A stretch of 64,000 nucleotides of DNA from IMG/VR virus record IMGVR_UViG_3300027771_001853, positions 62,001-126,000 of that record; one strand, written 5' to 3'. The position numbers and the translations under genes are program-made. The notes under the pieces are model-generated. The model ran no database searches. It was not told the origin of the DNA and saw nothing but the letters and a program-made list of their open reading frames with translations. Every line of letters starts with the position of its first letter. Within the stretch, counting starts at the first letter, position 1. Of the stretch, positions 1 to 64,000 are shown piece after piece.

Positions 1-410
1 TCTTTAACTTGGTCTAAGTCGTACCATTGGTGTTTTATCCTAATTTGACCAAATGTCTGGTCAGCTACTATTAGACCGTTAGCACAAACCAACCTAAATA
101 ATCCAGCGTGAAGACTAAAAGCGTTTCTACCATCATGTGAATTAGTCATTACTATTTCTGGTATAACTCCATTTATTTTTGACATCTTATCATTTCTAAA
201 CCTTAACATGTGTTTAGTGTGTAACATATTTCCCTTAGATTTTCTTTGTTCTGCCTTATAGGGTAACCACCCTTGTCTTGCCATATCTTCTACCATTTGT
301 AGGGTAGGTATAAATGTATATTTTTTGGAAACTTTTTCTGAAGGTTCTTCAGTAAACACTGAAGGTGCGTTGTTTTTAATTTCATCGTAAGTTAAAGGTT
401 CATTTGTCAT
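1..410 (-). CDS. DUF932 (DUF945-like) domain protein, partial (runs off the window start)
   Basis: Not in ORF track. Manual translation from ATG 410: MTNEPLTYDEIKNNAPSVF...SKKYTFIPT...KHMLRFR...NSHDGRNAFSLHAGLFRLVCANGL, the NSHDG/RLVCxNG signature of DUF932. Confidence 0.85.
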   Translation of the reverse strand, partial: MTNEPLTYDEIKNNAPSVFTEEPSEKVSKKYTFIPTLQMVEDMARQGWLPYKAEQRKSKGNMLHTKHMLRFRNDKMSKINGVIPEIVMTNSHDGRNAFSLHAGLFRLVCANGLIVADQTFGQIRIKHQWYDLDQVK

Positions 411-444
411 AATATATTTTATAGTTTTAGTTATTAATTCTATA

Positions 445-475
445 CAAATATACTGATTTATCTTTAAATTACAAA
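445..475 (-). promoter_or_regulatory. Bacteroidota-type primary-sigma promoter (-33 TTTG / -7 TAnnTTTG)
   Basis: Minus strand reads TTTG-taatttaaagataaatcag (19 nt)-TATATTTG, about 35 nt upstream of the DUF932 ATG. Confidence 0.75.
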
Positions 476-476
476 G

Positions 477-650
477 TTAATTCACTTTATTTTTAATATT
501 TCTTAGAACCACACAAATCTCATATCTTTCCTCAAATTCAAAAAATTTCATAAGATTAGTAATTTCACCGTAATAAGGACTTGATACCCTATTTAGACAT
601 AAATCATAGAACATCTGAATATTTACGTTGTAGTCGTCTCTAAACATCAT
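477..650 (-). CDS. small protein (57 aa) with UVR-like C-terminal motif, abutting clpP
   Basis: Manual translation MMFRDDYNVNIQMFYDLCLNRVSSPYYGEITNLMKFFEFEERYEICVVLRNIKNKVN*; ATG directly follows the clpP stop. Confidence 0.6.
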   Translation of the reverse strand: MMFRDDYNVNIQMFYDLCLNRVSSPYYGEITNLMKFFEFEERYEICVVLRNIKNKVN

Positions 651-1334
651 CTACTTCTTAATTTCTCTCTTAGATTTTACAATATCGTCAATGATACCAT
701 ATTTCTTAGCTTCTTCCGCATTTAACCATAAATCTCTTTGGGCATCCTTTTCTACTCTTTTTGCTGTTTTACCACAGTATGCCCCTAGTAGTTTAAATAA
801 CGTATCATTTACGTTTTCCCATTCTTTCATGGTAATTCTTGCGTCTTGTATATTACCTACAGCTCCACCACTTGATTGGTGTAACATTGTTCTACTAAAC
901 CTTAAGGAGTACCTTTTTCCTTTGGTCCCGGCTCCTAATATTAAGGACCCCATTGATGCTGCCATACCGGTATTGATTGTTACTATGTCTGGTTTTACGT
1001 AATCCATAACATCTATAATGCTTAGACCAGATTTAACTGAACCACCTGGACTATCAACATGCATTGTTATATCGTCGTCACTTACACTATCTAAAAACAT
1101 TAGTTGTGCTTGTACCACAGTAGACATTCTGTCATTTACTTCACCTGCTACCCATAATAATCTATCCATCATTAATCTAGAAAACACGTCCATAGCTGTA
1201 ACATTTAATTGTCTTTCTTCTAAAATTAATGGTGTTAAACTATTTTCTATGTGTTGTTGGTATTGGTGTTGTTCTAACCCACTTATGCCGTGATTGTGTA
1301 ATGCGTATTTTTCAAATTCTTTTTTTATATCCAT
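651..1334 (-). CDS. clpP: ATP-dependent Clp protease proteolytic subunit
   Basis: MDVFSRLMMDR, SPGGSV, GMAASMG (catalytic Ser), MLHQ (His), RDLWLNAEEAKKYGIID. Confidence 0.96.
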   Translation of the reverse strand: MDIKKEFEKYALHNHGISGLEQHQYQQHIENSLTPLILEERQLNVTAMDVFSRLMMDRLLWVAGEVNDRMSTVVQAQLMFLDSVSDDDITMHVDSPGGSVKSGLSIIDVMDYVKPDIVTINTGMAASMGSLILGAGTKGKRYSLRFSRTMLHQSSGGAVGNIQDARITMKEWENVNDTLFKLLGAYCGKTAKRVEKDAQRDLWLNAEEAKKYGIIDDIVKSKREIKK

Positions 1335-1345
1335 TTTGTTTTTTT

Positions 1346-2497
1346 TTAATAAGGTAAAAATTCTTTTAGTTTATTTAATCTTTCCCAAGGGAAATCTTTT
1401 GTTTTGTCATCTGGTTCAATTAAATGACCGAAGTGACCATTAAGTGAAGTTTTTAAATATATGGGATTTAAAAGTCCCATTTCTCTAATAGCGTCATCTA
1501 TATTTAAAGGAAATAAATCGAGAACTAAACTATAGATAAAGTCATGTGGGACAAATGGTTTTTCTCTACCGTAATCTAATGATAAAAATTTACCATCTGA
1601 TTGTCCAATAATAAAGGATATTCCTACAGTACATTCCTTTGCCCATCCTGCCGCTACTATATGTTTAGCTATCCATCTTGCTAGATAAGCTCCCGACCTA
1701 TCTACTTTAGATGGGTCTTTACCTGAAAAAGCTCCACCACCAACAGGACTATAGGGACCATATTGGTCAATCACTATCTTTCTTCCCGTTAAACCACAGT
1801 CAGCGTCAGGACCACCTACAGTCCATGGACCAGCTGGGTTAAATAAAAACTTAGTATCTTCATCAAAGTAATTTCTTATCTCTTCAGTTTCATCAACCAA
1901 CAAAGACACCATAAACTCCTTATTTCTATATTGTTTTGGGTCTATAAAAACTGGATGCATAGTAGAAATGACCATTTCTTTAACCTTTTGTGGTATACCA
2001 TCTTTATACTCTATTGAAATCTGGGATTTGGCGTCAGGACCTAATTTGTCATTTAGTAATACTTTACCTAATAATTTCCTAGACAGATACGACCCTAAAG
2101 GCATATAGTTAGGTGCTTCTTGAGAAGCATACCCATATACAAAACCTTGGTCACCTGATACTATAGTATTTTTTTGTAGACTGGCGAGTTCTGGGGATTG
2201 TTTATCTATGAAACTTATATGGTTTACATGTTTATCACTAAAGTTAGCCTCACTACTAGTATAACCTAAAAGTCTAGTTACTTTTTCTACGACATCTTGG
2301 GTATCTATTGTCTCTTTGGAGGTTACCTCACCAGCTACAATAGAAACCTGATTTTTAACCATTGTTTCTACAGCGACTTTAGAAGTCGGGTCTTTCTCCA
2401 GGTATGCATCCAATATAGCATCTGAAATACAGTCAGCGACTTTATCTGGATGCCCTGGAGATACACATTCTGTGGTTATAATTTTTACTCTACTCAT
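1346..2497 (-). CDS. metK: S-adenosylmethionine synthetase
   Basis: ECVSPGHPDKVADCISDAILD, GDQG, DCGLTGRKIVIDQYG, GGGAFSGKDPSKVDRSGAY, GHFG. Confidence 0.97.
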   Translation of the reverse strand: MSRVKIITTECVSPGHPDKVADCISDAILDAYLEKDPTSKVAVETMVKNQVSIVAGEVTSKETIDTQDVVEKVTRLLGYTSSEANFSDKHVNHISFIDKQSPELASLQKNTIVSGDQGFVYGYASQEAPNYMPLGSYLSRKLLGKVLLNDKLGPDAKSQISIEYKDGIPQKVKEMVISTMHPVFIDPKQYRNKEFMVSLLVDETEEIRNYFDEDTKFLFNPAGPWTVGGPDADCGLTGRKIVIDQYGPYSPVGGGAFSGKDPSKVDRSGAYLARWIAKHIVAAGWAKECTVGISFIIGQSDGKFLSLDYGREKPFVPHDFIYSLVLDLFPLNIDDAIREMGLLNPIYLKTSLNGHFGHLIEPDDKTKDFPWERLNKLKEFLPY

Positions 2498-2510
2498 TAG
2501 TTTTTTTCTA

Positions 2511-2539
2511 ATAGTAGAAAAAATAAATTTGAAGGTAAA
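2511..2539 (-). promoter_or_regulatory. sigma70-like promoter upstream of metK
   Basis: TTTACC-N17-TACTAT followed by tagaaaaaaa; the promoter at 17911-17939 has the same downstream tail. Confidence 0.45.
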
Positions 2540-2546
2540 CTTATAA

Positions 2547-3173
2547 CTATGTTATATCGTTAGATTCAATTAAGGTGTAAGAAAATGAGTTACCGTGAAT
2601 ATCTCTAGCTTTCTCACATATAGCTAAAAATTTCTTCCAATCATCATTAGATGAGATTACTTGACACCCAGCTGACCACTTATCCACATAAGTAGAAGTT
2701 TTTCCAGCTTTAGATGTTGCTCTATGAATATTGATTCCAAATAAACCCGTATCTGTTGTTGCTTCATTTCTATCGTATTTACCATCACGGTCATTGTCTC
2801 TATACACTGTCACATCTTTCTTTTGACCTAACGCTAAATATTTTCCTGCGTGTAATCTTAATTTGTGAGACCCTCTATATTGACCTTCTTTTAAGATAGC
2901 ACACCCTTTTTCTTTAACTATTGGGTCGTCCATGTAATTATCCCCTGGGTCGGTTGTAGCTTCAAAACAAAAGAATTTCCACTCACCATTTTTTTTATAT
3001 GAAACTGTAACACAATCATCAAACCTGTTAGTTACTCTGTCTTTCGTTGAGGAGTTTCTGATTCCCACTATATTAACATCGTACCCTTTATTGTCTGAAT
3101 CATCAAACCATTTGTATCCTTTTTCTTTTACGGTGGTTTCTATCTGTTCTCTAGTGTAGCAATTTTTCGCCAT
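2547..3173 (-). CDS. YkuD/L,D-transpeptidase-like peptidoglycan enzyme (candidate endolysin)
   Basis: GINIHRA...KWSAGCQV His/Cys catalytic-type motif; NIVGIR, TTDPG, FSYTLI motifs. Confidence 0.65.
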   Translation of the reverse strand: MAKNCYTREQIETTVKEKGYKWFDDSDNKGYDVNIVGIRNSSTKDRVTNRFDDCVTVSYKKNGEWKFFCFEATTDPGDNYMDDPIVKEKGCAILKEGQYRGSHKLRLHAGKYLALGQKKDVTVYRDNDRDGKYDRNEATTDTGLFGINIHRATSKAGKTSTYVDKWSAGCQVISSNDDWKKFLAICEKARDIHGNSFSYTLIESNDIT

Positions 3174-3207
3174 CTTTTTTAGTTTTTATTTGTTTTTTAT
3201 TATTATT

Positions 3208-4332
3208 TTATAAATAGTTCCACAAAAGGTCTTGGAACAAATCATTTACCTCATCGTCATCCCAAGGATAGTCATCTACAGCAGGACAAAGAGAATCCAG
3301 GTTAAATTCTTTTATCATTTCTAAAAAATTGTCAGGACTATCAATCTCATACGCATGTCTAACTATCATTGCTCTTGCTCTATCTGTTACGTCAAAATAT
3401 TTTACAGGGACTTCTACTTTTGTCCATTTATTTTTACCAGTTTCTTGATTCATTACATCCTTATAGGTGTTTGTCGTTCCTTGACCTATTGGTTTACCTA
3501 AAAAATCCTCAAATTCTTTATAGTATGAAGTATAGTATTGATTTTGTACAACTTCATTCCATGCACTACCATAGGCAGTCTTTATTTCGTTCTCCACATC
3601 TTCTAGTTCAGGTGTGTTACCTATAAGAACAGCCAAGTTATATCTATCACCACCTAAAAAACCATTCATCCTGTTAAGAGTTAAAAAAACCTTACCTTCT
3701 GGTAGTTGGTCCTCTTCCCTCCAACTATCAAATTCCTCCCTCCAAGCGGTTACTTCCTCATTTTGGAACTCACCACCAATATACCTTACTAGTTTTATGT
3801 AATTTTCTTCTGTTAGTAAATCTAATAACTCCTCTATGTTCATATCTGAATCATAAGGTTCCCAATCCAAATAACCATCACCAAATATTTGTTTTGCGAC
3901 TTCATTACAATCAATACTACTACCCCTATAACCCCCATCAAAAAATTCAGCTTCTTCACCAGGCATTAACTCTAAGATAATTCTATCATTCTTATCTTTA
4001 CCGATAAACCTCATGTCGTCCAAGTAAGGTTCAATCACATATTCATCCATCAAATCATTATCAACCGCACCATTGTTCCAAGCTCTAATTCCTCCTAATG
4101 CGTTAATGATATGTTCTAATACTCTTTCCTGTGGCCATTGGGAGGACATGTGGTCTAAGAAGTCTCGACCCTTCCCAAGTTTATCTAAGGCATTATACAA
4201 TTCATGTATATCACCACCAAATAGTTTTATAAGAGGCCAAATATCTTCTATCTCACTACTTTGGAATACCTGTTCTGACCAAGGCGTGGTTTTTTCCACT
4301 AATAAAGCTGATACCGTTTGGATAAGTTTCAT
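3208..4332 (-). CDS. highly acidic hypothetical protein with LLVE N-terminal leader
   Basis: 374 aa ORF, D/E-rich; begins MKLIQTVSALLVEK; TATTTAT at 4337-4343 upstream. Confidence 0.75.
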   Translation of the reverse strand: MKLIQTVSALLVEKTTPWSEQVFQSSEIEDIWPLIKLFGGDIHELYNALDKLGKGRDFLDHMSSQWPQERVLEHIINALGGIRAWNNGAVDNDLMDEYVIEPYLDDMRFIGKDKNDRIILELMPGEEAEFFDGGYRGSSIDCNEVAKQIFGDGYLDWEPYDSDMNIEELLDLLTEENYIKLVRYIGGEFQNEEVTAWREEFDSWREEDQLPEGKVFLTLNRMNGFLGGDRYNLAVLIGNTPELEDVENEIKTAYGSAWNEVVQNQYYTSYYKEFEDFLGKPIGQGTTNTYKDVMNQETGKNKWTKVEVPVKYFDVTDRARAMIVRHAYEIDSPDNFLEMIKEFNLDSLCPAVDDYPWDDDEVNDLFQDLLWNYL

Positions 4333-4347
4333 ATTAATAAATACAAC

Positions 4348-4374
4348 AAAAAAAAGTCTAAATTACTTAGACTT
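4348..4374 (-). terminator. putative intrinsic terminator
   Basis: Minus strand AAGTCTAA-gtaat-TTAGACTT stem-loop followed by a T-tract, overlapping the stop of 4363-4482. Confidence 0.55.
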
Positions 4375-4482
4375 CTTTTTGTTCTGTTCTTTTGCTATTT
4401 CTATTAGTTTTTCCCGGATTTGGGTTGTACGGTCTGGCATAGGTTTGTTAGTAGAAGATTTCTTCTTACACCCACACCCCAT
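4363..4482 (-). CDS. small basic peptide with MGCGC N-terminus (39 aa)
   Basis: Manual translation MGCGCKKKSSTNKPMPDRTTQIREKLIEIAKEQNKKKSK*; starts 1 nt after the stop of 4484-4708. Confidence 0.6.
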   Translation of the reverse strand: MGCGCKKKSSTNKPMPDRTTQIREKLIEIAKEQNKKKSK

Positions 4483-4483
4483 G

Positions 4484-4708
4484 TTAGTCTTTTAGGTATT
4501 TGTCAAAAGTCCCACCTTTTACTTCATCCATAAACAATTTAAATTGTTCTTTAGTAAATGTAGTGTACCCTTCTTCTTTCCCACCTATTACAACATTATC
4601 TCTATCTTCGTCAATATCGATTGCTGGGCATTTACAACTTCCTTTCCCACAAAATGTAATTTCTAGTCCAGTAGAACTATAACTGTTTGGTAAATTTGTA
4701 TTAATCAT
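4484..4708 (-). CDS. DUF397-like small protein
   Basis: CGKGSCKCPAIDI...VVIG...FTKEQFKLFMDEVKGGTFD resembles the DUF397 pattern (C..CVEV...F...W..F...VK.G.F). Confidence 0.5.
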   Translation of the reverse strand: MINTNLPNSYSSTGLEITFCGKGSCKCPAIDIDEDRDNVVIGGKEEGYTTFTKEQFKLFMDEVKGGTFDKYLKD

Positions 4709-4792
4709 AACTTTTTTTTTAAATAATATATCGTTTTATACATTAAATAAATACTAACCCATTTAAATTATTCCTCCATTGTGCTTAAGAGA

Positions 4793-4799
4793 TATTTAT
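4793..4799 (+). promoter_or_regulatory. TATTTAT putative late-promoter motif (representative copy)
   Basis: 15 nt upstream of ATG 4815. Same motif in sense orientation at 3210-3216, 4337-4343, 4747-4753, 8195-8205, 10587-10593, 12798-12804, 20712-20718, 23982-23988, 25399-25405, 32506-32512, 43685-43691. Confidence 0.6.
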
Positions 4800-4814
4800 T
4801 ACAAAAAGTAATTA

Positions 4815-6617
4815 ATGTTATTAACTGAAAATAGGGTCTCCAAAGTAAAAGAAATGTACAACATACCGTCGGAGGTATGGGAACCTATGGTTACCGGTAG
4901 TGCTGCTATTTCACCTAATCAAAAATATTTAGAGTGGATTGCTAAACAATGGGAGGGAGCTACATTATCACCAGAAGATTCTGGTACTCGTAATTATGTT
5001 GGTGGTACCCTTCCTGGTTTACTTACTACTGTAGAAGAATTTGATAGGGTAAGACCTAACCTTAAAAAGAAAGATTTGTATCAATATCGTGATAGACAAG
5101 AGGTAATCGATAGTCTAGAAGGTTATAAATTGGAGAAGATTAGGAATATAGAAACCCATGATGAGTCTGAGGTGGTGTACGAAAATAATAGATTCAAGGT
5201 AGTTGTCCCTAAGTCCCATACCGCATCATGTTATTATGGTGCTGGTACCAAATGGTGTACAGCTTCTAAAGGAAATCCAAATCATTTTACCAACTACGAT
5301 AAAGCGGGTAAATTGTTTTATATTTTGGATAAACAGGCACCAACATCCAGCCTTTACTATAAAGTTGCTTTAAATAAAACCTATAAAGGTGGTGATACCT
5401 GGTATGACGCAATAGATGATGTAATGACAGCATCTAATTTAGATGGGTATATTGATACGTTAAATAAATTCGAAATAATTAATAAGATTAAAGAATATTT
5501 TAAATTTACATATGATGATGAAATTTCAAAAATAAGTGATGAAGAAAAACAACGGGAATTAGAAAGGATAGCTAGAGAAGCTGAATGGGCACAAAGAAGG
5601 AGAGAGAGAGAACAACGTCTTGAAACTGTAGCGAACCAAAGAAGAGCTTCTGATGCCTGGAAACCTGGAGAGGGTGGGACTTTAGGTGAATTGGCTAATG
5701 CGTTAATGGAATGGTTAAAAGATAACGATAAGTGGGATACTGACAATACCGAAGCGATTGGCGATTTAGTTGGTGAAATTGAGTCCATGCGTAATGATAT
5801 GGAAAATGACCCTGATGTTATAGCTGACATTGATGGTGAAAGAGCACAGGATTATGGTCAAGACTTGGGGAATCTAGAGGATAGTCTTGAGTCACTTAGG
5901 AATGAAAAACATGACGTATACGACCTGAGACAAGACGAAAGTAGTCATTATGGTTTACCTATATTTGAATATAACGATGAGGAGTATTCTATAGGTGACG
6001 ATATTATGGCAAATGAAGCAGCTTGGGACCAAGTCGATAATCTATTAGATGATATTGGTTTTAATGGGTTTTCAGCTGGGATGATGGAATGGTATGTAGA
6101 TGGTGAGATGGTAGCTGATGATTTTGAAAGTATGTTTTACGATGATGTATCAGATTCACCTGAAGATTATTTAGATGTGGATGATGATAGAGAACTAACT
6201 GATACTGCTGTAGAACAACTAGAAGCTATGAGTGAACAAATTGGTGAATACCAAGTTGAGTTGGAGGATACAGACATTAGTGACGAAATAGATAGAGAAT
6301 ACCTAGTTGACCAAATAGAAGCATTAGAAGAGGCTAAAGTGGATTTAATGGATGATGAAGATAGTTACGAGTGGACAGAATACGCTAAGGAGGAATACGT
6401 GAAGAGAAGACTTGACGAGGTTAGAAATGACCCCGTAGAGTTCCTACAAGATTATGGTTACGGTACGGAAACTTATGAACGATATATAGATAGAGATAAA
6501 TTTATAGAGGGTGTTATAGATGCTGATGGTAGAGCTAATGGACTTTCTTCCTATGATGGGGAAGAAGGTGAGGTTTCCTATGGGGGTGACTGGTATTACA
6601 TTTATAGGTTAAATTAA
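4815..6617 (+). CDS. SCxYG-WCT (PcfJ-like) core protein with very acidic C-terminal half
   Basis: MLLTE leader; NQKYLEW, KKDLYQY, SCYYGAGTKWCTAS, GKLFYI; C-terminal ~300 aa strongly D/E-rich. Confidence 0.75.
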   Translation: MLLTENRVSKVKEMYNIPSEVWEPMVTGSAAISPNQKYLEWIAKQWEGATLSPEDSGTRNYVGGTLPGLLTTVEEFDRVRPNLKKKDLYQYRDRQEVIDSLEGYKLEKIRNIETHDESEVVYENNRFKVVVPKSHTASCYYGAGTKWCTASKGNPNHFTNYDKAGKLFYILDKQAPTSSLYYKVALNKTYKGGDTWYDAIDDVMTASNLDGYIDTLNKFEIINKIKEYFKFTYDDEISKISDEEKQRELERIAREAEWAQRRREREQRLETVANQRRASDAWKPGEGGTLGELANALMEWLKDNDKWDTDNTEAIGDLVGEIESMRNDMENDPDVIADIDGERAQDYGQDLGNLEDSLESLRNEKHDVYDLRQDESSHYGLPIFEYNDEEYSIGDDIMANEAAWDQVDNLLDDIGFNGFSAGMMEWYVDGEMVADDFESMFYDDVSDSPEDYLDVDDDRELTDTAVEQLEAMSEQIGEYQVELEDTDISDEIDREYLVDQIEALEEAKVDLMDDEDSYEWTEYAKEEYVKRRLDEVRNDPVEFLQDYGYGTETYERYIDRDKFIEGVIDADGRANGLSSYDGEEGEVSYGGDWYYIYRLN

Positions 6618-8185
6618 TGAAAAGATTGAAAAACATATTATTAGAAGGAAGAATAGAAGACGCACAACGACACTTTGAAGACTCTGTTGGGTCTTGGCCT
6701 GTTGCAGAACCAGGTAACCCAGCTGGGGTTGGGGCACAGACTAATTTAGATGGTGTATTAAAACATTTTACACAGAACGACCCTTCAGGTAACAACAAGT
6801 ATCTTATGTGGATGGTTAAAATGTATCTTAATCCAGAAGAAAGAGGAACATCACCTAATGACATATCATCCGTAGTACAAAGATTCCATAAGAATGTAGG
6901 TAGGTTAAGTACAGCACTTATAATTAATATGGATATATTTGACCCTAGTAGTAGGATAGCTACTTCACCAAAGAATCTAGATTCTTATGGGGATATATCA
7001 CAAGTAGAAAGGGTTATGGATGAAGTAGACTCAATACAAACAAAAAAAGAAAAAGAAACCCAAGCTAAATCAGGTGTGGATAAATTATATGAAGATGAGA
7101 GATGGTTGTTGGTTAAACCAAATACCTACGAGGGTTCTTGTTATTATGGTTCATCAACCAAATGGTGTACTTCTAGTAAAACCACAACGACACACTTTGA
7201 GGATTACTCTAAGAGAGGAAATTTATATTATATTATAGATAAGAGTCATCAATTAGGTGATTATTATAAAATTGCGTTATTTAAAGAATGGGATGGTAAT
7301 GAAGAATGGTACGATAGAGCAGATGATAGTTTAAATCAAGGTACAATAAATGCTATTCGTTCTATGGTACCACAAGACTTAATTAAAGCACTGGATAATT
7401 CTTACAGGAACACCAAACCACCTGAACAAGAAACAATGTTCTACACTTTAGATGAATTCCAAAATAAACTAACTGAATATATTAAATCAAAACCATCACT
7501 ACAAACTATTACTACTGAGAGTGGTATTTGGAAATGGGAATCTGACATCATGAATCAGACGTGGACTTGGAGAAACTCAAAAGATAATGAAGAGTTGAGT
7601 TTACAAGCCACTCCTTTTTGGGACGGCCTGGATGGAATACCTTTCGACTCTTATTCGGATGATGACGAATTCGGTAACTTCCATGATACACTGTTAGCTC
7701 CAGAAGTGTGGGAATATAATGAATATATAGGAAAGAATGAGTTTTTAAGTAAAACTAATACCGATATGGGGGTTAAATTATTTCTTACTTTTATGTACCT
7801 ACCTAAACTTAGGGAGGTTTTAACTGATGATTTCTTTAAACAGCAGGTTAATCGTGATTACACAATCTGGACCTCAAGTAACCCTGTTTCCACTTACACA
7901 TTTAAATGGCCACCTAAAAGTGGTTCGATGACACAACTTTTTACAGACTATATTAAACAAAATCCTGGGTCTAGTCCTAATGATTTTTATGAGGAAGTAT
8001 ACGGTAAACCTAGACCTAGAGGACATAACAATATGTTCTTTTCCTCCATTAAAGATTCGGGTATTGTAAAAATGGAAAGAGAGGGAAGACGATTTGTTTA
8101 CAGTTTAGGACCTAACTACAAAATGTGGACGAGGGGTAATTTACTTAGGTCAGGTAGGAGGAACATGAATGTAGGTTACTATTGA
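6617..8185 (+). CDS. SCxYG-WCT (PcfJ-like) core protein with C-terminal winged-helix-like domain
   Basis: MKRLKNILLE leader; DPSGNNKYLMW, SCYYGSSTKWCTSS, GNLYYI; C-term YIKQNPG...FFSSIKDSGIVKMEREGRRFVYSL (ArsR-like wing). Confidence 0.75.
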   Translation: MKRLKNILLEGRIEDAQRHFEDSVGSWPVAEPGNPAGVGAQTNLDGVLKHFTQNDPSGNNKYLMWMVKMYLNPEERGTSPNDISSVVQRFHKNVGRLSTALIINMDIFDPSSRIATSPKNLDSYGDISQVERVMDEVDSIQTKKEKETQAKSGVDKLYEDERWLLVKPNTYEGSCYYGSSTKWCTSSKTTTTHFEDYSKRGNLYYIIDKSHQLGDYYKIALFKEWDGNEEWYDRADDSLNQGTINAIRSMVPQDLIKALDNSYRNTKPPEQETMFYTLDEFQNKLTEYIKSKPSLQTITTESGIWKWESDIMNQTWTWRNSKDNEELSLQATPFWDGLDGIPFDSYSDDDEFGNFHDTLLAPEVWEYNEYIGKNEFLSKTNTDMGVKLFLTFMYLPKLREVLTDDFFKQQVNRDYTIWTSSNPVSTYTFKWPPKSGSMTQLFTDYIKQNPGSSPNDFYEEVYGKPRPRGHNNMFFSSIKDSGIVKMEREGRRFVYSLGPNYKMWTRGNLLRSGRRNMNVGYY

Positions 8186-8215
8186 ATCATAAAGTATTTA
8201 TTTATAAAATAAGAT

Positions 8216-10141
8216 ATGAGTTTTACTGGATGTAGACCGGGTGAAAATTGTTCGGATTACGGTTATATTTTTAATGATGTATTACCCCCAAATATTGTTG
8301 ATGGGTTAAACGAATTATATGGGTGTGGCATCAACCCTTACTCTTTTATTGATTGCAGTATTTTAACTGGTTGTACTAGTGTGTTAAGTGGTTTAACTGG
8401 CCCTTATATAACTGGTGCTACCTACAACCCTATTAGTGGTTGTCTTACGTTTTTTAGACAAAGTGGTGCCACATTTAGTACATGTGGTTTTTTAACGGGT
8501 GCAACTTCTACAAGTAGTAGTTACTGGTCTGCTGGAACTAGAGGTATTACGTATACCGGAGGGTCTAGTACCTATGTCGGTGTTGGTACTGAGGACCCTA
8601 ATAAAACTTTAACTATTAAGGGTAGTGTGTCCGCTACTACCACATTGGATGTGGATGGAAACACAACCTTATCAACACAATTAAACATTAGTGGTAATAC
8701 AGTTACTTCAGGTAACATATCTTTAACACAAGATAGTTATTTGTATTTTGGGTATGATGTGAATAACCAAACATACATTAGAGAAGATGGGAGTAATTTA
8801 GTGATTGATGCTAACGATGATATACTCTTAAGACCCGATGATGATTTAAAAATAGCTTATGGTAGTACACAATATGCCTCATTTGATGGTTCAAAATCTT
8901 CTTTAGTTATTGGTACTACGGTTGTACCAAACTCTAGATTAACTGTAGATGGTACTCAAAGTGGTTCAGTTAGTTCTATTGCTGAGGCCAATGACCCAAC
9001 GAGTTCCGTAGCACTGGCAAATTTCTTTAATACAAGGTCCGGTACAGTGAGTACCGCTAACCTATTTATAGGTGAGAAAAGAAGTTCTGGGACAGGTGAT
9101 TTCTTTATATACCCACAAGGTACAAACGCAGAAATTTTAATTAATAGTGATTTAGTTCTTGGAGCTTACAAGGCTGGGACCCTATACTCTAGTGAACTTT
9201 TAAGATTAAAAGGTAGTACTGCTAGGGTAGGTATTAAGAATGTTTCACCTGCTTTTGATTTGGATGTTGGTGGTTCCCAAAATGCAACTACAATATATAG
9301 TGCTGGTACCGAATTAAGTTTATTATTTAGAATGAGTAATAGGGGGCATTGGTCAGCTAACACAGCTGGACTAATATACACTGGAGGCACATCAACTACA
9401 GTAGGTATTGGTACTTCGGTACCTAACAAAGAATTAACAGTTATAGGTTCTGTTTCAGCCACGACTGATATGTATGTGGGTAATGATTTAAAGGTTAGTG
9501 GTAATTTAGGTATTGGGGTGACCCCTACTAATGCGTTACACATATCTACAGCTGATAATGTAGTAGCGAAAATTATTAGTACGGACGCTACAGCAACAAT
9601 TGAACTTAGTGATAGTAACACCACCAATGCCGCAGCTTTTAAAAGAGTAACAGATAATTTACAATTCGTTCCAAACGGAGGTAATGTAGGTATAGGTACA
9701 AGTCCAGTAACCAAATTAGATGTACATCACGACCCAACTGATATAAGTGATAATACTGGTGGTGGTGACGTAATTACTTTTGGTATTGAGTCGAACGCAA
9801 ATAGTTTATCTGCTGGAACACTAATGTGGTTACATACTGACGGTTACTGGTATAACACAGATGCTGACAATGTTGCGAGTGGTGCTACTAATTTAATAGC
9901 TATAGCTTTAGGGACCGCAGTAAGTGACGGAATGTTAATTAATGGTTATTACGACTACAGTTCAAATCTCCAGGGGACCTTCGCTAAAGGTATGGCATGT
10001 TATGTGTCAGAGAATGCTGGATTTGTGGATTTTACTGCACCTTCTGGTACTTACGATTATGTAAGAATCTTAGGTTATGGGACAGATAAAGTTAATATAA
10101 TATACTTTAACCCTGATAAGACTTGGGTTGAGTTGTCTTAG
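8216..10141 (+). CDS. fibre protein (tail or head fibre) with VGIGT repeats
   Basis: Repeated VGVGT/VGIGT..P motifs, G/S/T-rich beta composition, internal duplication WSA..G..YTGG.ST.VG.GT..PNK.LT..GSVSATT. Confidence 0.7.
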   Translation: MSFTGCRPGENCSDYGYIFNDVLPPNIVDGLNELYGCGINPYSFIDCSILTGCTSVLSGLTGPYITGATYNPISGCLTFFRQSGATFSTCGFLTGATSTSSSYWSAGTRGITYTGGSSTYVGVGTEDPNKTLTIKGSVSATTTLDVDGNTTLSTQLNISGNTVTSGNISLTQDSYLYFGYDVNNQTYIREDGSNLVIDANDDILLRPDDDLKIAYGSTQYASFDGSKSSLVIGTTVVPNSRLTVDGTQSGSVSSIAEANDPTSSVALANFFNTRSGTVSTANLFIGEKRSSGTGDFFIYPQGTNAEILINSDLVLGAYKAGTLYSSELLRLKGSTARVGIKNVSPAFDLDVGGSQNATTIYSAGTELSLLFRMSNRGHWSANTAGLIYTGGTSTTVGIGTSVPNKELTVIGSVSATTDMYVGNDLKVSGNLGIGVTPTNALHISTADNVVAKIISTDATATIELSDSNTTNAAAFKRVTDNLQFVPNGGNVGIGTSPVTKLDVHHDPTDISDNTGGGDVITFGIESNANSLSAGTLMWLHTDGYWYNTDADNVASGATNLIAIALGTAVSDGMLINGYYDYSSNLQGTFAKGMACYVSENAGFVDFTAPSGTYDYVRILGYGTDKVNIIYFNPDKTWVELS

Positions 10142-10527
10142 TTAAGACCCACATACCCATAACCGGGTATCTCTTGGAATGGTCCGTCAGGTATGTCACT
10201 TTCTTCAATTCTTTGAGGAATAACTTTTAATATGGGTGTACCATCTTCATTAACACCCACAATCTTTACCATATCCTTAGCTATTAATTCTTTAAGTTCA
10301 TACCTAATGTTTTGTTGTATTACGTCTTGTATCACTTCTGCTATCTCTTGTTTTGTTAAGGTTGGGTCCCCGTGAGTTTCATAATTCTTTGTAGCTACCT
10401 CTTCTAAACCCTCGTAAAACATATCCTCATCAGCATATGGGATATTGAACATTTGATTTCTAGCGTTTTCATTGGTCTCAAAAAAATTCCTAATGTTAGT
10501 TATGTATATTTGAATGTCTATTTCCAT
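10138..10527 (-). CDS. hypothetical protein
   Basis: 129 aa ORF; TATATTTG -7 element at 10554-10561 upstream. Confidence 0.7.
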   Translation of the reverse strand: MEIDIQIYITNIRNFFETNENARNQMFNIPYADEDMFYEGLEEVATKNYETHGDPTLTKQEIAEVIQDVIQQNIRYELKELIAKDMVKIVGVNEDGTPILKVIPQRIEESDIPDGPFQEIPGYGYVGLN

Positions 10528-10609
10528 TATTTATAAATATTAATAAGTTCATACAAATATAAAAACTTTTTTCTTTAATGTCATAATATTTATAATTAAA
10601 GATATTAAT

Positions 10610-11506
10610 ATGAGTAACCATAAAATTATACTTACCCCGGAACAAATCAAATACGTCTTAAAAGAAAGTAAAGGCAAGAATAACAATAAGGACGAAAAAC
10701 TATTGACTGAAGTTGATTGGAATTTTGTCGCTGATATAGTTGGTATTGTAGACCCTACAGGTGTTGTGGATTTAGCAAATGGTATATCTTACGCAACTCA
10801 AGGAAGATGGTTATTTGCTTTTTTAAGTTGGGTAGCTATAGTCCCTTACGTGGGTGATGCGGTAGCTAAACCTTTTTCTTTCATGTTAAGGGGTAGTAAA
10901 GGTGCTATTAAAAGTGTTGATGCCGCAATCAAAACTGGTAAAGCTGCTAATGTGTCAGCAGCACTAGGTAAAGCTGGTGTTAAAGAAGGTGCGGAAGCTT
11001 TCGTTAAGGGAGCGACAAAACCTATGGAAGGGATATTAACAAAACTAAAAAAAGTCCCTTTGTTTGGTACGGTTGCAAAAGACGCTGGGAAATGGTGGAA
11101 AATTTTCTCTACAGGGGCTGTTATGAAATCCTCACTTAAAACGACTAAATTAGGTACGGTCACTGGTTTAGGTATAAGAAGAGGATTTGCTAAAGCAGCT
11201 ACTAAACTTACTAGTGGTAATAAAAATGTAGTGTCAGCCTCAATAGCTTTAATGACCCCAAGTGCTTTAAGGACTTTAGGTTTTAGAACTAAAATGTATG
11301 GTAGATTAGCTGGTGTTGGTACCGGTGGTGAAAAGGCTGGTGTAATGGGGGATTTTCTAGAAACCTCTGAAGGTGAACAATGGTGGGATGGTTTAAGTGA
11401 TGACCAACAAAACCATTTAACTAGTCAAGAAACTGTAGAAGAAGGAGGTGAAGGTAAAAGTAATGATGAACTTATGAAGATTTTATCTAAACTAGTTTCA
11501 TCTTAA
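10610..11506 (+). CDS. pre-toxin TG (PT-TG)-like domain protein with N-terminal leader
   Basis: ADIVGIVDPTGVVDLANGISYATQGRWLFAFLSWVAIVPYVGDAVAK resembles pre-toxin TG hairpins; leader MSNHKIILTPEQIKYVLKES...LLTE. Confidence 0.6.
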   Translation: MSNHKIILTPEQIKYVLKESKGKNNNKDEKLLTEVDWNFVADIVGIVDPTGVVDLANGISYATQGRWLFAFLSWVAIVPYVGDAVAKPFSFMLRGSKGAIKSVDAAIKTGKAANVSAALGKAGVKEGAEAFVKGATKPMEGILTKLKKVPLFGTVAKDAGKWWKIFSTGAVMKSSLKTTKLGTVTGLGIRRGFAKAATKLTSGNKNVVSASIALMTPSALRTLGFRTKMYGRLAGVGTGGEKAGVMGDFLETSEGEQWWDGLSDDQQNHLTSQETVEEGGEGKSNDELMKILSKLVSS

Positions 11507-12783
11507 CTTATTAAAAAGTTATTATCTTCTTCACCCCAATCTATAACTTCCTGAGGTACTACCATATTACTATTACCCCTAATATTAATCACTTCTAGGT
11601 TTGGTAGGGTTAGAACCGATAGTGGTAGACTTTTTAAGGATGGGTTATTAGGTACAGATATAAACTCTAGGTTAGTTAGGTCCCCTAAATTTTCAGGTAA
11701 TTCTGACAATGAGTTTTCTATATGTAAAACCTTTAAATTCTTAAAACTTAGTATTTTTTGTGATAGTGGGGACGCCGACTTACTCGTTTTACCACCATCC
11801 ATATCCAATCTAACTAATGTTTTTGGTAGCTTATCTAAGAAATCTTCAAATCCGTATATATTAATATACCTTTGTATTGCACCCTGTCCCTGAGATATTT
11901 CCACAGTATCTTTAAATTCGTCAGTAAGAAACTTAGCAAACTTTTCTTTAAAGAAAGCTTTTAATTCTGGGTATTCAGTAAAAAACTCACTTAAATCTAC
12001 GTTCCTATCTTCTGCATTCATAAATGAATTACTTTCGAAATGGAATTGGTGACTTCTACTTTCGTTAGGACTTTTATTTATATCCTCTTTACGTAAAACC
12101 ATATATAGTGGACCTTGTTTTGCGTAATGGTCATAATAGTTACTACCCTTTGAAGCTGTACACCATCTAGATTGTCCCCCACCATAATGACAGGAGGCTT
12201 CTTTAGTTTTAGGTACCATTATAATCCAATTAGAATCCTCCCATACAACATCCACGTCGTCTCTAACCCTCTCTGCTTTAGTTGTGGTAAGTTCTTCCTT
12301 ACTTACGTTATAGTCTTTTACTTGGTCGTATAACCCCTCAATACTAGGGATTCTATTTATATCTTTTTCACCTTTATACTTACCTGTCTTCTTTAAGTAA
12401 TCGAATTTCATTAAATCCTCTGTTACCTTATATAAATCTTCTATGAATAGACCCTGGGACTGGTCGAGTTCGTCTTTCCAAGATTGGGTACCATATTTGA
12501 ATTCCGCGTCTGCTTTTTGTTGTAATCCCATCCATTGTTTAATTAACCATTGGGTGTATGCACCAACTTTAGTGACATCTCTACTATCCCTATCACCTTC
12601 AAAATCACCCCTAGTAGTGGGGTCGGCTTGCATTAAGTCCGTTAATATATCTAATTCTATTTTAGGTTTTATAACCTTTCCCGAAGCTTTCGTTTTACTT
12701 TTCGCAAATTTATCTACTAAAACTTCGTAACGACTCTGTTCTAGTACTAATTTTTTAAGTATGTCAGTAATACCCATATTCAT
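11503..12783 (-). CDS. SCxYG-WCT (PcfJ-like) core protein with C-terminal leucine-rich repeats
   Basis: ILKKLVLE leader; ADPTT..GAYTQW, EKDINR, SCHYGGGQSRWCTAS, GPLYMV, QFHFES; LRRs LKVLHIENSLSELPENLGDLTNLEFISVPNNPSLKSLP..LPNLEVINIRGN. Confidence 0.8.
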   Translation of the reverse strand: MNMGITDILKKLVLEQSRYEVLVDKFAKSKTKASGKVIKPKIELDILTDLMQADPTTRGDFEGDRDSRDVTKVGAYTQWLIKQWMGLQQKADAEFKYGTQSWKDELDQSQGLFIEDLYKVTEDLMKFDYLKKTGKYKGEKDINRIPSIEGLYDQVKDYNVSKEELTTTKAERVRDDVDVVWEDSNWIIMVPKTKEASCHYGGGQSRWCTASKGSNYYDHYAKQGPLYMVLRKEDINKSPNESRSHQFHFESNSFMNAEDRNVDLSEFFTEYPELKAFFKEKFAKFLTDEFKDTVEISQGQGAIQRYINIYGFEDFLDKLPKTLVRLDMDGGKTSKSASPLSQKILSFKNLKVLHIENSLSELPENLGDLTNLEFISVPNNPSLKSLPLSVLTLPNLEVINIRGNSNMVVPQEVIDWGEEDNNFLIS

Positions 12784-12837
12784 AGTATTGTTTATTAATA
12801 AATATTGTCTAATTGTGAATTTACCTACCTGTGTGAA

Positions 12838-13122
12838 TTAAGATAATTTGTATTTCTTTAAAGTCCTTTTACAAAGCACTCTTTCCTCCCCATTCTGTAA
12901 AACTAACTCGTAAGCTTTCTTGATTGCGTCTAGACAATCTTTGAACCCTTTCTCTATAACTTTTTTACCTTGGTAGATGGAAGCTTCCTTCGTTCCTGGT
13001 ACCATATCAGCCTTTCCTGACTGTAACTTTCTAGTTCTTGGTTGTTCGATTTTTTGACGGATATCGTATTTTCCAATTTTACAAATATAATTCCCTATTG
13101 TTTCTTTTCTCTTTGTCGCCAT
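12838..13122 (-). CDS. basic hypothetical protein
   Basis: 94 aa ORF; TATATTTG element at 13161-13168 upstream. Confidence 0.65.
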   Translation of the reverse strand: MATKRKETIGNYICKIGKYDIRQKIEQPRTRKLQSGKADMVPGTKEASIYQGKKVIEKGFKDCLDAIKKAYELVLQNGEERVLCKRTLKKYKLS

Positions 13123-13180
13123 TTTAATTTTATTTTTTGATTAGACTTCTTTTAATAGTACAAATATAAATATAAATAAG

Positions 13181-13381
13181 TTATTTACCAACTTTCTTCA
13201 GTATTTTTCTTTCCATGTCTATTATAGTTTTTTCTAGATTTAAAATCTGTTTTTCGACAGTAAGTATTTGTTCTCTTTGTTCTCTAGATGCTTTTGCCTC
13301 CATAATTAACCAAGCGAATGCCACGACCTCTATAATAAATAATAATATTAATAGTGTTGTTTGTATCATATTACCTACCAA
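13181..13381 (-). CDS. small membrane protein with coiled-coil tail
   Basis: Hydrophobic N-terminal helix (TLLILLFIIEVVAFAWLI) then heptad repeats; real start may be the ATG of MIQT. Confidence 0.65.
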   Translation of the reverse strand: MVGNMIQTTLLILLFIIEVVAFAWLIMEAKASREQREQILTVEKQILNLEKTIIDMERKILKKVGK

Positions 13382-14546
13382 CTTCGTCCATATAGTTTTC
13401 CTGTGTTTCTTCCCAGGTTAACCCAATAACATCCCAATAGAATAACATTTCTGGTTTGATTCTGTCTTGTTCATGCATACTTTTATACCTTCTAATCGCT
13501 TTTTTCTTCCACCATTTATCCGTATATGGGATATCGTCTTGGAATTTCTTCTTCATATGTAGGTCTTTTTCTTCTATCTCTCCCCTTAAGAACTCACAAC
13601 CATTATCATACATCATTGCAAGATAGACACCTCTCTTGAACCCGTGGTCGTATTTTGAACCCTTTATCCCACAATGTTTAAAAACTTTGTTAAGTATGTT
13701 CTGTTTAGGTCCGGTAGCACTTATAGCTTTCGCGTGTTCTTCTGGGTGATTCTCTTTTAACCATTTATTCCAAGGAAGGTATGCACTATCATCAGGTTTT
13801 AATCTAACTTTACCAGATGTCTCACCCATTGTCTTAAAGTGTGGCATTCCATTATACATTGAGTTAATCCCGTATAGTGCTGTTGTCCCAACAGCAATCA
13901 ACTTATCACCGTATTTTTCTTCCCAAGCGTCTCTGATTGTTTTACAAGTAGTTAGTGCTGCTACTAATTTACCCATCAACATATTATACCCACCTGGTTG
14001 AGTGGAACATATGGTTGTAGCGATAGCTGTATTGTTTAACTTGTGTTGGTCAAACTTATTAGTTTTATCCCAACCTATGTAAGCATCTCTAACTTTAATA
14101 CTTGTAACGTCGGACCCCAAACAAATCAAACCAAGGACTTTATCTGTTTTCCTATCTCTTACCCAGAATTTCATATTACGTCCAGGATTTGCAACCCATT
14201 CCATTGTGTGGATAAGTTTACGATGGTTTACCCATTCGGTTACACCTTTTCCTGGTGTTGCCATTACAACATAAGGTTCTAACTCTTCAATTTGTTTTAT
14301 GGTACGTTCTACATCATCCAAATCTGATGGTACCCATAGATTTGTTCGGTAGTTGTACAATTTATTTTTTATCTTGGCCATCTTACCACCCTTATTCATT
14401 TCTTGCCACTTTTTATAAAGTGTTTGTTTCTCTACAGACATCTCTTTAAGTAAGTCTAGATTATCTATAAGGTTTTGTTTGTTTTCCTCAAAGTTAAAAG
14501 ACTCTTCAGCCTCTATAACATCAAATATTGTTGTTTGTTGTTTCAT
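13371..14546 (-). CDS. DUF4338 / DruA-like protein (possible GNAT/Mom-like fold)
   Basis: NPGRNMKFWVRD..TDKVLGLICLGSD....RDAYIGW, GYNMLMGKLVAAL, TTALYG..SMYNG, GETSG, HGFKRGVY. Confidence 0.7.
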   Translation of the reverse strand: MKQQTTIFDVIEAEESFNFEENKQNLIDNLDLLKEMSVEKQTLYKKWQEMNKGGKMAKIKNKLYNYRTNLWVPSDLDDVERTIKQIEELEPYVVMATPGKGVTEWVNHRKLIHTMEWVANPGRNMKFWVRDRKTDKVLGLICLGSDVTSIKVRDAYIGWDKTNKFDQHKLNNTAIATTICSTQPGGYNMLMGKLVAALTTCKTIRDAWEEKYGDKLIAVGTTALYGINSMYNGMPHFKTMGETSGKVRLKPDDSAYLPWNKWLKENHPEEHAKAISATGPKQNILNKVFKHCGIKGSKYDHGFKRGVYLAMMYDNGCEFLRGEIEEKDLHMKKKFQDDIPYTDKWWKKKAIRRYKSMHEQDRIKPEMLFYWDVIGLTWEETQENYMDEVGR

Positions 14547-14707
14547 TTTCTATATACTGATTTATCTGTTGTAATGTTTGTCATTAAACGTAGTATAGAA
14601 ATTATAGTTAAAATTGATGCCAATATCAATAATCCTCTATCCCAAGACGCCATAGCAATAACCAATAAAAGTACTGGTACTTCTAATATCCTTAAACCTT
14701 TACTCAT
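14543..14707 (-). CDS. small two-TM membrane protein (54 aa)
   Basis: Manual translation MSKGLRILEVPVLLLVIAMASWDRGLLILASILTIISILRLMTNITTDKSVYRK*; ATGA overlap with the next gene. Confidence 0.6.
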   Translation of the reverse strand: MSKGLRILEVPVLLLVIAMASWDRGLLILASILTIISILRLMTNITTDKSVYRK

Positions 14708-14711
14708 ATTT

Positions 14712-14834
14712 TTATATTATTAATGCCCATAATTGTTTTATGGTTGTGTAAAACCCGTATGCGGCAAAACCTGAAAACACTATACCACCTAACCATATTT
14801 GTTTCATTATTTTTGATTCTCTTTCAGGTGTCAT
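14712..14834 (-). CDS. small membrane peptide (40 aa)
   Basis: Manual translation MTPERESKIMKQIWLGGIVFSGFAAYGFYTTIKQLWALII*; fills the gap downstream of dnaJ. Confidence 0.5.
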   Translation of the reverse strand: MTPERESKIMKQIWLGGIVFSGFAAYGFYTTIKQLWALII

Positions 14835-14859
14835 CTCTTCTACCTTTTTTTTACAATTT

Positions 14860-15840
14860 TTACATCCCATGATTTAATAGTTTTTTACGTAAAGACTCAG
14901 CTAATATTTTTTCATCTTCTGTTAGGGGTCTTTCAAACCTAACATTTAACCTTATGACGTAGTCTCCATTACCACCTCTATTACTAAACCCTTTACCCCT
15001 TAATATTAATTCCATACTTGGGTTATGTAGTGGGGGTAATGTAGCATATAAGTCGTTATTTGGGTGGGGTATCCTTAATTTTTTACCAAGTAATAAATCT
15101 AATGGGTTAATTGTAGCTTCATAAACTAAATTATCACCTACTCTACCCAATTCTTCACTAGACAATACGTTTACAAATACCTGTAAATCCCCTGCCACAC
15201 CTCTATAAACCTCATTACCTTTACTAGCTATGGTGTAGTTAGCCCCATTATTAGTTCCTGGTGGTAATTTTATATCAAGAGTCTCATCTTTTAATTCACC
15301 ACCACCAAAACACCCACTAGTACCACAGGACTGACATTCTTGTCTAACTATTTGTCTAAAAAAAGTACTACCTACCATTCTCTCTATAGTCCCTTTCCCA
15401 TCACAATTAGGACATATAGCTCCAGAACAAAGTCTCCTATTGTATCTAATATTTTTATTTATACCAAAAAACGCTTCTTCAAATGTAACCGTGATGTTTA
15501 CTCTTAGTGACGTACCTTTCCTAGTCCTTTGTCTTTGTTGTTGATGATGTTGGTGTTGGTTCCCTGTCTGGTTGAAAAACTCGTTAAATAAATCATCCAT
15601 ACCACCAGCTGGTCCACCACCTCGCATCCCACTAAAAGGGTTGTTTAACTTATTATCATAGACGTTTTTCTTGTCTTTATCACCTAATGTGTTATACGCT
15701 TCTGATATCTCTTTAAATCTGTCAGCACCTTCAGGGTTTTTATCTGGGTGGTACTTTAACGATAATTTCCGATAAGTTTTTTTAATGTCTGTAGGGTTAC
15801 AATCTTTACTTATACCCAATATGTCGTAATAATTTTTCAT
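14860..15840 (-). CDS. dnaJ: DnaJ/Hsp40 co-chaperone with reduced zinc finger
   Basis: NYYDILG, HPDKN J-domain, G/F-rich region, CPNCDGKG and [12 protein letters not shown] and LRGKG C-terminal domain. Confidence 0.92.
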
Positions 15841-16473
15841 ATGTTTAATAAAAAGTTTTATATAATAGTTTTTAATAATGGTAAAAAGAAAAGAATTCTT
15901 TTCAAGTCCAATATATATAGAACTACTAAGGAAAAGTACAAAATACTAACCAAAAAGAAAACAACAATCTTCCCTATTAATGTCTTAGCGAAAGAAAGAG
16001 CTGATTTGGAGTTGGGTCTACTGACTACCGATGAAAGAAAAACTAGGAAAATATATAGAAAAGATATTCTAGGTAGGAACATAAAACTAGAAATGGGTGA
16101 TGGGGATATGTACTTTATTGACTTAAAAAAACATAGTCAAGAAGAGAAAATATACGACCATCAAAAACAAAAAAGAATAGAGGCGTTAGATTTGATTAAC
16201 GACTACATACCCAAGAAAAAGATTACCCAAGTATTCACACTAAACAATAAGTTAATCGTACAAGTGGACGATTTATTTAAATTATTTAGTTTAAAAAATG
16301 TGGTAGAATCTAAAAGATTGATAGACTGTGTGGAAGAGTACCTTTTGAATGAGGGACATGGTAATTGTTTATTCATTAAAGATTTTTCAACTATACAAAG
16401 AAAACAACTATATAGGGTATTAGAGGATAATGGGTTTGATAGGAAGATGTTATACAAACACTACACCTATTAA
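15841..16473 (+). CDS. basic hypothetical protein
   Basis: 210 aa K-rich ORF filling the space between minus-strand genes; start codon abuts the dnaJ start. Confidence 0.7.
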
Positions 16474-16724
16474 CTGGCTTTTACAAAATTAAACTCTACA
16501 CCAGAAATAGTTACTGAAAATATATCATCAACTTTTTGAACCCCATCGTTAGCGATTAGACTCACCTCTCTATGCATATCATTAAAGTGATTCTCATCCA
16601 GTTCTACGGTTAAAGACACATTCTTATAACTTATAGTGATATCACTTATTATTTTTTCCGCTATACCAGCAAAAGGAATTAAATATTCCTTTAAATTAGT
16701 CCCAGAACTTTCTGTATTCTCCAT
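16470..16724 (-). CDS. hypothetical protein
   Basis: 84 aa ORF in a tightly overlapping operon. Confidence 0.65.
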   Translation of the reverse strand: MENTESSGTNLKEYLIPFAGIAEKIISDITISYKNVSLTVELDENHFNDMHREVSLIANDGVQKVDDIFSVTISGVEFNFVKAS

Positions 16725-16897
16725 AATAAGCCTTTTTTTTCCTCTTTAAGTACTTTGACATCACCCACAAACATTTTTGACTTGTCCGCCTTTTTGATAT
16801 TCTTTATAAACAATTTTTTTTGAGTCTCTATCTCTTGGTTACTTTTTTTTATATCACTCTTTAGTTGGAATAATCCCTTCTCTATCTCTGTTTTCAT
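16691..16897 (-). CDS. hypothetical protein
   Basis: 68 aa basic ORF overlapping its neighbours. Confidence 0.6.
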   Translation of the reverse strand: MKTEIEKGLFQLKSDIKKSNQEIETQKKLFIKNIKKADKSKMFVGDVKVLKEEKKGLLWRIQKVLGLI

Positions 16898-17318
16898 CTA
16901 GTATGTCTAATTTTGTTGTTTCAGTAGCAATTGTTGGAACGAATGGATTATTGATTTTCATGTCAAACTCCAACCCTTTTAACGAATCCAACCCATTACC
17001 TTGGAATATCACCTCTAGTTCAGCTATCTTTTGTTCTAACAAGTGTTTTTTCTCCTCTAACTCTATATTCTCCTTAATTAACTTATTGGAGAATTTAAAT
17101 ATAGCTTTAGTATTTTTATCGTTGAATGTGCTAAATAAGGAAATAGAATTACTACTTTCTACTTGTTCATTAACTTTAACTTGCACATCGGCAGGTACCC
17201 CCTTAGTGGGTACTTGCCAATGAGCTGGTATTATAAAATCTAAAATGATAAAATCTTGGTGAAATCTCATACCCGTTAAATGCGGTCTTAATTTAATTAT
17301 TTCTTCGTGTAAACTCAT
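16854..17318 (-). CDS. hypothetical protein with coiled coil
   Basis: 154 aa ORF; ENIELEEKKHLLEQKIAELE. Confidence 0.7.
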   Translation of the reverse strand: MSLHEEIIKLRPHLTGMRFHQDFIILDFIIPAHWQVPTKGVPADVQVKVNEQVESSNSISLFSTFNDKNTKAIFKFSNKLIKENIELEEKKHLLEQKIAELEVIFQGNGLDSLKGLEFDMKINNPFVPTIATETTKLDILDENRDREGIIPTKE

Positions 17319-17320
17319 AA

Positions 17321-17500
17321 TTAGTGTATTAAGTATGTTATTATGTAAGCAATAACAAAGCCCCCAGTTAATTGTTCTTTATAGTTCATGGTGATTCTTT
17401 GTGGTGGATTACTAAAAAATTTAATTAAAATATCTACCACATATCTAATCACATAGACAATAGCGAAACAAAAAATAAAAGTGAAGGGCCAGTTATTCAT
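17321..17500 (-). CDS. small two-TM membrane protein (59 aa)
   Basis: Manual translation MNNWPFTFIFCFAIVYVIRYVVDILIKFFSNPPQRITMNYKEQLTGGFVIAYIITYLIH*. Confidence 0.6.
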   Translation of the reverse strand: MNNWPFTFIFCFAIVYVIRYVVDILIKFFSNPPQRITMNYKEQLTGGFVIAYIITYLIH

Positions 17501-17502
17501 AA

Positions 17503-17676
17503 TTACGATTTATTTTTTTGTAGGATTTCTTTTCTTAATTCCTGTAACATTCCTTTAATGTCTTGTGCTGCTTTTCTTGCACGTACACCAGCACTCTTAT
17601 TTTCGTTTTCGAAAAATTTGGTAGTATCTACACTTAGTAGTTCTACACTTTCTTTAATTTTATTTAATGTATCCAT
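17503..17676 (-). CDS. histone H1-like Hc1 family DNA-binding protein (57 aa)
   Basis: Manual translation MDTLNKIKESVELLSVDTTKFFENENKSAGVRARKAAQDIKGMLQELRKEILQKNKS*; NKxAGxRARK is the Hc1 signature. Confidence 0.8.
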   Translation of the reverse strand: MDTLNKIKESVELLSVDTTKFFENENKSAGVRARKAAQDIKGMLQELRKEILQKNKS

Positions 17677-17681
17677 AACTT

Positions 17682-17897
17682 TTATTTGCTTTCATTGTTA
17701 TTATTTGTTCTAGCGACATAGTGTTCCCATAGTTCGATAGAGTTTATTGTTTGAGATAATTCACACAAAAGTTCTTTGCTTTTGGTTGTTTTTTGTACTG
17801 TATCCATATCTGGATGGTTGATTATACGTTCTAATTCTAACTCTAGTTTATCTCTACCTAGGGTTAAGTCTTGCTTAATTACATTAACTATTCTCAT
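17682..17897 (-). CDS. hypothetical protein
   Basis: ORF track 17682-17939; start moved to the ATG (MRIVNV) downstream of the promoter. Confidence 0.65.
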   Translation of the reverse strand: MRIVNVIKQDLTLGRDKLELELERIINHPDMDTVQKTTKSKELLCELSQTINSIELWEHYVARTNNNNESK

Positions 17898-17910
17898 GTA
17901 TTTTTTTCTA

Positions 17911-17939
17911 ATAATAATAGTAATAAGTTTTATTGTCAA
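17911..17939 (-). promoter_or_regulatory. canonical sigma70-like promoter
   Basis: TTGACA-N17-TATTAT, 13 nt upstream of ATG 17897. Confidence 0.65.
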
Positions 17940-18410
17940 CTATATTAAGCCAATATCCATAGTTTTATATAAATCTGTGTATATATCTAACTCAGATTTT
18001 GTTTTTATCCTATCCATTACAAATATATTTGTAAAAAAATACGTGGCTTTATCCATAACATCTTCTTGGTTGTCAGCGTTATAAAATGACTCGTCAAAGA
18101 AAGCCCAAAAATAATCATAGTGTTCTCCCCTACTTATAAACTCTATACCCTCCATAAGAAAAGATTTAAGTACTTTGTTCCAACACCAGTTGAAGTGGTT
18201 TATAATGTCCTCTTCGTTATCTAGAACGTCATGTCCTAGATACGTATCGTTAACCGTTATAATTAACGACTCTACAAAATCTAAAAATAATTCGGATTTT
18301 TCTGGTATAATATTATTAGCTTTATACCATAAATCAATATCACTAGCATTTAAAGGCTTAGTGATATAAGAAAAAAATTCTGATGGGTTTAATGGTGTTC
18401 TCTTTTCCAT
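17940..18410 (-). CDS. hypothetical protein
   Basis: ORF track 17940-18548; likely start MEKRTP at 18410, which avoids overlap; TYLG and HFNWCWNK motifs. Confidence 0.7.
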   Translation of the reverse strand: MEKRTPLNPSEFFSYITKPLNASDIDLWYKANNIIPEKSELFLDFVESLIITVNDTYLGHDVLDNEEDIINHFNWCWNKVLKSFLMEGIEFISRGEHYDYFWAFFDESFYNADNQEDVMDKATYFFTNIFVMDRIKTKSELDIYTDLYKTMDIGLI

Positions 18411-18447
18411 ACAAAAATTATAATAAAGTTTGTAAAGGAATAAAGTA

Positions 18448-19212
18448 TTATTGGGTTTTCTTATTATACCCAAATAGATGTTTAATCGTATCCATATCTT
18501 GATTAACTTCCTCCTTAAGTACTTTCCCTTTTTTAGTTGTAGACTCACTCGCTACAAAACCAGATTTTTGAACAAAGTTCCAGTCGTTTGGAACCCCTTC
18601 TACGTCTTTTAGTTTCTCAGCTTTTCTCTTAGCCTTAGCCCCTACACGTTTACCTAAGTCACTTGGTACTACATTCCCTAAAGCTTCACCGTCTTTGTCT
18701 TCCATAGCGTTACCTGTTTCAGATGAACCTTCTAGGTATTTTTTTACTCTATCTTTAAATTCTTTACTTGGTTCTGTGTCGTATTCTAAGTCTTCTAAAC
18801 CTCCACCTCTAAAATCGTCGATGTACTCTTGTTGTTTGTCGTCATTCCTATAATACTTATAAGTCCCACTTTTTGGGTCTACCGGTGAATTGTTTTGATG
18901 TGGGAACTCTGGGTTTGACGTATTTTCAATGTCTAGGTATTTTTTCAATTTCTTTTCCACAGCCTTCATTGCTGCAGTATTTTCTTTTCCAGAATCTTTG
19001 TGGACCTTACCGGTAAGTGTTATACCTGGTGTTTTACCTGTTTTACCACCACCTTTCTGTCCCATCCTCATTTGTTCTTTAACTAGAGTATCCACTATTC
19101 TGTCTTGCATGTTTTGTTTTGTGTTACCCTCGTTTGATATTTCTTCCGATATAATTTCTTTTGTTACTTTATGTAACATATTTTCTAGTAGTTGTAATTC
19201 TTCTTTTTTCAT
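18448..19212 (-). CDS. charged hypothetical protein, candidate head/scaffold-associated
   Basis: 254 aa; multiple [LI]xE motifs near the N-terminus (LLE, ISE, VKE). Confidence 0.7.
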   Translation of the reverse strand: MKKEELQLLENMLHKVTKEIISEEISNEGNTKQNMQDRIVDTLVKEQMRMGQKGGGKTGKTPGITLTGKVHKDSGKENTAAMKAVEKKLKKYLDIENTSNPEFPHQNNSPVDPKSGTYKYYRNDDKQQEYIDDFRGGGLEDLEYDTEPSKEFKDRVKKYLEGSSETGNAMEDKDGEALGNVVPSDLGKRVGAKAKRKAEKLKDVEGVPNDWNFVQKSGFVASESTTKKGKVLKEEVNQDMDTIKHLFGYNKKTQ

Positions 19213-19222
19213 ATTTTTGTTT

Positions 19223-20119
19223 TTAACTTTCGTATGGTGGTTTATTAGACCCCTTTATAGTAAATACTTTTCCGATTGGTAAATTCATTGGTGCTACCCC
19301 TACTATCCCAGCTTTAGGGTCAGTTACTGGTGATTTATAAAGACCTCGTCTTATTAATTCCTCACCTAACTCATCTTTTGTATAAACTTTAGTCCTTTCA
19401 CGTCCCTTTTCTTTCATTTTATCGACAAAACTAGAACCTTTTAATTCTTTTAATACCATTTTCTTTATAGTATTGGTTTTGATGGATGTTTTTTTAGCGA
19501 CTTCTTCTATAGCTTTCTTTACATTTTCATACTCAAAGAACTCCAAAGCGTTTATATCACCCTGATTACAGTATGGGAATTTTTTACATTTATCCTTAAC
19601 TTTAACATACTTAGCTCCTTCTCCACCATATTTTGGGAATTTAGGATTGAGGGCATTCCAGTTACCACCTTTTTGACCGTCTTTAGCCCACACTTGTGGT
19701 CCAGAGTATTGTCCAGAAGATGAACTAGTGGTTGCTTCATCTACCTCTAATGGTGTTATCTCTTCACCCATGTAATCTTTTACCTCCACATTTTTATGCC
19801 CTACTGTCTTTCCTCCTGGTCCTCCCCATTTTGGGAAGTTCTTGTCGGATACAGCTTTCCAATTTTTTTTATCTTTAGCCCACACTTGTGGTCCAGAGTA
19901 TTGTCCAGAAGATGAAGCTGTAGTGGCCTCATCCATTTCTTCTTCTTGTATTTCGTCTTCATCGGATTCTTTTTGTATCTTATCCATTTCTGACTTTACT
20001 GTACCATAAGCACTACCACTACTTTTTAAAGCATTACTAACCCCTAATTTTACCTCTGTGTCATATGTACGAGATATGTTAGGCATACTTGGTAAGTTTG
20101 ATTCTGTTATTGTTCCCAT
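19223..20119 (-). CDS. repeat-containing hypothetical protein, candidate processed head protein
   Basis: MGTITE leader; two DEATT(A/S)SSSGQYSGPQVWAKD units; KCKKFPYCNQG motif. Confidence 0.75.
   Translation of the reverse strand: MGTITESNLPSMPNISRTYDTEVKLGVSNALKSSGSAYGTVKSEMDKIQKESDEDEIQEEEMDEATTASSSGQYSGPQVWAKDKKNWKAVSDKNFPKWGGPGGKTVGHKNVEVKDYMGEEITPLEVDEATTSSSSGQYSGPQVWAKDGQKGGNWNALNPKFPKYGGEGAKYVKVKDKCKKFPYCNQGDINALEFFEYENVKKAIEEVAKKTSIKTNTIKKMVLKELKGSSFVDKMKEKGRERTKVYTKDELGEELIRRGLYKSPVTDPKAGIVGVAPMNLPIGKVFTIKGSNKPPYES
19680..19916. repeat. perfect 45-bp direct repeat (19680-19724 and 19872-19916)
   Basis: tctttagcccacacttgtggtccagagtattgtccagaagatgaa occurs twice, 192 bp apart and in frame. 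Confidence 0.9.
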
Positions 20120-20120
20120 A

Positions 20121-20360
20121 TTAACTAACTCTTTTAATTTGTGTGTCCCACATACTTCTTCTCATCCACAACGTTTTATATAATTCAACAATCACCTTAC
20201 TACATAACTCAACTATTCTTTTTTCGTTTCTTTTATCTTTAATCTCTTTCCTTACAGTATTAATAACCATATTCTGTAATTGAGTATTATTCAAAAAACT
20301 ACGCATTTCTTTCCTAGCTATCCTTTCAATTTTTAATTCGTCTGTCTTGGTAAGTGCCAT
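20121..20360 (-). CDS. hypothetical protein
   Basis: 79 aa ORF in operon. Confidence 0.7.
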   Translation of the reverse strand: MALTKTDELKIERIARKEMRSFLNNTQLQNMVINTVRKEIKDKRNEKRIVELCSKVIVELYKTLWMRRSMWDTQIKRVS

Positions 20361-20378
20361 TCTATATTCTTTTATCTA

Positions 20379-20693
20379 TTAACTTTTAATACCCCAACCA
20401 CCAATTCTTGGTTTCTTACCGATTTGTTGGTAGGTTCCTTTTCTAACCATCATTATTTCTATAGCTGTTAACGAGTCGGTTAAATCCATATATTTTTCTT
20501 TTGTTACCACATCAGAAACATTACCTTCATTATCTTTAATAACTTTAACTTCACCAACACTTTCATTAGATTTTAAATTCTGCATCAATATACTGGTGAA
20601 CTCTAATAAATCGCCTAGAGTCTGTTCTAAAGAGTTAACTCTTTCTTGTAGTGTTTCTATTTCTTGTGAAGTACTATTATCTGATTCTGGCAT
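20379..20693 (-). CDS. hypothetical protein
   Basis: 104 aa ORF; TATTTAT at 20712-20718 upstream. Confidence 0.65.
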   Translation of the reverse strand: MPESDNSTSQEIETLQERVNSLEQTLGDLLEFTSILMQNLKSNESVGEVKVIKDNEGNVSDVVTKEKYMDLTDSLTAIEIMMVRKGTYQQIGKKPRIGGWGIKS

Positions 20694-20735
20694 AAGTGGA
20701 TACTTTAGTATATAAATACATTAATTAATCGGTAT

Positions 20736-21110
20736 TTACTGAATTTTATCTAGAACTATTGCACTTGTTACAATAGTCGCCGCTCCAAGGAAAAAATGTA
20801 TAACAGGTTTGTTATACCATTTAGGTCTTAACTCTTTGGTTAAGTTAACATAAAGATTAATCCTATCGTTTAAAAGTACCTCATTTTCATTAAGATAAAG
20901 AACGTGTAAACTGTCCTGTTGGTGTAGTGTTTTATAATTTAACACCTGTTCATCTAAAATAGATATTTTTAATTTTTGTATACTGTCGTTATATTCGTAC
21001 ACTTGGAATAGGGAGTCCATTTGTTGTACCTCTTCTGCTGTAAACGTCTGTGTTTGAGTAAAGGCCCATATTGGGGTAAGGAACATTAAAATTATAATTA
21101 ACTTTTTCAT
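20736..21110 (-). CDS. secreted/membrane coiled-coil protein (spanin-like candidate)
   Basis: Signal peptide MKKLIIILMFLTPIWA, coiled coil, C-terminal hydrophobic helix. Confidence 0.55.
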   Translation of the reverse strand: MKKLIIILMFLTPIWAFTQTQTFTAEEVQQMDSLFQVYEYNDSIQKLKISILDEQVLNYKTLHQQDSLHVLYLNENEVLLNDRINLYVNLTKELRPKWYNKPVIHFFLGAATIVTSAIVLDKIQ

Positions 21111-21115
21111 GTCTA

Positions 21116-21430
21116 TTATTTTTTAAGTCTACCCCTTAATGCTTTTGCTGAGTTGGTTGGGGTTTTCTTTTTAATTGTTATAGGTTTAGAGTTGTTAACC
21201 TTTTTAAGTTTCTTATTAGTTTTAGATATTTTATTTTTAGTAACTTCTTTTTCTTTTTTTACAGCATTAATCTTTTTCTGTACTTTCTTAGTTTTCTTTT
21301 CGTTACTTTTTATATCTTTCTTAAGTTTTTTAACTTTCTTACTTGTGTTAGCATTCATAAACCATACAAGTCCCACGAAGAACCCAATAGCCCCTATTAT
21401 CCATTTCCAAGATTTTTTAATAAATTCCAT
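21116..21430 (-). CDS. N-terminal TM plus Lys-rich coiled coil (i-spanin-like candidate)
   Basis: WKWIIGAIGFFVGLVWFM followed by K-rich heptads. Confidence 0.55.
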   Translation of the reverse strand: MEFIKKSWKWIIGAIGFFVGLVWFMNANTSKKVKKLKKDIKSNEKKTKKVQKKINAVKKEKEVTKNKISKTNKKLKKVNNSKPITIKKKTPTNSAKALRGRLKK

Positions 21431-21440
21431 ATTTTCTATT

Positions 21441-22052
21441 TTATTGTTCTAATGATGGTTCCGGGGTATCACTTTCTCCTTCCGCACCTTCTTCTGTTAC
21501 TTTTCTTCCAGCCAAAATAGCTGCCCACTTTGCGTTGAATTGGTTGTAGTACTCTTTTAGTTTTCCAAGTATCTCCATCATATCATCGTCTATCTTAATC
21601 ATTTTGGCGTTTATGTATACTCCGTTACTCTCACCTATAGTATAAAAATACTCTAAAGAGAACCTATCTAAAGTTCCTGACCAAGATATATCATTTTTAT
21701 ATATGTTAAGGGAACCATAAGTTGTTAAATCCGATACCTGTTCTACAAACTCATCCATAGTTTCCTGGTATGTACTCTTTTCCTCATCAGTTAAAGTTAA
21801 ATCACCTTCTGTAAGACCGTGAACTATAATCATGCCGTTAGACACTCTATACTCTCTAACTTTCTCTTCTCTCTCTACTTGTTTATCTACAGTAACATCC
21901 ACATCTTGTTCTTTATATTCTGGATTACTCTGTTCGGTTAATTTACTTAAACCTATCCAATGTTTTATATCATCGAACTGTTGGTCTCTGAATTTAGAGC
22001 CAACTGATTGTTGGTTCATAAAACTTCTTGGGTCGTATCTTTGTCTACTCAT
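21441..22052 (-). CDS. hypothetical protein
   Basis: 203 aa ORF, ATGA overlap with the amidase gene. Confidence 0.7.
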   Translation of the reverse strand: MSRQRYDPRSFMNQQSVGSKFRDQQFDDIKHWIGLSKLTEQSNPEYKEQDVDVTVDKQVEREEKVREYRVSNGMIIVHGLTEGDLTLTDEEKSTYQETMDEFVEQVSDLTTYGSLNIYKNDISWSGTLDRFSLEYFYTIGESNGVYINAKMIKIDDDMMEILGKLKEYYNQFNAKWAAILAGRKVTEEGAEGESDTPEPSLEQ

Positions 22053-22675
22053 ATTTCTATTTTTTCAAAATCAAACGAAGGGTTAAGGTCTGTAAAATAT
22101 TCACTATAATTACTTTTAGACGTTATTCCTTCAAAATTATTAACACCTCTTAGTTTAACATTATGTCCTGTTAACTCATATGGGATAGAAAATCTAACTG
22201 TTAAGTTTACTAATAATTTTCTTAATGCCTCATACTGTTCTTCAGTATAAGGGTCCCATAACACATGGTTTCTCCATCTTTTTTCAAAAGGTTCTCTATG
22301 ATAAATATCCCCAACCCAGTTCATATACCTTTTTCTTTTTCTATCTTCAGTTAACCACCCAATATTTTCCAAACAAATAACAATATTTCTCTTATCTAAA
22401 GAAGTATTACCCATATAACCACTTCTATAAGCTGGGTCAAAATTTTCTATTATTTCACCATTTTTTTTAACAAAATAAGATGGTATCTTATTATATTTAC
22501 CACCCATACGGGTCAATAAACCTCTATAGTAATTTTCGAAATACCTGGTACTGTGACATAATACTATCTGTTTTTTAATGTCTTTTTCCTTAACGATTTT
22601 GAACTCTACTTTGGATTTACTGTCTATCCTTGGTATATCTAAGTATTTTGGTTGTTTCTTCGTTCGATTTTTCAT
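22049..22675 (-). CDS. N-acetylmuramoyl-L-alanine amidase-like (Amidase_2 fold), Zn ligands atypical
   Basis: QIVLCHST, YFVKKNGEI, IVICLEN, YTEEQYEAL, LTGHN, DLNPSFDF. Confidence 0.7.
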   Translation of the reverse strand: MKNRTKKQPKYLDIPRIDSKSKVEFKIVKEKDIKKQIVLCHSTRYFENYYRGLLTRMGGKYNKIPSYFVKKNGEIIENFDPAYRSGYMGNTSLDKRNIVICLENIGWLTEDRKRKRYMNWVGDIYHREPFEKRWRNHVLWDPYTEEQYEALRKLLVNLTVRFSIPYELTGHNVKLRGVNNFEGITSKSNYSEYFTDLNPSFDFEKIEI

Positions 22676-23966
22676 CTGTTATGGTTTCCTCCGAGTTATC
22701 ATCTAATTCTTTTACAATTAGGGTCTGTGTGGTGTCTGTGAGTCTTTCTGGTTCCCCAGTATACTCTTCTTCATTTTTAAACTTACTACACTCTTCCAAA
22801 TCTGTAAAGTACTCTTCCCCCCTCATTTCTTGGTGTTCTTTTCCGTAGTGTAAACCATCATTACCGTTTTGTCCTATTATATTCATTCTTTCCTCACCCT
22901 CTTCTTGTAGTGGGTTGTCTTTACCGGTCATATCTTTATAATAAGGATTTAATTCTCCTGTTTGTGGGTCATGTGTTGGTATTGTGTAGGGTTTATTGAA
23001 CCCCATCCCTTCTGGTGCTGACATTTCAGCTTCGTATGCTCTTAGTAATGATTCACCTTCTTCATCGAAGCAGTCATCATCAACACATTCTTCCTCCATT
23101 ACAATCTTTTCTAATTCTTTATTTCTTCTTTTGAAGTACTCTTCTGTTTCGTCTTCTTCGGGTTTTTTTATTTGAGCGAATGCCATATTAGAAGCTACAA
23201 CTAATGCTATAGCCAATGGGTCAAACACAAATATAATAAGTAATAAAAACCAGTTAACTACTTGACCCATTGGGTAACCGGTTGTTTCAGCTAGATACTT
23301 AAGTGGTCCCAATTCACTTTCAGCTTCATTGGATATCTCTTTATCTAGTAGTACCATATCAGTTCTATTAATTGAGTCCATTACCGCTTCTATCTTAAGG
23401 TTAATACCATCCCTATCCTCTATTGTAGTTTTTAATTCCGATTGTAACGCTCTTCTTGCTGAGCTGGATGTTGAGGTAATTACTGTTTCGGAATTTTTAT
23501 CGTACCATGACACTTGCTGTGGGTTAGATAATGACATTCTTAAATCTGAAATTGATTTATTTATTTGGGTTTTCTCAATAGTTAAATCTTTTTTTGTTTC
23601 TTGGAACCTGATTTGTTTCTGGTTAATGATTAAAAGTGATTTATCCAATAACTCTGATTGGGTGGCGGTTGATTGGTATGCCCCAGATAAGAACCCGTAT
23701 ATCCCACCTGATGTTATAACCATCAAAACAAAACAGGCTACCATAAGATAAGCTTTTAATATTTTACCTATTGTGTCCCAGTACTGATACAACAAAGACG
23801 CTACAACTAACTTAGCGAACTCTAAAGAACCAGCCATTATGATTACTTGTGTTGCTGCTCCAGCAAATAATTTACTTAACCCAAATACCGAATAAAAGGC
23901 AGCGGACCCTGAAACCGCTAAAGCGGATAAAGCTACCAATAAGGGGAAAAGTCTTTTTTTCATCAC
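22617..23966 (-). CDS. multi-TM membrane protein with long coiled coil and acidic tail
   Basis: Three N-terminal TM helices (SAAFYSVFGL, SLEFAKLV, ITSGGIYGFLS), coiled coil, ELGPLKYLA, IIFVFDPLAIALV. Confidence 0.75.
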   Translation of the reverse strand: MMKKRLFPLLVALSALAVSGSAAFYSVFGLSKLFAGAATQVIIMAGSLEFAKLVVASLLYQYWDTIGKILKAYLMVACFVLMVITSGGIYGFLSGAYQSTATQSELLDKSLLIINQKQIRFQETKKDLTIEKTQINKSISDLRMSLSNPQQVSWYDKNSETVITSTSSSARRALQSELKTTIEDRDGINLKIEAVMDSINRTDMVLLDKEISNEAESELGPLKYLAETTGYPMGQVVNWFLLLIIFVFDPLAIALVVASNMAFAQIKKPEEDETEEYFKRRNKELEKIVMEEECVDDDCFDEEGESLLRAYEAEMSAPEGMGFNKPYTIPTHDPQTGELNPYYKDMTGKDNPLQEEGEERMNIIGQNGNDGLHYGKEHQEMRGEEYFTDLEECSKFKNEEEYTGEPERLTDTTQTLIVKELDDNSEETITDEKSNEETTKILRYTKDRQ

Positions 23967-23992
23967 GTTTATTTATTAACTATAAATAGTTA

Positions 23993-24787
23993 TTAATCCA
24001 TATAATCAAGAAGAGTTTCACTTTCGTTTCTTAATTTCCTTAACGCTTTCTCTTTTATTTGTCTTACCCTTTCTTTAGTAAGACTAAAATCTAAACCAAT
24101 ATCCGATAATGTTTTAGGTACACCCATTAAACCAAAATAATCCACAACTATTATTTTCTCTCTTTCATCCAAAACATTTAGTATACGTTTTAACTCTGAC
24201 TTTAGACTTTCTTTGGTTTGGAATACATCTTCTGGGTTATCCGCTTCTTTGTTTTCTATTAAATCTAATATAGTGTCACCATCTTCATTTATAGGTCTAT
24301 CATATTTAAAAGTTGTGGGTAAACTTTGTAATTTAGCGTCCAACTCCTTCCCTTCCTGTTTAAGTACTTTTTTAGCCTTTTGTAAGTCTTGTACAACATT
24401 AGCTGGTAACCTAATTGTTCTAGAATGTTCATTTAAACATTGTAATATAGATTGTTTTACCCACCATACAGCGTATGATATAAACCTATACCCCCTAGAC
24501 CAATCAAAATTCTTTATAGCCTTTAACAAACCAAAATTCCCTTCAGCTATTAAATCAGCTAAAGGTATTCCCTGGTTTTGATATTCTTTTGCTACGGTAA
24601 TAACGAATCTTAAGTTCCCTATTATGATTTCGTTCTCAACAGCAGCTTTTTCTAGGTCTGTAGGGTCGTTTTGTATAATTTTAGATATTTCTTTTTCTCT
24701 AGCTGGTGTCATCACTTTTAACTTACGTAAGTCTTTTAGGTATTCAGCTATCTCTTCTTGGTTGATGTGGTAGTTACTTTTTGCCAT
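23993..24787 (-). CDS. RNA polymerase sigma-70 family factor (RpoD/SigA-like, no region 1.1)
   Basis: NLRFVITVAKEYQNQG..LADLIAEGNFGL.KA, FISYAVWWVKQSI, RTIRLP, LTKERVRQIKEKALRKLR. Confidence 0.95.
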   Translation of the reverse strand: MAKSNYHINQEEIAEYLKDLRKLKVMTPAREKEISKIIQNDPTDLEKAAVENEIIIGNLRFVITVAKEYQNQGIPLADLIAEGNFGLLKAIKNFDWSRGYRFISYAVWWVKQSILQCLNEHSRTIRLPANVVQDLQKAKKVLKQEGKELDAKLQSLPTTFKYDRPINEDGDTILDLIENKEADNPEDVFQTKESLKSELKRILNVLDEREKIIVVDYFGLMGVPKTLSDIGLDFSLTKERVRQIKEKALRKLRNESETLLDYMD

Positions 24788-25361
24788 AATTTTTTAAAAA
24801 TTTTAATTCTACTTTAGTTAGTGATTCTTTTCCGTTTTCCAGTATTTTATCAAGTATAGTGTCTAAATCATATTTAATAATTTCATGAGGTTCTTGTGGG
24901 TCCCAATTTTCTTTATCTATGAAGTTTTCTTCCCAATTACCAAATTCTTTAAACAACTTTGAGATTTCTCCTTTGAATAGGTCGTCTATCTTTGGGACTC
25001 TATTTGTACCTTCTGGTTTCGGGTTTTCATATTTAAAAAAGGGGTCAGTGTTTTTATCTAGTTTAAATATGTGTTCTTCTAAGTCATCATCTAAACGATA
25101 CCCCATATTTCTAGGTGTTGGTATTAAGAAAAAAGCTGTAACCTCTTTACCGAAACTTATCTCTATATACGTTGTTATCTCAACTAAGGTTTCATAAGAT
25201 TGGAAGTGAGCGATTAATGACCTCTCCCCATATATGAATTTTAGGTACTTACTCTCCATAACAGGTTTCATTATTTCTGAAACCTCTTTTGTTATATGTG
25301 CTAATGTTTCCCATTCTCCGTATAGAAACAACATATACTTTTTTCTTCTTCCTTTTTTCAT
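24774..25361 (-). CDS. hypothetical protein with C-terminal DUF6576-like motif
   Basis: C-terminus LDTILDKILENGKESLTKVELKFL. Confidence 0.6.
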   Translation of the reverse strand: MKKGRRKKYMLFLYGEWETLAHITKEVSEIMKPVMESKYLKFIYGERSLIAHFQSYETLVEITTYIEISFGKEVTAFFLIPTPRNMGYRLDDDLEEHIFKLDKNTDPFFKYENPKPEGTNRVPKIDDLFKGEISKLFKEFGNWEENFIDKENWDPQEPHEIIKYDLDTILDKILENGKESLTKVELKFLKNYGKK

Positions 25362-25386
25362 TTATTTTTTATATTTAAATTTAATA

Positions 25387-25417
25387 CAAAAGTACTAATA
25401 TTTATTTAATGTACAAA
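25387..25417 (-). promoter_or_regulatory. Bacteroidota-type promoter driving the DUF6576-sigma factor operon
   Basis: TTTG-N19-TACTTTTG on the minus strand, 25 nt upstream of ATG 25361. Confidence 0.7.
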
Positions 25418-25465
25418 TATTGTACCATTAATAATTTTTACAAATATACAGAAATTTTGTCATAT

Positions 25466-25801
25466 ATGAAAAAAAATATACTAGTAACTGAGGAACAATT
25501 AGATAGACTTTTAGATAAAAGACTAAAAGAAGATAAACCTGTCGACGATATACCAGGATTCGAAGGAACCATGGAAAAATTAGATGGGTTATATAACTCC
25601 ACTAATAGAAGATTTAGAGTTTCTATCTATTACGATATTAATGTACCTGATTCTGGTGATTTAGAAGTTGACCGTGAAATAGCCACAAAAATAGCAGATT
25701 CTGATAGAAAGCGAATGAGGAATATGGAAACTTACGTTGGTGGTGCGGCTTGGCGTCCTTCTGGTGGTTTTCCACCTCAAGAAGAATTAGACCGTCTATA
25801 G
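25466..25801 (+). CDS. small protein with N-terminal leader (MKKNILVTEEQLDRLL)
   Basis: ORF track 25409-25801; ATG 25466 gives a leader like those of 10610 and 32536. Confidence 0.7.
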   Translation: MKKNILVTEEQLDRLLDKRLKEDKPVDDIPGFEGTMEKLDGLYNSTNRRFRVSIYYDINVPDSGDLEVDREIATKIADSDRKRMRNMETYVGGAAWRPSGGFPPQEELDRL

Positions 25802-25811
25802 TAGGCCCCTA

Positions 25812-26849
25812 TCAAAGGGATAGGAAATTTTCTAAAGTTTTCATGTTTACAGTATTCAATATCTTATTGTATCTAGCTACCATATAAGGACCACTCCTTA
25901 ATTCACCAAATAGTTCGGTAACATCTAAACCATACTCTTTATCGTGTCCCTTCCTATCTTCTACGTACTCAAACTTTAATTTGTTACCACTAGACTGATT
26001 AATCATTTGGATTATTTTATTATTAGTGAATCTTTGTCTACTACCTATATTAAATTCTCTCCATTTGGTTGGTCCCAGGGTTAAAGTGAAGATTATAGAA
26101 CAGTTATCTTCTACATGTATCCATTCTCTGATTTGTTCCCCGTCACCATATACTGACATTTTGTCATCTGTCCCCACAAGACTTAAAGCCTTTGGTATGA
26201 ACTTCTCTTTGTGTTGTCCTGTCCCAAAATTATTACAACTCCTTAATATAAGTGTGGGTGTGTAGTATGTTTTAGCACAAGATTCCACTAACATTTCTGC
26301 TGCTGATTTACTAGCGGAGTAATAAGAACTAGGTAATCTATTATCGGTTTCTTTACTAGTTCTCTTAGGTCTTTTCCACGATATGTCACCGTAAACCTCG
26401 TCCGTTGAGATTTGTACGAATTTTTTTAGTTTTTTATTTTCTCTACAGATTTCCAACAAATTAAAAACCCCTTCCGTATTACTCCTTATAAACGGTCTCC
26501 CATCTTTTATAGAATTATCCACATGTGTTTCTGCTGCAAAATTTATTAAGTAATCAAACTCACCTAAATCTTCAGAGGTAACATCACAAATATCTTTTTC
26601 TAGTACATCAAACGAATTACTTAAGTAGTTAGGTATATCACCATGACCTTCAAGAGTACTAGTCCCTTTTTTATATCTTAGACCTAACTTTGTTTCTTCA
26701 AAACCATTATCTAATAATCTATTCTTATCCGCAGCGTAAGTGTTTTTATCAATTAATAAAAAATCTGCCATATCTGGTAAATTTTCTACACAAGTTTTAA
26801 GAAATTGTGCCCCTATAAAACCAAATGCCCCTGTAATTACTATTCTCAT
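25812..26849 (-). CDS. rfbB: dTDP-glucose 4,6-dehydratase
   Basis: ITGAFGFIG, DKNTYAA, NFAAETHVDNSI, STDEVYG, YSASK, NNFG..QHKEKFIP, GDGEQIREWIHVED, DRKGHD. Confidence 0.9.
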   Translation of the reverse strand: MRIVITGAFGFIGAQFLKTCVENLPDMADFLLIDKNTYAADKNRLLDNGFEETKLGLRYKKGTSTLEGHGDIPNYLSNSFDVLEKDICDVTSEDLGEFDYLINFAAETHVDNSIKDGRPFIRSNTEGVFNLLEICRENKKLKKFVQISTDEVYGDISWKRPKRTSKETDNRLPSSYYSASKSAAEMLVESCAKTYYTPTLILRSCNNFGTGQHKEKFIPKALSLVGTDDKMSVYGDGEQIREWIHVEDNCSIIFTLTLGPTKWREFNIGSRQRFTNNKIIQMINQSSGNKLKFEYVEDRKGHDKEYGLDVTELFGELRSGPYMVARYNKILNTVNMKTLENFLSL

Positions 26850-26863
26850 TTTTTTACTTTTTT

Positions 26864-27754
26864 TTAAAGACAACTGAAATACCTTTCTCCTCTATCACAA
26901 AGGATAGTCAACGCTGTCGTTTTTTTATTATTCTTTAACCAGTTTTTTGCTGCTAGTACATTTGCTCCTGCACTCACCCCAACAAACAAACCTTTTTTTG
27001 CTAATTCTCTTGCTTTATTTTTTGCCTCTTCTGTTGAAACAGTAACGATTTCATCCACAAAATCAAGGTCAACTAAAAATTTACTACCGTCCCCTATTCC
27101 TTGTATCCCATGAAGACCTGATTCCCCACCACTCATTACTGGTGATTCCTCGGGTTCTATAGCTACTATCTTAATAGTTGGCCACATCTCTTTTAAGAAT
27201 TTACCCGTCCCCATTATAGTTCCACCTGTTCCTGTTCCCAAAATAAGTACATCTGGTTCTGGACCACCTTCGTTCTCATCTTTATATTGATTATATATTT
27301 CTGGACCAGTTGTTATGTAATGTGCTTGTACGTTTAAAGGGTTATGGAATTGGTTACAGTTAAACCAGTTGTTTTTTATTGCTAGTTTGTCCCTTAACTC
27401 TATCGCTCCATCAAAATCACCCTCACCAACCTCAATTAATTCAGCACCATAAAACTCAAACATCTGTTTTCTTTCTTCAGACATATTGCACGGCATTACA
27501 ATTTTTATTTTATACCCCCTTTCTGCAGCTAACATAGCAAAAGCAATCCCAGAATTACCAGAAGTCCCTTCAATTAATGTATCACCTTTACTTATTAATT
27601 TTTTATTTTCCGCATCATCAATAATGAATTTTGCCATCCTGTCTTTTACGGAACCAGAAGGGTTCATAAATTCAGCTTTACCCCATATTTTACACCCTTC
27701 TTCATCTAAACACAATAATGGGGTGTTACCAACATAATTTGATAGTTTATGCAT
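26864..27754 (-). CDS. cysK: PLP-dependent cysteine synthase (CysK/CysM family)
   Basis: VGNTPL, KAEFMNPSGSVKDR (PLP Lys), TSGNSG, NQFHNP, GTGTGGT, HGIQGIG, GVSAGAN, DRGERY. Confidence 0.92.
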   Translation of the reverse strand: MHKLSNYVGNTPLLCLDEEGCKIWGKAEFMNPSGSVKDRMAKFIIDDAENKKLISKGDTLIEGTSGNSGIAFAMLAAERGYKIKIVMPCNMSEERKQMFEFYGAELIEVGEGDFDGAIELRDKLAIKNNWFNCNQFHNPLNVQAHYITTGPEIYNQYKDENEGGPEPDVLILGTGTGGTIMGTGKFLKEMWPTIKIVAIEPEESPVMSGGESGLHGIQGIGDGSKFLVDLDFVDEIVTVSTEEAKNKARELAKKGLFVGVSAGANVLAAKNWLKNNKKTTALTILCDRGERYFSCL

Positions 27755-30059
27755 AACTTAATATTTTACTAAGATTGTTTTCTTTTTTAATTGTTAGTAC
27801 TTTGTCTGACCACTCTTTAACTAAATCATTATGTGTGATTACCAAAATCACTTCAAAATAATCCCTTATTTTTACAAAAAATTTACCTATTAATTCTAAA
27901 TTTTCGTTACTTACCTTACCATAAACCTCATCAAAACACACAACATTAGGTTTAGGTAATGAGCATACTCTAGCTAATACAGCTCTTAGGGCTAGTGATG
28001 CCACTGTTCTCTCGTAACCACTACCTGACCTCATTAATTTTTCTAACCCACTACTATTATCCACCATCCAAAACTCAACTTCATTTTTTTCATTCATTTT
28101 CAGTTCTAACGTAAATTCTGCACTATCAGACAACAACACCCCTAATTCGTTATTAATAAATGGCACCATACTCTTTAATATAGTTTTAGATATTCCGTTT
28201 TTTCCATAAACACTAAGGTAAGCTTTAAAAATCTTATCTACTTTTTCTTCTTCCTCAATCTTCTTTATTCTACCCTCATTTATTTTTATATCTTTTTTAA
28301 GATTACTAATATCATTTTCCACTCCTTTAATTTTTAATAGTGACCCTTGTTTTTCCGATTCTAGTGTTTCGATACGAGTTTTTGCTTTAACTAATTTAAG
28401 TTCTATGTCTCTATTCTGTTCTAACCTTTCCTTATTCTTATTCCAATTACTTAATATGATTTTTTTGTCTAATAAAGTTTTGTTTAATTTTTCAAACTCT
28501 AACTCTAACATAACATTTTTTAGTTTATCCCTATCATATTTTTCAAATTGTTTTTTAGATACTTCAATTTTATCAACTTCTGTGGTTTTATTAGATATTT
28601 TCTTATCGATATCTTTTATATTTTTTTCACACACAACTAAATTAGTTTGTGTTTCATCATTAAACTTTACTTGACTAAGTTTTAACCCACATAAACCACA
28701 AGTTTCACCACCTTCTATTCGTTTTTGTGATTTTTTGTACTCTTCTAGTTTTCCTTGCTGAACTCCCATTTCGTACTTTAGACCTTCTAGTGTTTTATTA
28801 ACTTTCTCGTGTTCTTCTTTATTGTAGAATATCTTAGGTTCTATTACTTTAAATTCCTCAAACTCTTTCTTTTTAGTACTAACCTTATCACTAAAAGTAG
28901 TTATAATCCCCTCTAACTCTATGGGGTCTAATTTGGTTAAACTTTCGTCAATATCGGTATGTTTCCTTTTTAACAAACCATCTTTATATGTTTGTCCTTT
29001 TTTTAACCTTTTATTTATATCTAATAAACTTTCATTTATTTCTTTAATCTCTTTATCGCTTTCTTTAATTGATTCGTTAAACCCTTCTATTTGGTGTGTT
29101 AGTTCTAACTTATTATATAGGTTGGATGTTAGACTTTTAGCCCACTCAGAATATATTTGTTTACATGTATCTTCTTTTTTCTTGAGTGAGTCAAGACCTA
29201 TGTAACGTGTTAGTACTTGCCCTCTAGCTGTAGGTTTAGCCTCTATTAGTGATTCTAGGTTAGTCCCTGTCGCTAATATGGTCATTAGAAAATCATCCAC
29301 AGTACCAATAGAATCTTTTATAAAGGTTTCTGTTTCTCTTCTTTGTTCTCCTTCTAAGTTTTGTAGTGTATTGTCCGATAGTTTTTTACTAAAATTTAAA
29401 GTAGTACTAACCGACCAATCCCCCTTCTTTGTTTTTTTCCTAACAATTGCTCTTTCGATAATATAATCATCCCCGTCAATTTGTACCTGTCCTCTAACTA
29501 GTACCCTATTTTTATCTGTGTACCTATTAAATATTTCTATTGCTTTAGCTGACTTGGTTGTTGTATTAAAAAATAAGAATAGTAGTAGGTCTACCGATAC
29601 CGTTGTTTTACCTCCAAAGTTAGATGGTATGGAATCTATTACGGTAATACCTTTAGAGTTTTCAAAATCAAGTTTATTGCCTTCACCAAATGATAAGAAA
29701 TTATCAAACTCAATCCATTTAATAATCCATTTTTTATGTTGTGGTGTGGTAGTTAAACCTATCTTTTCATTAACCTTATTATGTAATCTTTTAAAGTCTT
29801 CCCAACCGACATCAACCTTATGTTCTTTTAAATGTTCTTTAACCAAAGTAGTCTGGAAGGCCTCGTCTAGTATATTTTCACTAGCGTCTATGTTTTTAAC
29901 AACACCACCAACGTTTAAACTTTTAGTTATTACGTTAACTCTGGTTGTTTTATATTTTTTTTTAAAATATGTCTTTATCCTAGCAAGTTTTTCCTGTGTG
30001 AAATTTTCTGGAGTATCTTCCCAAGTAACCTTAATATATGGTTTAATCTCTTTATTCAT
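27747..30059 (-). CDS. SbcC/Rad50 (T4 gp46-like) SMC ATPase
   Basis: NFLSFG, Walker A NFGGKTT, long coiled coil with CGLC zinc hook, SGYE signature, CFDE Walker B, ITHN. Confidence 0.9.
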   Translation of the reverse strand: MNKEIKPYIKVTWEDTPENFTQEKLARIKTYFKKKYKTTRVNVITKSLNVGGVVKNIDASENILDEAFQTTLVKEHLKEHKVDVGWEDFKRLHNKVNEKIGLTTTPQHKKWIIKWIEFDNFLSFGEGNKLDFENSKGITVIDSIPSNFGGKTTVSVDLLLFLFFNTTTKSAKAIEIFNRYTDKNRVLVRGQVQIDGDDYIIERAIVRKKTKKGDWSVSTTLNFSKKLSDNTLQNLEGEQRRETETFIKDSIGTVDDFLMTILATGTNLESLIEAKPTARGQVLTRYIGLDSLKKKEDTCKQIYSEWAKSLTSNLYNKLELTHQIEGFNESIKESDKEIKEINESLLDINKRLKKGQTYKDGLLKRKHTDIDESLTKLDPIELEGIITTFSDKVSTKKKEFEEFKVIEPKIFYNKEEHEKVNKTLEGLKYEMGVQQGKLEEYKKSQKRIEGGETCGLCGLKLSQVKFNDETQTNLVVCEKNIKDIDKKISNKTTEVDKIEVSKKQFEKYDRDKLKNVMLELEFEKLNKTLLDKKIILSNWNKNKERLEQNRDIELKLVKAKTRIETLESEKQGSLLKIKGVENDISNLKKDIKINEGRIKKIEEEEKVDKIFKAYLSVYGKNGISKTILKSMVPFINNELGVLLSDSAEFTLELKMNEKNEVEFWMVDNSSGLEKLMRSGSGYERTVASLALRAVLARVCSLPKPNVVCFDEVYGKVSNENLELIGKFFVKIRDYFEVILVITHNDLVKEWSDKVLTIKKENNLSKILSYA

Positions 30060-30366
30060 CTTTTTTAGGTTTATTTTCTTCAAACCATTCAATAATAGCG
30101 TTTAGTGACCACACACCACCACTAGCTAACATCCCATCAAAAAACACATTACTATATGGGATGACGACTAATGTTTCTGTTGGTGAGAAGAAAACCAAAG
30201 AGAAAAAGAACCCTACCCATGTAGAAGTACACATCATACACCCTAACAAATCCCCAAAGAATTTTGAGTGTCTGGTTATCCAATTTCTTATATTGTCGAA
30301 TATACTCCCAAAAACCAAAATCTGAGACATCCCGTAAGCTGCTAAAATCCAAATAATTAATTCCAT
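30052..30366 (-). CDS. DUF1360-like membrane protein
   Basis: IFDNIRNW...LLGCMMCTSTWVG with hydrophobic helices. Confidence 0.65.
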   Translation of the reverse strand: MELIIWILAAYGMSQILVFGSIFDNIRNWITRHSKFFGDLLGCMMCTSTWVGFFFSLVFFSPTETLVVIPYSNVFFDGMLASGGVWSLNAIIEWFEENKPKKDE

Positions 30367-30379
30367 ATTTTTTTATTGT

Positions 30380-30970
30380 TTAATCACCGTAAATATCATC
30401 TAAACGTGATGACTTTAAGTGTTTTGTCTTATTATTACTAAATCTTTGGAAGTGGTTTAACACACTTTCATATTCTTTTATTTTCTTATTTAATTCCATT
30501 ATTTCGGAATCTTTCTGGGCTAAATCCTGATTACTTTTGGTTATTGAGTTTTCGGTTATGGACATAGACGTTTCAGCGTGGTTAAAAGCATCTTTTAATT
30601 TTAGATTTTCTTTTTCTAAATCATTAATCCTTTGTAAGTGCCCTTCCATCTCTTTTTCATTAGTAACCAGTTTTTCTATTTCTATTATCCTATCAACTGG
30701 TACTTCCACTATTTTTTCTACAATTTTTTCTACAGGGACCTCAATAATCTTTTCAACTATTTTCTCAACTTCTTTTTCTACTTCCTTTTCTACAATACCT
30801 GGTTTTACTGGGGTAATCCCATATTTTTCTATAGCGAACCCACCTTTAAGACACCCTAATAATAAAGAATCTATTTCTACCACATTATTTAATTCACAAA
30901 ACTCTATTACCTCCTCTCTTAGACCTGTTGGTATGTTATTTATTAGTAAGTCTTTCTCTTTCTTTTTCAA
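30380..30970 (-). CDS. coiled-coil protein with EKIVEVPV repeats
   Basis: VEKEVEKEVEKIVEKIIEVPVEKIVEKIVEVPVDRIIEIEK; start codon uncertain. Confidence 0.7.
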   Translation of the reverse strand: MKKKEKDLLINNIPTGLREEVIEFCELNNVVEIDSLLLGCLKGGFAIEKYGITPVKPGIVEKEVEKEVEKIVEKIIEVPVEKIVEKIVEVPVDRIIEIEKLVTNEKEMEGHLQRINDLEKENLKLKDAFNHAETSMSITENSITKSNQDLAQKDSEIMELNKKIKEYESVLNHFQRFSNNKTKHLKSSRLDDIYGD

Positions 30971-31715
30971 TGTCTTCTATGTCTTTAATTTTAAAATTTA
31001 AATATGGTCTATGGTTCTCTACATCCTCAAATTTATACTCGTTTTTATTAATACTATAAACCCCGAAACCGTGGTTTTTTAGACTTTCACCAAAATTTTG
31101 TTGTATTAGTGAACCAACCATATATAATTTACCTGTCGGTATTTCCACGATTTGTCTTTTATGTATATCACCAGCTAACACAACATCACACCCCGTAAAA
31201 TGTTCTGGTGATGTTCCTTCATCAAACATATACCCCATATCGGTAGATAAACCTTCTATCGTGCCGTGGTATAAACCTATATTATGTAGGTCTTTCTCTT
31301 TTGTGATTTCTGGACGTTCGTTATCTTCTTTTAAGGAGTACACACACCAGTTTACATTATCATCCAAATAAACCCCCTTGTCTGTAAAATAAACAATATT
31401 ATCGTTATTTATATTTTCAATGATTGGTGTTAGGGTATCTAACCTATCTAAATTATTTTCTAAAAAATCGTGATTACCTATTAACACTATTGTCTTTGCT
31501 ATCTTGGCACACTCTTTAAGTACCCAACTTACAATATCTATTAATTCAGGTGTAACGTGATTTTTAGAATGTACTAAATCACCAGTAAAAACTATCCTAT
31601 CTGGTTTTAACTCTGACCACCTATCAAAACATTCACTTAGAATGTCCCTATAAAGGTCATGGTCTTTATATAATTTGATGTGTAAATCAGAAAAATGAAC
31701 TATCTTATCTATCAT
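30936..31715 (-). CDS. SbcD/Mre11 (T4 gp47-like) metallophosphoesterase nuclease
   Basis: HFSDLH, TGDLVH, GNHD, YHG, AGDIHKRQ, GSLIQQNFGE. Confidence 0.9.
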   Translation of the reverse strand: MIDKIVHFSDLHIKLYKDHDLYRDILSECFDRWSELKPDRIVFTGDLVHSKNHVTPELIDIVSWVLKECAKIAKTIVLIGNHDFLENNLDRLDTLTPIIENINNDNIVYFTDKGVYLDDNVNWCVYSLKEDNERPEITKEKDLHNIGLYHGTIEGLSTDMGYMFDEGTSPEHFTGCDVVLAGDIHKRQIVEIPTGKLYMVGSLIQQNFGESLKNHGFGVYSINKNEYKFEDVENHRPYLNFKIKDIEDIEKERERLTNK

Positions 31716-31719
31716 TTCT

Positions 31720-32499
31720 TTAGTTGTTTTTTGTAACTTCTATAATTTCTTTAATTTCCTTCTCAAAATTATAACATTTAAAAACGTGATAGTCATCATT
31801 TTCTTCATTAAGCCACACAATATAAGAATCACCCAACTCTAGGTTAGTATTTTTTGTAATAAGGTACTTGTAAAGAGATAATTGTAGGGAGTACGTGTTT
31901 AGTTCACATATGTCTAAATGGGAAATAGGTTTCTTAAATCTTTGCCACTTATTTTTTTTCTTTATTTCTTTATTTGTCTTCCAATCCCATATCTCCAACT
32001 TACCTGATTTTTCATTAAAAAACAATTGGTCAACCATTCCAGCTATACCCAATTCTAGGTCCCCAACCACTAATTCAGCACGTACAGGTATAAGCTTACC
32101 GTAGGAGTCTTTGTAAAATTTATCAAATAAACCTTTCAGTTTCTCCACTTTTACTCTACAATCCTCAACTAACTCATCTTTTTTTAATATGGATTTAATC
32201 CTTTCTTCTGGGAAATCAAAAATCTTATTAAAAAGATAACTTTCCACAAACGCATGGAGAGCCGACCCTTTTTCACAAGCAAAATCTTTCTTAAGGTCCC
32301 ATTCTGCTTTTATCTCATCAACAGTAATTCCTCTTTCTTTAGCTTTTCTATTTGCCCAATATTCCACATCAAATGGCTGCTTAAATTTCCCTATCAATGA
32401 AGTAGCGGAAGTTAACTTTTCTTTCCCAATATAGTATGTGTGTTCTTTTTCGTAGAATTTTATATTATTGAACACAGATAATTCTTTTATTATATGCAT
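31720..32499 (-). CDS. PD-(D/E)xK exonuclease (Cas4/AddB-like phage nuclease)
   Basis: HTYY, SATSLI, GSALH, E..V, AGMVDQL, IWDWKTNK, YSLQLSLY. Confidence 0.85.
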   Translation of the reverse strand: MHIIKELSVFNNIKFYEKEHTYYIGKEKLTSATSLIGKFKQPFDVEYWANRKAKERGITVDEIKAEWDLKKDFACEKGSALHAFVESYLFNKIFDFPEERIKSILKKDELVEDCRVKVEKLKGLFDKFYKDSYGKLIPVRAELVVGDLELGIAGMVDQLFFNEKSGKLEIWDWKTNKEIKKKNKWQRFKKPISHLDICELNTYSLQLSLYKYLITKNTNLELGDSYIVWLNEENDDYHVFKCYNFEKEIKEIIEVTKNN

Positions 32500-32535
32500 A
32501 ACATCTATTTATATGTAGAAATATAACACTATTAA

Positions 32536-33915
32536 ATGAAACGACAAGTTATTCTTAAAGAGAGTCAGTATAATACTATTAAAAGGCGTTTAATAGAAAG
32601 TTCCAAAAGGGGCAAGGCTGGCGTAGCGGAAAATCATTTCTTAATTAACCTACAAAACCGTTTAAAAGACATTAACTCTGAAGGTATTGCTCCTGTCATT
32701 ATGAATGGTGGGAAACCTGTGGGGGGTGAGTTGGGTTGGGAGGATACTTTATCTTGGTATCAAGAAAACCCTTCTTGGGCAAAGTCACACAACAAACAAC
32801 TAGATAGACTACTAGAATTACTCCCAAATAAACCTAACATCCGAAGTCTAGTAAAGGGTAATTCTAAATACCCTTTAAATGTTTTAGCTAGAGAATTGTT
32901 AACCAATAAAAAAGGTAGTGGAACTAATATAGCAAAATGGAACCCCGCTGATGTCTGGATAGAGTATGATGATTTTAATTTTGAAGACATTAGTTTTATG
33001 GATGATATAGAGTCTTTAAATACCTATTTGGATGAAGCTTTAATTGAGGGTAAATGGGTGTTGGGTCTGTCTTTGAAGAAGGGTCAGGGGTTCTATGAGT
33101 TTGTTAATACCTCTAATAGAGCTAGGAAACCTAAAAAGGGTAGTGATGAATACGATTCAGCAAAGACCTATTTGGATAAAAAGTATGAGGATAAGTACGG
33201 CGAGGATTTGGTCTCTGAAGTATTGGAGGATGGGTACGTTATTACTCGTGTGGACGTTGGTGGAGCAAATAAAAAGACAATACAGATATGGTATTTAATT
33301 TTAATTGTAAGGACTGAACAAAATGGTGACGCTTCTTATAGTATAGTGCCTTCTAGAGTGGACATTAGGAGTTTTACTACGGACCCAGGGGGTAAGATAT
33401 ATGTTGAAGCTGGTGGAGGAAAAGGTCATATGAGTGGAAAAGCAAGGATTGAGGTTATAATCCAAGAAGCCATGTCTAATAAGAATATAGATAATGTAAG
33501 AGAGGACATCAAATACCTTTATAACCTGGTTAACGAATTATCTACCGTAGACGTAAACAATGAAGGGGACATCGAAAAACTATTAGGTGACTACAACGAC
33601 ACTTTGGATGATTTAATAAAAATTAGTAATACGATTAAAAAACCATTTTTAAAAGGTATTTTTAATTCTGAAATAAAAAAATTAAGTCCTATAAGGGGTG
33701 GTGATATCTACATGGACCAACGGGTACCTTCTGTTAGAGCTAGAGGTCCATGGGGTCGTATCAGTTCTAGACTTCAAAGTATGTTGTTTTTAGATGATAT
33801 GTTTGAAGTTACTGGTGAGGAGGTTAGAAAACATCAAAATTCTTTGTTGAAGACTGTGGTTCAATACGCTAGGGGTCAATCGGATTGGTCCGCTCCCCAT
33901 ATGGTTATAAAATAA
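32536..33915 (+). CDS. restriction-endonuclease-like (PD-(D/E)xK variant) protein with N-terminal leader
   Basis: AE..., KWNPADVW...LGLSLKK; leader MKRQVILKESQYNTIKRRLIES; TATTTAT at 32506-32512. Confidence 0.55.
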   Translation: MKRQVILKESQYNTIKRRLIESSKRGKAGVAENHFLINLQNRLKDINSEGIAPVIMNGGKPVGGELGWEDTLSWYQENPSWAKSHNKQLDRLLELLPNKPNIRSLVKGNSKYPLNVLARELLTNKKGSGTNIAKWNPADVWIEYDDFNFEDISFMDDIESLNTYLDEALIEGKWVLGLSLKKGQGFYEFVNTSNRARKPKKGSDEYDSAKTYLDKKYEDKYGEDLVSEVLEDGYVITRVDVGGANKKTIQIWYLILIVRTEQNGDASYSIVPSRVDIRSFTTDPGGKIYVEAGGGKGHMSGKARIEVIIQEAMSNKNIDNVREDIKYLYNLVNELSTVDVNNEGDIEKLLGDYNDTLDDLIKISNTIKKPFLKGIFNSEIKKLSPIRGGDIYMDQRVPSVRARGPWGRISSRLQSMLFLDDMFEVTGEEVRKHQNSLLKTVVQYARGQSDWSAPHMVIK

Positions 33916-34828
33916 TTAACTCACTTTCTTTTATTAACATATCTTCAGTTATATTACCTTTAATATCACAAACATCTTTATTTTTAGGTAACCTTATAAG
34001 TTTAATCCTATCCTTTAATTTCCCACCATCTAATTTCCTATATAGCTCAACACTATCTTTCCAAGCGTCAGAATCTAAACATATGTATATATCCTTAGTA
34101 CTTTTATCGTATAGTTTAGACCACAGGTTATCTGTTATATTTTTACCCAATAAAGGGATAGCGTTATCTAAAAAAAACATATCAAAAACACCCTCAACCA
34201 AATAAATGTCTTTACCCCACTCTATAAGGTGTTCATTAAATATTATTTTTTCTTTTGCTGCTTTAGGGTTTTTATATTTAAGTTTGTGATTAACAAAACT
34301 CCTAGCGACAAAATAATTAACATTACCTTCATCGTCATAAGATGGTACTATTATTCTATGACTATGTTTACCTTTTCTGGTGAACCCTATACTAAACTTG
34401 TCGATGATTTTTTTGGTGATGGCTCTTTTTCTTAAGTAACTTATAGCCTCTTTGTATGGTATACTGTGTTTTGAACAATCTTCAAAAGATTCGTATTCTG
34501 TAGGTAGGGTTACTGGTTTTTCAAACTGACTCTCTGTTTCATATTCGTCCGTAACTAGTAAGTCATACTGATTTAGGTGTCTTCTAGCACCAAATTTCCT
34601 AACTAATTTACGAATCCTTCCTTTAGTACCATCTGTCTCACCACATGACCAACAATGGTACACACCTTTACTGGTATTTACCTCTAAATTACCTTTAAAA
34701 TCCCTATCTAATCCTTTGTCTTGAGAACAAACGGGACAACTAAATCCGTATTGATAATTACGGGATACCTTATCTGGTTCCCCCAACATATCAACTAATA
34801 TTTCGTATATAAGTGAATCGTCTGACAT
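33905..34828 (-). CDS. DNA primase (Zn finger + TOPRIM)
   Basis: CPVC...HCWSC zinc finger, RIIVPSY, YFVARS, KYKNP, LVEGVFD, CLDSDA. Confidence 0.92.
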   Translation of the reverse strand: MSDDSLIYEILVDMLGEPDKVSRNYQYGFSCPVCSQDKGLDRDFKGNLEVNTSKGVYHCWSCGETDGTKGRIRKLVRKFGARRHLNQYDLLVTDEYETESQFEKPVTLPTEYESFEDCSKHSIPYKEAISYLRKRAITKKIIDKFSIGFTRKGKHSHRIIVPSYDDEGNVNYFVARSFVNHKLKYKNPKAAKEKIIFNEHLIEWGKDIYLVEGVFDMFFLDNAIPLLGKNITDNLWSKLYDKSTKDIYICLDSDAWKDSVELYRKLDGGKLKDRIKLIRLPKNKDVCDIKGNITEDMLIKESELIIL

Positions 34829-34834
34829 ATAGAA

Positions 34835-34863
34835 AATGTAACTATAGTTAGTTAGACTGTCAA
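34835..34863 (-). promoter_or_regulatory. sigma70-like promoter of primase with palindromic spacer
   Basis: TTGACA-N17-TACATT; perfect 12-bp palindrome TAACTATAGTTA at 34839-34850. Confidence 0.6.
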
Positions 34864-34864
34864 A

Positions 34865-35461
34865 CTACCAAAGTTTATTTTTTAACATGAAACCTCTAAC
34901 ACAAGTATATGCGTCGGTCATATCAAAATTTTCCTTTTTTAATGTGTTGTTTCTAGTGTATTGCCATACAATGTGAGGTTCTTTCTCTGCGACTTTTTCC
35001 CATACTATCATTTTCTTATCGCAACCTTTAGGGTATCCCCCAAATAATACTTTTTTACCATTTTTATTTTCTTTAAACAAAGAAGAGAAAGCACATTTTC
35101 TGGATTCGTAGGTTGAGATGAATTCTGGTACTATCCCTAAAACATCATAAACCACTTTACAAATCATAGAGTTATACCTTAAAAGTGTCCCCACAGTGTA
35201 AACATTATTAGATGTCAAAAGTGGTTCTTCTATTATAACTTTATATATTCCAAAATCTTTAACCTGTTCTAATTTTTCTTTAAAAGCGTCAGCTTTTTTG
35301 AGTAGGTGTTCTATTTTATTTTCTGGTTGTGGTTTAATTACTGGAGAAAAATGGCTCAATTCCAGTAGTCTTTGTTCGAAATTATCGAACAAGGCCCAAC
35401 CTATGGTTTTAGTTGATATATCTAAACCCAGTACTTTTAGTGATGAATCTTTTTTAGTCAT
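34865..35461 (-). CDS. RuvC-like Holliday junction resolvase
   Basis: VLGLDISTKTIGWA, IIEEP, DMTDAY (RNase H-fold acidic tetrad). Confidence 0.8.
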   Translation of the reverse strand: MTKKDSSLKVLGLDISTKTIGWALFDNFEQRLLELSHFSPVIKPQPENKIEHLLKKADAFKEKLEQVKDFGIYKVIIEEPLLTSNNVYTVGTLLRYNSMICKVVYDVLGIVPEFISTYESRKCAFSSLFKENKNGKKVLFGGYPKGCDKKMIVWEKVAEKEPHIVWQYTRNNTLKKENFDMTDAYTCVRGFMLKNKLW

Positions 35462-36585
35462 TAAAATCTAAACTTCAAATTAAAGTATGCCGGTTCATTC
35501 TTAAACTTTTGAATTGGTCTATCTGGTTTTGCTATGGCTATTAACTCACCATCGGTATCATATAGACCTATCTCAGTAACAAATGCCGGCTTATTAACAC
35601 TGCTTAAATCATAACTCCCATCTGGATTTATAGTTATGGCCCCACTTAAGTCAGCTGCACTTGGGTTGTGAGTATTGAAGAATTCGTTCGCTTCAGCTCT
35701 ACACTCAACATCTAAAACCCATTGCTTTTCAAAACTAAAATATGAACATTCTGCTACAGAAGTAAAGTAAATCTGTGTAAAACCACTAGAATAACCAGTA
35801 TAACTGACGTTACCATAAAGGTTTGTAGCAGCTGAATATTGGAAGTTACTGTTCAATGTAGGGTGTGTTATAACACAAAACCCTTTATCCAAATAACATA
35901 TACCCACTGGTTCATCTTGTGGTTGTATAGTATTACCAATAGGGTTAGCTGATGCTTTTTTATCACCAGAATTTAGACTAGAGAAATTTTGTAATTGACC
36001 ACCATCCGCATACCCTATAGGTTGTGAAGCTGTCGTCCAACTATCTGACCATGAACTAACATTAGGGTCGGTAGGAGCCTTTATGGTATCTGAAAATAGG
36101 AAAGCTATGTTAGTGGATGGTGAACCTACTGTTGCTGTACCCCCTGCTGATGTGTGACCAAAAACTTCCGCGTATACACTAGGGTCAGAAGAAACATTTA
36201 CACCATCAAAGTAACTAGTGTAACAATCTACACTACTAGTCACCCCATCTGTCGGTATAGTTAATTTTATTGTTCTACCATCTATTAGTTCACCATATTG
36301 ATTTTTTGGTATTTCTACCACGATTGCTTCATCAACATTAAATCCGGACAAAGCTGTATTTCCCCATTCAGTTGACCAGTTTGTTTGTTGGAAATTGGCT
36401 AGTGGTAAATTAAAAGAGGAGTATAGGTGTGAAAATGGTCTGAAGTTACTAGCACTACGTTGTATCTTAGTAAATCTTAGGTTACTTCCATTAATAATAT
36501 TGTACCCATCCAAATTAGGATTGGGTGTAGAATAAGGGGTTATCTCACTGTAAACCTGTTTATCAAATATTGTTTTGTAATTCAT
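35461..36585 (-). CDS. virion structural protein (tail-collar/baseplate-like C-terminus)
   Basis: C-terminal FVTEIGLYDTDGELIAIAKPDRPIQK resembles DUF3751/tail-collar fibre. Confidence 0.65.
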   Translation of the reverse strand: MNYKTIFDKQVYSEITPYSTPNPNLDGYNIINGSNLRFTKIQRSASNFRPFSHLYSSFNLPLANFQQTNWSTEWGNTALSGFNVDEAIVVEIPKNQYGELIDGRTIKLTIPTDGVTSSVDCYTSYFDGVNVSSDPSVYAEVFGHTSAGGTATVGSPSTNIAFLFSDTIKAPTDPNVSSWSDSWTTASQPIGYADGGQLQNFSSLNSGDKKASANPIGNTIQPQDEPVGICYLDKGFCVITHPTLNSNFQYSAATNLYGNVSYTGYSSGFTQIYFTSVAECSYFSFEKQWVLDVECRAEANEFFNTHNPSAADLSGAITINPDGSYDLSSVNKPAFVTEIGLYDTDGELIAIAKPDRPIQKFKNEPAYFNLKFRF

Positions 36586-36610
36586 TTTTTTTAATTTTTA
36601 ATAATTTTAA

Positions 36611-37108
36611 TTAGTACCCTCCACCCATATTCATACCTCCTGAACCACTACCACCACCAACTGGTCTTACAATACCACCACCAGTAGGTGACGGTGTTGT
36701 TGGTTGTATAGTAGGTCTTATGTTAGCAGTAGGGGTAACAGCTACTACGACTATCTCTCCATTATTTGAAACACCTAACGTGTCTCTAGATGGGTAGAAA
36801 AACCTATAGTAATATCTTGGGTCATTTAAAGCCTTATTACTATTAATATACGAAATTGCGTTAGAACTTGAAGCCCAAGTCTTACCTTTTAAATCTGTCC
36901 TACCTATTACGGAATCCACAGAAATGTATTTAGCTGGTTCATATGTGGATATTGTTTCCCCAGCTGTTTTATCGTATACCGCAGTTCTATGTGCCAATTT
37001 TTCCGTATCCGGAATTGGACTTACACCAAAATAAGGTATCTTGGATATCTGAGACCCGTGGTTATCTGGGAATTCTGTTATAAGTGTTCTAATTACGTCT
37101 TGTATCAT
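36611..37108 (-). CDS. hypothetical protein in structural module
   Basis: 165 aa; ATGA overlap with the upstream gene; P/T/G-rich tail ending GGGY. Confidence 0.6.
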   Translation of the reverse strand: MIQDVIRTLITEFPDNHGSQISKIPYFGVSPIPDTEKLAHRTAVYDKTAGETISTYEPAKYISVDSVIGRTDLKGKTWASSSNAISYINSNKALNDPRYYYRFFYPSRDTLGVSNNGEIVVVAVTPTANIRPTIQPTTPSPTGGGIVRPVGGGSGSGGMNMGGGY

Positions 37109-38778
37109 GATAATGTTACTTTTCTAAAGATGCTACCACCAGCATCATTTTTGTTATTTAATGGACTTACCGAATAATCAGTACCCGCTAAATCTTTATA
37201 GTTTTCACCATAGAATTTAACGTCGGTATTACCGAACAATCTCCATCTTGCTGCTTTGGTATTTGTGGAATAATCCCAAGCAACACTTTCTTTCATAGCA
37301 TTTTTATCAAAAATGAAAGTCACACTTATTTTTGCTGGTGCGACATCTGGGAAGTCTGTGGAGTATGCCAATAAATTCATTTTAAAGTTTATGTTGTAGT
37401 TGTTAACACCACCACTTAATGATATGGAATTACTAACATCCGAATCACTATTTAAAGCGGTAAAGAAAGAGTCCATATAATCGTAATGTCTAGTTAACAT
37501 AGTATAAGGTTCCGTAGAACTATCTACGAAGTTTGGTATTAGAGTCTTATCGTACCCTGATGTTGGTGTACCTACTCTATATTCTGCCGTTCCCGCAGCA
37601 AAGGACAAGAATGTTTCTAAAGCTGAGGAGGATTGTGTTAATGTGGTACCTTCAAAATTTGATTGTGGTGTAGCTTTAAATGTATTCTTTTTAACACTAA
37701 CATTTAATTGTTTAACTGGGTTTAAAGGGTAGTAATAACCAAATTTATTATCAGTAGCAATTCTTGCTGCTGGTACAATATTATTAAATTCACCTAAAGT
37801 CCCAGCGTTATTATCGTTTTCCACATACACACCTTGGTAGAATCCACCTTTTTGGTTTGAAAACCCGTACTTGGTGTACGTCGTATCTTGTGGGTTTAAC
37901 CCATCACCTACAACGTAACCATATTCCTGTAATCCAAAAGCGATAGCAAAAGGACCTGCTCCTGCAAAGGCTCTACCATTTGTATCGTAAGAAGATGAAG
38001 TTGTTAAAGAGTATGGTGAACGAATTGTGGTTTTAGTTTGTACACCAATTGTTGCTCCTTTATAAAAATCAGCTCTACCTTGTGAACCATTTTGTTCTAT
38101 TAGTGCCGCTCCTGTTAATTTTTTAAATATATTTAAATCGTATGGTGTCTCTGGTACTAGTTTTACATTGGTACTTTCGTACTGCCCCCCTCTCTGTAAA
38201 ACAATACCATCGTAAATGTCTAAGTAGAAATCCCTACCCAGGTCAGCTAATTTATAATATAAACTAGCCATATCTCTACCTATACTAAAACCTTCACTAT
38301 CAGTGGTTTTTGTAAACCAGTTTTCGTAAGTCTTAGCTGAGAAACCACTCCAAGTTTGGTACTTTGCTTGTGCGTGGGAGAATGCTTTATACAAGACCAT
38401 TAAGTCATGCATATAGATTTCTACATTAGCAGCTTTACTGTATGTCTTAGTTCCTTGATTATCTAGGAACATAAAAGCCATATTACTTTGTTTTTGGGCT
38501 TTATTTAAAGCTGAGCCCATCCCTGTAATATATTCTAGTTTATATTTTATCTCAAAACCATTATTAACACCAAATATACAATCATTATGTGCTCCTGTAA
38601 CATCTGGAACATACCCTGAAGGTAATGGATTAGTGCTGTTTTTATAATCAGTATCTGAATCACCTAATGTAAACTTTGTTATTTTGTCACCTAGACCTCC
38701 TTGCAATAAGAATTCCCTACCATACTCTGTAGTGTGTAAGTCTAAATAAACTGTCGTTGCGCTTGTAATAAAACCCAT
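37105..38778 (-). CDS. virion structural protein
   Basis: N-terminal MGFI...TEYGREFLLQG...FTLGDSDTDY motif shared with 38838-41174 and 41178-43667. Confidence 0.65.
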   Translation of the reverse strand: MGFITSATTVYLDLHTTEYGREFLLQGGLGDKITKFTLGDSDTDYKNSTNPLPSGYVPDVTGAHNDCIFGVNNGFEIKYKLEYITGMGSALNKAQKQSNMAFMFLDNQGTKTYSKAANVEIYMHDLMVLYKAFSHAQAKYQTWSGFSAKTYENWFTKTTDSEGFSIGRDMASLYYKLADLGRDFYLDIYDGIVLQRGGQYESTNVKLVPETPYDLNIFKKLTGAALIEQNGSQGRADFYKGATIGVQTKTTIRSPYSLTTSSSYDTNGRAFAGAGPFAIAFGLQEYGYVVGDGLNPQDTTYTKYGFSNQKGGFYQGVYVENDNNAGTLGEFNNIVPAARIATDNKFGYYYPLNPVKQLNVSVKKNTFKATPQSNFEGTTLTQSSSALETFLSFAAGTAEYRVGTPTSGYDKTLIPNFVDSSTEPYTMLTRHYDYMDSFFTALNSDSDVSNSISLSGGVNNYNINFKMNLLAYSTDFPDVAPAKISVTFIFDKNAMKESVAWDYSTNTKAARWRLFGNTDVKFYGENYKDLAGTDYSVSPLNNKNDAGGSIFRKVTLS

Positions 38779-38837
38779 ATTCGTTTTCTTATTTATATAA
38801 TTATTTTGTTAGCCAATTATATTTCATTAAATTGGCA

Positions 38838-41174
38838 TTAACTTCCTTTTATACTTAACTTCCACCCATATTCGTTGTCCCCACTTACCCTTATTCTAGT
38901 TTTTTTGGTGAAAAGTTGTTGATTATTGTAGTTAACAACACAGTATAAGCAATATTCCTGTACTTCTTTTTGCCAATAATGTTCATTATCTATCTTTTTT
39001 CTTAAGTCATTTAAATAAAATCTATTATTTAATGTTTTTGTTCCGTTCGCTATAATCCATTCTATATCATAATCCCTACACGGTACTGTTATTTCTTGTT
39101 GTAATTTTCTATCATAAATTAATGATTCTCTCATAAACCAATAATAAGATAAAGAGTCCTTAACATTATTTCTAGGAATTATAGCGTTTAGTTCTATATC
39201 GTAATCCAACCTTTCTACCCTATCGGTACTTGACAGATATGCTACTGCTTGCATTACCACTACCACATCTAAACTCATACAGTCTTCGTATCCTAACACC
39301 CATCCTGGTGCTTGTAAAGGGTCTATGAGTGGTGATGTCGCGAAAGGTTGTACCGGTACTCTTAGTGGTCCGGCCATTGGTGTGGATAATCTTAAAGCTG
39401 TACTATATGTACTACCGTCACATAACCTAATTATCTCTGGGTCTGGGTCACATGGTGGGTCCGGACATGGTGAAGTAGTTTGGGTGGTGGTTATGGTTAC
39501 TATTGGTGCACAAGTACTTCCCCTAAATACAGCGGGTAAACAATAACATATGGTACACGCTGTTGATTTGAACATACTTGTCCTCCCGGTACTAGTAGAA
39601 GCCATCGCTAAGTTAAATAAATTAGAATTAGCTGCACCAGTGAATGTATCTACTATAAATGGTGTGTTACCAGTTATCCATTGGTGTCCGGTAAACGGTG
39701 GTGTGGAACTACTGTCAAAACCTAGTGTATAATTTGACCCAGTCATAGCTGAAACTACTGGAGTACAATTGACCCCATTGGTAGAAAAAGATTTTGTTAA
39801 ATCAGCTATAAACCCTAAATTCCTAAGTCCCTTTAAATTTCCTGGACCTTCTAAATCAGTGTTATAATATGGGTTACTAATAGTTAAAGCGTCATAGTCC
39901 ACACATAAATTTGGTGCGTCTGTGTTGGGTGCTGATACTGTCCCCCCAATGCCACCATTTCCTGCTTCTAATGCACCAAATAAGTGTAGGTTGAAACTGG
40001 AGTATTGATTTACCCCCGTCCCTCCGGTACAAGATATAGGAAATATAAGACCCATAAAATTACCGTTTTTAATCCCACCATATGATTTAGTGTTTTTGTA
40101 GAAGTCTAAAGCTCCTTCACCTTCATTATAACTAGATATGTCACCTGGAAGCCAAGTTGTTCCTCTTGAGGTCCAATTACTTGATGAATCCCCCGCAAAA
40201 TATCTCCAATCTTGATAGTAATCACCACCATATCCTGCTTGTGTGGTTAACCCATCCCAGTCACTAGCTACCCCTGTAGGTACAGATGCTGGTATAAGAG
40301 GTTGGGGGGAGGTATAACTCTCTGAACTACCCATAAAGAATATACAAAACACATCACTATCTGGGTTATACGATTCTAGTATTCCCGTACCGTCACCTGG
40401 GGACCAGTTAGCTCCATCTGGCCAAAAATCACTAGCTATAGCATCATCTCTACCAGGTGGTGGACTATTTTTGACTCCAGCTAATAACCCAAATGCTGGG
40501 AAAGCTGACCATCTCAAGTATCTCCCATGCCCACCATAAGTGGAAGGTATTGTATTTGGTTCGTCGGCTGTATCCATAACAAAGTGATACATTTTACCTT
40601 TATATGATGAGTCTGTTGATTGTACTAACCCAAACCATTGAGTAACAGCTGAATAAAAGTTTGCTTGTGCAGCTAACATTGGTGGTGGTGTTTTCGGTAA
40701 TGCTAGTTCTCCTGGTAAAGGTGTGGAAAGTTGGATTGATTGGTCATAAAAAACATACACATTAGTCTCACTACTCATACCAGTCAGTGAAGTCATACCA
40801 GTATAAAACGTACAATGGTCTGTTGTAAAATATCTTTGTCCCCTAACATCTGGCATACCAAAGAAACAAGGCATTGTGTTAGATGGGGTGGTTTGACCAC
40901 TATTAGCTGTATTTGCTCCTTGAGCCCAAGGAGATACTAATGGTATACAAGCTCCAGTACCACCTTCTGAGAGTGTCTCTAAAGTTTCGTAGTTAAAGTC
41001 GTTGTCCGACATATAAAAATGACCGTCACCATTAGCTTGACCGGAAGGGTTTGAAAGCGAACCACCAAGTAGGTCTGATAACCCCTTACCGTTCAATTCT
41101 ACAATCTTTTGTTTACCCCTGTCGGTTAAAAAAAGTTCTAACTGATATTCTCCATTAAATTCAAGAAACCCCAT
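38838..41174 (-). CDS. virion structural protein
   Basis: MGFL...LTDRGKQKI...FYMSDNDFNY N-terminal motif; G/S/T/P-rich. Confidence 0.65.
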   Translation of the reverse strand: MGFLEFNGEYQLELFLTDRGKQKIVELNGKGLSDLLGGSLSNPSGQANGDGHFYMSDNDFNYETLETLSEGGTGACIPLVSPWAQGANTANSGQTTPSNTMPCFFGMPDVRGQRYFTTDHCTFYTGMTSLTGMSSETNVYVFYDQSIQLSTPLPGELALPKTPPPMLAAQANFYSAVTQWFGLVQSTDSSYKGKMYHFVMDTADEPNTIPSTYGGHGRYLRWSAFPAFGLLAGVKNSPPPGRDDAIASDFWPDGANWSPGDGTGILESYNPDSDVFCIFFMGSSESYTSPQPLIPASVPTGVASDWDGLTTQAGYGGDYYQDWRYFAGDSSSNWTSRGTTWLPGDISSYNEGEGALDFYKNTKSYGGIKNGNFMGLIFPISCTGGTGVNQYSSFNLHLFGALEAGNGGIGGTVSAPNTDAPNLCVDYDALTISNPYYNTDLEGPGNLKGLRNLGFIADLTKSFSTNGVNCTPVVSAMTGSNYTLGFDSSSTPPFTGHQWITGNTPFIVDTFTGAANSNLFNLAMASTSTGRTSMFKSTACTICYCLPAVFRGSTCAPIVTITTTQTTSPCPDPPCDPDPEIIRLCDGSTYSTALRLSTPMAGPLRVPVQPFATSPLIDPLQAPGWVLGYEDCMSLDVVVVMQAVAYLSSTDRVERLDYDIELNAIIPRNNVKDSLSYYWFMRESLIYDRKLQQEITVPCRDYDIEWIIANGTKTLNNRFYLNDLRKKIDNEHYWQKEVQEYCLYCVVNYNNQQLFTKKTRIRVSGDNEYGWKLSIKGS

Positions 41175-41177
41175 ATT

Positions 41178-43667
41178 TTAAAAGTCAACTTTGATAACAT
41201 ATTGCTGTGAACCGATTCTTGTTTGTGGACTTTTAAGTTTTCCTATAGCTAATAAATCTTTGTTATTATCAAATAACCCTACTTCCGTAACTCTAACTTT
41301 ACTTGTTGAGTTCCAAGTTGGATTTAGTGATGTAACAAATTGACTGGAATTTAATGTAACATGATATCTCATTTCATATATCGTAGCCATTATATCAGAA
41401 TTTAAGTTGCCGAAGAAAAAGTAATTGTCACCAAACTGTAGTAGATTTGGTTCTTGGCTATTGTTTAATGGAATGTTTATATAATCATGTAAATTATAAT
41501 ATGTAGCTGCACTAGTATTCCATTCCCCTAGTATGTAGCTACCTGTACCTGTAACTAAATTTTTAGCTTCAATAGGAAGACCTACTGTGTGTGTCCCACC
41601 TATTTGGTTTGTAACATCAACTTCAAACCATTGTCCTGGAGATGGTCTATCCCCTAAGGCTGTTATCTGGTATAACACTTTTAAAGTATGAGCTTGCCAC
41701 CCTGTACCCGACATAGATGTGGTACAAGCGGTCATAGTGATTGGTCTTAGGTACGGAAATTCAGCACCAAACGACACCGAAATATCTCTATTACCCATAG
41801 TGGTATCTAAACCTCTCATAATGTTATAGTAATTACAATGTAACCCAGTAGTCATACCGGATAAATTTTGTAATTGGTATGTAAGGTAAAGTTGTTTTTG
41901 TGATGCTATCATTGGTGGGTCAGTTATCACACCACCTAAGGTACCACCAACACAACTAATACCTGGTTCTATAAGTTCTACTTTTGGCATTGGTAATGTC
42001 CAATTCCTCCTAGACTTCATATCTAGGGATGCACATATTTCTTCATCATCAAAAGTTATTATTTTAAGGTCTGGCCAAACTTTACCTACCCTATTAGGTT
42101 TTGAACTCTGCCCTGTTAAATCCCTTACCGGGTTGTTATCCCATAAATGGTAATATCTCAACCCTGGGTCATTCATATCCGGATTAGGGTTAGATTGCAT
42201 GTATTGCACACCTACCTCATTAAACACATTAAATCCTGGTGGGTCTACCCAAAAACATTGACCTATTTCACACTGGTCACCTAAACCAGTACTAGGGTCA
42301 TATGGTACAGAAGCATTTACAGCTGCACTAGCAGTTATTTTCTTGTGCCACATTAACCAAGGTATACAAATTTTAAAATTCTTAGCCTCACCATACCCAT
42401 TTAACTGAGTCCCAGCTACTTCCATAGCAAGTTTTTCACCATAGAAATTAGATATAGTTTGGTTGGTGTAGTGTAGTATCGCTATACATTTTTGGTCCTC
42501 CGGTAATACCGCTCTAACTTTACTAAAAGAATCTCTAACGAATGTTCCAGAAATAATAGATGGGTAATAATCGTCTGGTTGTTGTGTTGTATCAAATTGT
42601 CCCGAATTACTGTTATACCCTAGGTATTCCTTGGTACCACAGTAACCACTTGAACCATAGGTATCTACACTACCATATGTACTTGTATCTACACCAGCTA
42701 ACGTTTCAGTCCAGTTTATATTCATATTCCACATTGGAACATCAGCAACAGAAATATCACAATTATTCTCAAATGATAATGAACCTGGTGACCAATACGG
42801 TACTGGTGTTGTAGCACCGTAATAATTATTCATTGGTCCTGAAGGCATTATTAACGCGTTAACACAGTGTGTTGATGTTGTAGATGCTGAGTAGGGATGT
42901 ACACCACTTCCTCCAGCAGCTGCTGCCCAATTTGGTAGGTAGTCACCAACTGGAAGATACACTTCGGTACCAGTTAAATTACCACCACTAGAAAACTCAG
43001 TAGCTGTATTAGCTGATGTCGCTCCCGACATAAATTGATACCACAGGTAAGGGTTGGCTTGGGTTATATCGAAGGGTAACATACTATCCCAACATCCTGT
43101 ATTTGCTGAAAATAACCCGTCATATTGTATTAGTATAAAATCACCCGGTTGTGGGTAATATGTGTTGGATGTACCGCAATTGGTCACACCACTTAATAAA
43201 GTAATGTATGTCCCACCTGTCATAGCAGATACAGGGAAACACCAATTAGACGATTGGACATAAGTAGAATTGGTGAACGCACTGTATTCACTACCTTCTG
43301 TTTCTGTAGCAGAACTAAAAAAACCTCTAGTTTTTGCTCTATTATATACCGTTGTTTCTGTATGTGCTGGCGTAAGTAAACCATATGTCGACCCACTTTG
43401 TTGTGCCGTAATAGGTATAGGATATTTTACGTTTGCTTTATTTCTTTCATTCGCAGAATTAGAAATATTCTGTGCGTTATATTCTGGTCTTAGTATATTA
43501 ATCCCCGAGGATTCAGGTAAACTATTGGTGTAACAGTCATAACACATCTCACTATCCCCTAATTGGAATAACGAAAAGTTAAGCTGTCCTTGTGATAATT
43601 TTTTCCTACCTGCGTCGGTTAACCGAACGGCTAACAAGCCTGAAGTGCTTTTTATTAGGTAACTCAT
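41178..43667 (-). CDS. virion structural protein (baseplate/tail-collar-like)
   Basis: N-term LTDAGRKKLSQG..FQLGDSE and C-term VRVTEVGLFDNNKDLLAIGKLKSP; TATTTAT at 43685-43691. Confidence 0.7.
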   Translation of the reverse strand: MSYLIKSTSGLLAVRLTDAGRKKLSQGQLNFSLFQLGDSEMCYDCYTNSLPESSGINILRPEYNAQNISNSANERNKANVKYPIPITAQQSGSTYGLLTPAHTETTVYNRAKTRGFFSSATETEGSEYSAFTNSTYVQSSNWCFPVSAMTGGTYITLLSGVTNCGTSNTYYPQPGDFILIQYDGLFSANTGCWDSMLPFDITQANPYLWYQFMSGATSANTATEFSSGGNLTGTEVYLPVGDYLPNWAAAAGGSGVHPYSASTTSTHCVNALIMPSGPMNNYYGATTPVPYWSPGSLSFENNCDISVADVPMWNMNINWTETLAGVDTSTYGSVDTYGSSGYCGTKEYLGYNSNSGQFDTTQQPDDYYPSIISGTFVRDSFSKVRAVLPEDQKCIAILHYTNQTISNFYGEKLAMEVAGTQLNGYGEAKNFKICIPWLMWHKKITASAAVNASVPYDPSTGLGDQCEIGQCFWVDPPGFNVFNEVGVQYMQSNPNPDMNDPGLRYYHLWDNNPVRDLTGQSSKPNRVGKVWPDLKIITFDDEEICASLDMKSRRNWTLPMPKVELIEPGISCVGGTLGGVITDPPMIASQKQLYLTYQLQNLSGMTTGLHCNYYNIMRGLDTTMGNRDISVSFGAEFPYLRPITMTACTTSMSGTGWQAHTLKVLYQITALGDRPSPGQWFEVDVTNQIGGTHTVGLPIEAKNLVTGTGSYILGEWNTSAATYYNLHDYINIPLNNSQEPNLLQFGDNYFFFGNLNSDIMATIYEMRYHVTLNSSQFVTSLNPTWNSTSKVRVTEVGLFDNNKDLLAIGKLKSPQTRIGSQQYVIKVDF

Positions 43668-43709
43668 TCTTAATCTATTTTATGATAAATATTATTCATA
43701 TCTGTTATT

Positions 43710-45221
43710 TTAGTATCCACCTGAACTAATTCCACCCATTCTACCAAATCCTATCCCTGATGGGGTAATATTTCTATCGGTTTTTGCATTATAAAATGTA
43801 CTTGCATCCATCCTAAAGGAAATGGTGGCACTAGCATTACTGGTAACTATTGTTTTATTATTTATTAGTGGGTAGTACGCGTTTTGACATACCTTATAAG
43901 TGTAACTTCCTGGACCTGGGACTATAGCAGGTAAACTTATAGGTTTAGAGTATTCAACCCCTTTAGGTATTTTTTGTGTTTGTGTGCTTACCGTTTGTCC
44001 ACTTGAGTTGTATACGTATAACACATACTCACTATCTATTCTTTTATAATTTTCTACCCTTATATCTATTTTTGGTTCTTTTTCAGTCGCTAAACCTTCT
44101 AAAGTAAAATAAGTCATATAAAAAAGACTAAAGGTATCTCCAGAAGTAAGTCCCCCCGGATAATTAACACCATTTAATTGTATGGTTGTATTATTAACTA
44201 AACTATAATCTCCAGTGTCGGACAAAATAGAACCATTAAACACAACACCAACACTACCATAAGAATCGTAATCTAAATTTACAAAGTAATAGTGACCATT
44301 ATGGAATATAGTGTCTGTGGTTGCACTAGTTACATTATTAGGTACGGTTAAATTCTGTATATGGTAACTTCTACTACTACTAAAGGGAGCGTAAGTCATA
44401 TTAACAGTGTCCCCACTTTCTACCGTATATGGAGCAAAAGTTACTGTGTTTTGTGTGGTAGTATAATCACCATTATTAAATGAAGTATCATATGTTGTTG
44501 TAGGTGTTAATGTCATCCCATTTACCGCTACTTGTGTTGAACCTATATTCCTATAGTCCAGTACAACCGTATAGGCTGACCCGTAAACTAAACAATTACC
44601 GTCGTTAGTGAATCCAAATGAATTTTCATTCGATGTACCTGCTGACCCACAATATTGTATGTCAAATTTTTGTTGGTATAATTTACAATCATTATTTTCA
44701 GGATAAGAAAACCCTACATCCTCAATTACTGGTTTTCCTGGATTTCTAACTACAGCAAAATAATAATCCGTTTCTTCATTATAAAACCCATATTGGGTGT
44801 GTTGGTTTGGGTTGGTATCTAGGGTGTCTAACCAAGTATTACTTTCCCCACTCATTGAGGTGATGGTACAAGGTTTATTACAAATTTTTTCTAATTTATC
44901 CCTATATAGGTAACTAGGTTTAATCATGTATTCCCAAAAATCAAATGAGTCTAGTTGACCCAATAAAAGATTGTCTGACGCTTTTACAACATAACCAGTA
45001 GAACCGGTCATCACGACAAAATTATCAAAAATCTTTGTCATATATGAATGTTGTAAAAACTTATTCTCTTCTGGTAGGTAAGCAAAAATATCTATTTTAG
45101 GTATACCATTCCTATTAACTAACTCGTCATTATTATTAGTCCACTCACAATAAAGTGTAAATGCACTAACCTTTGAAACGTTATATATGTATTGGTCACT
45201 ACGTGGTATTATACTTTCCAT
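43710..45221 (-). CDS. virion structural protein
   Basis: 503 aa with two V.VNG..L....DY beta repeats; ends SGGY. Confidence 0.65.
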   Translation of the reverse strand: MESIIPRSDQYIYNVSKVSAFTLYCEWTNNNDELVNRNGIPKIDIFAYLPEENKFLQHSYMTKIFDNFVVMTGSTGYVVKASDNLLLGQLDSFDFWEYMIKPSYLYRDKLEKICNKPCTITSMSGESNTWLDTLDTNPNQHTQYGFYNEETDYYFAVVRNPGKPVIEDVGFSYPENNDCKLYQQKFDIQYCGSAGTSNENSFGFTNDGNCLVYGSAYTVVLDYRNIGSTQVAVNGMTLTPTTTYDTSFNNGDYTTTQNTVTFAPYTVESGDTVNMTYAPFSSSRSYHIQNLTVPNNVTSATTDTIFHNGHYYFVNLDYDSYGSVGVVFNGSILSDTGDYSLVNNTTIQLNGVNYPGGLTSGDTFSLFYMTYFTLEGLATEKEPKIDIRVENYKRIDSEYVLYVYNSSGQTVSTQTQKIPKGVEYSKPISLPAIVPGPGSYTYKVCQNAYYPLINNKTIVTSNASATISFRMDASTFYNAKTDRNITPSGIGFGRMGGISSGGY

Positions 45222-45222
45222 T

Positions 45223-47547
45223 TTAACTATTACTTATTTTTGTCCCACCGGTTATCATAAACCCTACATTATCTTTTATTTGTTGTATATCAATAAGTAC
45301 GTTCGGCCTTACCCACGGTATGTTAGTAAAACCAGGTAACCCACCACCATATTGTTTGTAGTAATCATTTTCCACAAATGTGGTAAATGAAACATTTGTT
45401 GTAGCTGAATTTACCGTAGACGTATCTATTATTTGGTTTGTCCTACTTAAACCCTCCAAATCTTTTTCGGTTATGAACGTATTTTTAGTATAGGAAGAAT
45501 TATCTACAATCATATTACTTTGTGACCCAGACAAATAGAAATCGTACCACGTGTTATCTGGTCCCATATTCATACCCCAAATACCAACTCTTTGGTTTCC
45601 TAAGAATTTTAGTAATTCTGTCCCTTTGGCGTAACTTGGAGCGTTATTAGATGTACCTGTCCAACTAGTAGGGTTTAATAAATTGAATTGGATATCGTAT
45701 GCTGTTTGGTAACTAGGGTCACCACTTAATAAACCACAAGTAGCCCCACTTTGTATGTTATTAGTATCACCTAATGTATCTGTCATTCTTATTTTAAACT
45801 TCTCCCCATATTGACCATATCTTTCAGCCCTAAGTCTAATACATCCATGGTCACGTAATGAATAGTACCTATTAACGTTACCGGTTACCGCGGTAACACC
45901 ACCATTTATTGGTGTATTTTCATATTTTTGACTTAGTAATACGTCGTTGAATAGTTGGTTATTGTCACTAAAGCTAGTAACAGAACCATACTCGTGTCTG
46001 TCCCTTACATTATAGTAAACAACAGCACCTCCTGGAAATACTTGTTCGGTAGAACTTAATGTTGTATCAGCTGATAAACTATTTAAACCAAAAGTTAAAT
46101 CATATGTTACCCCTTTTACCCCATAGTACCCAGCATCGTCAGTAAATTGAGCTAAAACTATACCCATAGGGTTTAGGGGTGTTCTTGCGAATGGTATGTC
46201 GGATATTGTAGTTTCAAATACGTAATTATTGTACCCACAAGGTGTCACTAACATACTACTATTTGAATATCCGGCTGTTGCTCCCTCAGTACCTTTTTTC
46301 ATAATTCCTGAATTTGCTGTAGCTCCTTTATATTGTAGATAATCTTTTGCTCTAGTACACCCACTAGTCCAGGTATCACCCATAGTAACACCTGAGATGG
46401 TAAAGTAGTTTTCGTTATCAATAGTAGCTGGCATCCAATCTTGTGTGGTGTATTGGTATTGCGATGTTGGGTTCCCTGCTGTTCTTTGGTTTTGTCTAGG
46501 GTCTAGAGTGAACCAAGCACAGTCTGATGGTTGAGTCTCGTCGACCACATATATTTTATTATTAAAAGTATTAAGAAAGAAACAACCTTTATCTTCTATA
46601 GATAATGTGACACCAGATAACGAATATAGTGGTGTGTTAGGTACTATAGCTGTATTTGGTATTCCCCCTTCTAAAACCGATACGTGATGTGCTCCTCTGT
46701 ACCAATTCTTACTCCTATCCGTCGTCCTTAAACTAGTATCACCAGTATAGAACCACATTTGTGGGTTTGACGTATCTAATATAGCACCGTTATTTTGTAA
46801 ACCAGTTAAGTGTTTTTTTCCTCGTATCTCTATTATCCCTGGTCTATAGTGTGTTACTGGAAACCAGTTTTTAAGGTTAGCTTCCAAACCAAAACTTATA
46901 CCTACAGGGTTAGTCCCCGCACTATAACTGGAATCATAAAATGTTGTTTCACCTGTAACCCCACAATATAATGTATTATCCACATAAAAAGTAGGGTTAT
47001 TATCGTCCACACCCACCACGGAATAAATAGCGTTATCTATATTATTAAAAGTGTGTATTTCTTCCCCAGCTATACCGTCAAAAATCTCATCCAAGTCACC
47101 ATCTTTATACAAAAGATATTTGTAGATACCCGAACTTTCTGGTTTAGTAAAAGAATTAACAGTAATATTGCACTTTGTGTTTGCTGTTAATAAACAGTCT
47201 TGTGATGATAGTGTTGCACCTATACTTAAATCTGTGGTTCCTGAAATAACAACAATCACACTACCGGATAGTGAATTATTATCCACACACAGACCAGTAT
47301 AACTCCCAGCGGTTAAATTACCTAAACTGTTACCTGTATAAGTGGTCCCTGCTGCGTTATTAGCCCAAGTTATTGTGTATGGTGGGGTACCCCCAGATAC
47401 CACTATACCAGTTATACTACCATTGGACTTATCGTTTGGTGTATTATTGTAACTATAATTGGTAAAGAAGGGGTTACCGTATGTTTGGTACCAAAACCTT
47501 CCCCCGAATGAAGATGGGTTTGGACTATTTTCTATTGACCTCGACAT
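45223..47547 (-). CDS. virion structural protein with SprB-like/Ig-like N-terminal repeat
   Basis: NGSIT..VSGGTPPYTITW...LGNLTAGSY.. resembles SprB repeats of Bacteroidota adhesins. Confidence 0.6.
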   Translation of the reverse strand: MSRSIENSPNPSSFGGRFWYQTYGNPFFTNYSYNNTPNDKSNGSITGIVVSGGTPPYTITWANNAAGTTYTGNSLGNLTAGSYTGLCVDNNSLSGSVIVVISGTTDLSIGATLSSQDCLLTANTKCNITVNSFTKPESSGIYKYLLYKDGDLDEIFDGIAGEEIHTFNNIDNAIYSVVGVDDNNPTFYVDNTLYCGVTGETTFYDSSYSAGTNPVGISFGLEANLKNWFPVTHYRPGIIEIRGKKHLTGLQNNGAILDTSNPQMWFYTGDTSLRTTDRSKNWYRGAHHVSVLEGGIPNTAIVPNTPLYSLSGVTLSIEDKGCFFLNTFNNKIYVVDETQPSDCAWFTLDPRQNQRTAGNPTSQYQYTTQDWMPATIDNENYFTISGVTMGDTWTSGCTRAKDYLQYKGATANSGIMKKGTEGATAGYSNSSMLVTPCGYNNYVFETTISDIPFARTPLNPMGIVLAQFTDDAGYYGVKGVTYDLTFGLNSLSADTTLSSTEQVFPGGAVVYYNVRDRHEYGSVTSFSDNNQLFNDVLLSQKYENTPINGGVTAVTGNVNRYYSLRDHGCIRLRAERYGQYGEKFKIRMTDTLGDTNNIQSGATCGLLSGDPSYQTAYDIQFNLLNPTSWTGTSNNAPSYAKGTELLKFLGNQRVGIWGMNMGPDNTWYDFYLSGSQSNMIVDNSSYTKNTFITEKDLEGLSRTNQIIDTSTVNSATTNVSFTTFVENDYYKQYGGGLPGFTNIPWVRPNVLIDIQQIKDNVGFMITGGTKISNS

Positions 47548-47551
47548 TTCT

Positions 47552-50500
47552 CTATCTTAATTTTTTTCTATCCCCTATTATAGGCGTGTTATTGGGTGTA
47601 TTTAAATTATACGATGTACTACTAATTTTAGCTCTTTTGCCATCTATAATAATACCTTCCGAACTTAAGTATACCCTCTTATCACAATCTTGTGAAGGTT
47701 GGGCTACGGTAACTGTTTTATTAAAATCACCTTTTAATCTTTGTTGTACATTAACTGTATAATCATCTCTTTCTGTGAAGTCATTTTCCGATGGATTTAT
47801 AACAATAAAGTGGTCAAACATGGATTGTTTAAACATTTTACTTCTAAATGTGGTCTTTATAACATAAGAATTATCTACACTAGGGAACACACTCCTTTCT
47901 GTTGTTTGTGCCCTATTTTGGTACGGTAAATTCCATCTTAGTTTTAACCCTTCCCACTCTATGGACTTATCAGTGTTTATATAGTAATCAGTTATTTTTG
48001 GTGTGTTCTTTTTATATTCATTAGATAAGGTATATGACCATAAATTTGTAGCTCTACCTGGTTGTTTTTCTAATACCATAGGACCATTATACCCCTTACT
48101 TGGTATATCTAAGAAAGTCTGATTATTGAAGTTTCTAGGTGTTATAGAAATAAACCCATTAGGGTTAACATAATCTGATTTTACTTCAGAAGTGTTTATG
48201 TACAATTTACCCACTGTAGCTAGGTCTTTTTGTTCACCACTAGGTAGGTTGATGATGTTAGGTTTATTTTTTTCGTCTTTTTTCCATGTAAATTCTTTAT
48301 TGATTGTAGGTAAATCGTAAGGTCTTCTAGTAATCCTAACCCACGGAGAAGAACTATCTTCGGCGTTTGTTGGTTCTTTTCTACCTAAATTAACTTTAAA
48401 TGCACATGTTTTTGTTGACCCAGTATCTTTTGGATTAGATGACCAATACGCTTCATATTTTAATCTTATTACGTCAGTATCACCACTTAATAAAATAGGT
48501 CCAGTATCTAAATTAACATCAAAAGATTTATGTAGTATTTCAGATGTAGAACCAGAACAACTCATAGTGTTAATATCCTTATCGGTTTCTATTAAATCAT
48601 AAGTTAAGTAGTCATCCGCCCTTGAACGTACCAACTCACTTGTAGTTAGAGTGTATTCTGTTAACGTAGTTTCGGACTGTCCACTTTGATTGGTTAAATA
48701 AATTCTAAAATAGAAATCATTAATACCACCCGTGTTATACCCAGTAGCTGGATTACTTCTCCAGTATGGTTTGATGTTGGTATATTTGTCAGCTATAGTA
48801 CCCTCAAGATTATTAACTAATGTTTTAGGGTCTATCTCAATTGTTGGTGATTGTAGAACTCTCCCACCTTTTAATATTATTGCTGAATTTATTAGTTCTT
48901 TGTATTCGTAATTGTTCGATGGGTACGAATAGTCTAATTCTTCTTTTTTATAGAATCTATTAACATAGTCACACCAAGAATTATCTTCATATATTACATC
49001 TAAAACCGCTTTAAATTGTATTCTATATTTCCCATCCCTAGTAGGTGCGTACACAATACCACCTTCTTGTGTGTTTATTTCTGTCGGTCCACCATTACAA
49101 CCCAAAGACTCTGGTAATATAGCAGCTCTAATTTTACTATCGTCTATCCCTATTAAATGTGAATCTAATGGTGATTTATTACTTAAAGGTATTAATGTGG
49201 TCCCTGTAAATGCACTATAATTAAAATACAAATCAAACATTTGTGTGGTTTCAGTCCCAGATAAACTATAATCCGTATAACCAGTATAGGATTGGGTAAA
49301 CCCAGATTTATCCGCTGTAAATTGTGGCCAACTAGACCAAGTGGTCCCAACAATTTCTGTTGCTGGGTCATTAATTGGTACATAGTAAGCGTGTCCCTGT
49401 TCTTCTAGAGAATAAAAAGAATCTGGTCTAATTGTAATACCACTAAAACTACCATCAGGTGCTGTATGGATAGTACTATTACTAAACCATGGGTTACCCA
49501 CACTTCTTTGTGCCCATTGTAAAACTGACTCCCACTTAATTGGGTATTCTTTAGATTGCATGAATAGGTTATACGACTCTATTCCAGCTATTTGTTGTTC
49601 TTTTAATGATTTTTCAAAATCCTCTCTTTGGTTAACACTTGGGAAGTTTATAAATTGAGCGTTGTCTTCGTTTTGTATTTCTTTCCTCCAACCTACTTGG
49701 TATTCCGTATTGTCATTATGGGTAAACGTTTGGAATTCTGCCCCACCAAAATGAGTTCTAATGTCAGGGTTATTATATTTTAAATCTTTTAAACCGCTAT
49801 TAAGACTCTTACTATTCATTATAATATAAGGTTCTGACCTAAAAATCTCATAAGCGTTATCAGGGTATAAAGGCATTTTATCCTCTAAAAAAGCACCATA
49901 GTCAAATTCAAATGTCCCACCTTCACTTAGAGCTACACCTAAAGGTTCTGAAGGTTCAAAAACTTGTGGAAGATAAGACTGTAAAGTTCTGGATATTGCA
50001 GGTTCACCACCTCCTTGTGGACATGGTTTAGTTGGTACTAACCCATCTAACTCTCCTTGTGTCGTAACCATGGCATCGAAGTTATCGTGAACAACAAAAA
50101 CCAAATTACCATAATTGGTTTGTACCGTATCCCTTCTACAATAACTCTGGAACTGTGTGGACCAGCATTCAGAATAACCAAGACCCACAAGTGGGTTTAA
50201 ATCATACCCAGCTCCGTTTTGACCGAGTGGGTTATTAATGTTAGGTGGTTCAGATACCGAACTATTACCGTCCCATAGAACACCACTAGTGTATGGACCA
50301 CCTACAGCTAACCCCTGATACATATGTGAAATCGAGGCACCTTCCGATGAAGTTAGGTTACCGTCATTACAATGGAATATTTCATAAGCCGCACCTTGCA
50401 TATAACCACCCATACCATGCCACCCACTATACCAATGAGATGTAGTCATGTGGTCTCCAGCCATTCCAATTTGGGATGGTGGTGAGGATATATCATTAGA

Positions 50501-53500
50501 CAGACCAAATAACCCGTAAAGACCCTCCATCATTGGTGCTGTCTGGTATAGGTCAGTAGATGAATCACAAACACCTAATCTTATAGGTATTTTATTACCT
50601 AACACCACATTAGTCGCTCCTCCACTAGCGTGGGTTTGCCAGAATGACGCTGTAAGAAAATTCCTTACACTCATCTCTTTAATTGCTGAATCATCCACTA
50701 ACATCCATAGTTGATTACTTATGTGTGTAGGGTGGGTAAACATTAAATTATTACTAAATAAATCTGCAGCTGTTTGTCCATATGCTGTAGCAGGTGATTG
50801 TGACCCTAGTAACCATAATTCTATAATTGTGTTTTCATCAGTTTTTAGTTTTCCAGCAATTTCTGCTACTATTCCTGGTGGTCCAAAGGCTGCTGTTTCG
50901 TATGAATACGAACTAGTTTTAAACTGCAACATATTAGTTAAACAACATAACGTAATTTTTGCACAAGCAGCTTCACCAACATTATACCCATGTATAGGGT
51001 ACCTTTGGTCTTGTACCGATAAAGAAGTATTAGATGCTAGGGGTCCGAACCAAGGCATGTTAATAATTTCATCAGGAACTAATGATGGGTCAACCCTAGT
51101 AAACGCAACATCCACTAATCCGGTATTATCTGGGGTCGCTGCCCCTATTGTTGCGTCACATTCACAACTTCCTCCACCTCCATTTGTTGTGGTTTGTGTT
51201 ACCGTATCAAAATCACAAGGATTAAATAGGGCTCTAGGAGCCACTTGTGAGATTATACCACTATGTCCTTTGTTAGGACCGGTTGGGGGTACGGGACCAT
51301 CTTCACTTTCATAACCTCCTGCCCTTTGTTCTGTACACACAGCAATATCAAATTTGGTACATAATGTCATACAATTAGAGGCAAACTCTGCTGCGGCAAC
51401 ACTATCACAAAATCCTTGTCCGTCTGTTTGGTGTATTTCAAAACCATTTGGGTAGGCCAGACATGGAGCAGGACAAGCAGGACCTGGGGATGAAGCAATT
51501 GCGAAGGTTCCTGGTGAACTAGAGTATGGTGTTATGTTCCCCCATAAGGTAAATGGATGTCCTGCTCCTCCATGGGTACATGTATTAATAAATGAAATAC
51601 TAGTATCTCCAGTCCAACAAGACACACAGTCACCAGGAGAAAAAGGGGTATGAGCTAGATTGTAATCACCTATACCAGTGGATACTTGATATTCCCATTG
51701 GGTTTGAGCTGGTAAACATTCACAAGGGTCCATTAGTTGAGCACAAGGATAATACTCCTGATAACAAGCTTTACCACCTAAATTAAATATACCATCCTTA
51801 AATATTTCTGGACTTGTTGTTGCTGATGTTGTACCGGTAACTGGTGGGTTTTCTGGTATAAATGTAGCGTCATTACAATCAGCACCTTTCCAAAGATTAT
51901 TACCCCCATCAAAAGGTAATTGGTAATTAGTGGTACTACCTGAACATGGCATGTGTAACCAGTGGTTAGCTAACAATTGGGTTATTTCACTTGGATTATA
52001 GAGTATGTAGTTAACATTTGTCTGTAGTTGGTAACACCCATACCCCTCTACAGTAACTAAGGTATTAACCCCTTGTTGTTGTATATCTTGCCAATAACCC
52101 AAGTTCCACATAGCAATAAGATTTGCTGGTGTTTGTGTCACACTGAGTCCTATATTCCCCAATGGAGAAAAGTACCCACCTTGGACTGTATCACATGGGC
52201 ACACCGTATTACCAGTAAGAATGTCTTCCATCCCACCACAACCAGCATGGAAAGTCTCACAACAAACACCACTGTACACTATCGAGGTTGCTGTCATTGC
52301 TCCTGAAAAAGATACAGTGTTTTGGTCGTATGAAAGGGTCATTCCACTAACAAATAAAGTGGTGTCATGTCCCCACATACTACCGTATTGGTTTGTTAGT
52401 AGATTTGGTCTATGTGTACCGTCAGTACAACTCCAAGTGGTAGCACTTTGTATAAAGGTATTTCCGGTAATTCCTGACCAACTGGTGGTCGCTGAATAAG
52501 CACTGGTACCACCAGTACAACCAGCAAACCCCCAATCCACACAATAATGAACCGTACCTTGTGTCATTCCTGTTCCTGGACAATTCCAACATGTCGAGAG
52601 TCCTCCCCCGTCTATTATTGACGGTGGTGGGAATAATGAACTTGGACCACTTATTAAATCATGACCACTCACAAAGTTATATGTTGGTGTATTACCAGTT
52701 GTTAGTGTGAAATGGTATACCGCCGTATACGCTGAAGTCATACCTGTTGTAGACCAATCAGTTTCAAAAAGTGACTGGTAACTATTGTAAGTGTGAGGGT
52801 CAGAACCATTATTAAAATTCCACAAATCTTCACCTGCTTCACTACAAGGACCTTGTATTAAAATAGCGTCTGGATTATTCAAATAAATGTCCGGTGTACC
52901 ATCTCCATTAATATCTATAGTATTATCGGTTGTATTATCCACAACGTAATAGGTAAGCCCTGAATTAGGGTCTGCTGTATTACCTTGGATACCGGCTAAC
53001 ATACCTGTCATCGCACTAAACCAAAAGCTGGTTTGTGGTGGGTCAGTACACCCAGTACTAGTATAATACACATCACTAGTATAACTTTGACCATTTATTT
53101 CTATATTAGCAGTCCAGTTTGTATGACCTGTACTAGCAGAAAATGTATCTTCACAATTATAACAATGATTAGCTAATGTATCGTATAATGGTGGTCTTGC
53201 ACAATCAATATAAGAACCTAAACATGGTACATCATCACATACAGGTTCGTGTTTATAAGGGAATTTATACCTATGAAAAATAGAATTTTCAAATCTTACA
53301 CCACCTTGCCAAATAGTTGTAGCTGGTATGAATTGTTCCATTAATCTTATCCAGTAATCACCAATCTTACTAGTGTAGTCTATCATTTTTTGGTAGGTAT
53401 ATTTACTACTATCAACCCCACACGTTACCAAATAATTGTTTATATAATCGTCATAAACATTTTGTAAAGTAGGGTAACCCCCACCTTTCGCGTCATCTAT

Positions 53501-55771
53501 AGTTAAACGATTCTTAACATTTATTAAAACCTTATAGAATTGTGACGCAAATTCAAAGAAACTCATTGTGGAAGCGTTTATCTTAATTTCGGTATTATCT
53601 ACCCCACCTAAACTTGGATATGGTGGGGAAACTAACGCTTTAAGACCAAACGGACACCCATATTTCCTTGAGTGGTTCCAAACGTCCCACTCCAATCCTT
53701 GACCTACATTCATGAATAGTTCCACATTCTTAACATTCATAACTAATCTTTCATCGTCTGTAAAATATTTTGTGCCTCTATCTCTTAGACTGTAGTATCT
53801 TCTTTGGAATGTGTCGTTTTCTTCTACCCATGATTTTTTATTATCGACAGTTCTTGTTATGTCGAACCCATCCATCATAGATGGGAATCTTCTAAATCTA
53901 TTTAAATAAGGTTCACCATAAGTAAAAGCGTTTAATTTAGTTTTAACTGTTGGGCTATTCCCAGTAAAAACAGATTTACTGAAATCAGTTACCCTTCTAC
54001 CTCTATGTTCTAAAGTTTGTTCAAACCATCCTGCCCCAGCTTGGAACCAACTGTCGGTACCAACTTGTGGGACAATTGGGAATCCTTGGTCATTTACGGG
54101 GAAATCTCTTCTAGCATAAGGAATATCAGACACTAATGATTTCGTACCAAAAGTATAACCACTTATAGTTGTAGGTATGTAAGGTGCTGTGGTACTAGGT
54201 TGTGTAGCCGTAAACCCAGTTATTCTTACTGGTATTTCTTGCACATAGGTACCACCGGACATTTTCCCCCATGTGGTATTAAAATTCTTCATGTTAATAC
54301 GTTGACCAGCAACATACACATGTTCGTTAAATTCTATTAGTGCTTCGGGAGCACCAATAAACCTTAACATAAATTCTATAGCTTTCCTTGTACCTTTTGA
54401 TTTAAATAGATAGGCTGTATTTAGAATTAATCTTCTATACAAGTCCACATCTAACTCTGCTGGTGTTTTATTACTTACCTCACCACTATATAAAGACTCT
54501 TCTTTTTTCGCTTCTAAGCCAAAAACCGAATCTAAAAAACTATCTTCACTAATAGCTGATGGTGTTTTCCACCCAATAACTTGAGCTAGATTTTTTAATA
54601 AAGCGTCTGGTACATTATCTTGTTTACTATAACTAACATTATTCATGTAAGCTAAACCTTCTATATATTTTTTAACCTCATCAAAACTTCTACCATAAAT
54701 CTGTAAAACTTTTTCTACCTTGTGTTCTGGGGTATCAAATTCTTTTAAGGCTGCAGTAGTTAGGAATCTAGAAATAAGGTTAGTTTTTTCTCTATCCAAT
54801 GCGTCACCAATATCATATAACGAAGTCAAATAAGCCCCAAAAGTAGCTCCTGATATCATAATATTCCAATCGTCTTGCATAGGCCATGTTACTAACTCGG
54901 TAGCCCCAAAGACTTCACCATCTTCCGTTGTTTTCTTTATCTGGAATGTCGAGGTGTATTTTGGGACCGTACTCCTACTTAAAAGATACTGTTCTACATC
55001 AGACATAGAATTGAATATCTCTTCTATTCTAGTTTCTGATAGTTTTACTTGGTAATCCAATAAGGTTGTCCCTGTAATACTACTAGCCCCACTAAATGGG
55101 TTACCTTGGACTATAAAACTTAGTCTACTGTCTGTGGAAGCTGTCGGTGGTGCGTATGACAGTACTGGGTAATTGTTACCTTGTACAGATATGACATAAT
55201 CAGTGAATTTTTTAGTTAAATTACGATATTCACTTGTTCTATTATCACTAGTAGGTAGATTACCTTTTGTCGTAAACTCAATATTAAATGGGTTATTTAA
55301 TCTTGATGACCCAACACTAAAAGTAGCCTCATTCACATTAGGGTCGTAAGTATAACCACTACTAGTATTACCACTAAGTAAATTAAGACCCACTCTATTA
55401 ACGTGTATCACAGCTGGGAAATTTCTTATGACATTAAGAACGGAAACCCTGAATTTTTCTTTTAGGGACCCGAATTGGGTAAAGTTAGTAATCTTGGACC
55501 TATCGTAATTTACAAATACTTCTAATCTATTAGAAACTAATTTTAATGATTCTTCTACCGATTCTATATTAAGACTACTTAACGTGATTGGTTCAGAAAA
55601 ACTACCTAAATCGAAATCTCTATCATCTTTAGTGGGTACAGAATCAGTAACAGCGAAATTACCCAAAGTGAATTGGGGTGTTCCTGTCACATATTGATTA
55701 CCTACTAGATAATCACTGAATGTCCCTGCTCCATTACCAGGTCTTAATTTGTTGTTCTCTCCGTTAGCCAT
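47552..55771 (-). CDS. giant (2739 aa) baseplate wedge-like protein with Cys-rich central insertion
   Basis: VPDALLKNLAQVIGW and LILNTAYLFKSKGTRKAIEFMLRFIG (P2 gpI/T4 gp7-like KGT motif), EQFIPATT; Cys-rich low-complexity middle. Confidence 0.7.
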   Translation of the reverse strand: MANGENNKLRPGNGAGTFSDYLVGNQYVTGTPQFTLGNFAVTDSVPTKDDRDFDLGSFSEPITLSSLNIESVEESLKLVSNRLEVFVNYDRSKITNFTQFGSLKEKFRVSVLNVIRNFPAVIHVNRVGLNLLSGNTSSGYTYDPNVNEATFSVGSSRLNNPFNIEFTTKGNLPTSDNRTSEYRNLTKKFTDYVISVQGNNYPVLSYAPPTASTDSRLSFIVQGNPFSGASSITGTTLLDYQVKLSETRIEEIFNSMSDVEQYLLSRSTVPKYTSTFQIKKTTEDGEVFGATELVTWPMQDDWNIMISGATFGAYLTSLYDIGDALDREKTNLISRFLTTAALKEFDTPEHKVEKVLQIYGRSFDEVKKYIEGLAYMNNVSYSKQDNVPDALLKNLAQVIGWKTPSAISEDSFLDSVFGLEAKKEESLYSGEVSNKTPAELDVDLYRRLILNTAYLFKSKGTRKAIEFMLRFIGAPEALIEFNEHVYVAGQRINMKNFNTTWGKMSGGTYVQEIPVRITGFTATQPSTTAPYIPTTISGYTFGTKSLVSDIPYARRDFPVNDQGFPIVPQVGTDSWFQAGAGWFEQTLEHRGRRVTDFSKSVFTGNSPTVKTKLNAFTYGEPYLNRFRRFPSMMDGFDITRTVDNKKSWVEENDTFQRRYYSLRDRGTKYFTDDERLVMNVKNVELFMNVGQGLEWDVWNHSRKYGCPFGLKALVSPPYPSLGGVDNTEIKINASTMSFFEFASQFYKVLINVKNRLTIDDAKGGGYPTLQNVYDDYINNYLVTCGVDSSKYTYQKMIDYTSKIGDYWIRLMEQFIPATTIWQGGVRFENSIFHRYKFPYKHEPVCDDVPCLGSYIDCARPPLYDTLANHCYNCEDTFSASTGHTNWTANIEINGQSYTSDVYYTSTGCTDPPQTSFWFSAMTGMLAGIQGNTADPNSGLTYYVVDNTTDNTIDINGDGTPDIYLNNPDAILIQGPCSEAGEDLWNFNNGSDPHTYNSYQSLFETDWSTTGMTSAYTAVYHFTLTTGNTPTYNFVSGHDLISGPSSLFPPPSIIDGGGLSTCWNCPGTGMTQGTVHYCVDWGFAGCTGGTSAYSATTSWSGITGNTFIQSATTWSCTDGTHRPNLLTNQYGSMWGHDTTLFVSGMTLSYDQNTVSFSGAMTATSIVYSGVCCETFHAGCGGMEDILTGNTVCPCDTVQGGYFSPLGNIGLSVTQTPANLIAMWNLGYWQDIQQQGVNTLVTVEGYGCYQLQTNVNYILYNPSEITQLLANHWLHMPCSGSTTNYQLPFDGGNNLWKGADCNDATFIPENPPVTGTTSATTSPEIFKDGIFNLGGKACYQEYYPCAQLMDPCECLPAQTQWEYQVSTGIGDYNLAHTPFSPGDCVSCWTGDTSISFINTCTHGGAGHPFTLWGNITPYSSSPGTFAIASSPGPACPAPCLAYPNGFEIHQTDGQGFCDSVAAAEFASNCMTLCTKFDIAVCTEQRAGGYESEDGPVPPTGPNKGHSGIISQVAPRALFNPCDFDTVTQTTTNGGGGSCECDATIGAATPDNTGLVDVAFTRVDPSLVPDEIINMPWFGPLASNTSLSVQDQRYPIHGYNVGEAACAKITLCCLTNMLQFKTSSYSYETAAFGPPGIVAEIAGKLKTDENTIIELWLLGSQSPATAYGQTAADLFSNNLMFTHPTHISNQLWMLVDDSAIKEMSVRNFLTASFWQTHASGGATNVVLGNKIPIRLGVCDSSTDLYQTAPMMEGLYGLFGLSNDISSPPSQIGMAGDHMTTSHWYSGWHGMGGYMQGAAYEIFHCNDGNLTSSEGASISHMYQGLAVGGPYTSGVLWDGNSSVSEPPNINNPLGQNGAGYDLNPLVGLGYSECWSTQFQSYCRRDTVQTNYGNLVFVVHDNFDAMVTTQGELDGLVPTKPCPQGGGEPAISRTLQSYLPQVFEPSEPLGVALSEGGTFEFDYGAFLEDKMPLYPDNAYEIFRSEPYIIMNSKSLNSGLKDLKYNNPDIRTHFGGAEFQTFTHNDNTEYQVGWRKEIQNEDNAQFINFPSVNQREDFEKSLKEQQIAGIESYNLFMQSKEYPIKWESVLQWAQRSVGNPWFSNSTIHTAPDGSFSGITIRPDSFYSLEEQGHAYYVPINDPATEIVGTTWSSWPQFTADKSGFTQSYTGYTDYSLSGTETTQMFDLYFNYSAFTGTTLIPLSNKSPLDSHLIGIDDSKIRAAILPESLGCNGGPTEINTQEGGIVYAPTRDGKYRIQFKAVLDVIYEDNSWCDYVNRFYKKEELDYSYPSNNYEYKELINSAIILKGGRVLQSPTIEIDPKTLVNNLEGTIADKYTNIKPYWRSNPATGYNTGGINDFYFRIYLTNQSGQSETTLTEYTLTTSELVRSRADDYLTYDLIETDKDINTMSCSGSTSEILHKSFDVNLDTGPILLSGDTDVIRLKYEAYWSSNPKDTGSTKTCAFKVNLGRKEPTNAEDSSSPWVRITRRPYDLPTINKEFTWKKDEKNKPNIINLPSGEQKDLATVGKLYINTSEVKSDYVNPNGFISITPRNFNNQTFLDIPSKGYNGPMVLEKQPGRATNLWSYTLSNEYKKNTPKITDYYINTDKSIEWEGLKLRWNLPYQNRAQTTERSVFPSVDNSYVIKTTFRSKMFKQSMFDHFIVINPSENDFTERDDYTVNVQQRLKGDFNKTVTVAQPSQDCDKRVYLSSEGIIIDGKRAKISSTSYNLNTPNNTPIIGDRKKLR

Positions 55772-55774
55772 ATA

Positions 55775-56680
55775 CTATACAATATTATTGAAAGCTTTAC
55801 TAAAATCTATATTATCTCCCCTATCTTGACGTACTTCATACAATGAATTACCAAACTCATCTCTTTGTTCGAATAAATTATATTGTTTAAATATATTATT
55901 ATCTTTATCGTATAAAGTGTATATTCCGTCAGTAATAGATTTTGTTTGATTACCATATAATGCTATAGCTAAACTATCTAAATCGTAATCAACCATTTCT
56001 ATTTCCATACACACAGGATTAAATTGAGTGTTACTTAATATAACTTCTTGATTTGGGTGTCCTATATATGGTAATGCGTGAGGTTTATTTGTTGGTGCTG
56101 TGGTGGGTGTTAGTGTACAGAATAATAAATTACTTCCACCGTTTACGTATCTATACCTAATAGCTTTTTGGTTACTATTAGTCATGTTTTGTGTTATTGG
56201 TTCACAGAAAAAATTAGATGTAACTATTCTATATAAATTAGGTATTTTAGTACCGTCAGCATTTAAATATTCTATTCTAAAACCTACAAGACCATTATTA
56301 ACAAATTTATTTCTATACTCTGGTGGCACATTATTAATATCAAATATAACACCCTTTACGTTAGGTAGTGAGGATAGTACACCACAATCCGCTAATGGTG
56401 TTCTTATTTCAGCTGGTTTAATATACAGAGTGTATATCCCTTTATCTTTAAATTGGGTTGCTGGTAATTGTAGATTGTATAACCCACCCAATAATTCTAT
56501 ATTAGGGTTACCACCCGTAGTGGTATTATGATAATATGGTGTTAAAATAGATGAAGCGTCCAATTTTCTTATAACTGGTACTTCGGTAGCGTCTCTCGAT
56601 GAGGTGTATACCATTAATATATCAACGTCGTCTGGTGATACATCTGAAGGTCTTTTAATTCCGTATGTTCCTAATGCCAT
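55775..56680 (-). CDS. structural-module protein
   Basis: 301 aa globular ORF coupled to both neighbours. Confidence 0.7.
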   Translation of the reverse strand: MALGTYGIKRPSDVSPDDVDILMVYTSSRDATEVPVIRKLDASSILTPYYHNTTTGGNPNIELLGGLYNLQLPATQFKDKGIYTLYIKPAEIRTPLADCGVLSSLPNVKGVIFDINNVPPEYRNKFVNNGLVGFRIEYLNADGTKIPNLYRIVTSNFFCEPITQNMTNSNQKAIRYRYVNGGSNLLFCTLTPTTAPTNKPHALPYIGHPNQEVILSNTQFNPVCMEIEMVDYDLDSLAIALYGNQTKSITDGIYTLYDKDNNIFKQYNLFEQRDEFGNSLYEVRQDRGDNIDFSKAFNNIV

Positions 56681-59600
56681 TTTGTACTTTTTGTTAATTC
56701 TTTGTTTATTTGGTAGAAACCATATCCATATATTTCTAATCCCCCGATAGTATCAATTTCACCTAACCTTTGGGAACTCTCAAATACTGACTGTTTGCCT
56801 CTGTTAATAAATAGTTCTGACTGAATTTCTACTTCCTGACAAACATTTATTAATACTTCCTCTTTTGTGATAGCCGACATACATAATTCAATTTCATGTC
56901 CATTGTATGGATTTAACCCCACAGGTACCTCCATTTCAGGGTAAATACAAGTCCCATCATCTACAAGAGCTAGATTATTATAGTTGGTTGCGAGTGGGTC
57001 TGTACACCCATATTGTGGGTAAACACAACAACTAGTATCGTTTATATTTGGTGGGGAACCGCAGCCCAATACTGTCGGTCCACCGTAATTTATCGCTAAT
57101 GGGTCATTACATCCTTGCCCTACACCACCATATTCACAACAACCATCATCCACATCAGGTAAACCTACATTATCCCCATTACAATTAAACTTCCAATTTG
57201 AAGCTAAAGGGTCTGTACAACCATAAATCGGAAATTCACAACAACATTCTGGGGTTGGTACACCACATGGATTAGGGTTCGCAACATCATCACAAGGAAG
57301 ATTAGCAGCTGGATTATAGTTGATGGCTGACGTATTCATACAACCAACTGTAGGGTCTGGACACCCAGTATCAAATGTAGCATATGGACAATAAAGAGGA
57401 TGTCCTGGGTCCATACACCCTGGAAGTTCTATAACACAACTACCATCATCTATCGAATAACTACTTGGTGAAGCATTTGGTGGGTTATATAAGTTTCCAT
57501 TACATGATATTAGTGGACCCGCAGGCATACCCGCTAATGCTGGATATATATTAGCGTAAGATACCGAAGCTGGGGTCGTATATGGGCCCACTTGAACAAT
57601 ACTTGTGTTTAGGTGGTCCCCAAATATAGGGGTGTTAGGTGGTGTTGCTAATGCACTTTCAAATTGACCTGAACCTACATTATATGTACATCCAGCGTCA
57701 AAGTAACAACAATCATTAGTACCACCGGCTGTATTACAAGGATTTATTGTAACCCAAGTTGCCGTTGCGTTTTGTGTCATTACAGTCAAATTTAAAGATA
57801 GAGAACCAGCAATAAAATTACCATTATCGTCCCATACCCCACGCATATAATTTGATGCCGCTGGGTCTAAACATGCTTGGATGGTGTACATACACCCACC
57901 AAAACCCTCTCCATTAATGTGGGCTGGTTTAGCACCATAATTTACTGTGTTTGCTGGTCCAGCGTTTCTTGGCCAGTTATCAACGTAATTTGAAGGATTG
58001 GTACCTAGATTATCCGCTACAACACCAGCACCTGCTGGGTTTGATGGTATGAATGAATCCATTGGGTCACCGTTGGAACTGTATTGGTTACCGTCGTCCA
58101 AACACCCATAAACATAAGGGGTACATGAGTGATGTCTCCAAGCATCTCCACCGTAGGTGGTGTCGTAGTTTCCATCTCCATAGTTTGGCCATAATGTTCC
58201 TGAATTTTTGTTTTGCCAATAATCACCAGCATCTACCTCATAATAAGTTCTTCCTCCCGTTGCTGGTGTGTAGGCAGCACCCCAATTGTCTGGATGCCCA
58301 GCACAAGTAATACCCATCGGTGCATTTGTAGTTGGGGCAGTAGTTGGGTCACAGGCACCGGAACCAACACCATTAGAACCAACAGTACCGGCATAAGGTC
58401 TAATAACATGACTAGGTGGGTCATTTGCAGATACACTAAAAGTACCGGTATACCAATCTTGAGGTACGTTACTATAATTACAATCACAGTAATATTGGTC
58501 CATACTAAATCCTTGCATTACTCTCTTGTTAAACTGCATATCTACAGTCAAAGCGTACCCATATCTATCTATTTGAGCTGAACAACAGTAATTAGGCCCA
58601 CTACCTATTTTCTGTCTATATTGTGGTTGTGGTTCTGATGTTAAAGCTTTTTGTTTACGTAATTCCTGTCTTAAATAATCCTGAGGTGTAAAATTATCTG
58701 TTAATAGGTGTGACCAATGTCTATTATCGTTTTTATTTGCATTTAAAGAAAATCCTTGTCTTTTTAATGGGGGACTAATAAAACTACTTGCACATTCTTC
58801 CCAATGTCCAGACTGTGCAGAAGGTTCAATACCAACACTACTACTAACATCGTATCCTGTTCTCCAATAACACTGTGTTTGTCCGGCTTGGTTAACCCAT
58901 TCCACTATCATCCCAGCATCATAATCAGTAGCACTTCCCACAGCAAGAGCTGATGGCGGTGGTGGTGATTGCCATACACCAAACCACCCTATAAATGCAC
59001 CAGTGGAATTAGGACACGGACATGGTGATACTGGTGTGTAGTTACAACATATGTGGTCTAAATTTTTATAATCTAAACCGTAGGTATACCCACTAAACGT
59101 TGTACCACCAGAAGTGTCAATATATAATATATCATTAACGGTATAACCTGTAGCTATATCTGTTATATAATTAATTACACCACTACCATCAGCACCGTTT
59201 AAAGGTACTGTTGCCCCAACCACATACATATTAGGTCCCCAGTTTTGTAATATTGTTAAATGACTCTCACTTTCTCCAGTTATATAAAAAGGCATAGTCG
59301 TACCGAAATTAGCTTGTGCGTTACTAAAATGGTCCATCACATCAGGGTTACTATCCCCGCTAAAGATATAGTCTTGGAATATACTTTCACACCCAATAGG
59401 TGTTTCAAACCCTGGGGGTTTTAGTTCTATGGTACCAAACATATTACCAGCTGAAGGATAATTCATGGTATATGGTAGAGTTATATGTTTTGAAACGTAT
59501 ACTGTCCCCCATGGGTTTATTTGTTGTAATGTCATCGTATACCCAGTTAAATTAGGTAGGTATGTATGTGTAGATATTGGTGTTGCTATTGATAGGTCGT

Positions 59601-60075
59601 CTATGGTAGAACCGTCACCCCAATTCAATGTATAGTTTGAGAATTCTAAGAATTTTTTAAATTGGAAATCTGAGCTATTAAAGACCGTAACATTGTAACC
59701 GTTCCCAGTATAAACAAAGTTTGTTACAACATCTCTTTGTAATACCATACCATCAAAAGGTGTATATACCCCTATATCGTTAAAGTCTTCAGTTAAACAA
59801 AGTGTTACTGTTGCTCCTGACACACATGGTGGTGTTGGTCCCTCTCCTCTAACTGGAGCAGTATTTCTCCATGTTTTACACCAATAATCCTTTTCTACTG
59901 GAGCTTTCCAATAATCACAAAACCCGTTTTGAAAGAAGAAACAGTCCTCACATTTTTGACCTGAGGGGACATCTTTAGATGTGTACGGTTGGTAGGCCAC
60001 AGGTAATTGTGGTGGAATAACATCAGTTCTTCCAGGGTAAAGTTTTCTTTTTATTTTTATATTAATCTTTTCCAT
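56671..60075 (-). CDS. multidomain virion protein: HiPIP-like module, PKD-like domain, CBM5/12-like module, GCxDP repeats
   Basis: GQKCEDCFFF..FCDYW..V..YWCKTW; LNWGDGS..HTY; W..YDAGMIVEW..CYW..EPS...W; about 7 GC(T/M/N)DP.A.NY-type repeats. Confidence 0.7.
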   Translation of the reverse strand: MEKINIKIKRKLYPGRTDVIPPQLPVAYQPYTSKDVPSGQKCEDCFFFQNGFCDYWKAPVEKDYWCKTWRNTAPVRGEGPTPPCVSGATVTLCLTEDFNDIGVYTPFDGMVLQRDVVTNFVYTGNGYNVTVFNSSDFQFKKFLEFSNYTLNWGDGSTIDDLSIATPISTHTYLPNLTGYTMTLQQINPWGTVYVSKHITLPYTMNYPSAGNMFGTIELKPPGFETPIGCESIFQDYIFSGDSNPDVMDHFSNAQANFGTTMPFYITGESESHLTILQNWGPNMYVVGATVPLNGADGSGVINYITDIATGYTVNDILYIDTSGGTTFSGYTYGLDYKNLDHICCNYTPVSPCPCPNSTGAFIGWFGVWQSPPPPSALAVGSATDYDAGMIVEWVNQAGQTQCYWRTGYDVSSSVGIEPSAQSGHWEECASSFISPPLKRQGFSLNANKNDNRHWSHLLTDNFTPQDYLRQELRKQKALTSEPQPQYRQKIGSGPNYCCSAQIDRYGYALTVDMQFNKRVMQGFSMDQYYCDCNYSNVPQDWYTGTFSVSANDPPSHVIRPYAGTVGSNGVGSGACDPTTAPTTNAPMGITCAGHPDNWGAAYTPATGGRTYYEVDAGDYWQNKNSGTLWPNYGDGNYDTTYGGDAWRHHSCTPYVYGCLDDGNQYSSNGDPMDSFIPSNPAGAGVVADNLGTNPSNYVDNWPRNAGPANTVNYGAKPAHINGEGFGGCMYTIQACLDPAASNYMRGVWDDNGNFIAGSLSLNLTVMTQNATATWVTINPCNTAGGTNDCCYFDAGCTYNVGSGQFESALATPPNTPIFGDHLNTSIVQVGPYTTPASVSYANIYPALAGMPAGPLISCNGNLYNPPNASPSSYSIDDGSCVIELPGCMDPGHPLYCPYATFDTGCPDPTVGCMNTSAINYNPAANLPCDDVANPNPCGVPTPECCCEFPIYGCTDPLASNWKFNCNGDNVGLPDVDDGCCEYGGVGQGCNDPLAINYGGPTVLGCGSPPNINDTSCCVYPQYGCTDPLATNYNNLALVDDGTCIYPEMEVPVGLNPYNGHEIELCMSAITKEEVLINVCQEVEIQSELFINRGKQSVFESSQRLGEIDTIGGLEIYGYGFYQINKELTKSTKWH

Positions 60076-60965
60076 TATGCTGTGGTCCATTGATAAAATT
60101 CAATGGGTGATGCTGGTGTTAACCCTACTCTGGTACCACCTAATTGAACCGTATAGGTAAAATTTGTTGTGTTTATAGGTACTTCATAAAAGAATGAACT
60201 AGCTGGTTGTGTTGTGGGTAATAATGGAGCTGGATTCTTATTGGTAAACTTGACCACTTCCCCCCTAATACCATTATAAAATTGAGCCGACATATAGAAC
60301 TTTCTTATATCTAATAATTTGGTATCCTTCAACCAATGTATATAGTACCCCTCGTCTTTTGTTGTTAATATGAATTCTGGTATATTAACGTCTCTTCTGG
60401 TTTCAATAATTACTTTATTTGGGTTAAACGGGTCTAGTACAGGAGGGTCAGGTATACCATCATTGTTAAAATCTACCGTATCCATTATTTGTTTCTCGGA
60501 CATTGTCGCGTTTAAAATCAATGACATGTATAAAGTTTGGTCACTCCTATTAGGTGAATCGTAAAAATCCATTTTAAAAAAACTTTTCTTAAAGGTTTTA
60601 TCATTTTGGTACATTTGCATTCTTGTAAACCCTTGTGTTTCGTAAGCTGATTCGTTTGGTGGTCCGAGAAAAGTAAAATAACTACCCGGATTAGTGGGTA
60701 CCCCTATGGATGGGTCTTGGAAGTAGAACTTATAATATACTGGTGGTGATGGGTCCGGTACCCCCAACGCTGGGTCCATGTTTTCTGATGGTCTATACCT
60801 TGTTACTTCATAATCTTTAGCCTTACCTATAACCTTATTTAATACATCATCTTCGTATGTTTTTATTAAATCTTCTCTCCCCGCGTCATCAAAATCTAAA
60901 CTTAGGGGTAAGATTACTTTTTGTTCCTTTGAGTCCACTCTTATTTTATATCTATTGACAGTCAT
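60075..60965 (-). CDS. structural-module protein
   Basis: 296 aa; FKKSFFKMDFYDSP, FYMSAQFYNG. Confidence 0.7.
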   Translation of the reverse strand: MTVNRYKIRVDSKEQKVILPLSLDFDDAGREDLIKTYEDDVLNKVIGKAKDYEVTRYRPSENMDPALGVPDPSPPVYYKFYFQDPSIGVPTNPGSYFTFLGPPNESAYETQGFTRMQMYQNDKTFKKSFFKMDFYDSPNRSDQTLYMSLILNATMSEKQIMDTVDFNNDGIPDPPVLDPFNPNKVIIETRRDVNIPEFILTTKDEGYYIHWLKDTKLLDIRKFYMSAQFYNGIRGEVVKFTNKNPAPLLPTTQPASSFFYEVPINTTNFTYTVQLGGTRVGLTPASPIEFYQWTTA

Positions 60966-62706
60966 CTTGTGTAAATTCTTCTAGTGGGTTATCACCTGTT
61001 AAGGTTTTCATTTCATAAACTTCTTGCCCTACCTGTCTTTTTATATAAAACCTAACATCTGTTTTAGGGTAATGAGACCCATTCATATATGGGTAGTCCA
61101 CACCTAACACACCATCTTCTAAAAACCCTATATCATATAGGTCCCTCCACTTCCATAAACCTTCTCTAGTAAAGTAGGTAGCATATCCAGGAATTGAGTC
61201 TTTATCTATGTGAGTATTAACATCTTTAGAGATGTTTTCTGGGTCACCTTCTTCAATATAAGAAGAGAAAACCCTTATAGGGACTTCGTAGTGTGGTGAA
61301 TACGTGTAACCTCTTTTTTCACTATTATTAGTGTCATTTACACCATTATTTGCTAAGTCTATAAGAAAAGCATTTTGATTCCAATTGAACTTATGGTGTA
61401 TCTTGGATATTTCTCTTTCTTTTAATTCAGAGATATTGTATTCTACGAATTCACCTCTTATCCTATCACCAATCACTAATGGGTCTCCACCGACAAAAGG
61501 TGTAGCTGCGTACGGGGTAGAAGGTACGTTTACATTATTAGGGTTAACACCGTCGTACCCAGTTCTAACTGTAGTATCTAAATAAGTGTCTGGAAAATTC
61601 CATGACCAACCATAATTGTGTGGATAATCAAAATACCCCTTTTTATTCCTTAAATTTACGGTAACGTATAGTTTAGTTAGTGGTCTTAATTGTACATCTC
61701 TAAGTTCGGAAACGTCAATATCCCTAGTAAACGAATATACATAAGCTGGATAAGAGTTTTTAACACTTAACCTACATTTTGACAATTCGTTAGGTACTAC
61801 TTGTTCAATTTTTTGTTTTGTTTTAAATACACCATCTTCAAACCCACACCTATTAATAACACAATCATCAACCATAGTTAATATTTTATGCCATACCACA
61901 TAATATTGTGACCGACTCTTTGGTTCTCCTGGTGTTATCATCCTTACAAATGTACCTAATGTATCGTTTGGTGGTGGTGTAGAACCAAATGCTTGAGAAA
62001 CACTGACATTAAAGACGTTTAATTTTGACCTGTATGACGAGGAACCAATACTATAGACTGGTATCTGTGCAGGCATGTTGGTGGTAAAGGTGTATGCTCC
62101 GTGAAAGTTTATTTCAACAAACTCCCCTTCATTTAATCCGTGTGGTGCACCACAATGAAATCTAATTAATTCTTTACCGTTTACACTAACATTTTCCACC
62201 CTAAACGGTATACCGTCAGAAGCCAGAAAATTTAAAGTGGTATCACCAATTAAGTCACCGTCACTATCTATTTGGTAGGCCATTGGTTCGTCCGGAGCAC
62301 ACGAATCTGGGTAACTCACATGGATATTCCAATTAGTTTTATCGGCAGAATACTCATCCATATCATCCCTTACTAAAGAAAATTCTTTGAATTGTGGGAA
62401 TCCTGGCCATGGTGTTTGTGGTGGGTCATTATAATATAATTCTTGGAATATCGATGTTTGTGAGGGGTCTGACGTACCAGAGTAAGTATTATTTAACAAA
62501 CTGTAAAATTTACCATACACTCTATAAATGCTAGTAGACTGTCTCTCAATGTAAAACCTTTGCGATTGAGCTACATCTACCGTCCTATCCCCTTGGATTA
62601 ATTCCCTATATTGTGTCTCTAGTGGAGCATTAACTATAATGTTTTCATCCTGTGAACCAACATATTTCTTACTCCCTACTTGTATTTTTAATTTATTACT
62701 ATTCAT
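60952..62706 (-). CDS. structural-module protein
   Basis: 584 aa; ERQSTSIYRVYGK, HGL..GE.V, WKWRDLYDIGF, DYPYMNGSHY. Confidence 0.7.
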   Translation of the reverse strand: MNSNKLKIQVGSKKYVGSQDENIIVNAPLETQYRELIQGDRTVDVAQSQRFYIERQSTSIYRVYGKFYSLLNNTYSGTSDPSQTSIFQELYYNDPPQTPWPGFPQFKEFSLVRDDMDEYSADKTNWNIHVSYPDSCAPDEPMAYQIDSDGDLIGDTTLNFLASDGIPFRVENVSVNGKELIRFHCGAPHGLNEGEFVEINFHGAYTFTTNMPAQIPVYSIGSSSYRSKLNVFNVSVSQAFGSTPPPNDTLGTFVRMITPGEPKSRSQYYVVWHKILTMVDDCVINRCGFEDGVFKTKQKIEQVVPNELSKCRLSVKNSYPAYVYSFTRDIDVSELRDVQLRPLTKLYVTVNLRNKKGYFDYPHNYGWSWNFPDTYLDTTVRTGYDGVNPNNVNVPSTPYAATPFVGGDPLVIGDRIRGEFVEYNISELKEREISKIHHKFNWNQNAFLIDLANNGVNDTNNSEKRGYTYSPHYEVPIRVFSSYIEEGDPENISKDVNTHIDKDSIPGYATYFTREGLWKWRDLYDIGFLEDGVLGVDYPYMNGSHYPKTDVRFYIKRQVGQEVYEMKTLTGDNPLEEFTQDDCQ

Positions 62707-64000
62707 CTGTAACCGGTAAATAACGTCTTCTTAGATTATCATAAGCACTTGCACCTCTTCTTAAACCAAAATAGTATTGGTGAAAATGACTTAGTCTATA
62801 TTCATTTACCGATGTGTTAGCTGTGAAACCCATATATATGGGGTCAACACCTTGAACAGCAAAATTTCCTGGTTGGCTGAAATCTCCGAATATCTGGGTC
62901 ACATTCCAATTATTATCCCAATCACCATAACCTCCTGTACCTGGAAGTTTCCATTGGTAGTACGGTATAGTTTGTGATTTAAGGTACCCTTCCGGTGGGC
63001 CTAGTAAACAATCCCTTAAACTTGGGTTATTTTGTATAAGATTAAATCGTGACCTTCTTTCGGTTACGTGATTACCAGCATTACCTATTAAGTCGAAACC
63101 ATAAGGGACACCACTTGTTGTACCTATAGAGTAGAATGGGTTAGATGGGTTTTCTTGTGGGTTTTCAAATGGAGCGTTACCAAATTCACAATTTTGTGCT
63201 ATTAATTGTGTAATATCACCATCCAATAATCTATTTTTTCTATTGTTACCTGAACCACCCCATATAGGTGAAGGGCCAAACCATCTATTTATATTAGTAA
63301 ATTGTAATTGCCAAAAATCCAGTTTATTTAATTTCCAATTAAATGTATGTTCTATAATTTCAGAAAAGTCTTGGTGGCTACTCGTTCTTATTTCTTCTAA
63401 TAAATAACATTCTGTGTCCCCAGTTAAACATTCTAGACAGTCATTTGTAGCACAAAAAGTTAAAGGACCTAGTTCCACAATTGTTGTTGGGAATAATATT
63501 CTACTTTCTACTATACCACCATTGGTTTTTTGGAACCCGTCGAAAGGTCCATCTAAAGCGGTAAGTAAACTGGTTGAGGATAACATCTCTGCTGGGGTAG
63601 AACGGTAGTAATATGTCCCTCCAGATACTGGTAAAGTAGGGTCTTTCCATATTAAAGAATCACAATATTCTTCGGTTGGGAGACCGTTACTCATATACCT
63701 ATTATTTTTAAAATTAAAGTGGTATAAACTACCTCTTAACCATGTATTAGATAATGTTCCGTTTGGGACTCCTTGACATAACCCATCATAAATATTTCTT
63801 CTTACTCTCCACTCATTTATAGCAAAGAATAATCTAGTCAAATTAGTCATTAATGTTATCATCATTACAATCTTCCCAGCCATAATACCGTAATAAGCCG
63901 TTTGCCATCCAACAGCTGCGGTAAACGGAATAAAAGCTAACGCAGTACATACTACTAAGTAAGCAAACATTGTGTTAACTACACTAGAGGGACCATCACC
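62699..64000 (-). CDS. structural-module protein, partial (5' end beyond window)
   Basis: Frame is open to position 64000; hydrophobic segment, then NTWLRGSLY, YYRSTP, FPTTIVELG, YYFGL. Confidence 0.7.
   Translation of the reverse strand, partial: GDGPSSVVNTMFAYLVVCTALAFIPFTAAVGWQTAYYGIMAGKIVMMITLMTNLTRLFFAINEWRVRRNIYDGLCQGVPNGTLSNTWLRGSLYHFNFKNNRYMSNGLPTEEYCDSLIWKDPTLPVSGGTYYYRSTPAEMLSSTSLLTALDGPFDGFQKTNGGIVESRILFPTTIVELGPLTFCATNDCLECLTGDTECYLLEEIRTSSHQDFSEIIEHTFNWKLNKLDFWQLQFTNINRWFGPSPIWGGSGNNRKNRLLDGDITQLIAQNCEFGNAPFENPQENPSNPFYSIGTTSGVPYGFDLIGNAGNHVTERRSRFNLIQNNPSLRDCLLGPPEGYLKSQTIPYYQWKLPGTGGYGDWDNNWNVTQIFGDFSQPGNFAVQGVDPIYMGFTANTSVNEYRLSHFHQYYFGLRRGASAYDNLRRRYLPVTDE

What the first reader, a model, noticed from the sequence alone, without database searches (positions are those of the whole stretch)
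35461..60075. Pervasive [ST]-[GA]-x-T tetrapeptide in structural proteins: possible modification sequon
Seen: SGAT, SAMT, SGVT, SANT, TGMT, TGNT, SATT, SGMT, TGYT, SAYT and similar recur dozens of times in 41178-43667, 38838-41174, 45223-47547, 47552-55771 and the fibre at 8216, often in tandem (VSAMTGGT, SAYSATTSWSGITGNT). By eye they are rare in the enzymes. The window also encodes RmlB. Inference: a phage-specific O-glycosylation or other PTM sequon on the virion surface, distinct from the Bacteroidota D-(S/T)-x sequon.
Basis: partly seen in the sequence, partly recalled or inferred. Interest (0 to 1): 0.62.

Follow-up and report, generated by a model that had tools for sequence, protein, structure and literature searches.

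The report
Clade-specific Ser-Gly/Ala-x-Thr motif in phage tail proteins
A five-residue motif (hydrophobic-Ser/Thr-Gly/Ala-x-Thr) occurs four to five times more often than chance in the large tail, baseplate and fibre proteins of one group of about 300-kb aquatic phages that also carry their own sugar-transfer enzymes, so it could mark sites where sugars are attached to the virus particle, but no modification has been shown.

Summary
In the window, seven proteins carry 99 [ST][GA]xT sites against 19.4 expected. The other 43 ORFs carry 12 against 11.6. Across the whole genome (a 297,623-bp T4-like jumbo phage), 20 proteins carry 300 sites against 72-80 expected, even when residues are shuffled within 10-residue blocks.

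The order of residues matters. Permuted patterns and [ST][GA]xS sit at expectation. Position -1 is hydrophobic, Asp/Asn cannot replace Ser/Thr, and Val/Ile/Ser cannot replace the final Thr. Codon use inside the motif matches background, and the other five frames show no excess, so selection acts on the protein.

Most of the enriched proteins are not paralogues, and the sites have no periodic spacing. Orthologues retain sites 3-20 times more often than expected. Fragments and genomes of the same ~300-kb phage clade show the same enrichment. T4, Flavobacterium phage immuto, Microcystis phage Mel-JY01 and bacterial SprB adhesins do not.

In the one usable model, the sites lie in loops. The genome holds a ~17-kb sugar-nucleotide and glycosyltransferase island next to the capsid gene. 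Three glycosyltransferases flanking it are conserved in two related genomes.

A sequon for a phage-encoded O-glycosylation system is the best single reading (about 0.35). A clade-specific structural loop motif is nearly as likely. Nothing here shows that a modification occurs.

The parts
8216..10141 (+). 641-aa fibre-like protein. It has 14 motif sites, in two clusters (residues 51-159 and 362-414) plus two near the C-terminus. Its paralogue lies at genome 29056-30936.
   Evidence: no Pfam or PHROG family
38838..41174 (-). 778-aa protein of the distal baseplate/fibre block, with 8 sites (z 4.5).
   Evidence: The orthologue at 69% identity keeps 7 of 8 sites against 2.2 expected.
41178..43667 (-). 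829-aa protein with 12 sites (z 7.4), including the overlapping SAMT/TGGT pair.
   Evidence: Orthologues at 57% identity keep 6-7 of 12 sites against about 2 expected.
43710..45221 (-). 503-aa protein with 8 sites (z 6.8).
45223..47547 (-). 774-aa protein with 14 sites (z 7.5). It has an N-terminal SprB-type Ig-like repeat whose core SGGTPPY supplies one site. The model shows further Ig/FN3-like domains and a ConA/lectin-like jelly roll.
47552..55771 (-). 2739-aa giant protein with 36 sites (z 12.1). 20 of them lie in residues 878-1387.
   Evidence: Orthologues in L024-L028 are also enriched. The fold of residues 850-1420 failed.
56671..60090 (-). 1139-aa Cys-rich protein with 7 sites (z 3.4). 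It shares repeats with the T9SS-CTD protein at genome 39355-43320.
37105..38778 (-). 557-aa neighbour that is NOT enriched (2 sites vs 1.5). It serves as an internal contrast. Both sites are kept in all but one of the orthologues compared.
25812..26873 (-). It lies next to a CysK-like cysteine synthase at 26864-27754.

Best explanation
Phi-[S>T]-[G/A]-x-T is a recognition element (sequon) for a phage-encoded enzyme that works in the host cytoplasm and modifies Ser/Thr hydroxyls in exposed loops of tail-sheath, baseplate-periphery and fibre proteins. The most likely enzyme is an O-glycosyltransferase. Under this reading, one of the glycosyltransferases conserved across the clade places the first sugar. 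The candidates are a 289-aa virus-type GT2, a 353-aa GT related to Actinobacillus Agt/AmGGT, and a Glyco_tranf_2_5 protein. The variable sugar island between them would then elaborate the glycan; it encodes two Gmd, an Fcl-like enzyme, aminotransferases, GT11, a NodZ/FUT8-like protein, further GT2s, sulfotransferases and a methyltransferase. The result would be a strain-specific glycan coat on the tail apparatus. Shown here: the motif, its residue specificity, its selection, its clade restriction, its placement in loops in one model, and the enzyme repertoire with its conservation pattern. Inferred only: that the motif is modified, which residue is the acceptor, which enzyme acts, and what the glycan does.
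For: 1. The excess is order-specific. There are 300 sites against 72-80 expected under global and local shuffles, and permuted patterns sit at expectation.
2. The chemistry is narrow. Position 0 is S 6.4x and T 2.6x, with D and N at 0.7x. Position 1 is G 4.2x and A 4.3x. Position 3 is T 4.2x, but S 1.1x, V 0.9x and I 0.8x. Position -1 is M/L/I/V/W/F/Y/C at 6.6-11.8x, with R/E/K/D at 1.1x or less. K, E, P and W are disfavoured at x. A demand for hydroxyl residues that excludes their usual structural substitutes is what enzyme recognition predicts.
3. The signal is at protein level. Codon use matches background and the other five frames show no excess.
4. The motif recurs in about 14 protein families that BLAST does not relate to each other, with uninformative flanks and no periodicity.
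5. Sites are under purifying selection. Orthologues keep 7/12 vs 1.9 expected, 7/8 vs 2.2 and 4/14 vs 0.7. Same-column conservation across distant homologues is 55 vs 3.7. Homologues at 28-31% identity have different site sets yet keep z 5-12.
6. The enrichment is restricted to one clade. Most of the 36 IMG/VR loci fetched from about 300-kb genomes have O/E 2.5-5.5; four have pooled O/E 0.6-1.2 but still hold one strongly enriched ORF. Pooled, they give 1263 vs 412. T4 gives 23 vs 23.0. Flavobacterium phage immuto, Mel-JY01 and part of LR756502 and bacterial SprB adhesins outside the SGGTxPY core are at or near expectation.
7. In the AF2 model (pLDDT 65.9), 13 of 14 sites have coil at +1/+2 (P 0.005) and 8 of 14 overlap low-confidence loops (P 0.0125). 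All 8 sheath sites lie in the N-terminal extension and none in the conserved sheath core.
8. A sugar/GT island of about 17 kb lies at genome 216.7-233.7 kb, directly beside the Gp23-type capsid gene. Its three flanking GTs are conserved in both related near-complete genomes. BLASTP finds none of the three in immuto, and the two that were also searched in Mel-JY01 and LR7565xx are absent there. The 353-aa GT matches PDB 8XSG at E 2e-7. Homologues of that protein elongate glucose on glycopeptides in the cytoplasm (PMC12159676).
9. Mucin-like poly-Thr linkers occur in the same set of proteins.
Against: There are no mass-spectrometry, staining or structural data, and no cultured isolate. The link between the GTs and the motif rests on co-occurrence within a single clade, which amounts to one evolutionary event. 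Immuto also has GT2 genes but no motif enrichment. Comparable sugar islands in T4-like cyanophages are usually read as genes for remodelling the host surface (PMC9602691), and phage GTs also modify DNA (PMC12619734). Sites are conserved at exact alignment columns and do not drift within loops (17 near-misses vs 32.5 under the null), as a structural element would behave. The capsid protein is not clearly enriched (3 vs 1.3). One S/T/G-rich 1977-aa protein has only 1 site against 7 expected. Non-virion proteins are not clearly depleted of the motif (O/E 0.75-1.2 in the clade), so there is no sign of selection against off-target sites. No homologue of a known protein O-glycosyltransferase was found: GT41 and O-FucT gave no hit.
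Confidence: 0.35

Rival explanations
1. The motif is a clade-specific structural element with no modification. In this view Phi-S-[G/A]-x-T is a preferred way to leave a beta-strand and form a tight loop. The hydrophobic residue would be the last one in the core, a small residue would allow the turn, and the Ser and Thr hydroxyls would cap the backbone. The motif would have spread through the beta-sandwich-rich tail proteins of this lineage because it helps folding or assembly, possibly with the phage's own Hsp70/DnaJ/Hsp20/ClpB set.
For: 13 of 14 sites are in coil, and several start 0-3 residues after a strand end. Position -1 is strongly hydrophobic, and Pro and charged residues are excluded at x. 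Sites are conserved at exact columns with no local drift. One instance is a known structural core of the SprB repeat, SGGTxPY. The phage encodes its own chaperones.
Against: Asp and Asn, the usual equivalents of Ser/Thr in Asx/ST turns, are not enriched (0.7x). Ala is as good as Gly at +1, which does not fit a Gly-dependent turn. Ser, Val and Ile cannot replace the final Thr. Beta-rich virion proteins of T4, immuto and Mel-JY01, and SprB adhesins, show no excess, so it is not a general rule of such folds. Several large proteins of the same genome that are likely virion components lack the excess.
Confidence: 0.33
2. The motif is the target of a different post-translational chemistry or a docking site for a non-enzymatic partner. 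Examples are phosphorylation, acylation, sulfation or methylation of Ser/Thr. Another is a short linear motif bound by an assembly factor, a decoration protein or a host surface component.
For: The same specificity and selection data apply. The island also encodes two sulfotransferase-like proteins, a methyltransferase and an AsnB-like amidotransferase. The window encodes MetK (SAM synthetase) and CysK.
Against: No protein kinase, acyltransferase or similar candidate was identified, though only part of the Pfam content was visible. Sulfo- and methyltransferases that sit inside sugar clusters normally decorate glycans, which is a statement from general knowledge. Nothing points to a particular partner.
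Confidence: 0.15
3. The excess is an artefact of composition, low complexity, repeated domains or a DNA-level signal.
For: The proteins are rich in S, T and G and contain poly-Thr runs and Cys-rich repeats. In the pooled clade set, permuted patterns are mildly raised (1.2-1.7x) when only global composition is used as the null.
Against: Block shuffles down to 10 residues leave a 3.8-fold excess, z about 25. Permuted patterns are at 0.7-1.2x in the own genome. Codon use is background and the other frames show no excess. Few of the proteins are paralogues. There is no periodicity. An S/T/G-rich protein has 1 site against 7 expected.
Confidence: 0.02

Closest known systems
Virion O-glycosylation in mycobacteriophages (Freeman et al. 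2023, PMC10527164, as cited in PMC12619734; details from my own knowledge)
   Same: The phage encodes glycosyltransferases next to its structural genes, the acceptors are Ser/Thr hydroxyls, and the modification happens in the cytoplasm before or during assembly.
   Different: In mycobacteriophages the glycans sit on Ser/Thr-rich C-terminal extensions of the capsid and tail-tube subunits, with no defined short sequon. Here the candidate sites are dispersed loop motifs in sheath-extension, baseplate and fibre proteins. The capsid protein is not clearly enriched, the GTs are unrelated, and no modification has been shown.
Chlorovirus PBCV-1 Vp54 glycosylation at atypical virus-specific sequons by virus-encoded cytoplasmic enzymes (reviewed in PMC9614988; details from my own knowledge)
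   Same: A large virus with its own sugar-nucleotide and GT genes, including a GDP-fucose pathway, and a non-canonical recognition sequence that the host does not share.
   Different: PBCV-1 has N-linked glycans on Asn of the major capsid protein of a eukaryotic virus. Here the acceptor would be O-linked Ser/Thr on tail proteins of a bacteriophage, and N-x-S/T is depleted if anything (238 vs 281-301).
Bacteroidota general O-glycosylation sequon D-(S/T)-(A/I/L/V/M/T)
   Same: A three- to five-residue Ser/Thr sequon followed by a small or methyl-bearing residue, in the phylum predicted to host this phage.
   Different: Asp at -1 is not favoured (1.1x, against 7-12x for hydrophobic residues). The D[ST][AILVMT] pattern is at expectation (77 vs 78-84). 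The host system acts on exported proteins in the periplasm, whereas virions assemble in the cytoplasm (general knowledge).
Actinobacillus NGT / Agt (alpha6GlcT) cytoplasmic protein glycosylation (PMC12159676)
   Same: A conserved 353-aa phage GT is a distant sequence relative of AmGGT/Agt (E 2e-7). Agt extends sugars on glycopeptides in the cytoplasm.
   Different: No GT41/NGT initiating enzyme is present, and the sequon there is N-x-S/T. The similarity is weak and says nothing about the acceptor.
'Moraphages', large aquatic phages predicted to infect Flavobacteriia (PMC12619734)
   Same: The genome matches their gene set: T4-like structural genes, glutamine synthetase, DnaK, DnaJ and several core glycosyltransferases. 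It also matches their size class and aquatic metagenome origin.
   Different: Membership was not tested by phylogeny. The passages of the paper that I read (a term search) do not mention the motif.

Membership tests
Bacteroidota O-glycosylation sequon D-(S/T)-(A/I/L/V/M/T) | Asp immediately before the acceptor Ser/Thr | tested here: not met
   D at -1 is 1.1x, while M/L/I/V/W/F/Y are 6.6-11.8x.
Bacteroidota O-glycosylation sequon D-(S/T)-(A/I/L/V/M/T) | Over-representation or retention of D[ST][AILVMT] in the target proteins | tested here: not met
   77 observed vs 78-84 expected in the 20 motif-rich proteins. 360 vs 456 in the pooled clade set.
Bacteroidota O-glycosylation sequon D-(S/T)-(A/I/L/V/M/T) | Substrates are exported and glycosylated in the periplasm | not testable with these tools
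   Virion proteins are normally assembled in the cytoplasm (general knowledge). Signal peptides were not analysed.
Mycobacteriophage-type virion glycosylation | Phage-encoded glycosyltransferases adjacent to structural genes | tested here: met
   GT/sugar island at genome 213-233.7 kb; Gp23-type capsid gene at 236,753-238,591.
Mycobacteriophage-type virion glycosylation | Acceptors are Ser/Thr-rich C-terminal extensions of the capsid and tail-tube subunits | tested here: not met
   The capsid protein has 3 sites vs 1.3 expected. Sites are dispersed in fibre, baseplate and sheath-extension proteins. The tail tube was not examined.
Mycobacteriophage-type virion glycosylation | Glycans detected on virion proteins | not testable with these tools
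   This needs mass spectrometry or staining of virions, and no isolate exists.
NGT/HMW1C-type cytoplasmic N-glycosylation | GT41 initiating enzyme | tested here: not met
   PF13844 gives no match at E<=1 in the genome.
NGT/HMW1C-type cytoplasmic N-glycosylation | N-x-S/T sequon enriched in targets | tested here: not met
   238 observed vs 281-301 expected.
Regular structural repeats (beta-helix hexapeptide, beta-roll, collagen-like, fibre shaft repeats) | Fixed period between motif copies | tested here: not met
   The spacing distribution has no peak, only a mild excess at 12 aa or less (69 vs 54).
Regular structural repeats (beta-helix hexapeptide, beta-roll, collagen-like, fibre shaft repeats) | Extended repeat consensus around the motif / homologous repeat units | tested here: not met
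   Flanks from -8 to +11 carry almost no information apart from position -1. Only three paralogue pairs exist among the 20 proteins.
Generic ST-/Asx-turn or type II' beta-turn | Asp/Asn interchangeable with Ser/Thr at the capping position; Gly specifically required at i+1 | tested here: not met
   D 0.7x and N 0.7x at position 0. A 4.3x equals G 4.2x at position 1.
Generic ST-/Asx-turn or type II' beta-turn | Found at similar frequency in beta-rich proteins generally | tested here: not met
   T4 virion proteins 23 vs 23.0. Immuto and Mel-JY01 have essentially no enriched proteins. SprB adhesins are at expectation outside the SGGTxPY core.
Generic ST-/Asx-turn or type II' beta-turn | Located in loops next to beta-strands | tested here: met
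   13 of 14 sites have coil at +1/+2, P 0.005. This comes from one model with mean pLDDT 65.9.
SprB repeat (PF13573) | Core SGGTxPY within an Ig-like repeat | tested here: met
   This accounts for exactly one site, residue 51 of the 774-aa protein. It does not explain the other 13 sites of that protein or the genome-wide excess.

The most novel reading that the evidence does not exclude
This clade of ~300-kb Flavobacteriia-type jumbo phages runs its own cytoplasmic protein O-glycosylation system with a defined five-residue sequon, Phi-S/T-G/A-x-T. A conserved initiating glycosyltransferase and a hypervariable sugar island, analogous to an O-antigen locus, would coat the tail sheath, baseplate periphery and fibres with strain-specific, possibly fucosylated and sulfated glycans. 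This would be the first bacteriophage glycosylation sequon that can be read directly from sequence.
Probability: 0.3. Interest if true: 0.82.

Novelty: new variant of a known kind. Interest (0 to 1): 0.64.

Why it matters
If the motif is a sequon, candidate modified sites on uncultured jumbo-phage particles could be predicted from sequence alone. The three conserved glycosyltransferases would become testable candidates for a protein-modifying enzyme with a short, portable recognition tag, which could be useful for glyco-engineering. The variable sugar island beside the capsid gene would then read as a locus that diversifies the particle surface, with consequences for host recognition, defence evasion and grazing or immune recognition. 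If the motif is structural instead, it is an unusually sharp, lineage-restricted rule for building loops in very large beta-rich tail proteins, and a handy sequence marker for this phage clade. Either way, it is a real, strongly selected short linear motif that I found no published account of.

Tried and rejected
- **Composition and low complexity:** rejected by block shuffles and permuted patterns.
- **DNA-level motif:** rejected, because codon use is background and the other five frames show no excess.
- **A single repeated domain or paralogy:** rejected.
- **A periodic fibre repeat:** rejected.
- **A host-type signature:** rejected, because SprB adhesins lose their small excess once the SGGTxPY core is removed.
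- **A general feature of T4-like or Flavobacterium phage virions:** rejected.
- **Sites drifting within loops, as N-glycan sequons do:** not seen.
- **Searches that gave nothing useful:**
  - Pfam and PHROGs on the window's structural proteins found no family above its cut-off; the only hits were sub-threshold (SprB and Sorb in Pfam, one weak PHROG).
  - tblastn of the 1139-aa protein and of a motif-rich relative against cultured phages found nothing.
  - The profile search with the 774-aa family was swamped by SprB-repeat adhesins. It still gave 13 full-length relatives, 10 of them new.
- **Second structure prediction:** the giant protein's residues 850-1420, with 6 sequences, failed at pLDDT 33.6 and was not used.
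- **Specific enzyme families:** O-FucT (PF10250) and GT41 (PF13844) are not found, and GT1/GT4 (PF00534) gives only sub-threshold hits.
- **Records not held:** The genome search could not reach the 368-kb NCBI relative.
- **Literature:** searches found no report of this motif or of glycosylated virions in this clade.
Full report
**What the sequence is.** The window is bases 62,001-126,000 of a single 297,623-bp virus record (34.7% G+C, CheckV completeness 93%). It is a T4-like jumbo phage. It has a Gp23-type capsid protein, a T4-type portal, a prohead protease, gp25 and gp32. It also has a tail sheath with an ~830-residue N-terminal extension.

It carries ClpP, MetK, DnaJ, a DruA-like protein, a CysK-like enzyme and an RmlB-like dehydratase in the window. 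Elsewhere it carries Hsp70, a ClpB-like ATPase, Hsp20, superoxide dismutase, glutamine synthetase, a sigma factor and NusG. A phage-encoded protein with a type IX secretion sorting domain and SprB repeats point to a Bacteroidota host.

This gene set matches the recently described 'moraphages', which are predicted to infect Flavobacteriia (PMC12619734). Membership was not tested by phylogeny. The motif-rich block in the window lies directly downstream of the baseplate wedge gene gp25 (genome 130,186-130,425). By position it is the distal baseplate/fibre module, which is an inference.

- In the window, seven proteins carry 99 [ST][GA]xT sites against 19.4 expected from per-protein shuffles (z 3.4 to 12.1). 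The other 43 ORFs carry 12 against 11.6.
One enriched gene (43710-45221) was missed.
- Genome-wide there are 364 sites against 147 expected. The excess is concentrated in 20 proteins totalling 21,181 residues.
- In those 20 proteins, 300 sites stand against 72 expected under global shuffling and 76-80 when residues are shuffled only within 40-, 20- or 10-residue blocks. Local S/T/G richness is therefore not the cause.
- Patterns with the same composition but another order give 55-90. These are [GA][ST]xT, Tx[GA][ST], Tx[ST][GA], [ST]x[GA]T, [ST][GA]T and [ST][GA]xxT. [ST][GA]xS gives 60 against 56-62.
- Codon use inside the motif equals background, and the other five reading frames show no excess. 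The signal is therefore selected at the protein level.

**Anatomy of the motif.**

| Position | Favoured | Not favoured |
|---|---|---|
| -1 | M, L, I, V, W, F, Y, C (6.6-11.8x) | R, E, K, D (<=1.1x) |
| 0 | S 6.4x, T 2.6x | every other residue <=1.3x, including D and N at 0.7x |
| +1 | G 4.2x, A 4.3x | S 0.9x, C 0.3x |
| +2 (x) | most residues | K, E, P, W |
| +3 | T 4.2x | S 1.1x, V 0.9x, I 0.8x |
| +4 | most residues | P |

- Beyond these positions the flanks from -8 to +11 carry almost no information.
- Sites show no periodic spacing and only mild short-range clustering, 69 against 54 gaps of 12 residues or less. 'Often in tandem' therefore overstates it.
- Only three pairs among the 20 proteins are detectably paralogous. 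The motif thus recurs in roughly 14 unrelated protein families.

**Selection and phylogenetic spread.**
- Syntenic orthologues keep the full motif far more often than the conservation of the same residue types outside motifs predicts: 7/12 against 1.9 at 57% identity, 7/8 against 2.2 at 69%, and 4/14 against 0.7 at 31%.
- Across 16 distant homologues of the 774-aa protein, same-column retention is 55 against 3.7 under the null. Near-miss positions are not enriched (17 against 32.5).
- Each lineage also has many private sites and keeps z between 5 and 12, apart from one homologue at z 2.1.
- The 557-aa neighbour is un-enriched in every relative.
- I fetched 36 IMG/VR loci; 27 of them share only a SprB repeat with the query. 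Most show O/E 2.5-5.5 in ORFs of 300 aa or more. Four have pooled O/E 0.6-1.2 but still contain one strongly enriched ORF.
- CheckV completeness values indicate that these contigs are pieces of ~290-300-kb genomes, that is, one jumbo clade.
- Pooled, 172 ORFs hold 1263 sites against 412 expected, with the same positional preferences.
- Two near-complete relatives have 6 and 9 enriched proteins.

**Controls.**
- T4 virion proteins give 23 against 23.0.
- The cultured Flavobacterium phage immuto (capsid protein 42% identical) has essentially no enriched protein.
- Microcystis phage Mel-JY01 has none. A 200-kb part of the huge phage LR756502 has one mild case.
- Giant bacterial SprB adhesins lose their small excess once the SprB core SGGTxPY is removed.
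- The motif is therefore neither a property of beta-rich virion proteins in general nor of host surface proteins.

**Structure.**
- A model of the 774-aa protein from a 21-sequence alignment reached mean pLDDT 65.9 and pTM 0.67.
- It shows Ig/FN3-like domains followed by a lectin-like jelly roll. The fold matches are weak.
- 13 of 14 sites have coil at +1/+2, against 60% for other Ser/Thr (P 0.005). 8 of 14 overlap segments with pLDDT below 50, against 30% (P 0.0125). Several begin 0-3 residues after a strand end.
- In the tail sheath, all eight sites lie in residues 123-734 and none in the conserved sheath domains at 837-1122. By chance that has P of about 0.09.
- A second model, of the densest stretch of the giant protein, failed at pLDDT 33.6 and was discarded.

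**Enzymes.**
- Much more relevant is a ~17-kb island at genome 216.7-233.7 kb, immediately beside the capsid gene. It encodes:
  - two GDP-mannose 4,6-dehydratases and an Fcl-like GDP-fucose synthase;
  - a GalE/TviC-like epimerase and an RfbH/PseC-like aminotransferase;
  - a methyltransferase and two sulfotransferase-like proteins;
  - an AsnB-like amidotransferase;
  - a NodZ/FUT8-like protein, two GT2s, TOD1/MUCI70-like, GT11 and GT7C/GT2_2 proteins, and a Glyco_tranf_2_5 protein.
- Comparison with the two related near-complete genomes shows that the middle of this island is variable. Three glycosyltransferases are conserved in both: a 289-aa virus-type GT2, a 353-aa GT, and the Glyco_tranf_2_5 protein.
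- None of the three has a BLASTP hit in immuto. The 289-aa and 353-aa GTs are also absent from Mel-JY01 and two LR7565xx huge phages.
- The 353-aa GT is a distant relative (E 2e-7) of PDB 8XSG, Actinobacillus AmGGT. Its Agt homologues extend glucose on glycopeptides in the cytoplasm (PMC12159676).
- No GT41/NGT and no O-FucT family member was found.
- The same protein set also carries mucin-like poly-Thr linkers.

**Interpretation.**
- *What is shown:* a sharply defined, strongly selected, clade-restricted pentapeptide located in loops of tail-associated proteins, in phages that share a conserved set of glycosyltransferases and a variable sugar island.
- *For a sequon:* the motif demands hydroxyl residues and excludes their usual structural stand-ins (Asp/Asn at position 0; Ser/Val/Ile at +3). 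Gly and Ala are equivalent. It is absent from comparable proteins of other phages. These points favour recognition by an enzyme.
- *For a structural element:* the column-exact conservation, the hydrophobic residue at -1 and the placement at strand ends fit a structural loop just as well. The GT link rests on a single clade.
- *Other uses for the island:* similar sugar islands in cyanophages are usually read as host-surface remodelling genes (PMC9602691). Phage GTs can also target DNA.
- *Confidences:* about 0.35 for the O-glycosylation sequon, 0.33 for an unmodified structural motif, 0.15 for another modification or a docking motif, and 0.02 for artefact. The remainder is unassigned.
- *Bacteroidota D-(S/T)-x sequon:* it is clearly not involved.

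**Novelty.** Phage virion glycosylation is known, in mycobacteriophages, and virus-specific sequons are known, in chloroviruses. A short O-linked sequon in bacteriophage tail proteins would be a new variant of that kind. The literature searches found no description of this motif, and the passages I read of the moraphage paper do not mention it.

Noticed in passing
window 47552-55771 and 56671-60090; genome 170155-171687, 173497-176652, 39355-43320 (L011:5155-6684, L011:8497-11649, L006:9355-13317): The same proteins carry a second over-represented motif, G-C-x-D(-P), often as '[IL]GCTDxxAxNYNP'. GCxD occurs 37 times against 3.2 expected. It marks short Cys-rich modules.
   Followed up: partly
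genome 187576-201114 (4512-aa protein; spans L012/L013): This protein has about 45 poly-Thr runs of 4-7 residues, many spaced roughly 10 residues apart. These are mucin-like linkers between Cys-rich modules. The protein also has 37 motif sites against 18 expected.
   Followed up: partly
genome 39355-43320 (L006:9355-13317, minus strand): A phage-encoded 1320-aa Cys-rich protein ends in a type IX secretion C-terminal sorting domain (Por_Secre_tail, E 2.8e-11). That implies export by the host T9SS and a Bacteroidota host. It shares repeats with window 56671-60090.
   Followed up: partly
genome 213089-233729 (L014:3089 to L015:8726): The sugar/GT island is a variable cassette. Its flanks (a 289-aa GT2, a 353-aa Agt-like GT and Glyco_tranf_2_5) are conserved in related 272-kb and 297-kb genomes. 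The Gmd/Fcl/GT11/sulfotransferase core differs between them or is absent.
   Followed up: yes
window 13371-14546 (-): A DruA-like protein (Pfam DruA, E 1.4e-23), a component of the Druantia anti-phage system, is encoded by the phage itself.
   Followed up: no
window 651-1334, 1346-2497, 14860-15840, 26864-27754, 11503-12783: The window holds host-like genes: ClpP, SAM synthetase MetK, DnaJ, a CysK-like cysteine synthase (next to the RmlB-like gene, in a phage with Cys-rich virion proteins) and a leucine-rich-repeat protein.
   Followed up: no
the 20 motif-rich proteins, genome-wide: The eukaryote/NGT-type sequon N-x-S/T is under-represented: 238 observed against 281-301 expected.
   Followed up: no
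genome 181607-187540 (L012:1607-7537, minus strand): A 1976-aa S/T/G-rich protein sits next to the 4512-aa giant. It has only 1 motif site against 7 expected, which shows the motif is protein-specific and does not simply follow composition.
   Followed up: partly
genome 157863-161270 (L010:7863-11267, minus strand): The tail sheath protein has an ~830-residue N-terminal extension in front of the conserved sheath domains. All 8 of its motif sites lie in the extension.
   Followed up: partly
window 45223-47547, residues about 20-120: The SprB-type repeat in this phage protein matched thousands of giant bacterial gliding-motility adhesins in the profile search (21,839 hits at E<=0.001). This suggests domain exchange between the phage and host surface proteins.
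   Followed up: partly

What the first reader, a model, noticed from the sequence alone, without database searches (positions are those of the whole stretch)
59869..60006. HiPIP-like four-cysteine module inside a tail/baseplate-module protein
Seen: LPVAYQPY...GQKCEDCFFFQNGFCDYWKAPVEKDYWCKTW near the N-terminus of the 1135 aa protein. Known: high-potential iron-sulfur proteins have Y...Q.CxxCx(F/Y)...C....V....WCxxW binding [4Fe-4S]. Inference: the virion may display an Fe-S or other metal cluster, for redox sensing, iron carriage (Ferrojan-horse-like) or a structural role. I know of no description of this fusion.
Basis: partly seen in the sequence, partly recalled or inferred. Interest (0 to 1): 0.72.

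Follow-up and report, generated by a model that had tools for sequence, protein, structure and literature searches.

The report
HiPIP-fold domain on phage baseplate protein
The first ~70 residues of a 1134-residue protein in the baseplate gene cluster of an uncultured 298-kb jumbo myophage form a small domain with the fold, four cysteines and aromatic shell of bacterial high-potential iron-sulfur proteins, and the same signal-less domain recurs in many phage proteins, mostly head proteins, which suggests phage particles often carry such iron-sulfur knobs, though metal binding is untested.

Summary
The peptide is encoded at 59869-60006 on the minus strand, as residues 24-69 of a 1134-aa protein (window 56671-60075, true start at the second ATG).

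- **Conservation.** The four Cys (42, 45, 53, 66) are invariant in 16 orthologues, down to 42% identity. Three are invariant and the fourth is present in 148 of 149 cluster representatives of a ~60-aa mobile domain.
- **Sequence match.** The window's own copy misses the Pfam HiPIP cut-off (10.8 bits against 22). A profile of the family hits only HiPIPs among PDB sequences (best E 2.7e-4, all four ligand Cys aligned).
- **Fold match.** An AlphaFold model (pLDDT 95) matches only HiPIPs and HiPIP-like [4Fe-4S] subunits. In an unbiased scan of 48,161 PDB chains, all 11 chains with Z>=2 are of that kind.
- **Position in the protein.** It is the conserved N-terminal domain, not an insertion.
- **Gene context.** The gene lies four genes downstream of a gp6/J-like baseplate wedge gene, in synteny kept in 11 related viral contigs.
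- **Other carriers.** Elsewhere the domain stands alone or is fused mostly to head proteins (prohead protease, portal or MuF-like).

My best reading is a cluster-stabilised structural or assembly knob. [4Fe-4S] binding and function remain untested. I rate it a new variant of a known kind, of moderate to high interest.

The parts
56671..60075 (-). Gene for the 1134-aa carrier protein (stop codon at 56671-56673). The true start is the ATG at 60075, not the first ATG at 60090.
   Evidence: The TAATG overlap with the upstream stop, the start of the orthologues and the 1134-aa database copy agree.
59854..60048 (-). HiPIP-fold module, aa 10-74 (the modelled domain). It holds the conserved YPG...LP..Y lead-in, the four Cys and the aromatic shell.
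   Evidence: AF2 pLDDT 95.3 with alignment A3. Foldseek and VIA hits are only HiPIPs. Profile against PDB. Column conservation.
59950..59952 (-). Cys42 codon, predicted cluster ligand 1
   Evidence: Invariant in 149 of 149. Aligned to the first Cys of the CxxC pair of the HiPIP chains. Coordinates.
59941..59943 (-). Cys45 codon, predicted cluster ligand 2
   Evidence: Invariant in 149 of 149. Aligned to the second Cys of the CxxC pair of HiPIPs.
59917..59919 (-). Cys53 codon, predicted cluster ligand 3
   Evidence: Present in 148 of 149. Aligned to the third Cys of HiPIPs.
59878..59880 (-). Cys66 codon, predicted cluster ligand 4, in the Y-W-C-x-x-W motif
   Evidence: Invariant in 149 of 149. 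Aligned to the fourth Cys in the G-W-C-x-x-W motif of HiPIPs.
59827..59868 (-). Variable Pro-rich linker (aa 70-83) between the module and the next conserved domain
   Evidence: Orthologue alignment.
59026..59826 (-). Conserved N-terminal body (aa 84 to about 350) shared by all orthologues. Fold unknown; probably the part that anchors the protein in the baseplate (inference).
   Evidence: No Pfam, PHROG or PDB match. The Atlas search was uninformative.
56941..57903 (-). Cys-rich C-terminal region (aa 725-1045) with five C-x-[DN]-P-x-A-x-N-[YW]...DDGxC repeats. In distant relatives this region sits in a separate 906-aa gene.
56674..56898 (-). Conserved C-terminal tail (aa 1060-1134)
60075..60965 (-). 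Upstream gene p296, syntenic partner
60952..62706 (-). Upstream gene p584, syntenic partner
62699..64000 (-). 3' part of gene p1144. It runs past the window to genome position 128133. The next gene upstream, outside the window, is the gp6/J-like baseplate wedge subunit.
55775..56680 (-). Downstream gene p301, syntenic partner
47552..55771 (-). Downstream gene for a 2739-aa giant protein, syntenic partner
   Evidence: No PHROG match.

Best explanation
**Shown**
- Residues about 10-74 of the 1134-aa protein are a divergent, signal-less member of the high-potential iron-sulfur protein (HiPIP) fold family.
- The module joins the rest of the protein through a variable Pro-rich linker.
- The protein is encoded in the baseplate/fibre gene block of a jumbo contractile-tailed phage.

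**Inferred**
- In the infected cell, the host Fe-S assembly machinery loads a [4Fe-4S] cubane onto Cys42, Cys45, Cys53 and Cys66. The phage encodes no IscA or IscU homologue.
- The conserved aromatic residues (Tyr28, Phe47, Trp56, Tyr64, Trp65, Trp69) bury the cluster as in HiPIPs. That shielding is what makes HiPIP clusters stable in air (established knowledge).
- The cluster acts as the core of a rigid ~60-aa knob that cannot fold without it.
- The knob serves as a structural or docking element at the virion-proximal N-terminus. The conserved 270-aa body anchors the protein, and the variable Cys-rich C-terminal repeats face outward.
- The same knob occurs on prohead-protease, portal/MuF-like and other carrier proteins (including ADP-ribosyltransferase fusions), and on its own, usually as the only cysteines in the protein. 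Its common role is therefore more likely a generic cofactor-stabilised assembly or interaction module than a tail-specific or electron-transfer function.
For: **Fold and homology**
- The A3 profile against PDB sequences gives HiPIPs as the top 14 hits (best E 2.7e-4). All four Cys and the C-x-F, C-x-x-[WF], W-C and C-x-x-W positions align.
- 71 of 149 members hit PF01355 (best E 1e-6).
- The AF2 model has pLDDT 95.3 and pTM 0.80.
- The top 14 Foldseek PDB hits are HiPIPs, with probability up to 0.97.
- VIA gives Z 5.6-6.2 over 52-61 of 65 residues.
- In the unbiased scan of 48,161 chains, only 11 reach Z>=2. All are HiPIPs or HiPIP-like [4Fe-4S] subunits of glycyl radical enzymes, and no zinc finger appears.
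- The top AFDB clusters are HiPIPs.

**Cysteine spacing is within the HiPIP range**
- The family shows 2/7/12, 2/8/12 and 2/9/12, up to 2/19/12.
- The HiPIP Iro uses Cys24, 27, 36 and 49, which is 2/8/12 (PMC10654088).
- The phiPsal1 copy has 2/16/12.

**A cluster site rather than disulfides**
- The median Cys content outside the module in 93 carriers is 0%.
- Seven aromatic positions are aromatic in 119 to 149 of 149 sequences.

**Context**
- A gp6/J-like wedge gene (phrog_219 8.5e-18, phrog_6 1.8e-17) lies four genes upstream, and a tail sheath gene is present (phrog_23 1.4e-52).
- Synteny is kept in 11 loci.
- The N-terminal 350 aa are conserved, while the rest is variable or split off.

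**Generic role**
- Among the 109 multidomain carriers, 20 hit phrog_80 'head maturation protease', several hit portal families and one hits a tail fibre family.
- The module occurs in the phiPsal1 'prohead protease'.
- BFVD hits include prohead protease, XkdF, SppA and zeta-toxin fusions.

**Precedent**
[quoted passage not shown] It is conserved and its function is unknown (PMC10721106).
Against: - No metal was or could be assayed. The complex prediction with a 4Fe-4S ligand was not run by the tool.
- The window's own sequence is below the Pfam gathering score.
- The Gly before [YW]-Cys that the aligned HiPIPs share is Tyr here.
- Z of about 6 and TM of about 0.5 are middling in absolute terms for a small domain.
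- The virion location of the protein rests on synteny only. Neither it nor its immediate neighbours match any PHROG, Pfam or PDB entry.
- The structural role is an argument from distribution, not a test.
Confidence: 0.55

Rival explanations
1. HiPIP-derived fold that no longer binds Fe-S. The four Cys hold a single Zn(II), or form two disulfides after lysis, and serve only as a fold staple.
For: - Cys4 sites in small viral domains often bind Zn (general knowledge).
- The Gly next to the fourth Cys, which packs against the cluster in the aligned HiPIPs, is replaced by Tyr.
- The second loop is shorter (x7) than in any HiPIP named here (x8 in Iro).
- The carrier protein is otherwise rich in Cys that probably form disulfides.
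Against: - Every structural neighbour in 48,161 PDB chains is a [4Fe-4S] protein, and none is a zinc finger.
- The aromatic shell typical of a buried cubane is conserved.
- In most carriers these are the only four Cys, and the proteins fold in the cytoplasm.
- Loop length varies from 7 to 19 while the rest is fixed, as in HiPIPs.
Confidence: 0.2
2. Redox or oxygen sensor. The cluster's oxidation state or its loss changes the conformation of the baseplate protein, tuning adsorption or triggering to the redox state of the environment or the cell surface.
For: - HiPIP clusters cycle between 2+ and 3+ at +50 to +500 mV (PMC10654088). That range is reachable in oxic or suboxic water.
- The module is tethered by a flexible linker.
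Against: - The same module sits on head-internal proteins and stand-alone peptides, where environmental sensing is implausible.
- No partner or effector domain co-occurs consistently.
- This was not testable here.
Confidence: 0.12
3. Iron carriage or siderophore-receptor mimicry ('Ferrojan horse'). The virion presents iron to exploit host iron-uptake receptors, or recycles host iron.
For: - The relatives appear to be marine: one orthologue comes from a Tara source.
- The hypothesis exists for tail-fibre iron.
- Each copy would carry 4 Fe.
Against: - A cubane buried in an aromatic shell at the virion-proximal N-terminus is not presented like a siderophore.
- The protein has no HxH motif of the T4 gp37 type.
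- The module is mostly on head proteins.
Confidence: 0.05
4. Chance cysteine pattern in a Cys-rich protein, with no domain.
For: - The protein has 50 Cys.
- The single-sequence Pfam hit is not significant.
Against: - 145 clusters carry the module at E<=1e-3.
- The Cys are invariant.
- The model is confident and the fold matches are specific.
Confidence: 0.01

Closest known systems
Bacterial HiPIPs (Pfam PF01355), especially the short ones Iro (Acidithiobacillus ferrooxidans) and PioC (Rhodopseudomonas palustris, PDB 6xyv)
   Same: - Same fold.
- Same order and near-identical spacing of the four Cys: 2/7/12 here against 2/8/12 in Iro.
- Same aromatic positions around the Cys.
- Similar size of about 55-65 aa.
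   Different: - No Tat signal and no periplasmic life.
- Not a free electron carrier but the N-terminal domain of a 1134-aa phage protein.
- Tyr replaces the Gly before the fourth Cys.
- A conserved phage-specific lead-in, YPDG..IP..LP..Y.
- Below the Pfam cut-off for this copy.
HiPIP-like [4Fe-4S] small subunits of glycyl radical enzymes (4-hydroxyphenylacetate decarboxylase 2y8n_B; benzylsuccinate synthase 4pkf_B; methylalkylsuccinate synthase 9o8u_B)
   Same: They are the only non-HiPIP structural neighbours. They are examples of the HiPIP fold recruited as a bound accessory part of a larger assembly rather than as a diffusible carrier (the role is from general knowledge).
   Different: Lower similarity (Z 2.3-3.6). 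They are cellular enzymes of anaerobes with no link to virions.
[4Fe-4S] domain of siphophage tail-tip proteins (lambda gpL; RcGTA gp13)
   Same: A cubane Fe-S cluster in a tail-end structural protein of a phage. It is conserved and its function is still unknown (PMC10721106).
   Different: - Different ligand spacing (Cys173, 182, 205 and 212).
- The domain is C-terminal and belongs to the hub-domain insertion.
- The cluster is reported as oxygen-sensitive.
- No fold similarity: the T1 tail-tip chain 9l9p_J scores only E 8 and TM 0.15.
- Siphophage tip, not myophage baseplate periphery.
Iron ions in the T4 long tail fibre tip (gp37 HxH motifs) and the 'Ferrojan horse' hypothesis
   Same: Iron carried by a tail appendage of a phage, discussed for marine phages.
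   Different: Mononuclear Fe held by His in a trimeric fibre (general knowledge). There is no HxH motif here, and the predicted cofactor is a Cys-ligated cubane.
Module in Pontimonas phage phiPsal1 'prohead protease' (phiPsal1_006) and PHROG phrog_80
   Same: The same domain family: tblastn E 4e-7, BFVD TM 0.74 and rmsd 1.4. This is the only cultured-phage copy found.
   Different: It sits near the N-terminus of a head-morphogenesis protein between the portal and major capsid genes. Its second loop has the canonical length (x16). The protein has no relation to the tail.

Membership tests
HiPIP (PF01355 / HiPIP fold) | Four Cys in the order C-x2-C ... C ... C, with the last gap about 12-14 residues, aligned to the cluster ligands | tested here: met
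   C42-x2-C45-x7-C53-x12-C66. All four align to the Cys of 1eyt, 1hlq, 1hpi and 3hip. Spacing census. Iro has 2/8/12.
HiPIP (PF01355 / HiPIP fold) | The sequence scores above Pfam's gathering threshold (22 bits) | tested here: not met
   The window copy scores 10.8-11.5 bits, E 0.38-0.64. The six-frame genome scan with PF01355 gave no hit.
HiPIP (PF01355 / HiPIP fold) | Homology at profile level | tested here: met
   The A3 profile against PDB gives HiPIPs as the top 14 hits, best E 2.7e-4. 71 of 149 members hit PF01355, best E 1e-6. No HMM-HMM comparison was run.
HiPIP (PF01355 / HiPIP fold) | HiPIP three-dimensional fold | tested here: met
   The pLDDT-95 model, Foldseek and VIA at Z about 6 covering whole chains. 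All 11 neighbours in the wide scan are of the HiPIP type.
HiPIP (PF01355 / HiPIP fold) | Aromatic shell around the cluster (Tyr upstream of the CxxC, aromatic after Cys2, after Cys3, before and after Cys4) | tested here: met
   Y28, F47, W56, Y64, W65 and W69 are aromatic in 129-149 of 149 sequences. Positions F47, W56, W65 and W69 align to F, F, W and W of HiPIPs. The equivalence of Y28 to the conserved HiPIP Tyr is inferred.
HiPIP (PF01355 / HiPIP fold) | Gly immediately before [YW]-Cys4 | tested here: not met
   The aligned HiPIPs have G-W-C. The phage family has Y-W-C, with Tyr in 121 of 149.
HiPIP (PF01355 / HiPIP fold) | Tat-exported soluble periplasmic electron carrier | tested here: not met
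   The protein has no signal peptide: it begins MEKINIKIKRK and leads straight into the module. A regex screen of the carriers' N-termini gave only three loose matches, none resembling a Tat signal on inspection. The domain is fused to large phage proteins.
HiPIP (PF01355 / HiPIP fold) | Binds [4Fe-4S] cycling 2+/3+ at high potential | not testable with these tools
This needs spectroscopy and electrochemistry.
lambda gpL-type tail-tip Fe-S domain | C-terminal domain with the gpL Cys pattern (Cys173, 182, 205, 212) and the hub-domain-insertion fold | tested here: not met
   The spacing and position differ. The only tail-tip chain in the Foldseek list has E 8 and TM 0.15.
T4 gp37-type iron-binding fibre tip | Repeated HxH motifs | tested here: not met
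   There are no HxH motifs in the 1134-aa protein.
Contractile-tail baseplate or fibre protein | Encoded in the baseplate module, with a conserved N-terminus and a variable distal part | tested here: inconclusive
   Synteny with the gp6/J-like wedge gene and the conservation pattern fit. There is no sequence or structure match to any known baseplate or fibre protein.

The most novel reading that the evidence does not exclude
Tailed phages share an undescribed, widespread family of signal-less mini-HiPIP domains: at least 145 clusters at 50% identity, either stand-alone or fused to prohead protease, portal/MuF-like, toxin-cargo and, here, baseplate proteins. These domains carry air-stable [4Fe-4S] clusters inside or on virions. 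Fe-S cofactors would then be a common structural ingredient of phage particles in oxic water, tying virion assembly to the host's Fe-S machinery and locking iron in viral particles.
Probability: 0.45. Interest if true: 0.75.

Novelty: new variant of a known kind. Interest (0 to 1): 0.62.

Why it matters
- **A second kind of virion Fe-S site.** Fe-S clusters in virions are known only from the siphophage tail-tip protein family (gpL), whose cluster is oxygen-sensitive and of unknown function. A HiPIP-type site would be evolutionarily independent, and its chemistry suits particles that drift in oxygenated seawater.
- **A broad family, not a single fusion.** The module turns up on head, cargo and tail proteins and as free peptides, so it gives a family-wide target.
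- **A testable handle.** One cultured carrier exists (Pontimonas phage phiPsal1), and the ~60-aa domain is easy to express. Whether phage particles carry cubane clusters, and what they are for, becomes directly testable.
- **Links to host physiology and ocean iron.** It would link phage assembly to host ISC/SUF capacity and add a defined term to estimates of iron bound in marine viruses.
- **Annotation.** It would give a name to a domain that Pfam and PHROGs currently leave unrecognised or hidden inside 'head maturation protease' families.

Tried and rejected
- **Single-sequence searches.** PF01355 was sub-threshold. phmmer and the shallow profile A2 against PDB gave only spurious disintegrin and GH73 hits, which I rejected as Cys-composition matches.
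- **AF2 with the 16-orthologue alignment** gave pLDDT 38 and was unusable. Only the 149-sequence alignment gave a model.
- **Complex prediction with a 4Fe-4S ligand** was counted but not folded. It is no evidence either way.
- **The search for related loci with A3** failed because no conserved stretch was available.
- **PF01355 against the whole phage genome** found nothing.
- **Phage-encoded Fe-S assembly genes** (IscA/HesB, IscU/NifU) were not found.
- **A second copy of the module in the genome** was not found.
- **Annotation of the carrier and its neighbours.** PHROGs, Pfam, PDB phmmer and the Atlas search all came back empty. tblastn of the carrier against cultured phages gave no match.
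- **Idea that the module helps oxidise the many other Cys of the protein.** Rejected, because most carriers have no Cys outside the module.
- **Insertion hypothesis.** Rejected.
- **gpL-type and gp37-type iron sites.** Rejected.
Full report
**1. The observation**

The plus strand of 59869-60006 is full of stops. It lies in the minus-strand ORF 56671..60090.

The first ATG gives 1139 aa. Three facts point to the ATG at 60075 as the real start. It overlaps the stop of the upstream gene as TAATG. All orthologues begin there. The identical database protein P0001 has 1134 aa.

In 1134-aa numbering the module has Cys42, Cys45, Cys53 and Cys66, with spacing 2/7/12.

The window is positions 62001-126000 of a 297.6-kb IMG/VR virus record, estimated 93% complete, with about 35% G+C.

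**2. Is it more than chance?**

A word-indexed search with the whole protein found 16 relatives:
- four full-length relatives at about 70% identity;
- one 713-aa relative at 68% identity covering 64% of the query;
- eleven relatives of about 640 aa that share only the first ~350 residues.

All of them keep the four Cys and the surrounding aromatic residues.

An exhaustive phmmer search with the first 100 residues of the 1139-aa ORF against 1.84 billion cluster representatives returned 145 proteins at E<=1e-3. In these the matched stretch is a ~60-aa unit in one of four arrangements:
- alone, in proteins of 100 aa or fewer (34 proteins);
- N-terminal (25);
- C-terminal (21);
- internal (63).

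The family consensus is R-x-Y-P-D-G-x-x-I-P-x-x-L-P-x-x-Y ... G-Q-x-C-x-N-C-x-F ... C-x-x-W-x-A-x-V-R-x-x-Y-W-C-x-x-W. The commonest Cys spacings are 2/7/12 and 2/9/12, with rare second gaps up to 19. So this is a real, mobile domain. It is also the conserved N-terminal domain of this protein family, not an insertion.

**3. What the domain is**

Sequence evidence:
- Alone, the window's copy is below Pfam's HiPIP threshold (10.8-11.5 bits against 22). It finds no HiPIP in PDB by phmmer.
- At family level the picture is clear. 71 of 149 members have PF01355 as a hit at E<=1 (best 1e-6), far ahead of any other family.
- A profile of the 149 sequences searched against all PDB sequences returns HiPIPs as the top 14 of its 15 matches. 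The best is E 2.7e-4 for the Thermochromatium tepidum protein.
- In those alignments the four Cys sit on the four HiPIP Cys. The positions C-x-F, C-x-x-[W/F], W-C and C-x-x-W are also shared.

Structure evidence:
- AlphaFold with only the orthologues failed (pLDDT 38). With the deep alignment it gave pLDDT 95.3 and pTM 0.80.
- Foldseek against PDB lists 14 HiPIP entries first, with probability up to 0.97. Next comes the HiPIP-like small subunit of 4-hydroxyphenylacetate decarboxylase.
- VIA-align gives Z 5.6-6.2 over 52-61 of 65 residues, spanning the whole HiPIP chains.
- The most telling result is a scan of 48,161 PDB representatives that does not depend on Foldseek. Only 11 chains reach Z>=2. 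All of them are HiPIPs or HiPIP-like [4Fe-4S] subunits of glycyl radical enzymes, and no zinc finger, rubredoxin or other Cys4 fold appears.
- The AlphaFold DB fold clusters agree.

The short second loop is not an obstacle. The HiPIP Iro ligates its cluster with Cys24, 27, 36 and 49, which is spacing 2/8/12 (PMC10654088). The copy in phage phiPsal1 has 2/16/12.

Differences from cellular HiPIPs:
- no credible Tat signal (a regex screen gave only three loose matches, none resembling a signal on inspection);
- Tyr instead of the Gly before the fourth Cys;
- a phage-specific lead-in motif.

**4. Does it bind a cluster?**

This could not be tested. The ligand-complex job was not folded, and model coordinates are not exposed to me. 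The indirect evidence favours a cubane:
- the ligand positions are invariant;
- seven positions are aromatic in 119-149 of 149 sequences, four of them aligned to the aromatic residues that flank the HiPIP ligands;
- the median cysteine content outside the module in 93 multidomain carriers is 0%, so the four Cys are normally the only ones in a cytoplasmically folded protein;
- only [4Fe-4S] proteins are structural neighbours.

I put [4Fe-4S] binding at about 0.7. Zn, or no metal, takes most of the rest.

The phage has no IscA or IscU homologue. Loading would therefore depend on the host.

**5. What protein carries it?**

The carrier and its immediate neighbours match nothing in PHROGs, Pfam or PDB sequences.

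Context comes from outside the window. On the minus strand the gene order is: a 613-aa gp6/J-like baseplate wedge subunit (phrog_219 8.5e-18, phrog_6 1.8e-17), then p1144, p584, p296, the HiPIP protein, p301, p2739 and further large proteins, one of which has an SprB repeat. A 1135-aa tail sheath gene lies 36 kb away (phrog_23 1.4e-52).

The order from the wedge gene to the HiPIP gene is kept in all 11 related IMG/VR loci. It continues through p301 and p2739 in every locus long enough to show them.

The protein has these parts:
- the module (aa 10-74);
- a variable Pro-rich linker (aa 70-83);
- a conserved body to about aa 350;
- a variable middle;
- five Cys-rich C-x-D-P-x-A-x-N-Y repeats (aa 735-1045) and a conserved tail.

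In the more distant relatives the gene is split. One product is a ~626-aa protein with the module and the conserved body. The other is a 906-aa protein with the repeats and the tail.

A conserved N-terminus with a variable distal part is the usual plan of baseplate-attached fibres, which is an inference. The 'tail/baseplate module' label is thus supported by synteny only.

**6. Where else the module occurs**

- Of the 109 multidomain carriers, 20 match phrog_80 ('head maturation protease'), whose profile positions about 48-134 cover the module. Thirteen match phrog_2859 (unknown function), several match portal families, and one matches a tail fibre family.
- One carrier combines an ADP-ribosyltransferase domain with the module.
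- Another is a MuF/'capsid maturation protease'-like protein. Its body has relatives in 901 cultured phage records, mostly actinophages, and those matches do not extend to the module.
- Among 50,697 cultured phage records, the module itself was found by tblastn only in Pontimonas phage phiPsal1. There it sits near the N-terminus of the 'prohead protease' gene, between the portal and capsid genes.
- BFVD shows the same fold in uncultured-phage proteins named prohead protease, XkdF, SppA and zeta toxin. It also shows it in small proteins that UniProt's automatic rules already call 'High potential iron-sulfur proteins family profile domain-containing', for example in Synechococcus phage S-SRM01.
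- Contexts examined for two other carriers are phage-like.
- No paper describing a HiPIP-type domain in phage proteins was found.

**7. Mechanism**

*Shown:* a HiPIP-fold domain; a promiscuous distribution across phage proteins, mostly head-morphogenesis proteins; an N-terminal, linker-tethered position in a baseplate-cluster protein.

*Inferred:* the host loads a [4Fe-4S] cluster. The aromatic shell makes it air-stable, as in HiPIPs (established knowledge of the family). The cluster is the folding core of a rigid knob that serves as a structural or docking element.

I prefer this reading because the module has no constant partner domain. It occurs inside heads as well as on tails. The HiPIP fold has also been recruited as a bound accessory subunit elsewhere, in the glycyl radical enzymes.

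The nearest functional precedent in phages is the [4Fe-4S] of lambda gpL. It has a different fold and ligand pattern, and its role is still unknown (PMC10721106).

Rivals are a Zn or disulfide staple (0.2), a redox sensor (0.12), iron carriage (0.05; the protein has no HxH motifs) and chance (about 0.01).

**8. Verdict**

Cofactor and function remain open. I classify it as a new variant of a known kind: the HiPIP superfamily in a signal-less, phage-specific, fused form. Interest is about 0.6. The family-wide reading is the more interesting one.

Noticed in passing
window 13371-14546 (-): A phage-encoded protein matches the Druantia defence protein DruA (PF14236, E 1.4e-23). A defence-system component in a jumbo phage genome could be a decoy or anti-defence gene, or could serve superinfection exclusion.
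   Followed up: no
window 1346-2497 (-), 14860-15840 (-), 11503-12783 (-): The phage carries a full S-adenosylmethionine synthetase (MetK, three Pfam domains), a DnaJ chaperone and a leucine-rich-repeat protein.
   Followed up: no
window 56941-57903 (-), aa 725-1045 of the carrier; also L012:11922-14642: Cys-rich repeats of the form G-C-x-D-P-x-A-x-N-Y ... D-D-G-x-C. The same repeat makes up most of an unrelated 1113-aa protein, P0017. In relatives it sits in a separate 906-aa gene. The carrier has 50 Cys (4.4%), the highest share among the 12 other structural-block proteins compared. Pfam gave no hit on these repeats in the whole-protein scan.
   Followed up: partly
L012:9977-14642 compared with window 56671-60075: Gene fusion or fission within the lineage. 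There is one 1134-aa gene here and in close relatives, but two genes (about 626 aa and 906 aa) in the more distant relatives.
   Followed up: partly
window 47552-55771 (-) and genome G000 138805-145422, 145732-150699, 181607-187540, 187576-201114: A run of giant minus-strand ORFs of 2739, 2205, 1655, 1977 and 4512 aa. The 2739-aa one, the only one scanned, matched no PHROG.
   Followed up: no
window 27747-35461: A replication and recombination block (SbcC, SbcD, exonuclease, primase, RuvC-like resolvase) directly abuts the structural block. The ribonucleotide reductase, DnaB helicase, UvsX-like and SSB genes sit just upstream of the baseplate wedge gene. The structural genes are therefore interleaved with replication genes.
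   Followed up: partly
window 45223-47547 (-): The 774-aa protein has a sub-threshold SprB repeat (23.2 bits against a 28-bit cut-off), a repeat type of Bacteroidota gliding-motility adhesins. Together with the 35% G+C this is a weak hint at a Bacteroidota host.
   Followed up: no
P0023 (748 aa, metagenomic carrier of the module): This protein combines an ADP-ribosyltransferase exoenzyme domain, the HiPIP-like module and an Hva1_TUDOR domain. BFVD shows zeta-toxin and ParB/sulfiredoxin fusions. The module therefore also travels with toxin-like domains whose phage context resembles head cargo (an inference).
   Followed up: partly
PHROG phrog_80, profile positions about 48-134: A large PHROG annotated 'head maturation protease' includes the HiPIP-like module in its profile. 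The domain is thus hidden inside an existing family annotation.
   Followed up: partly
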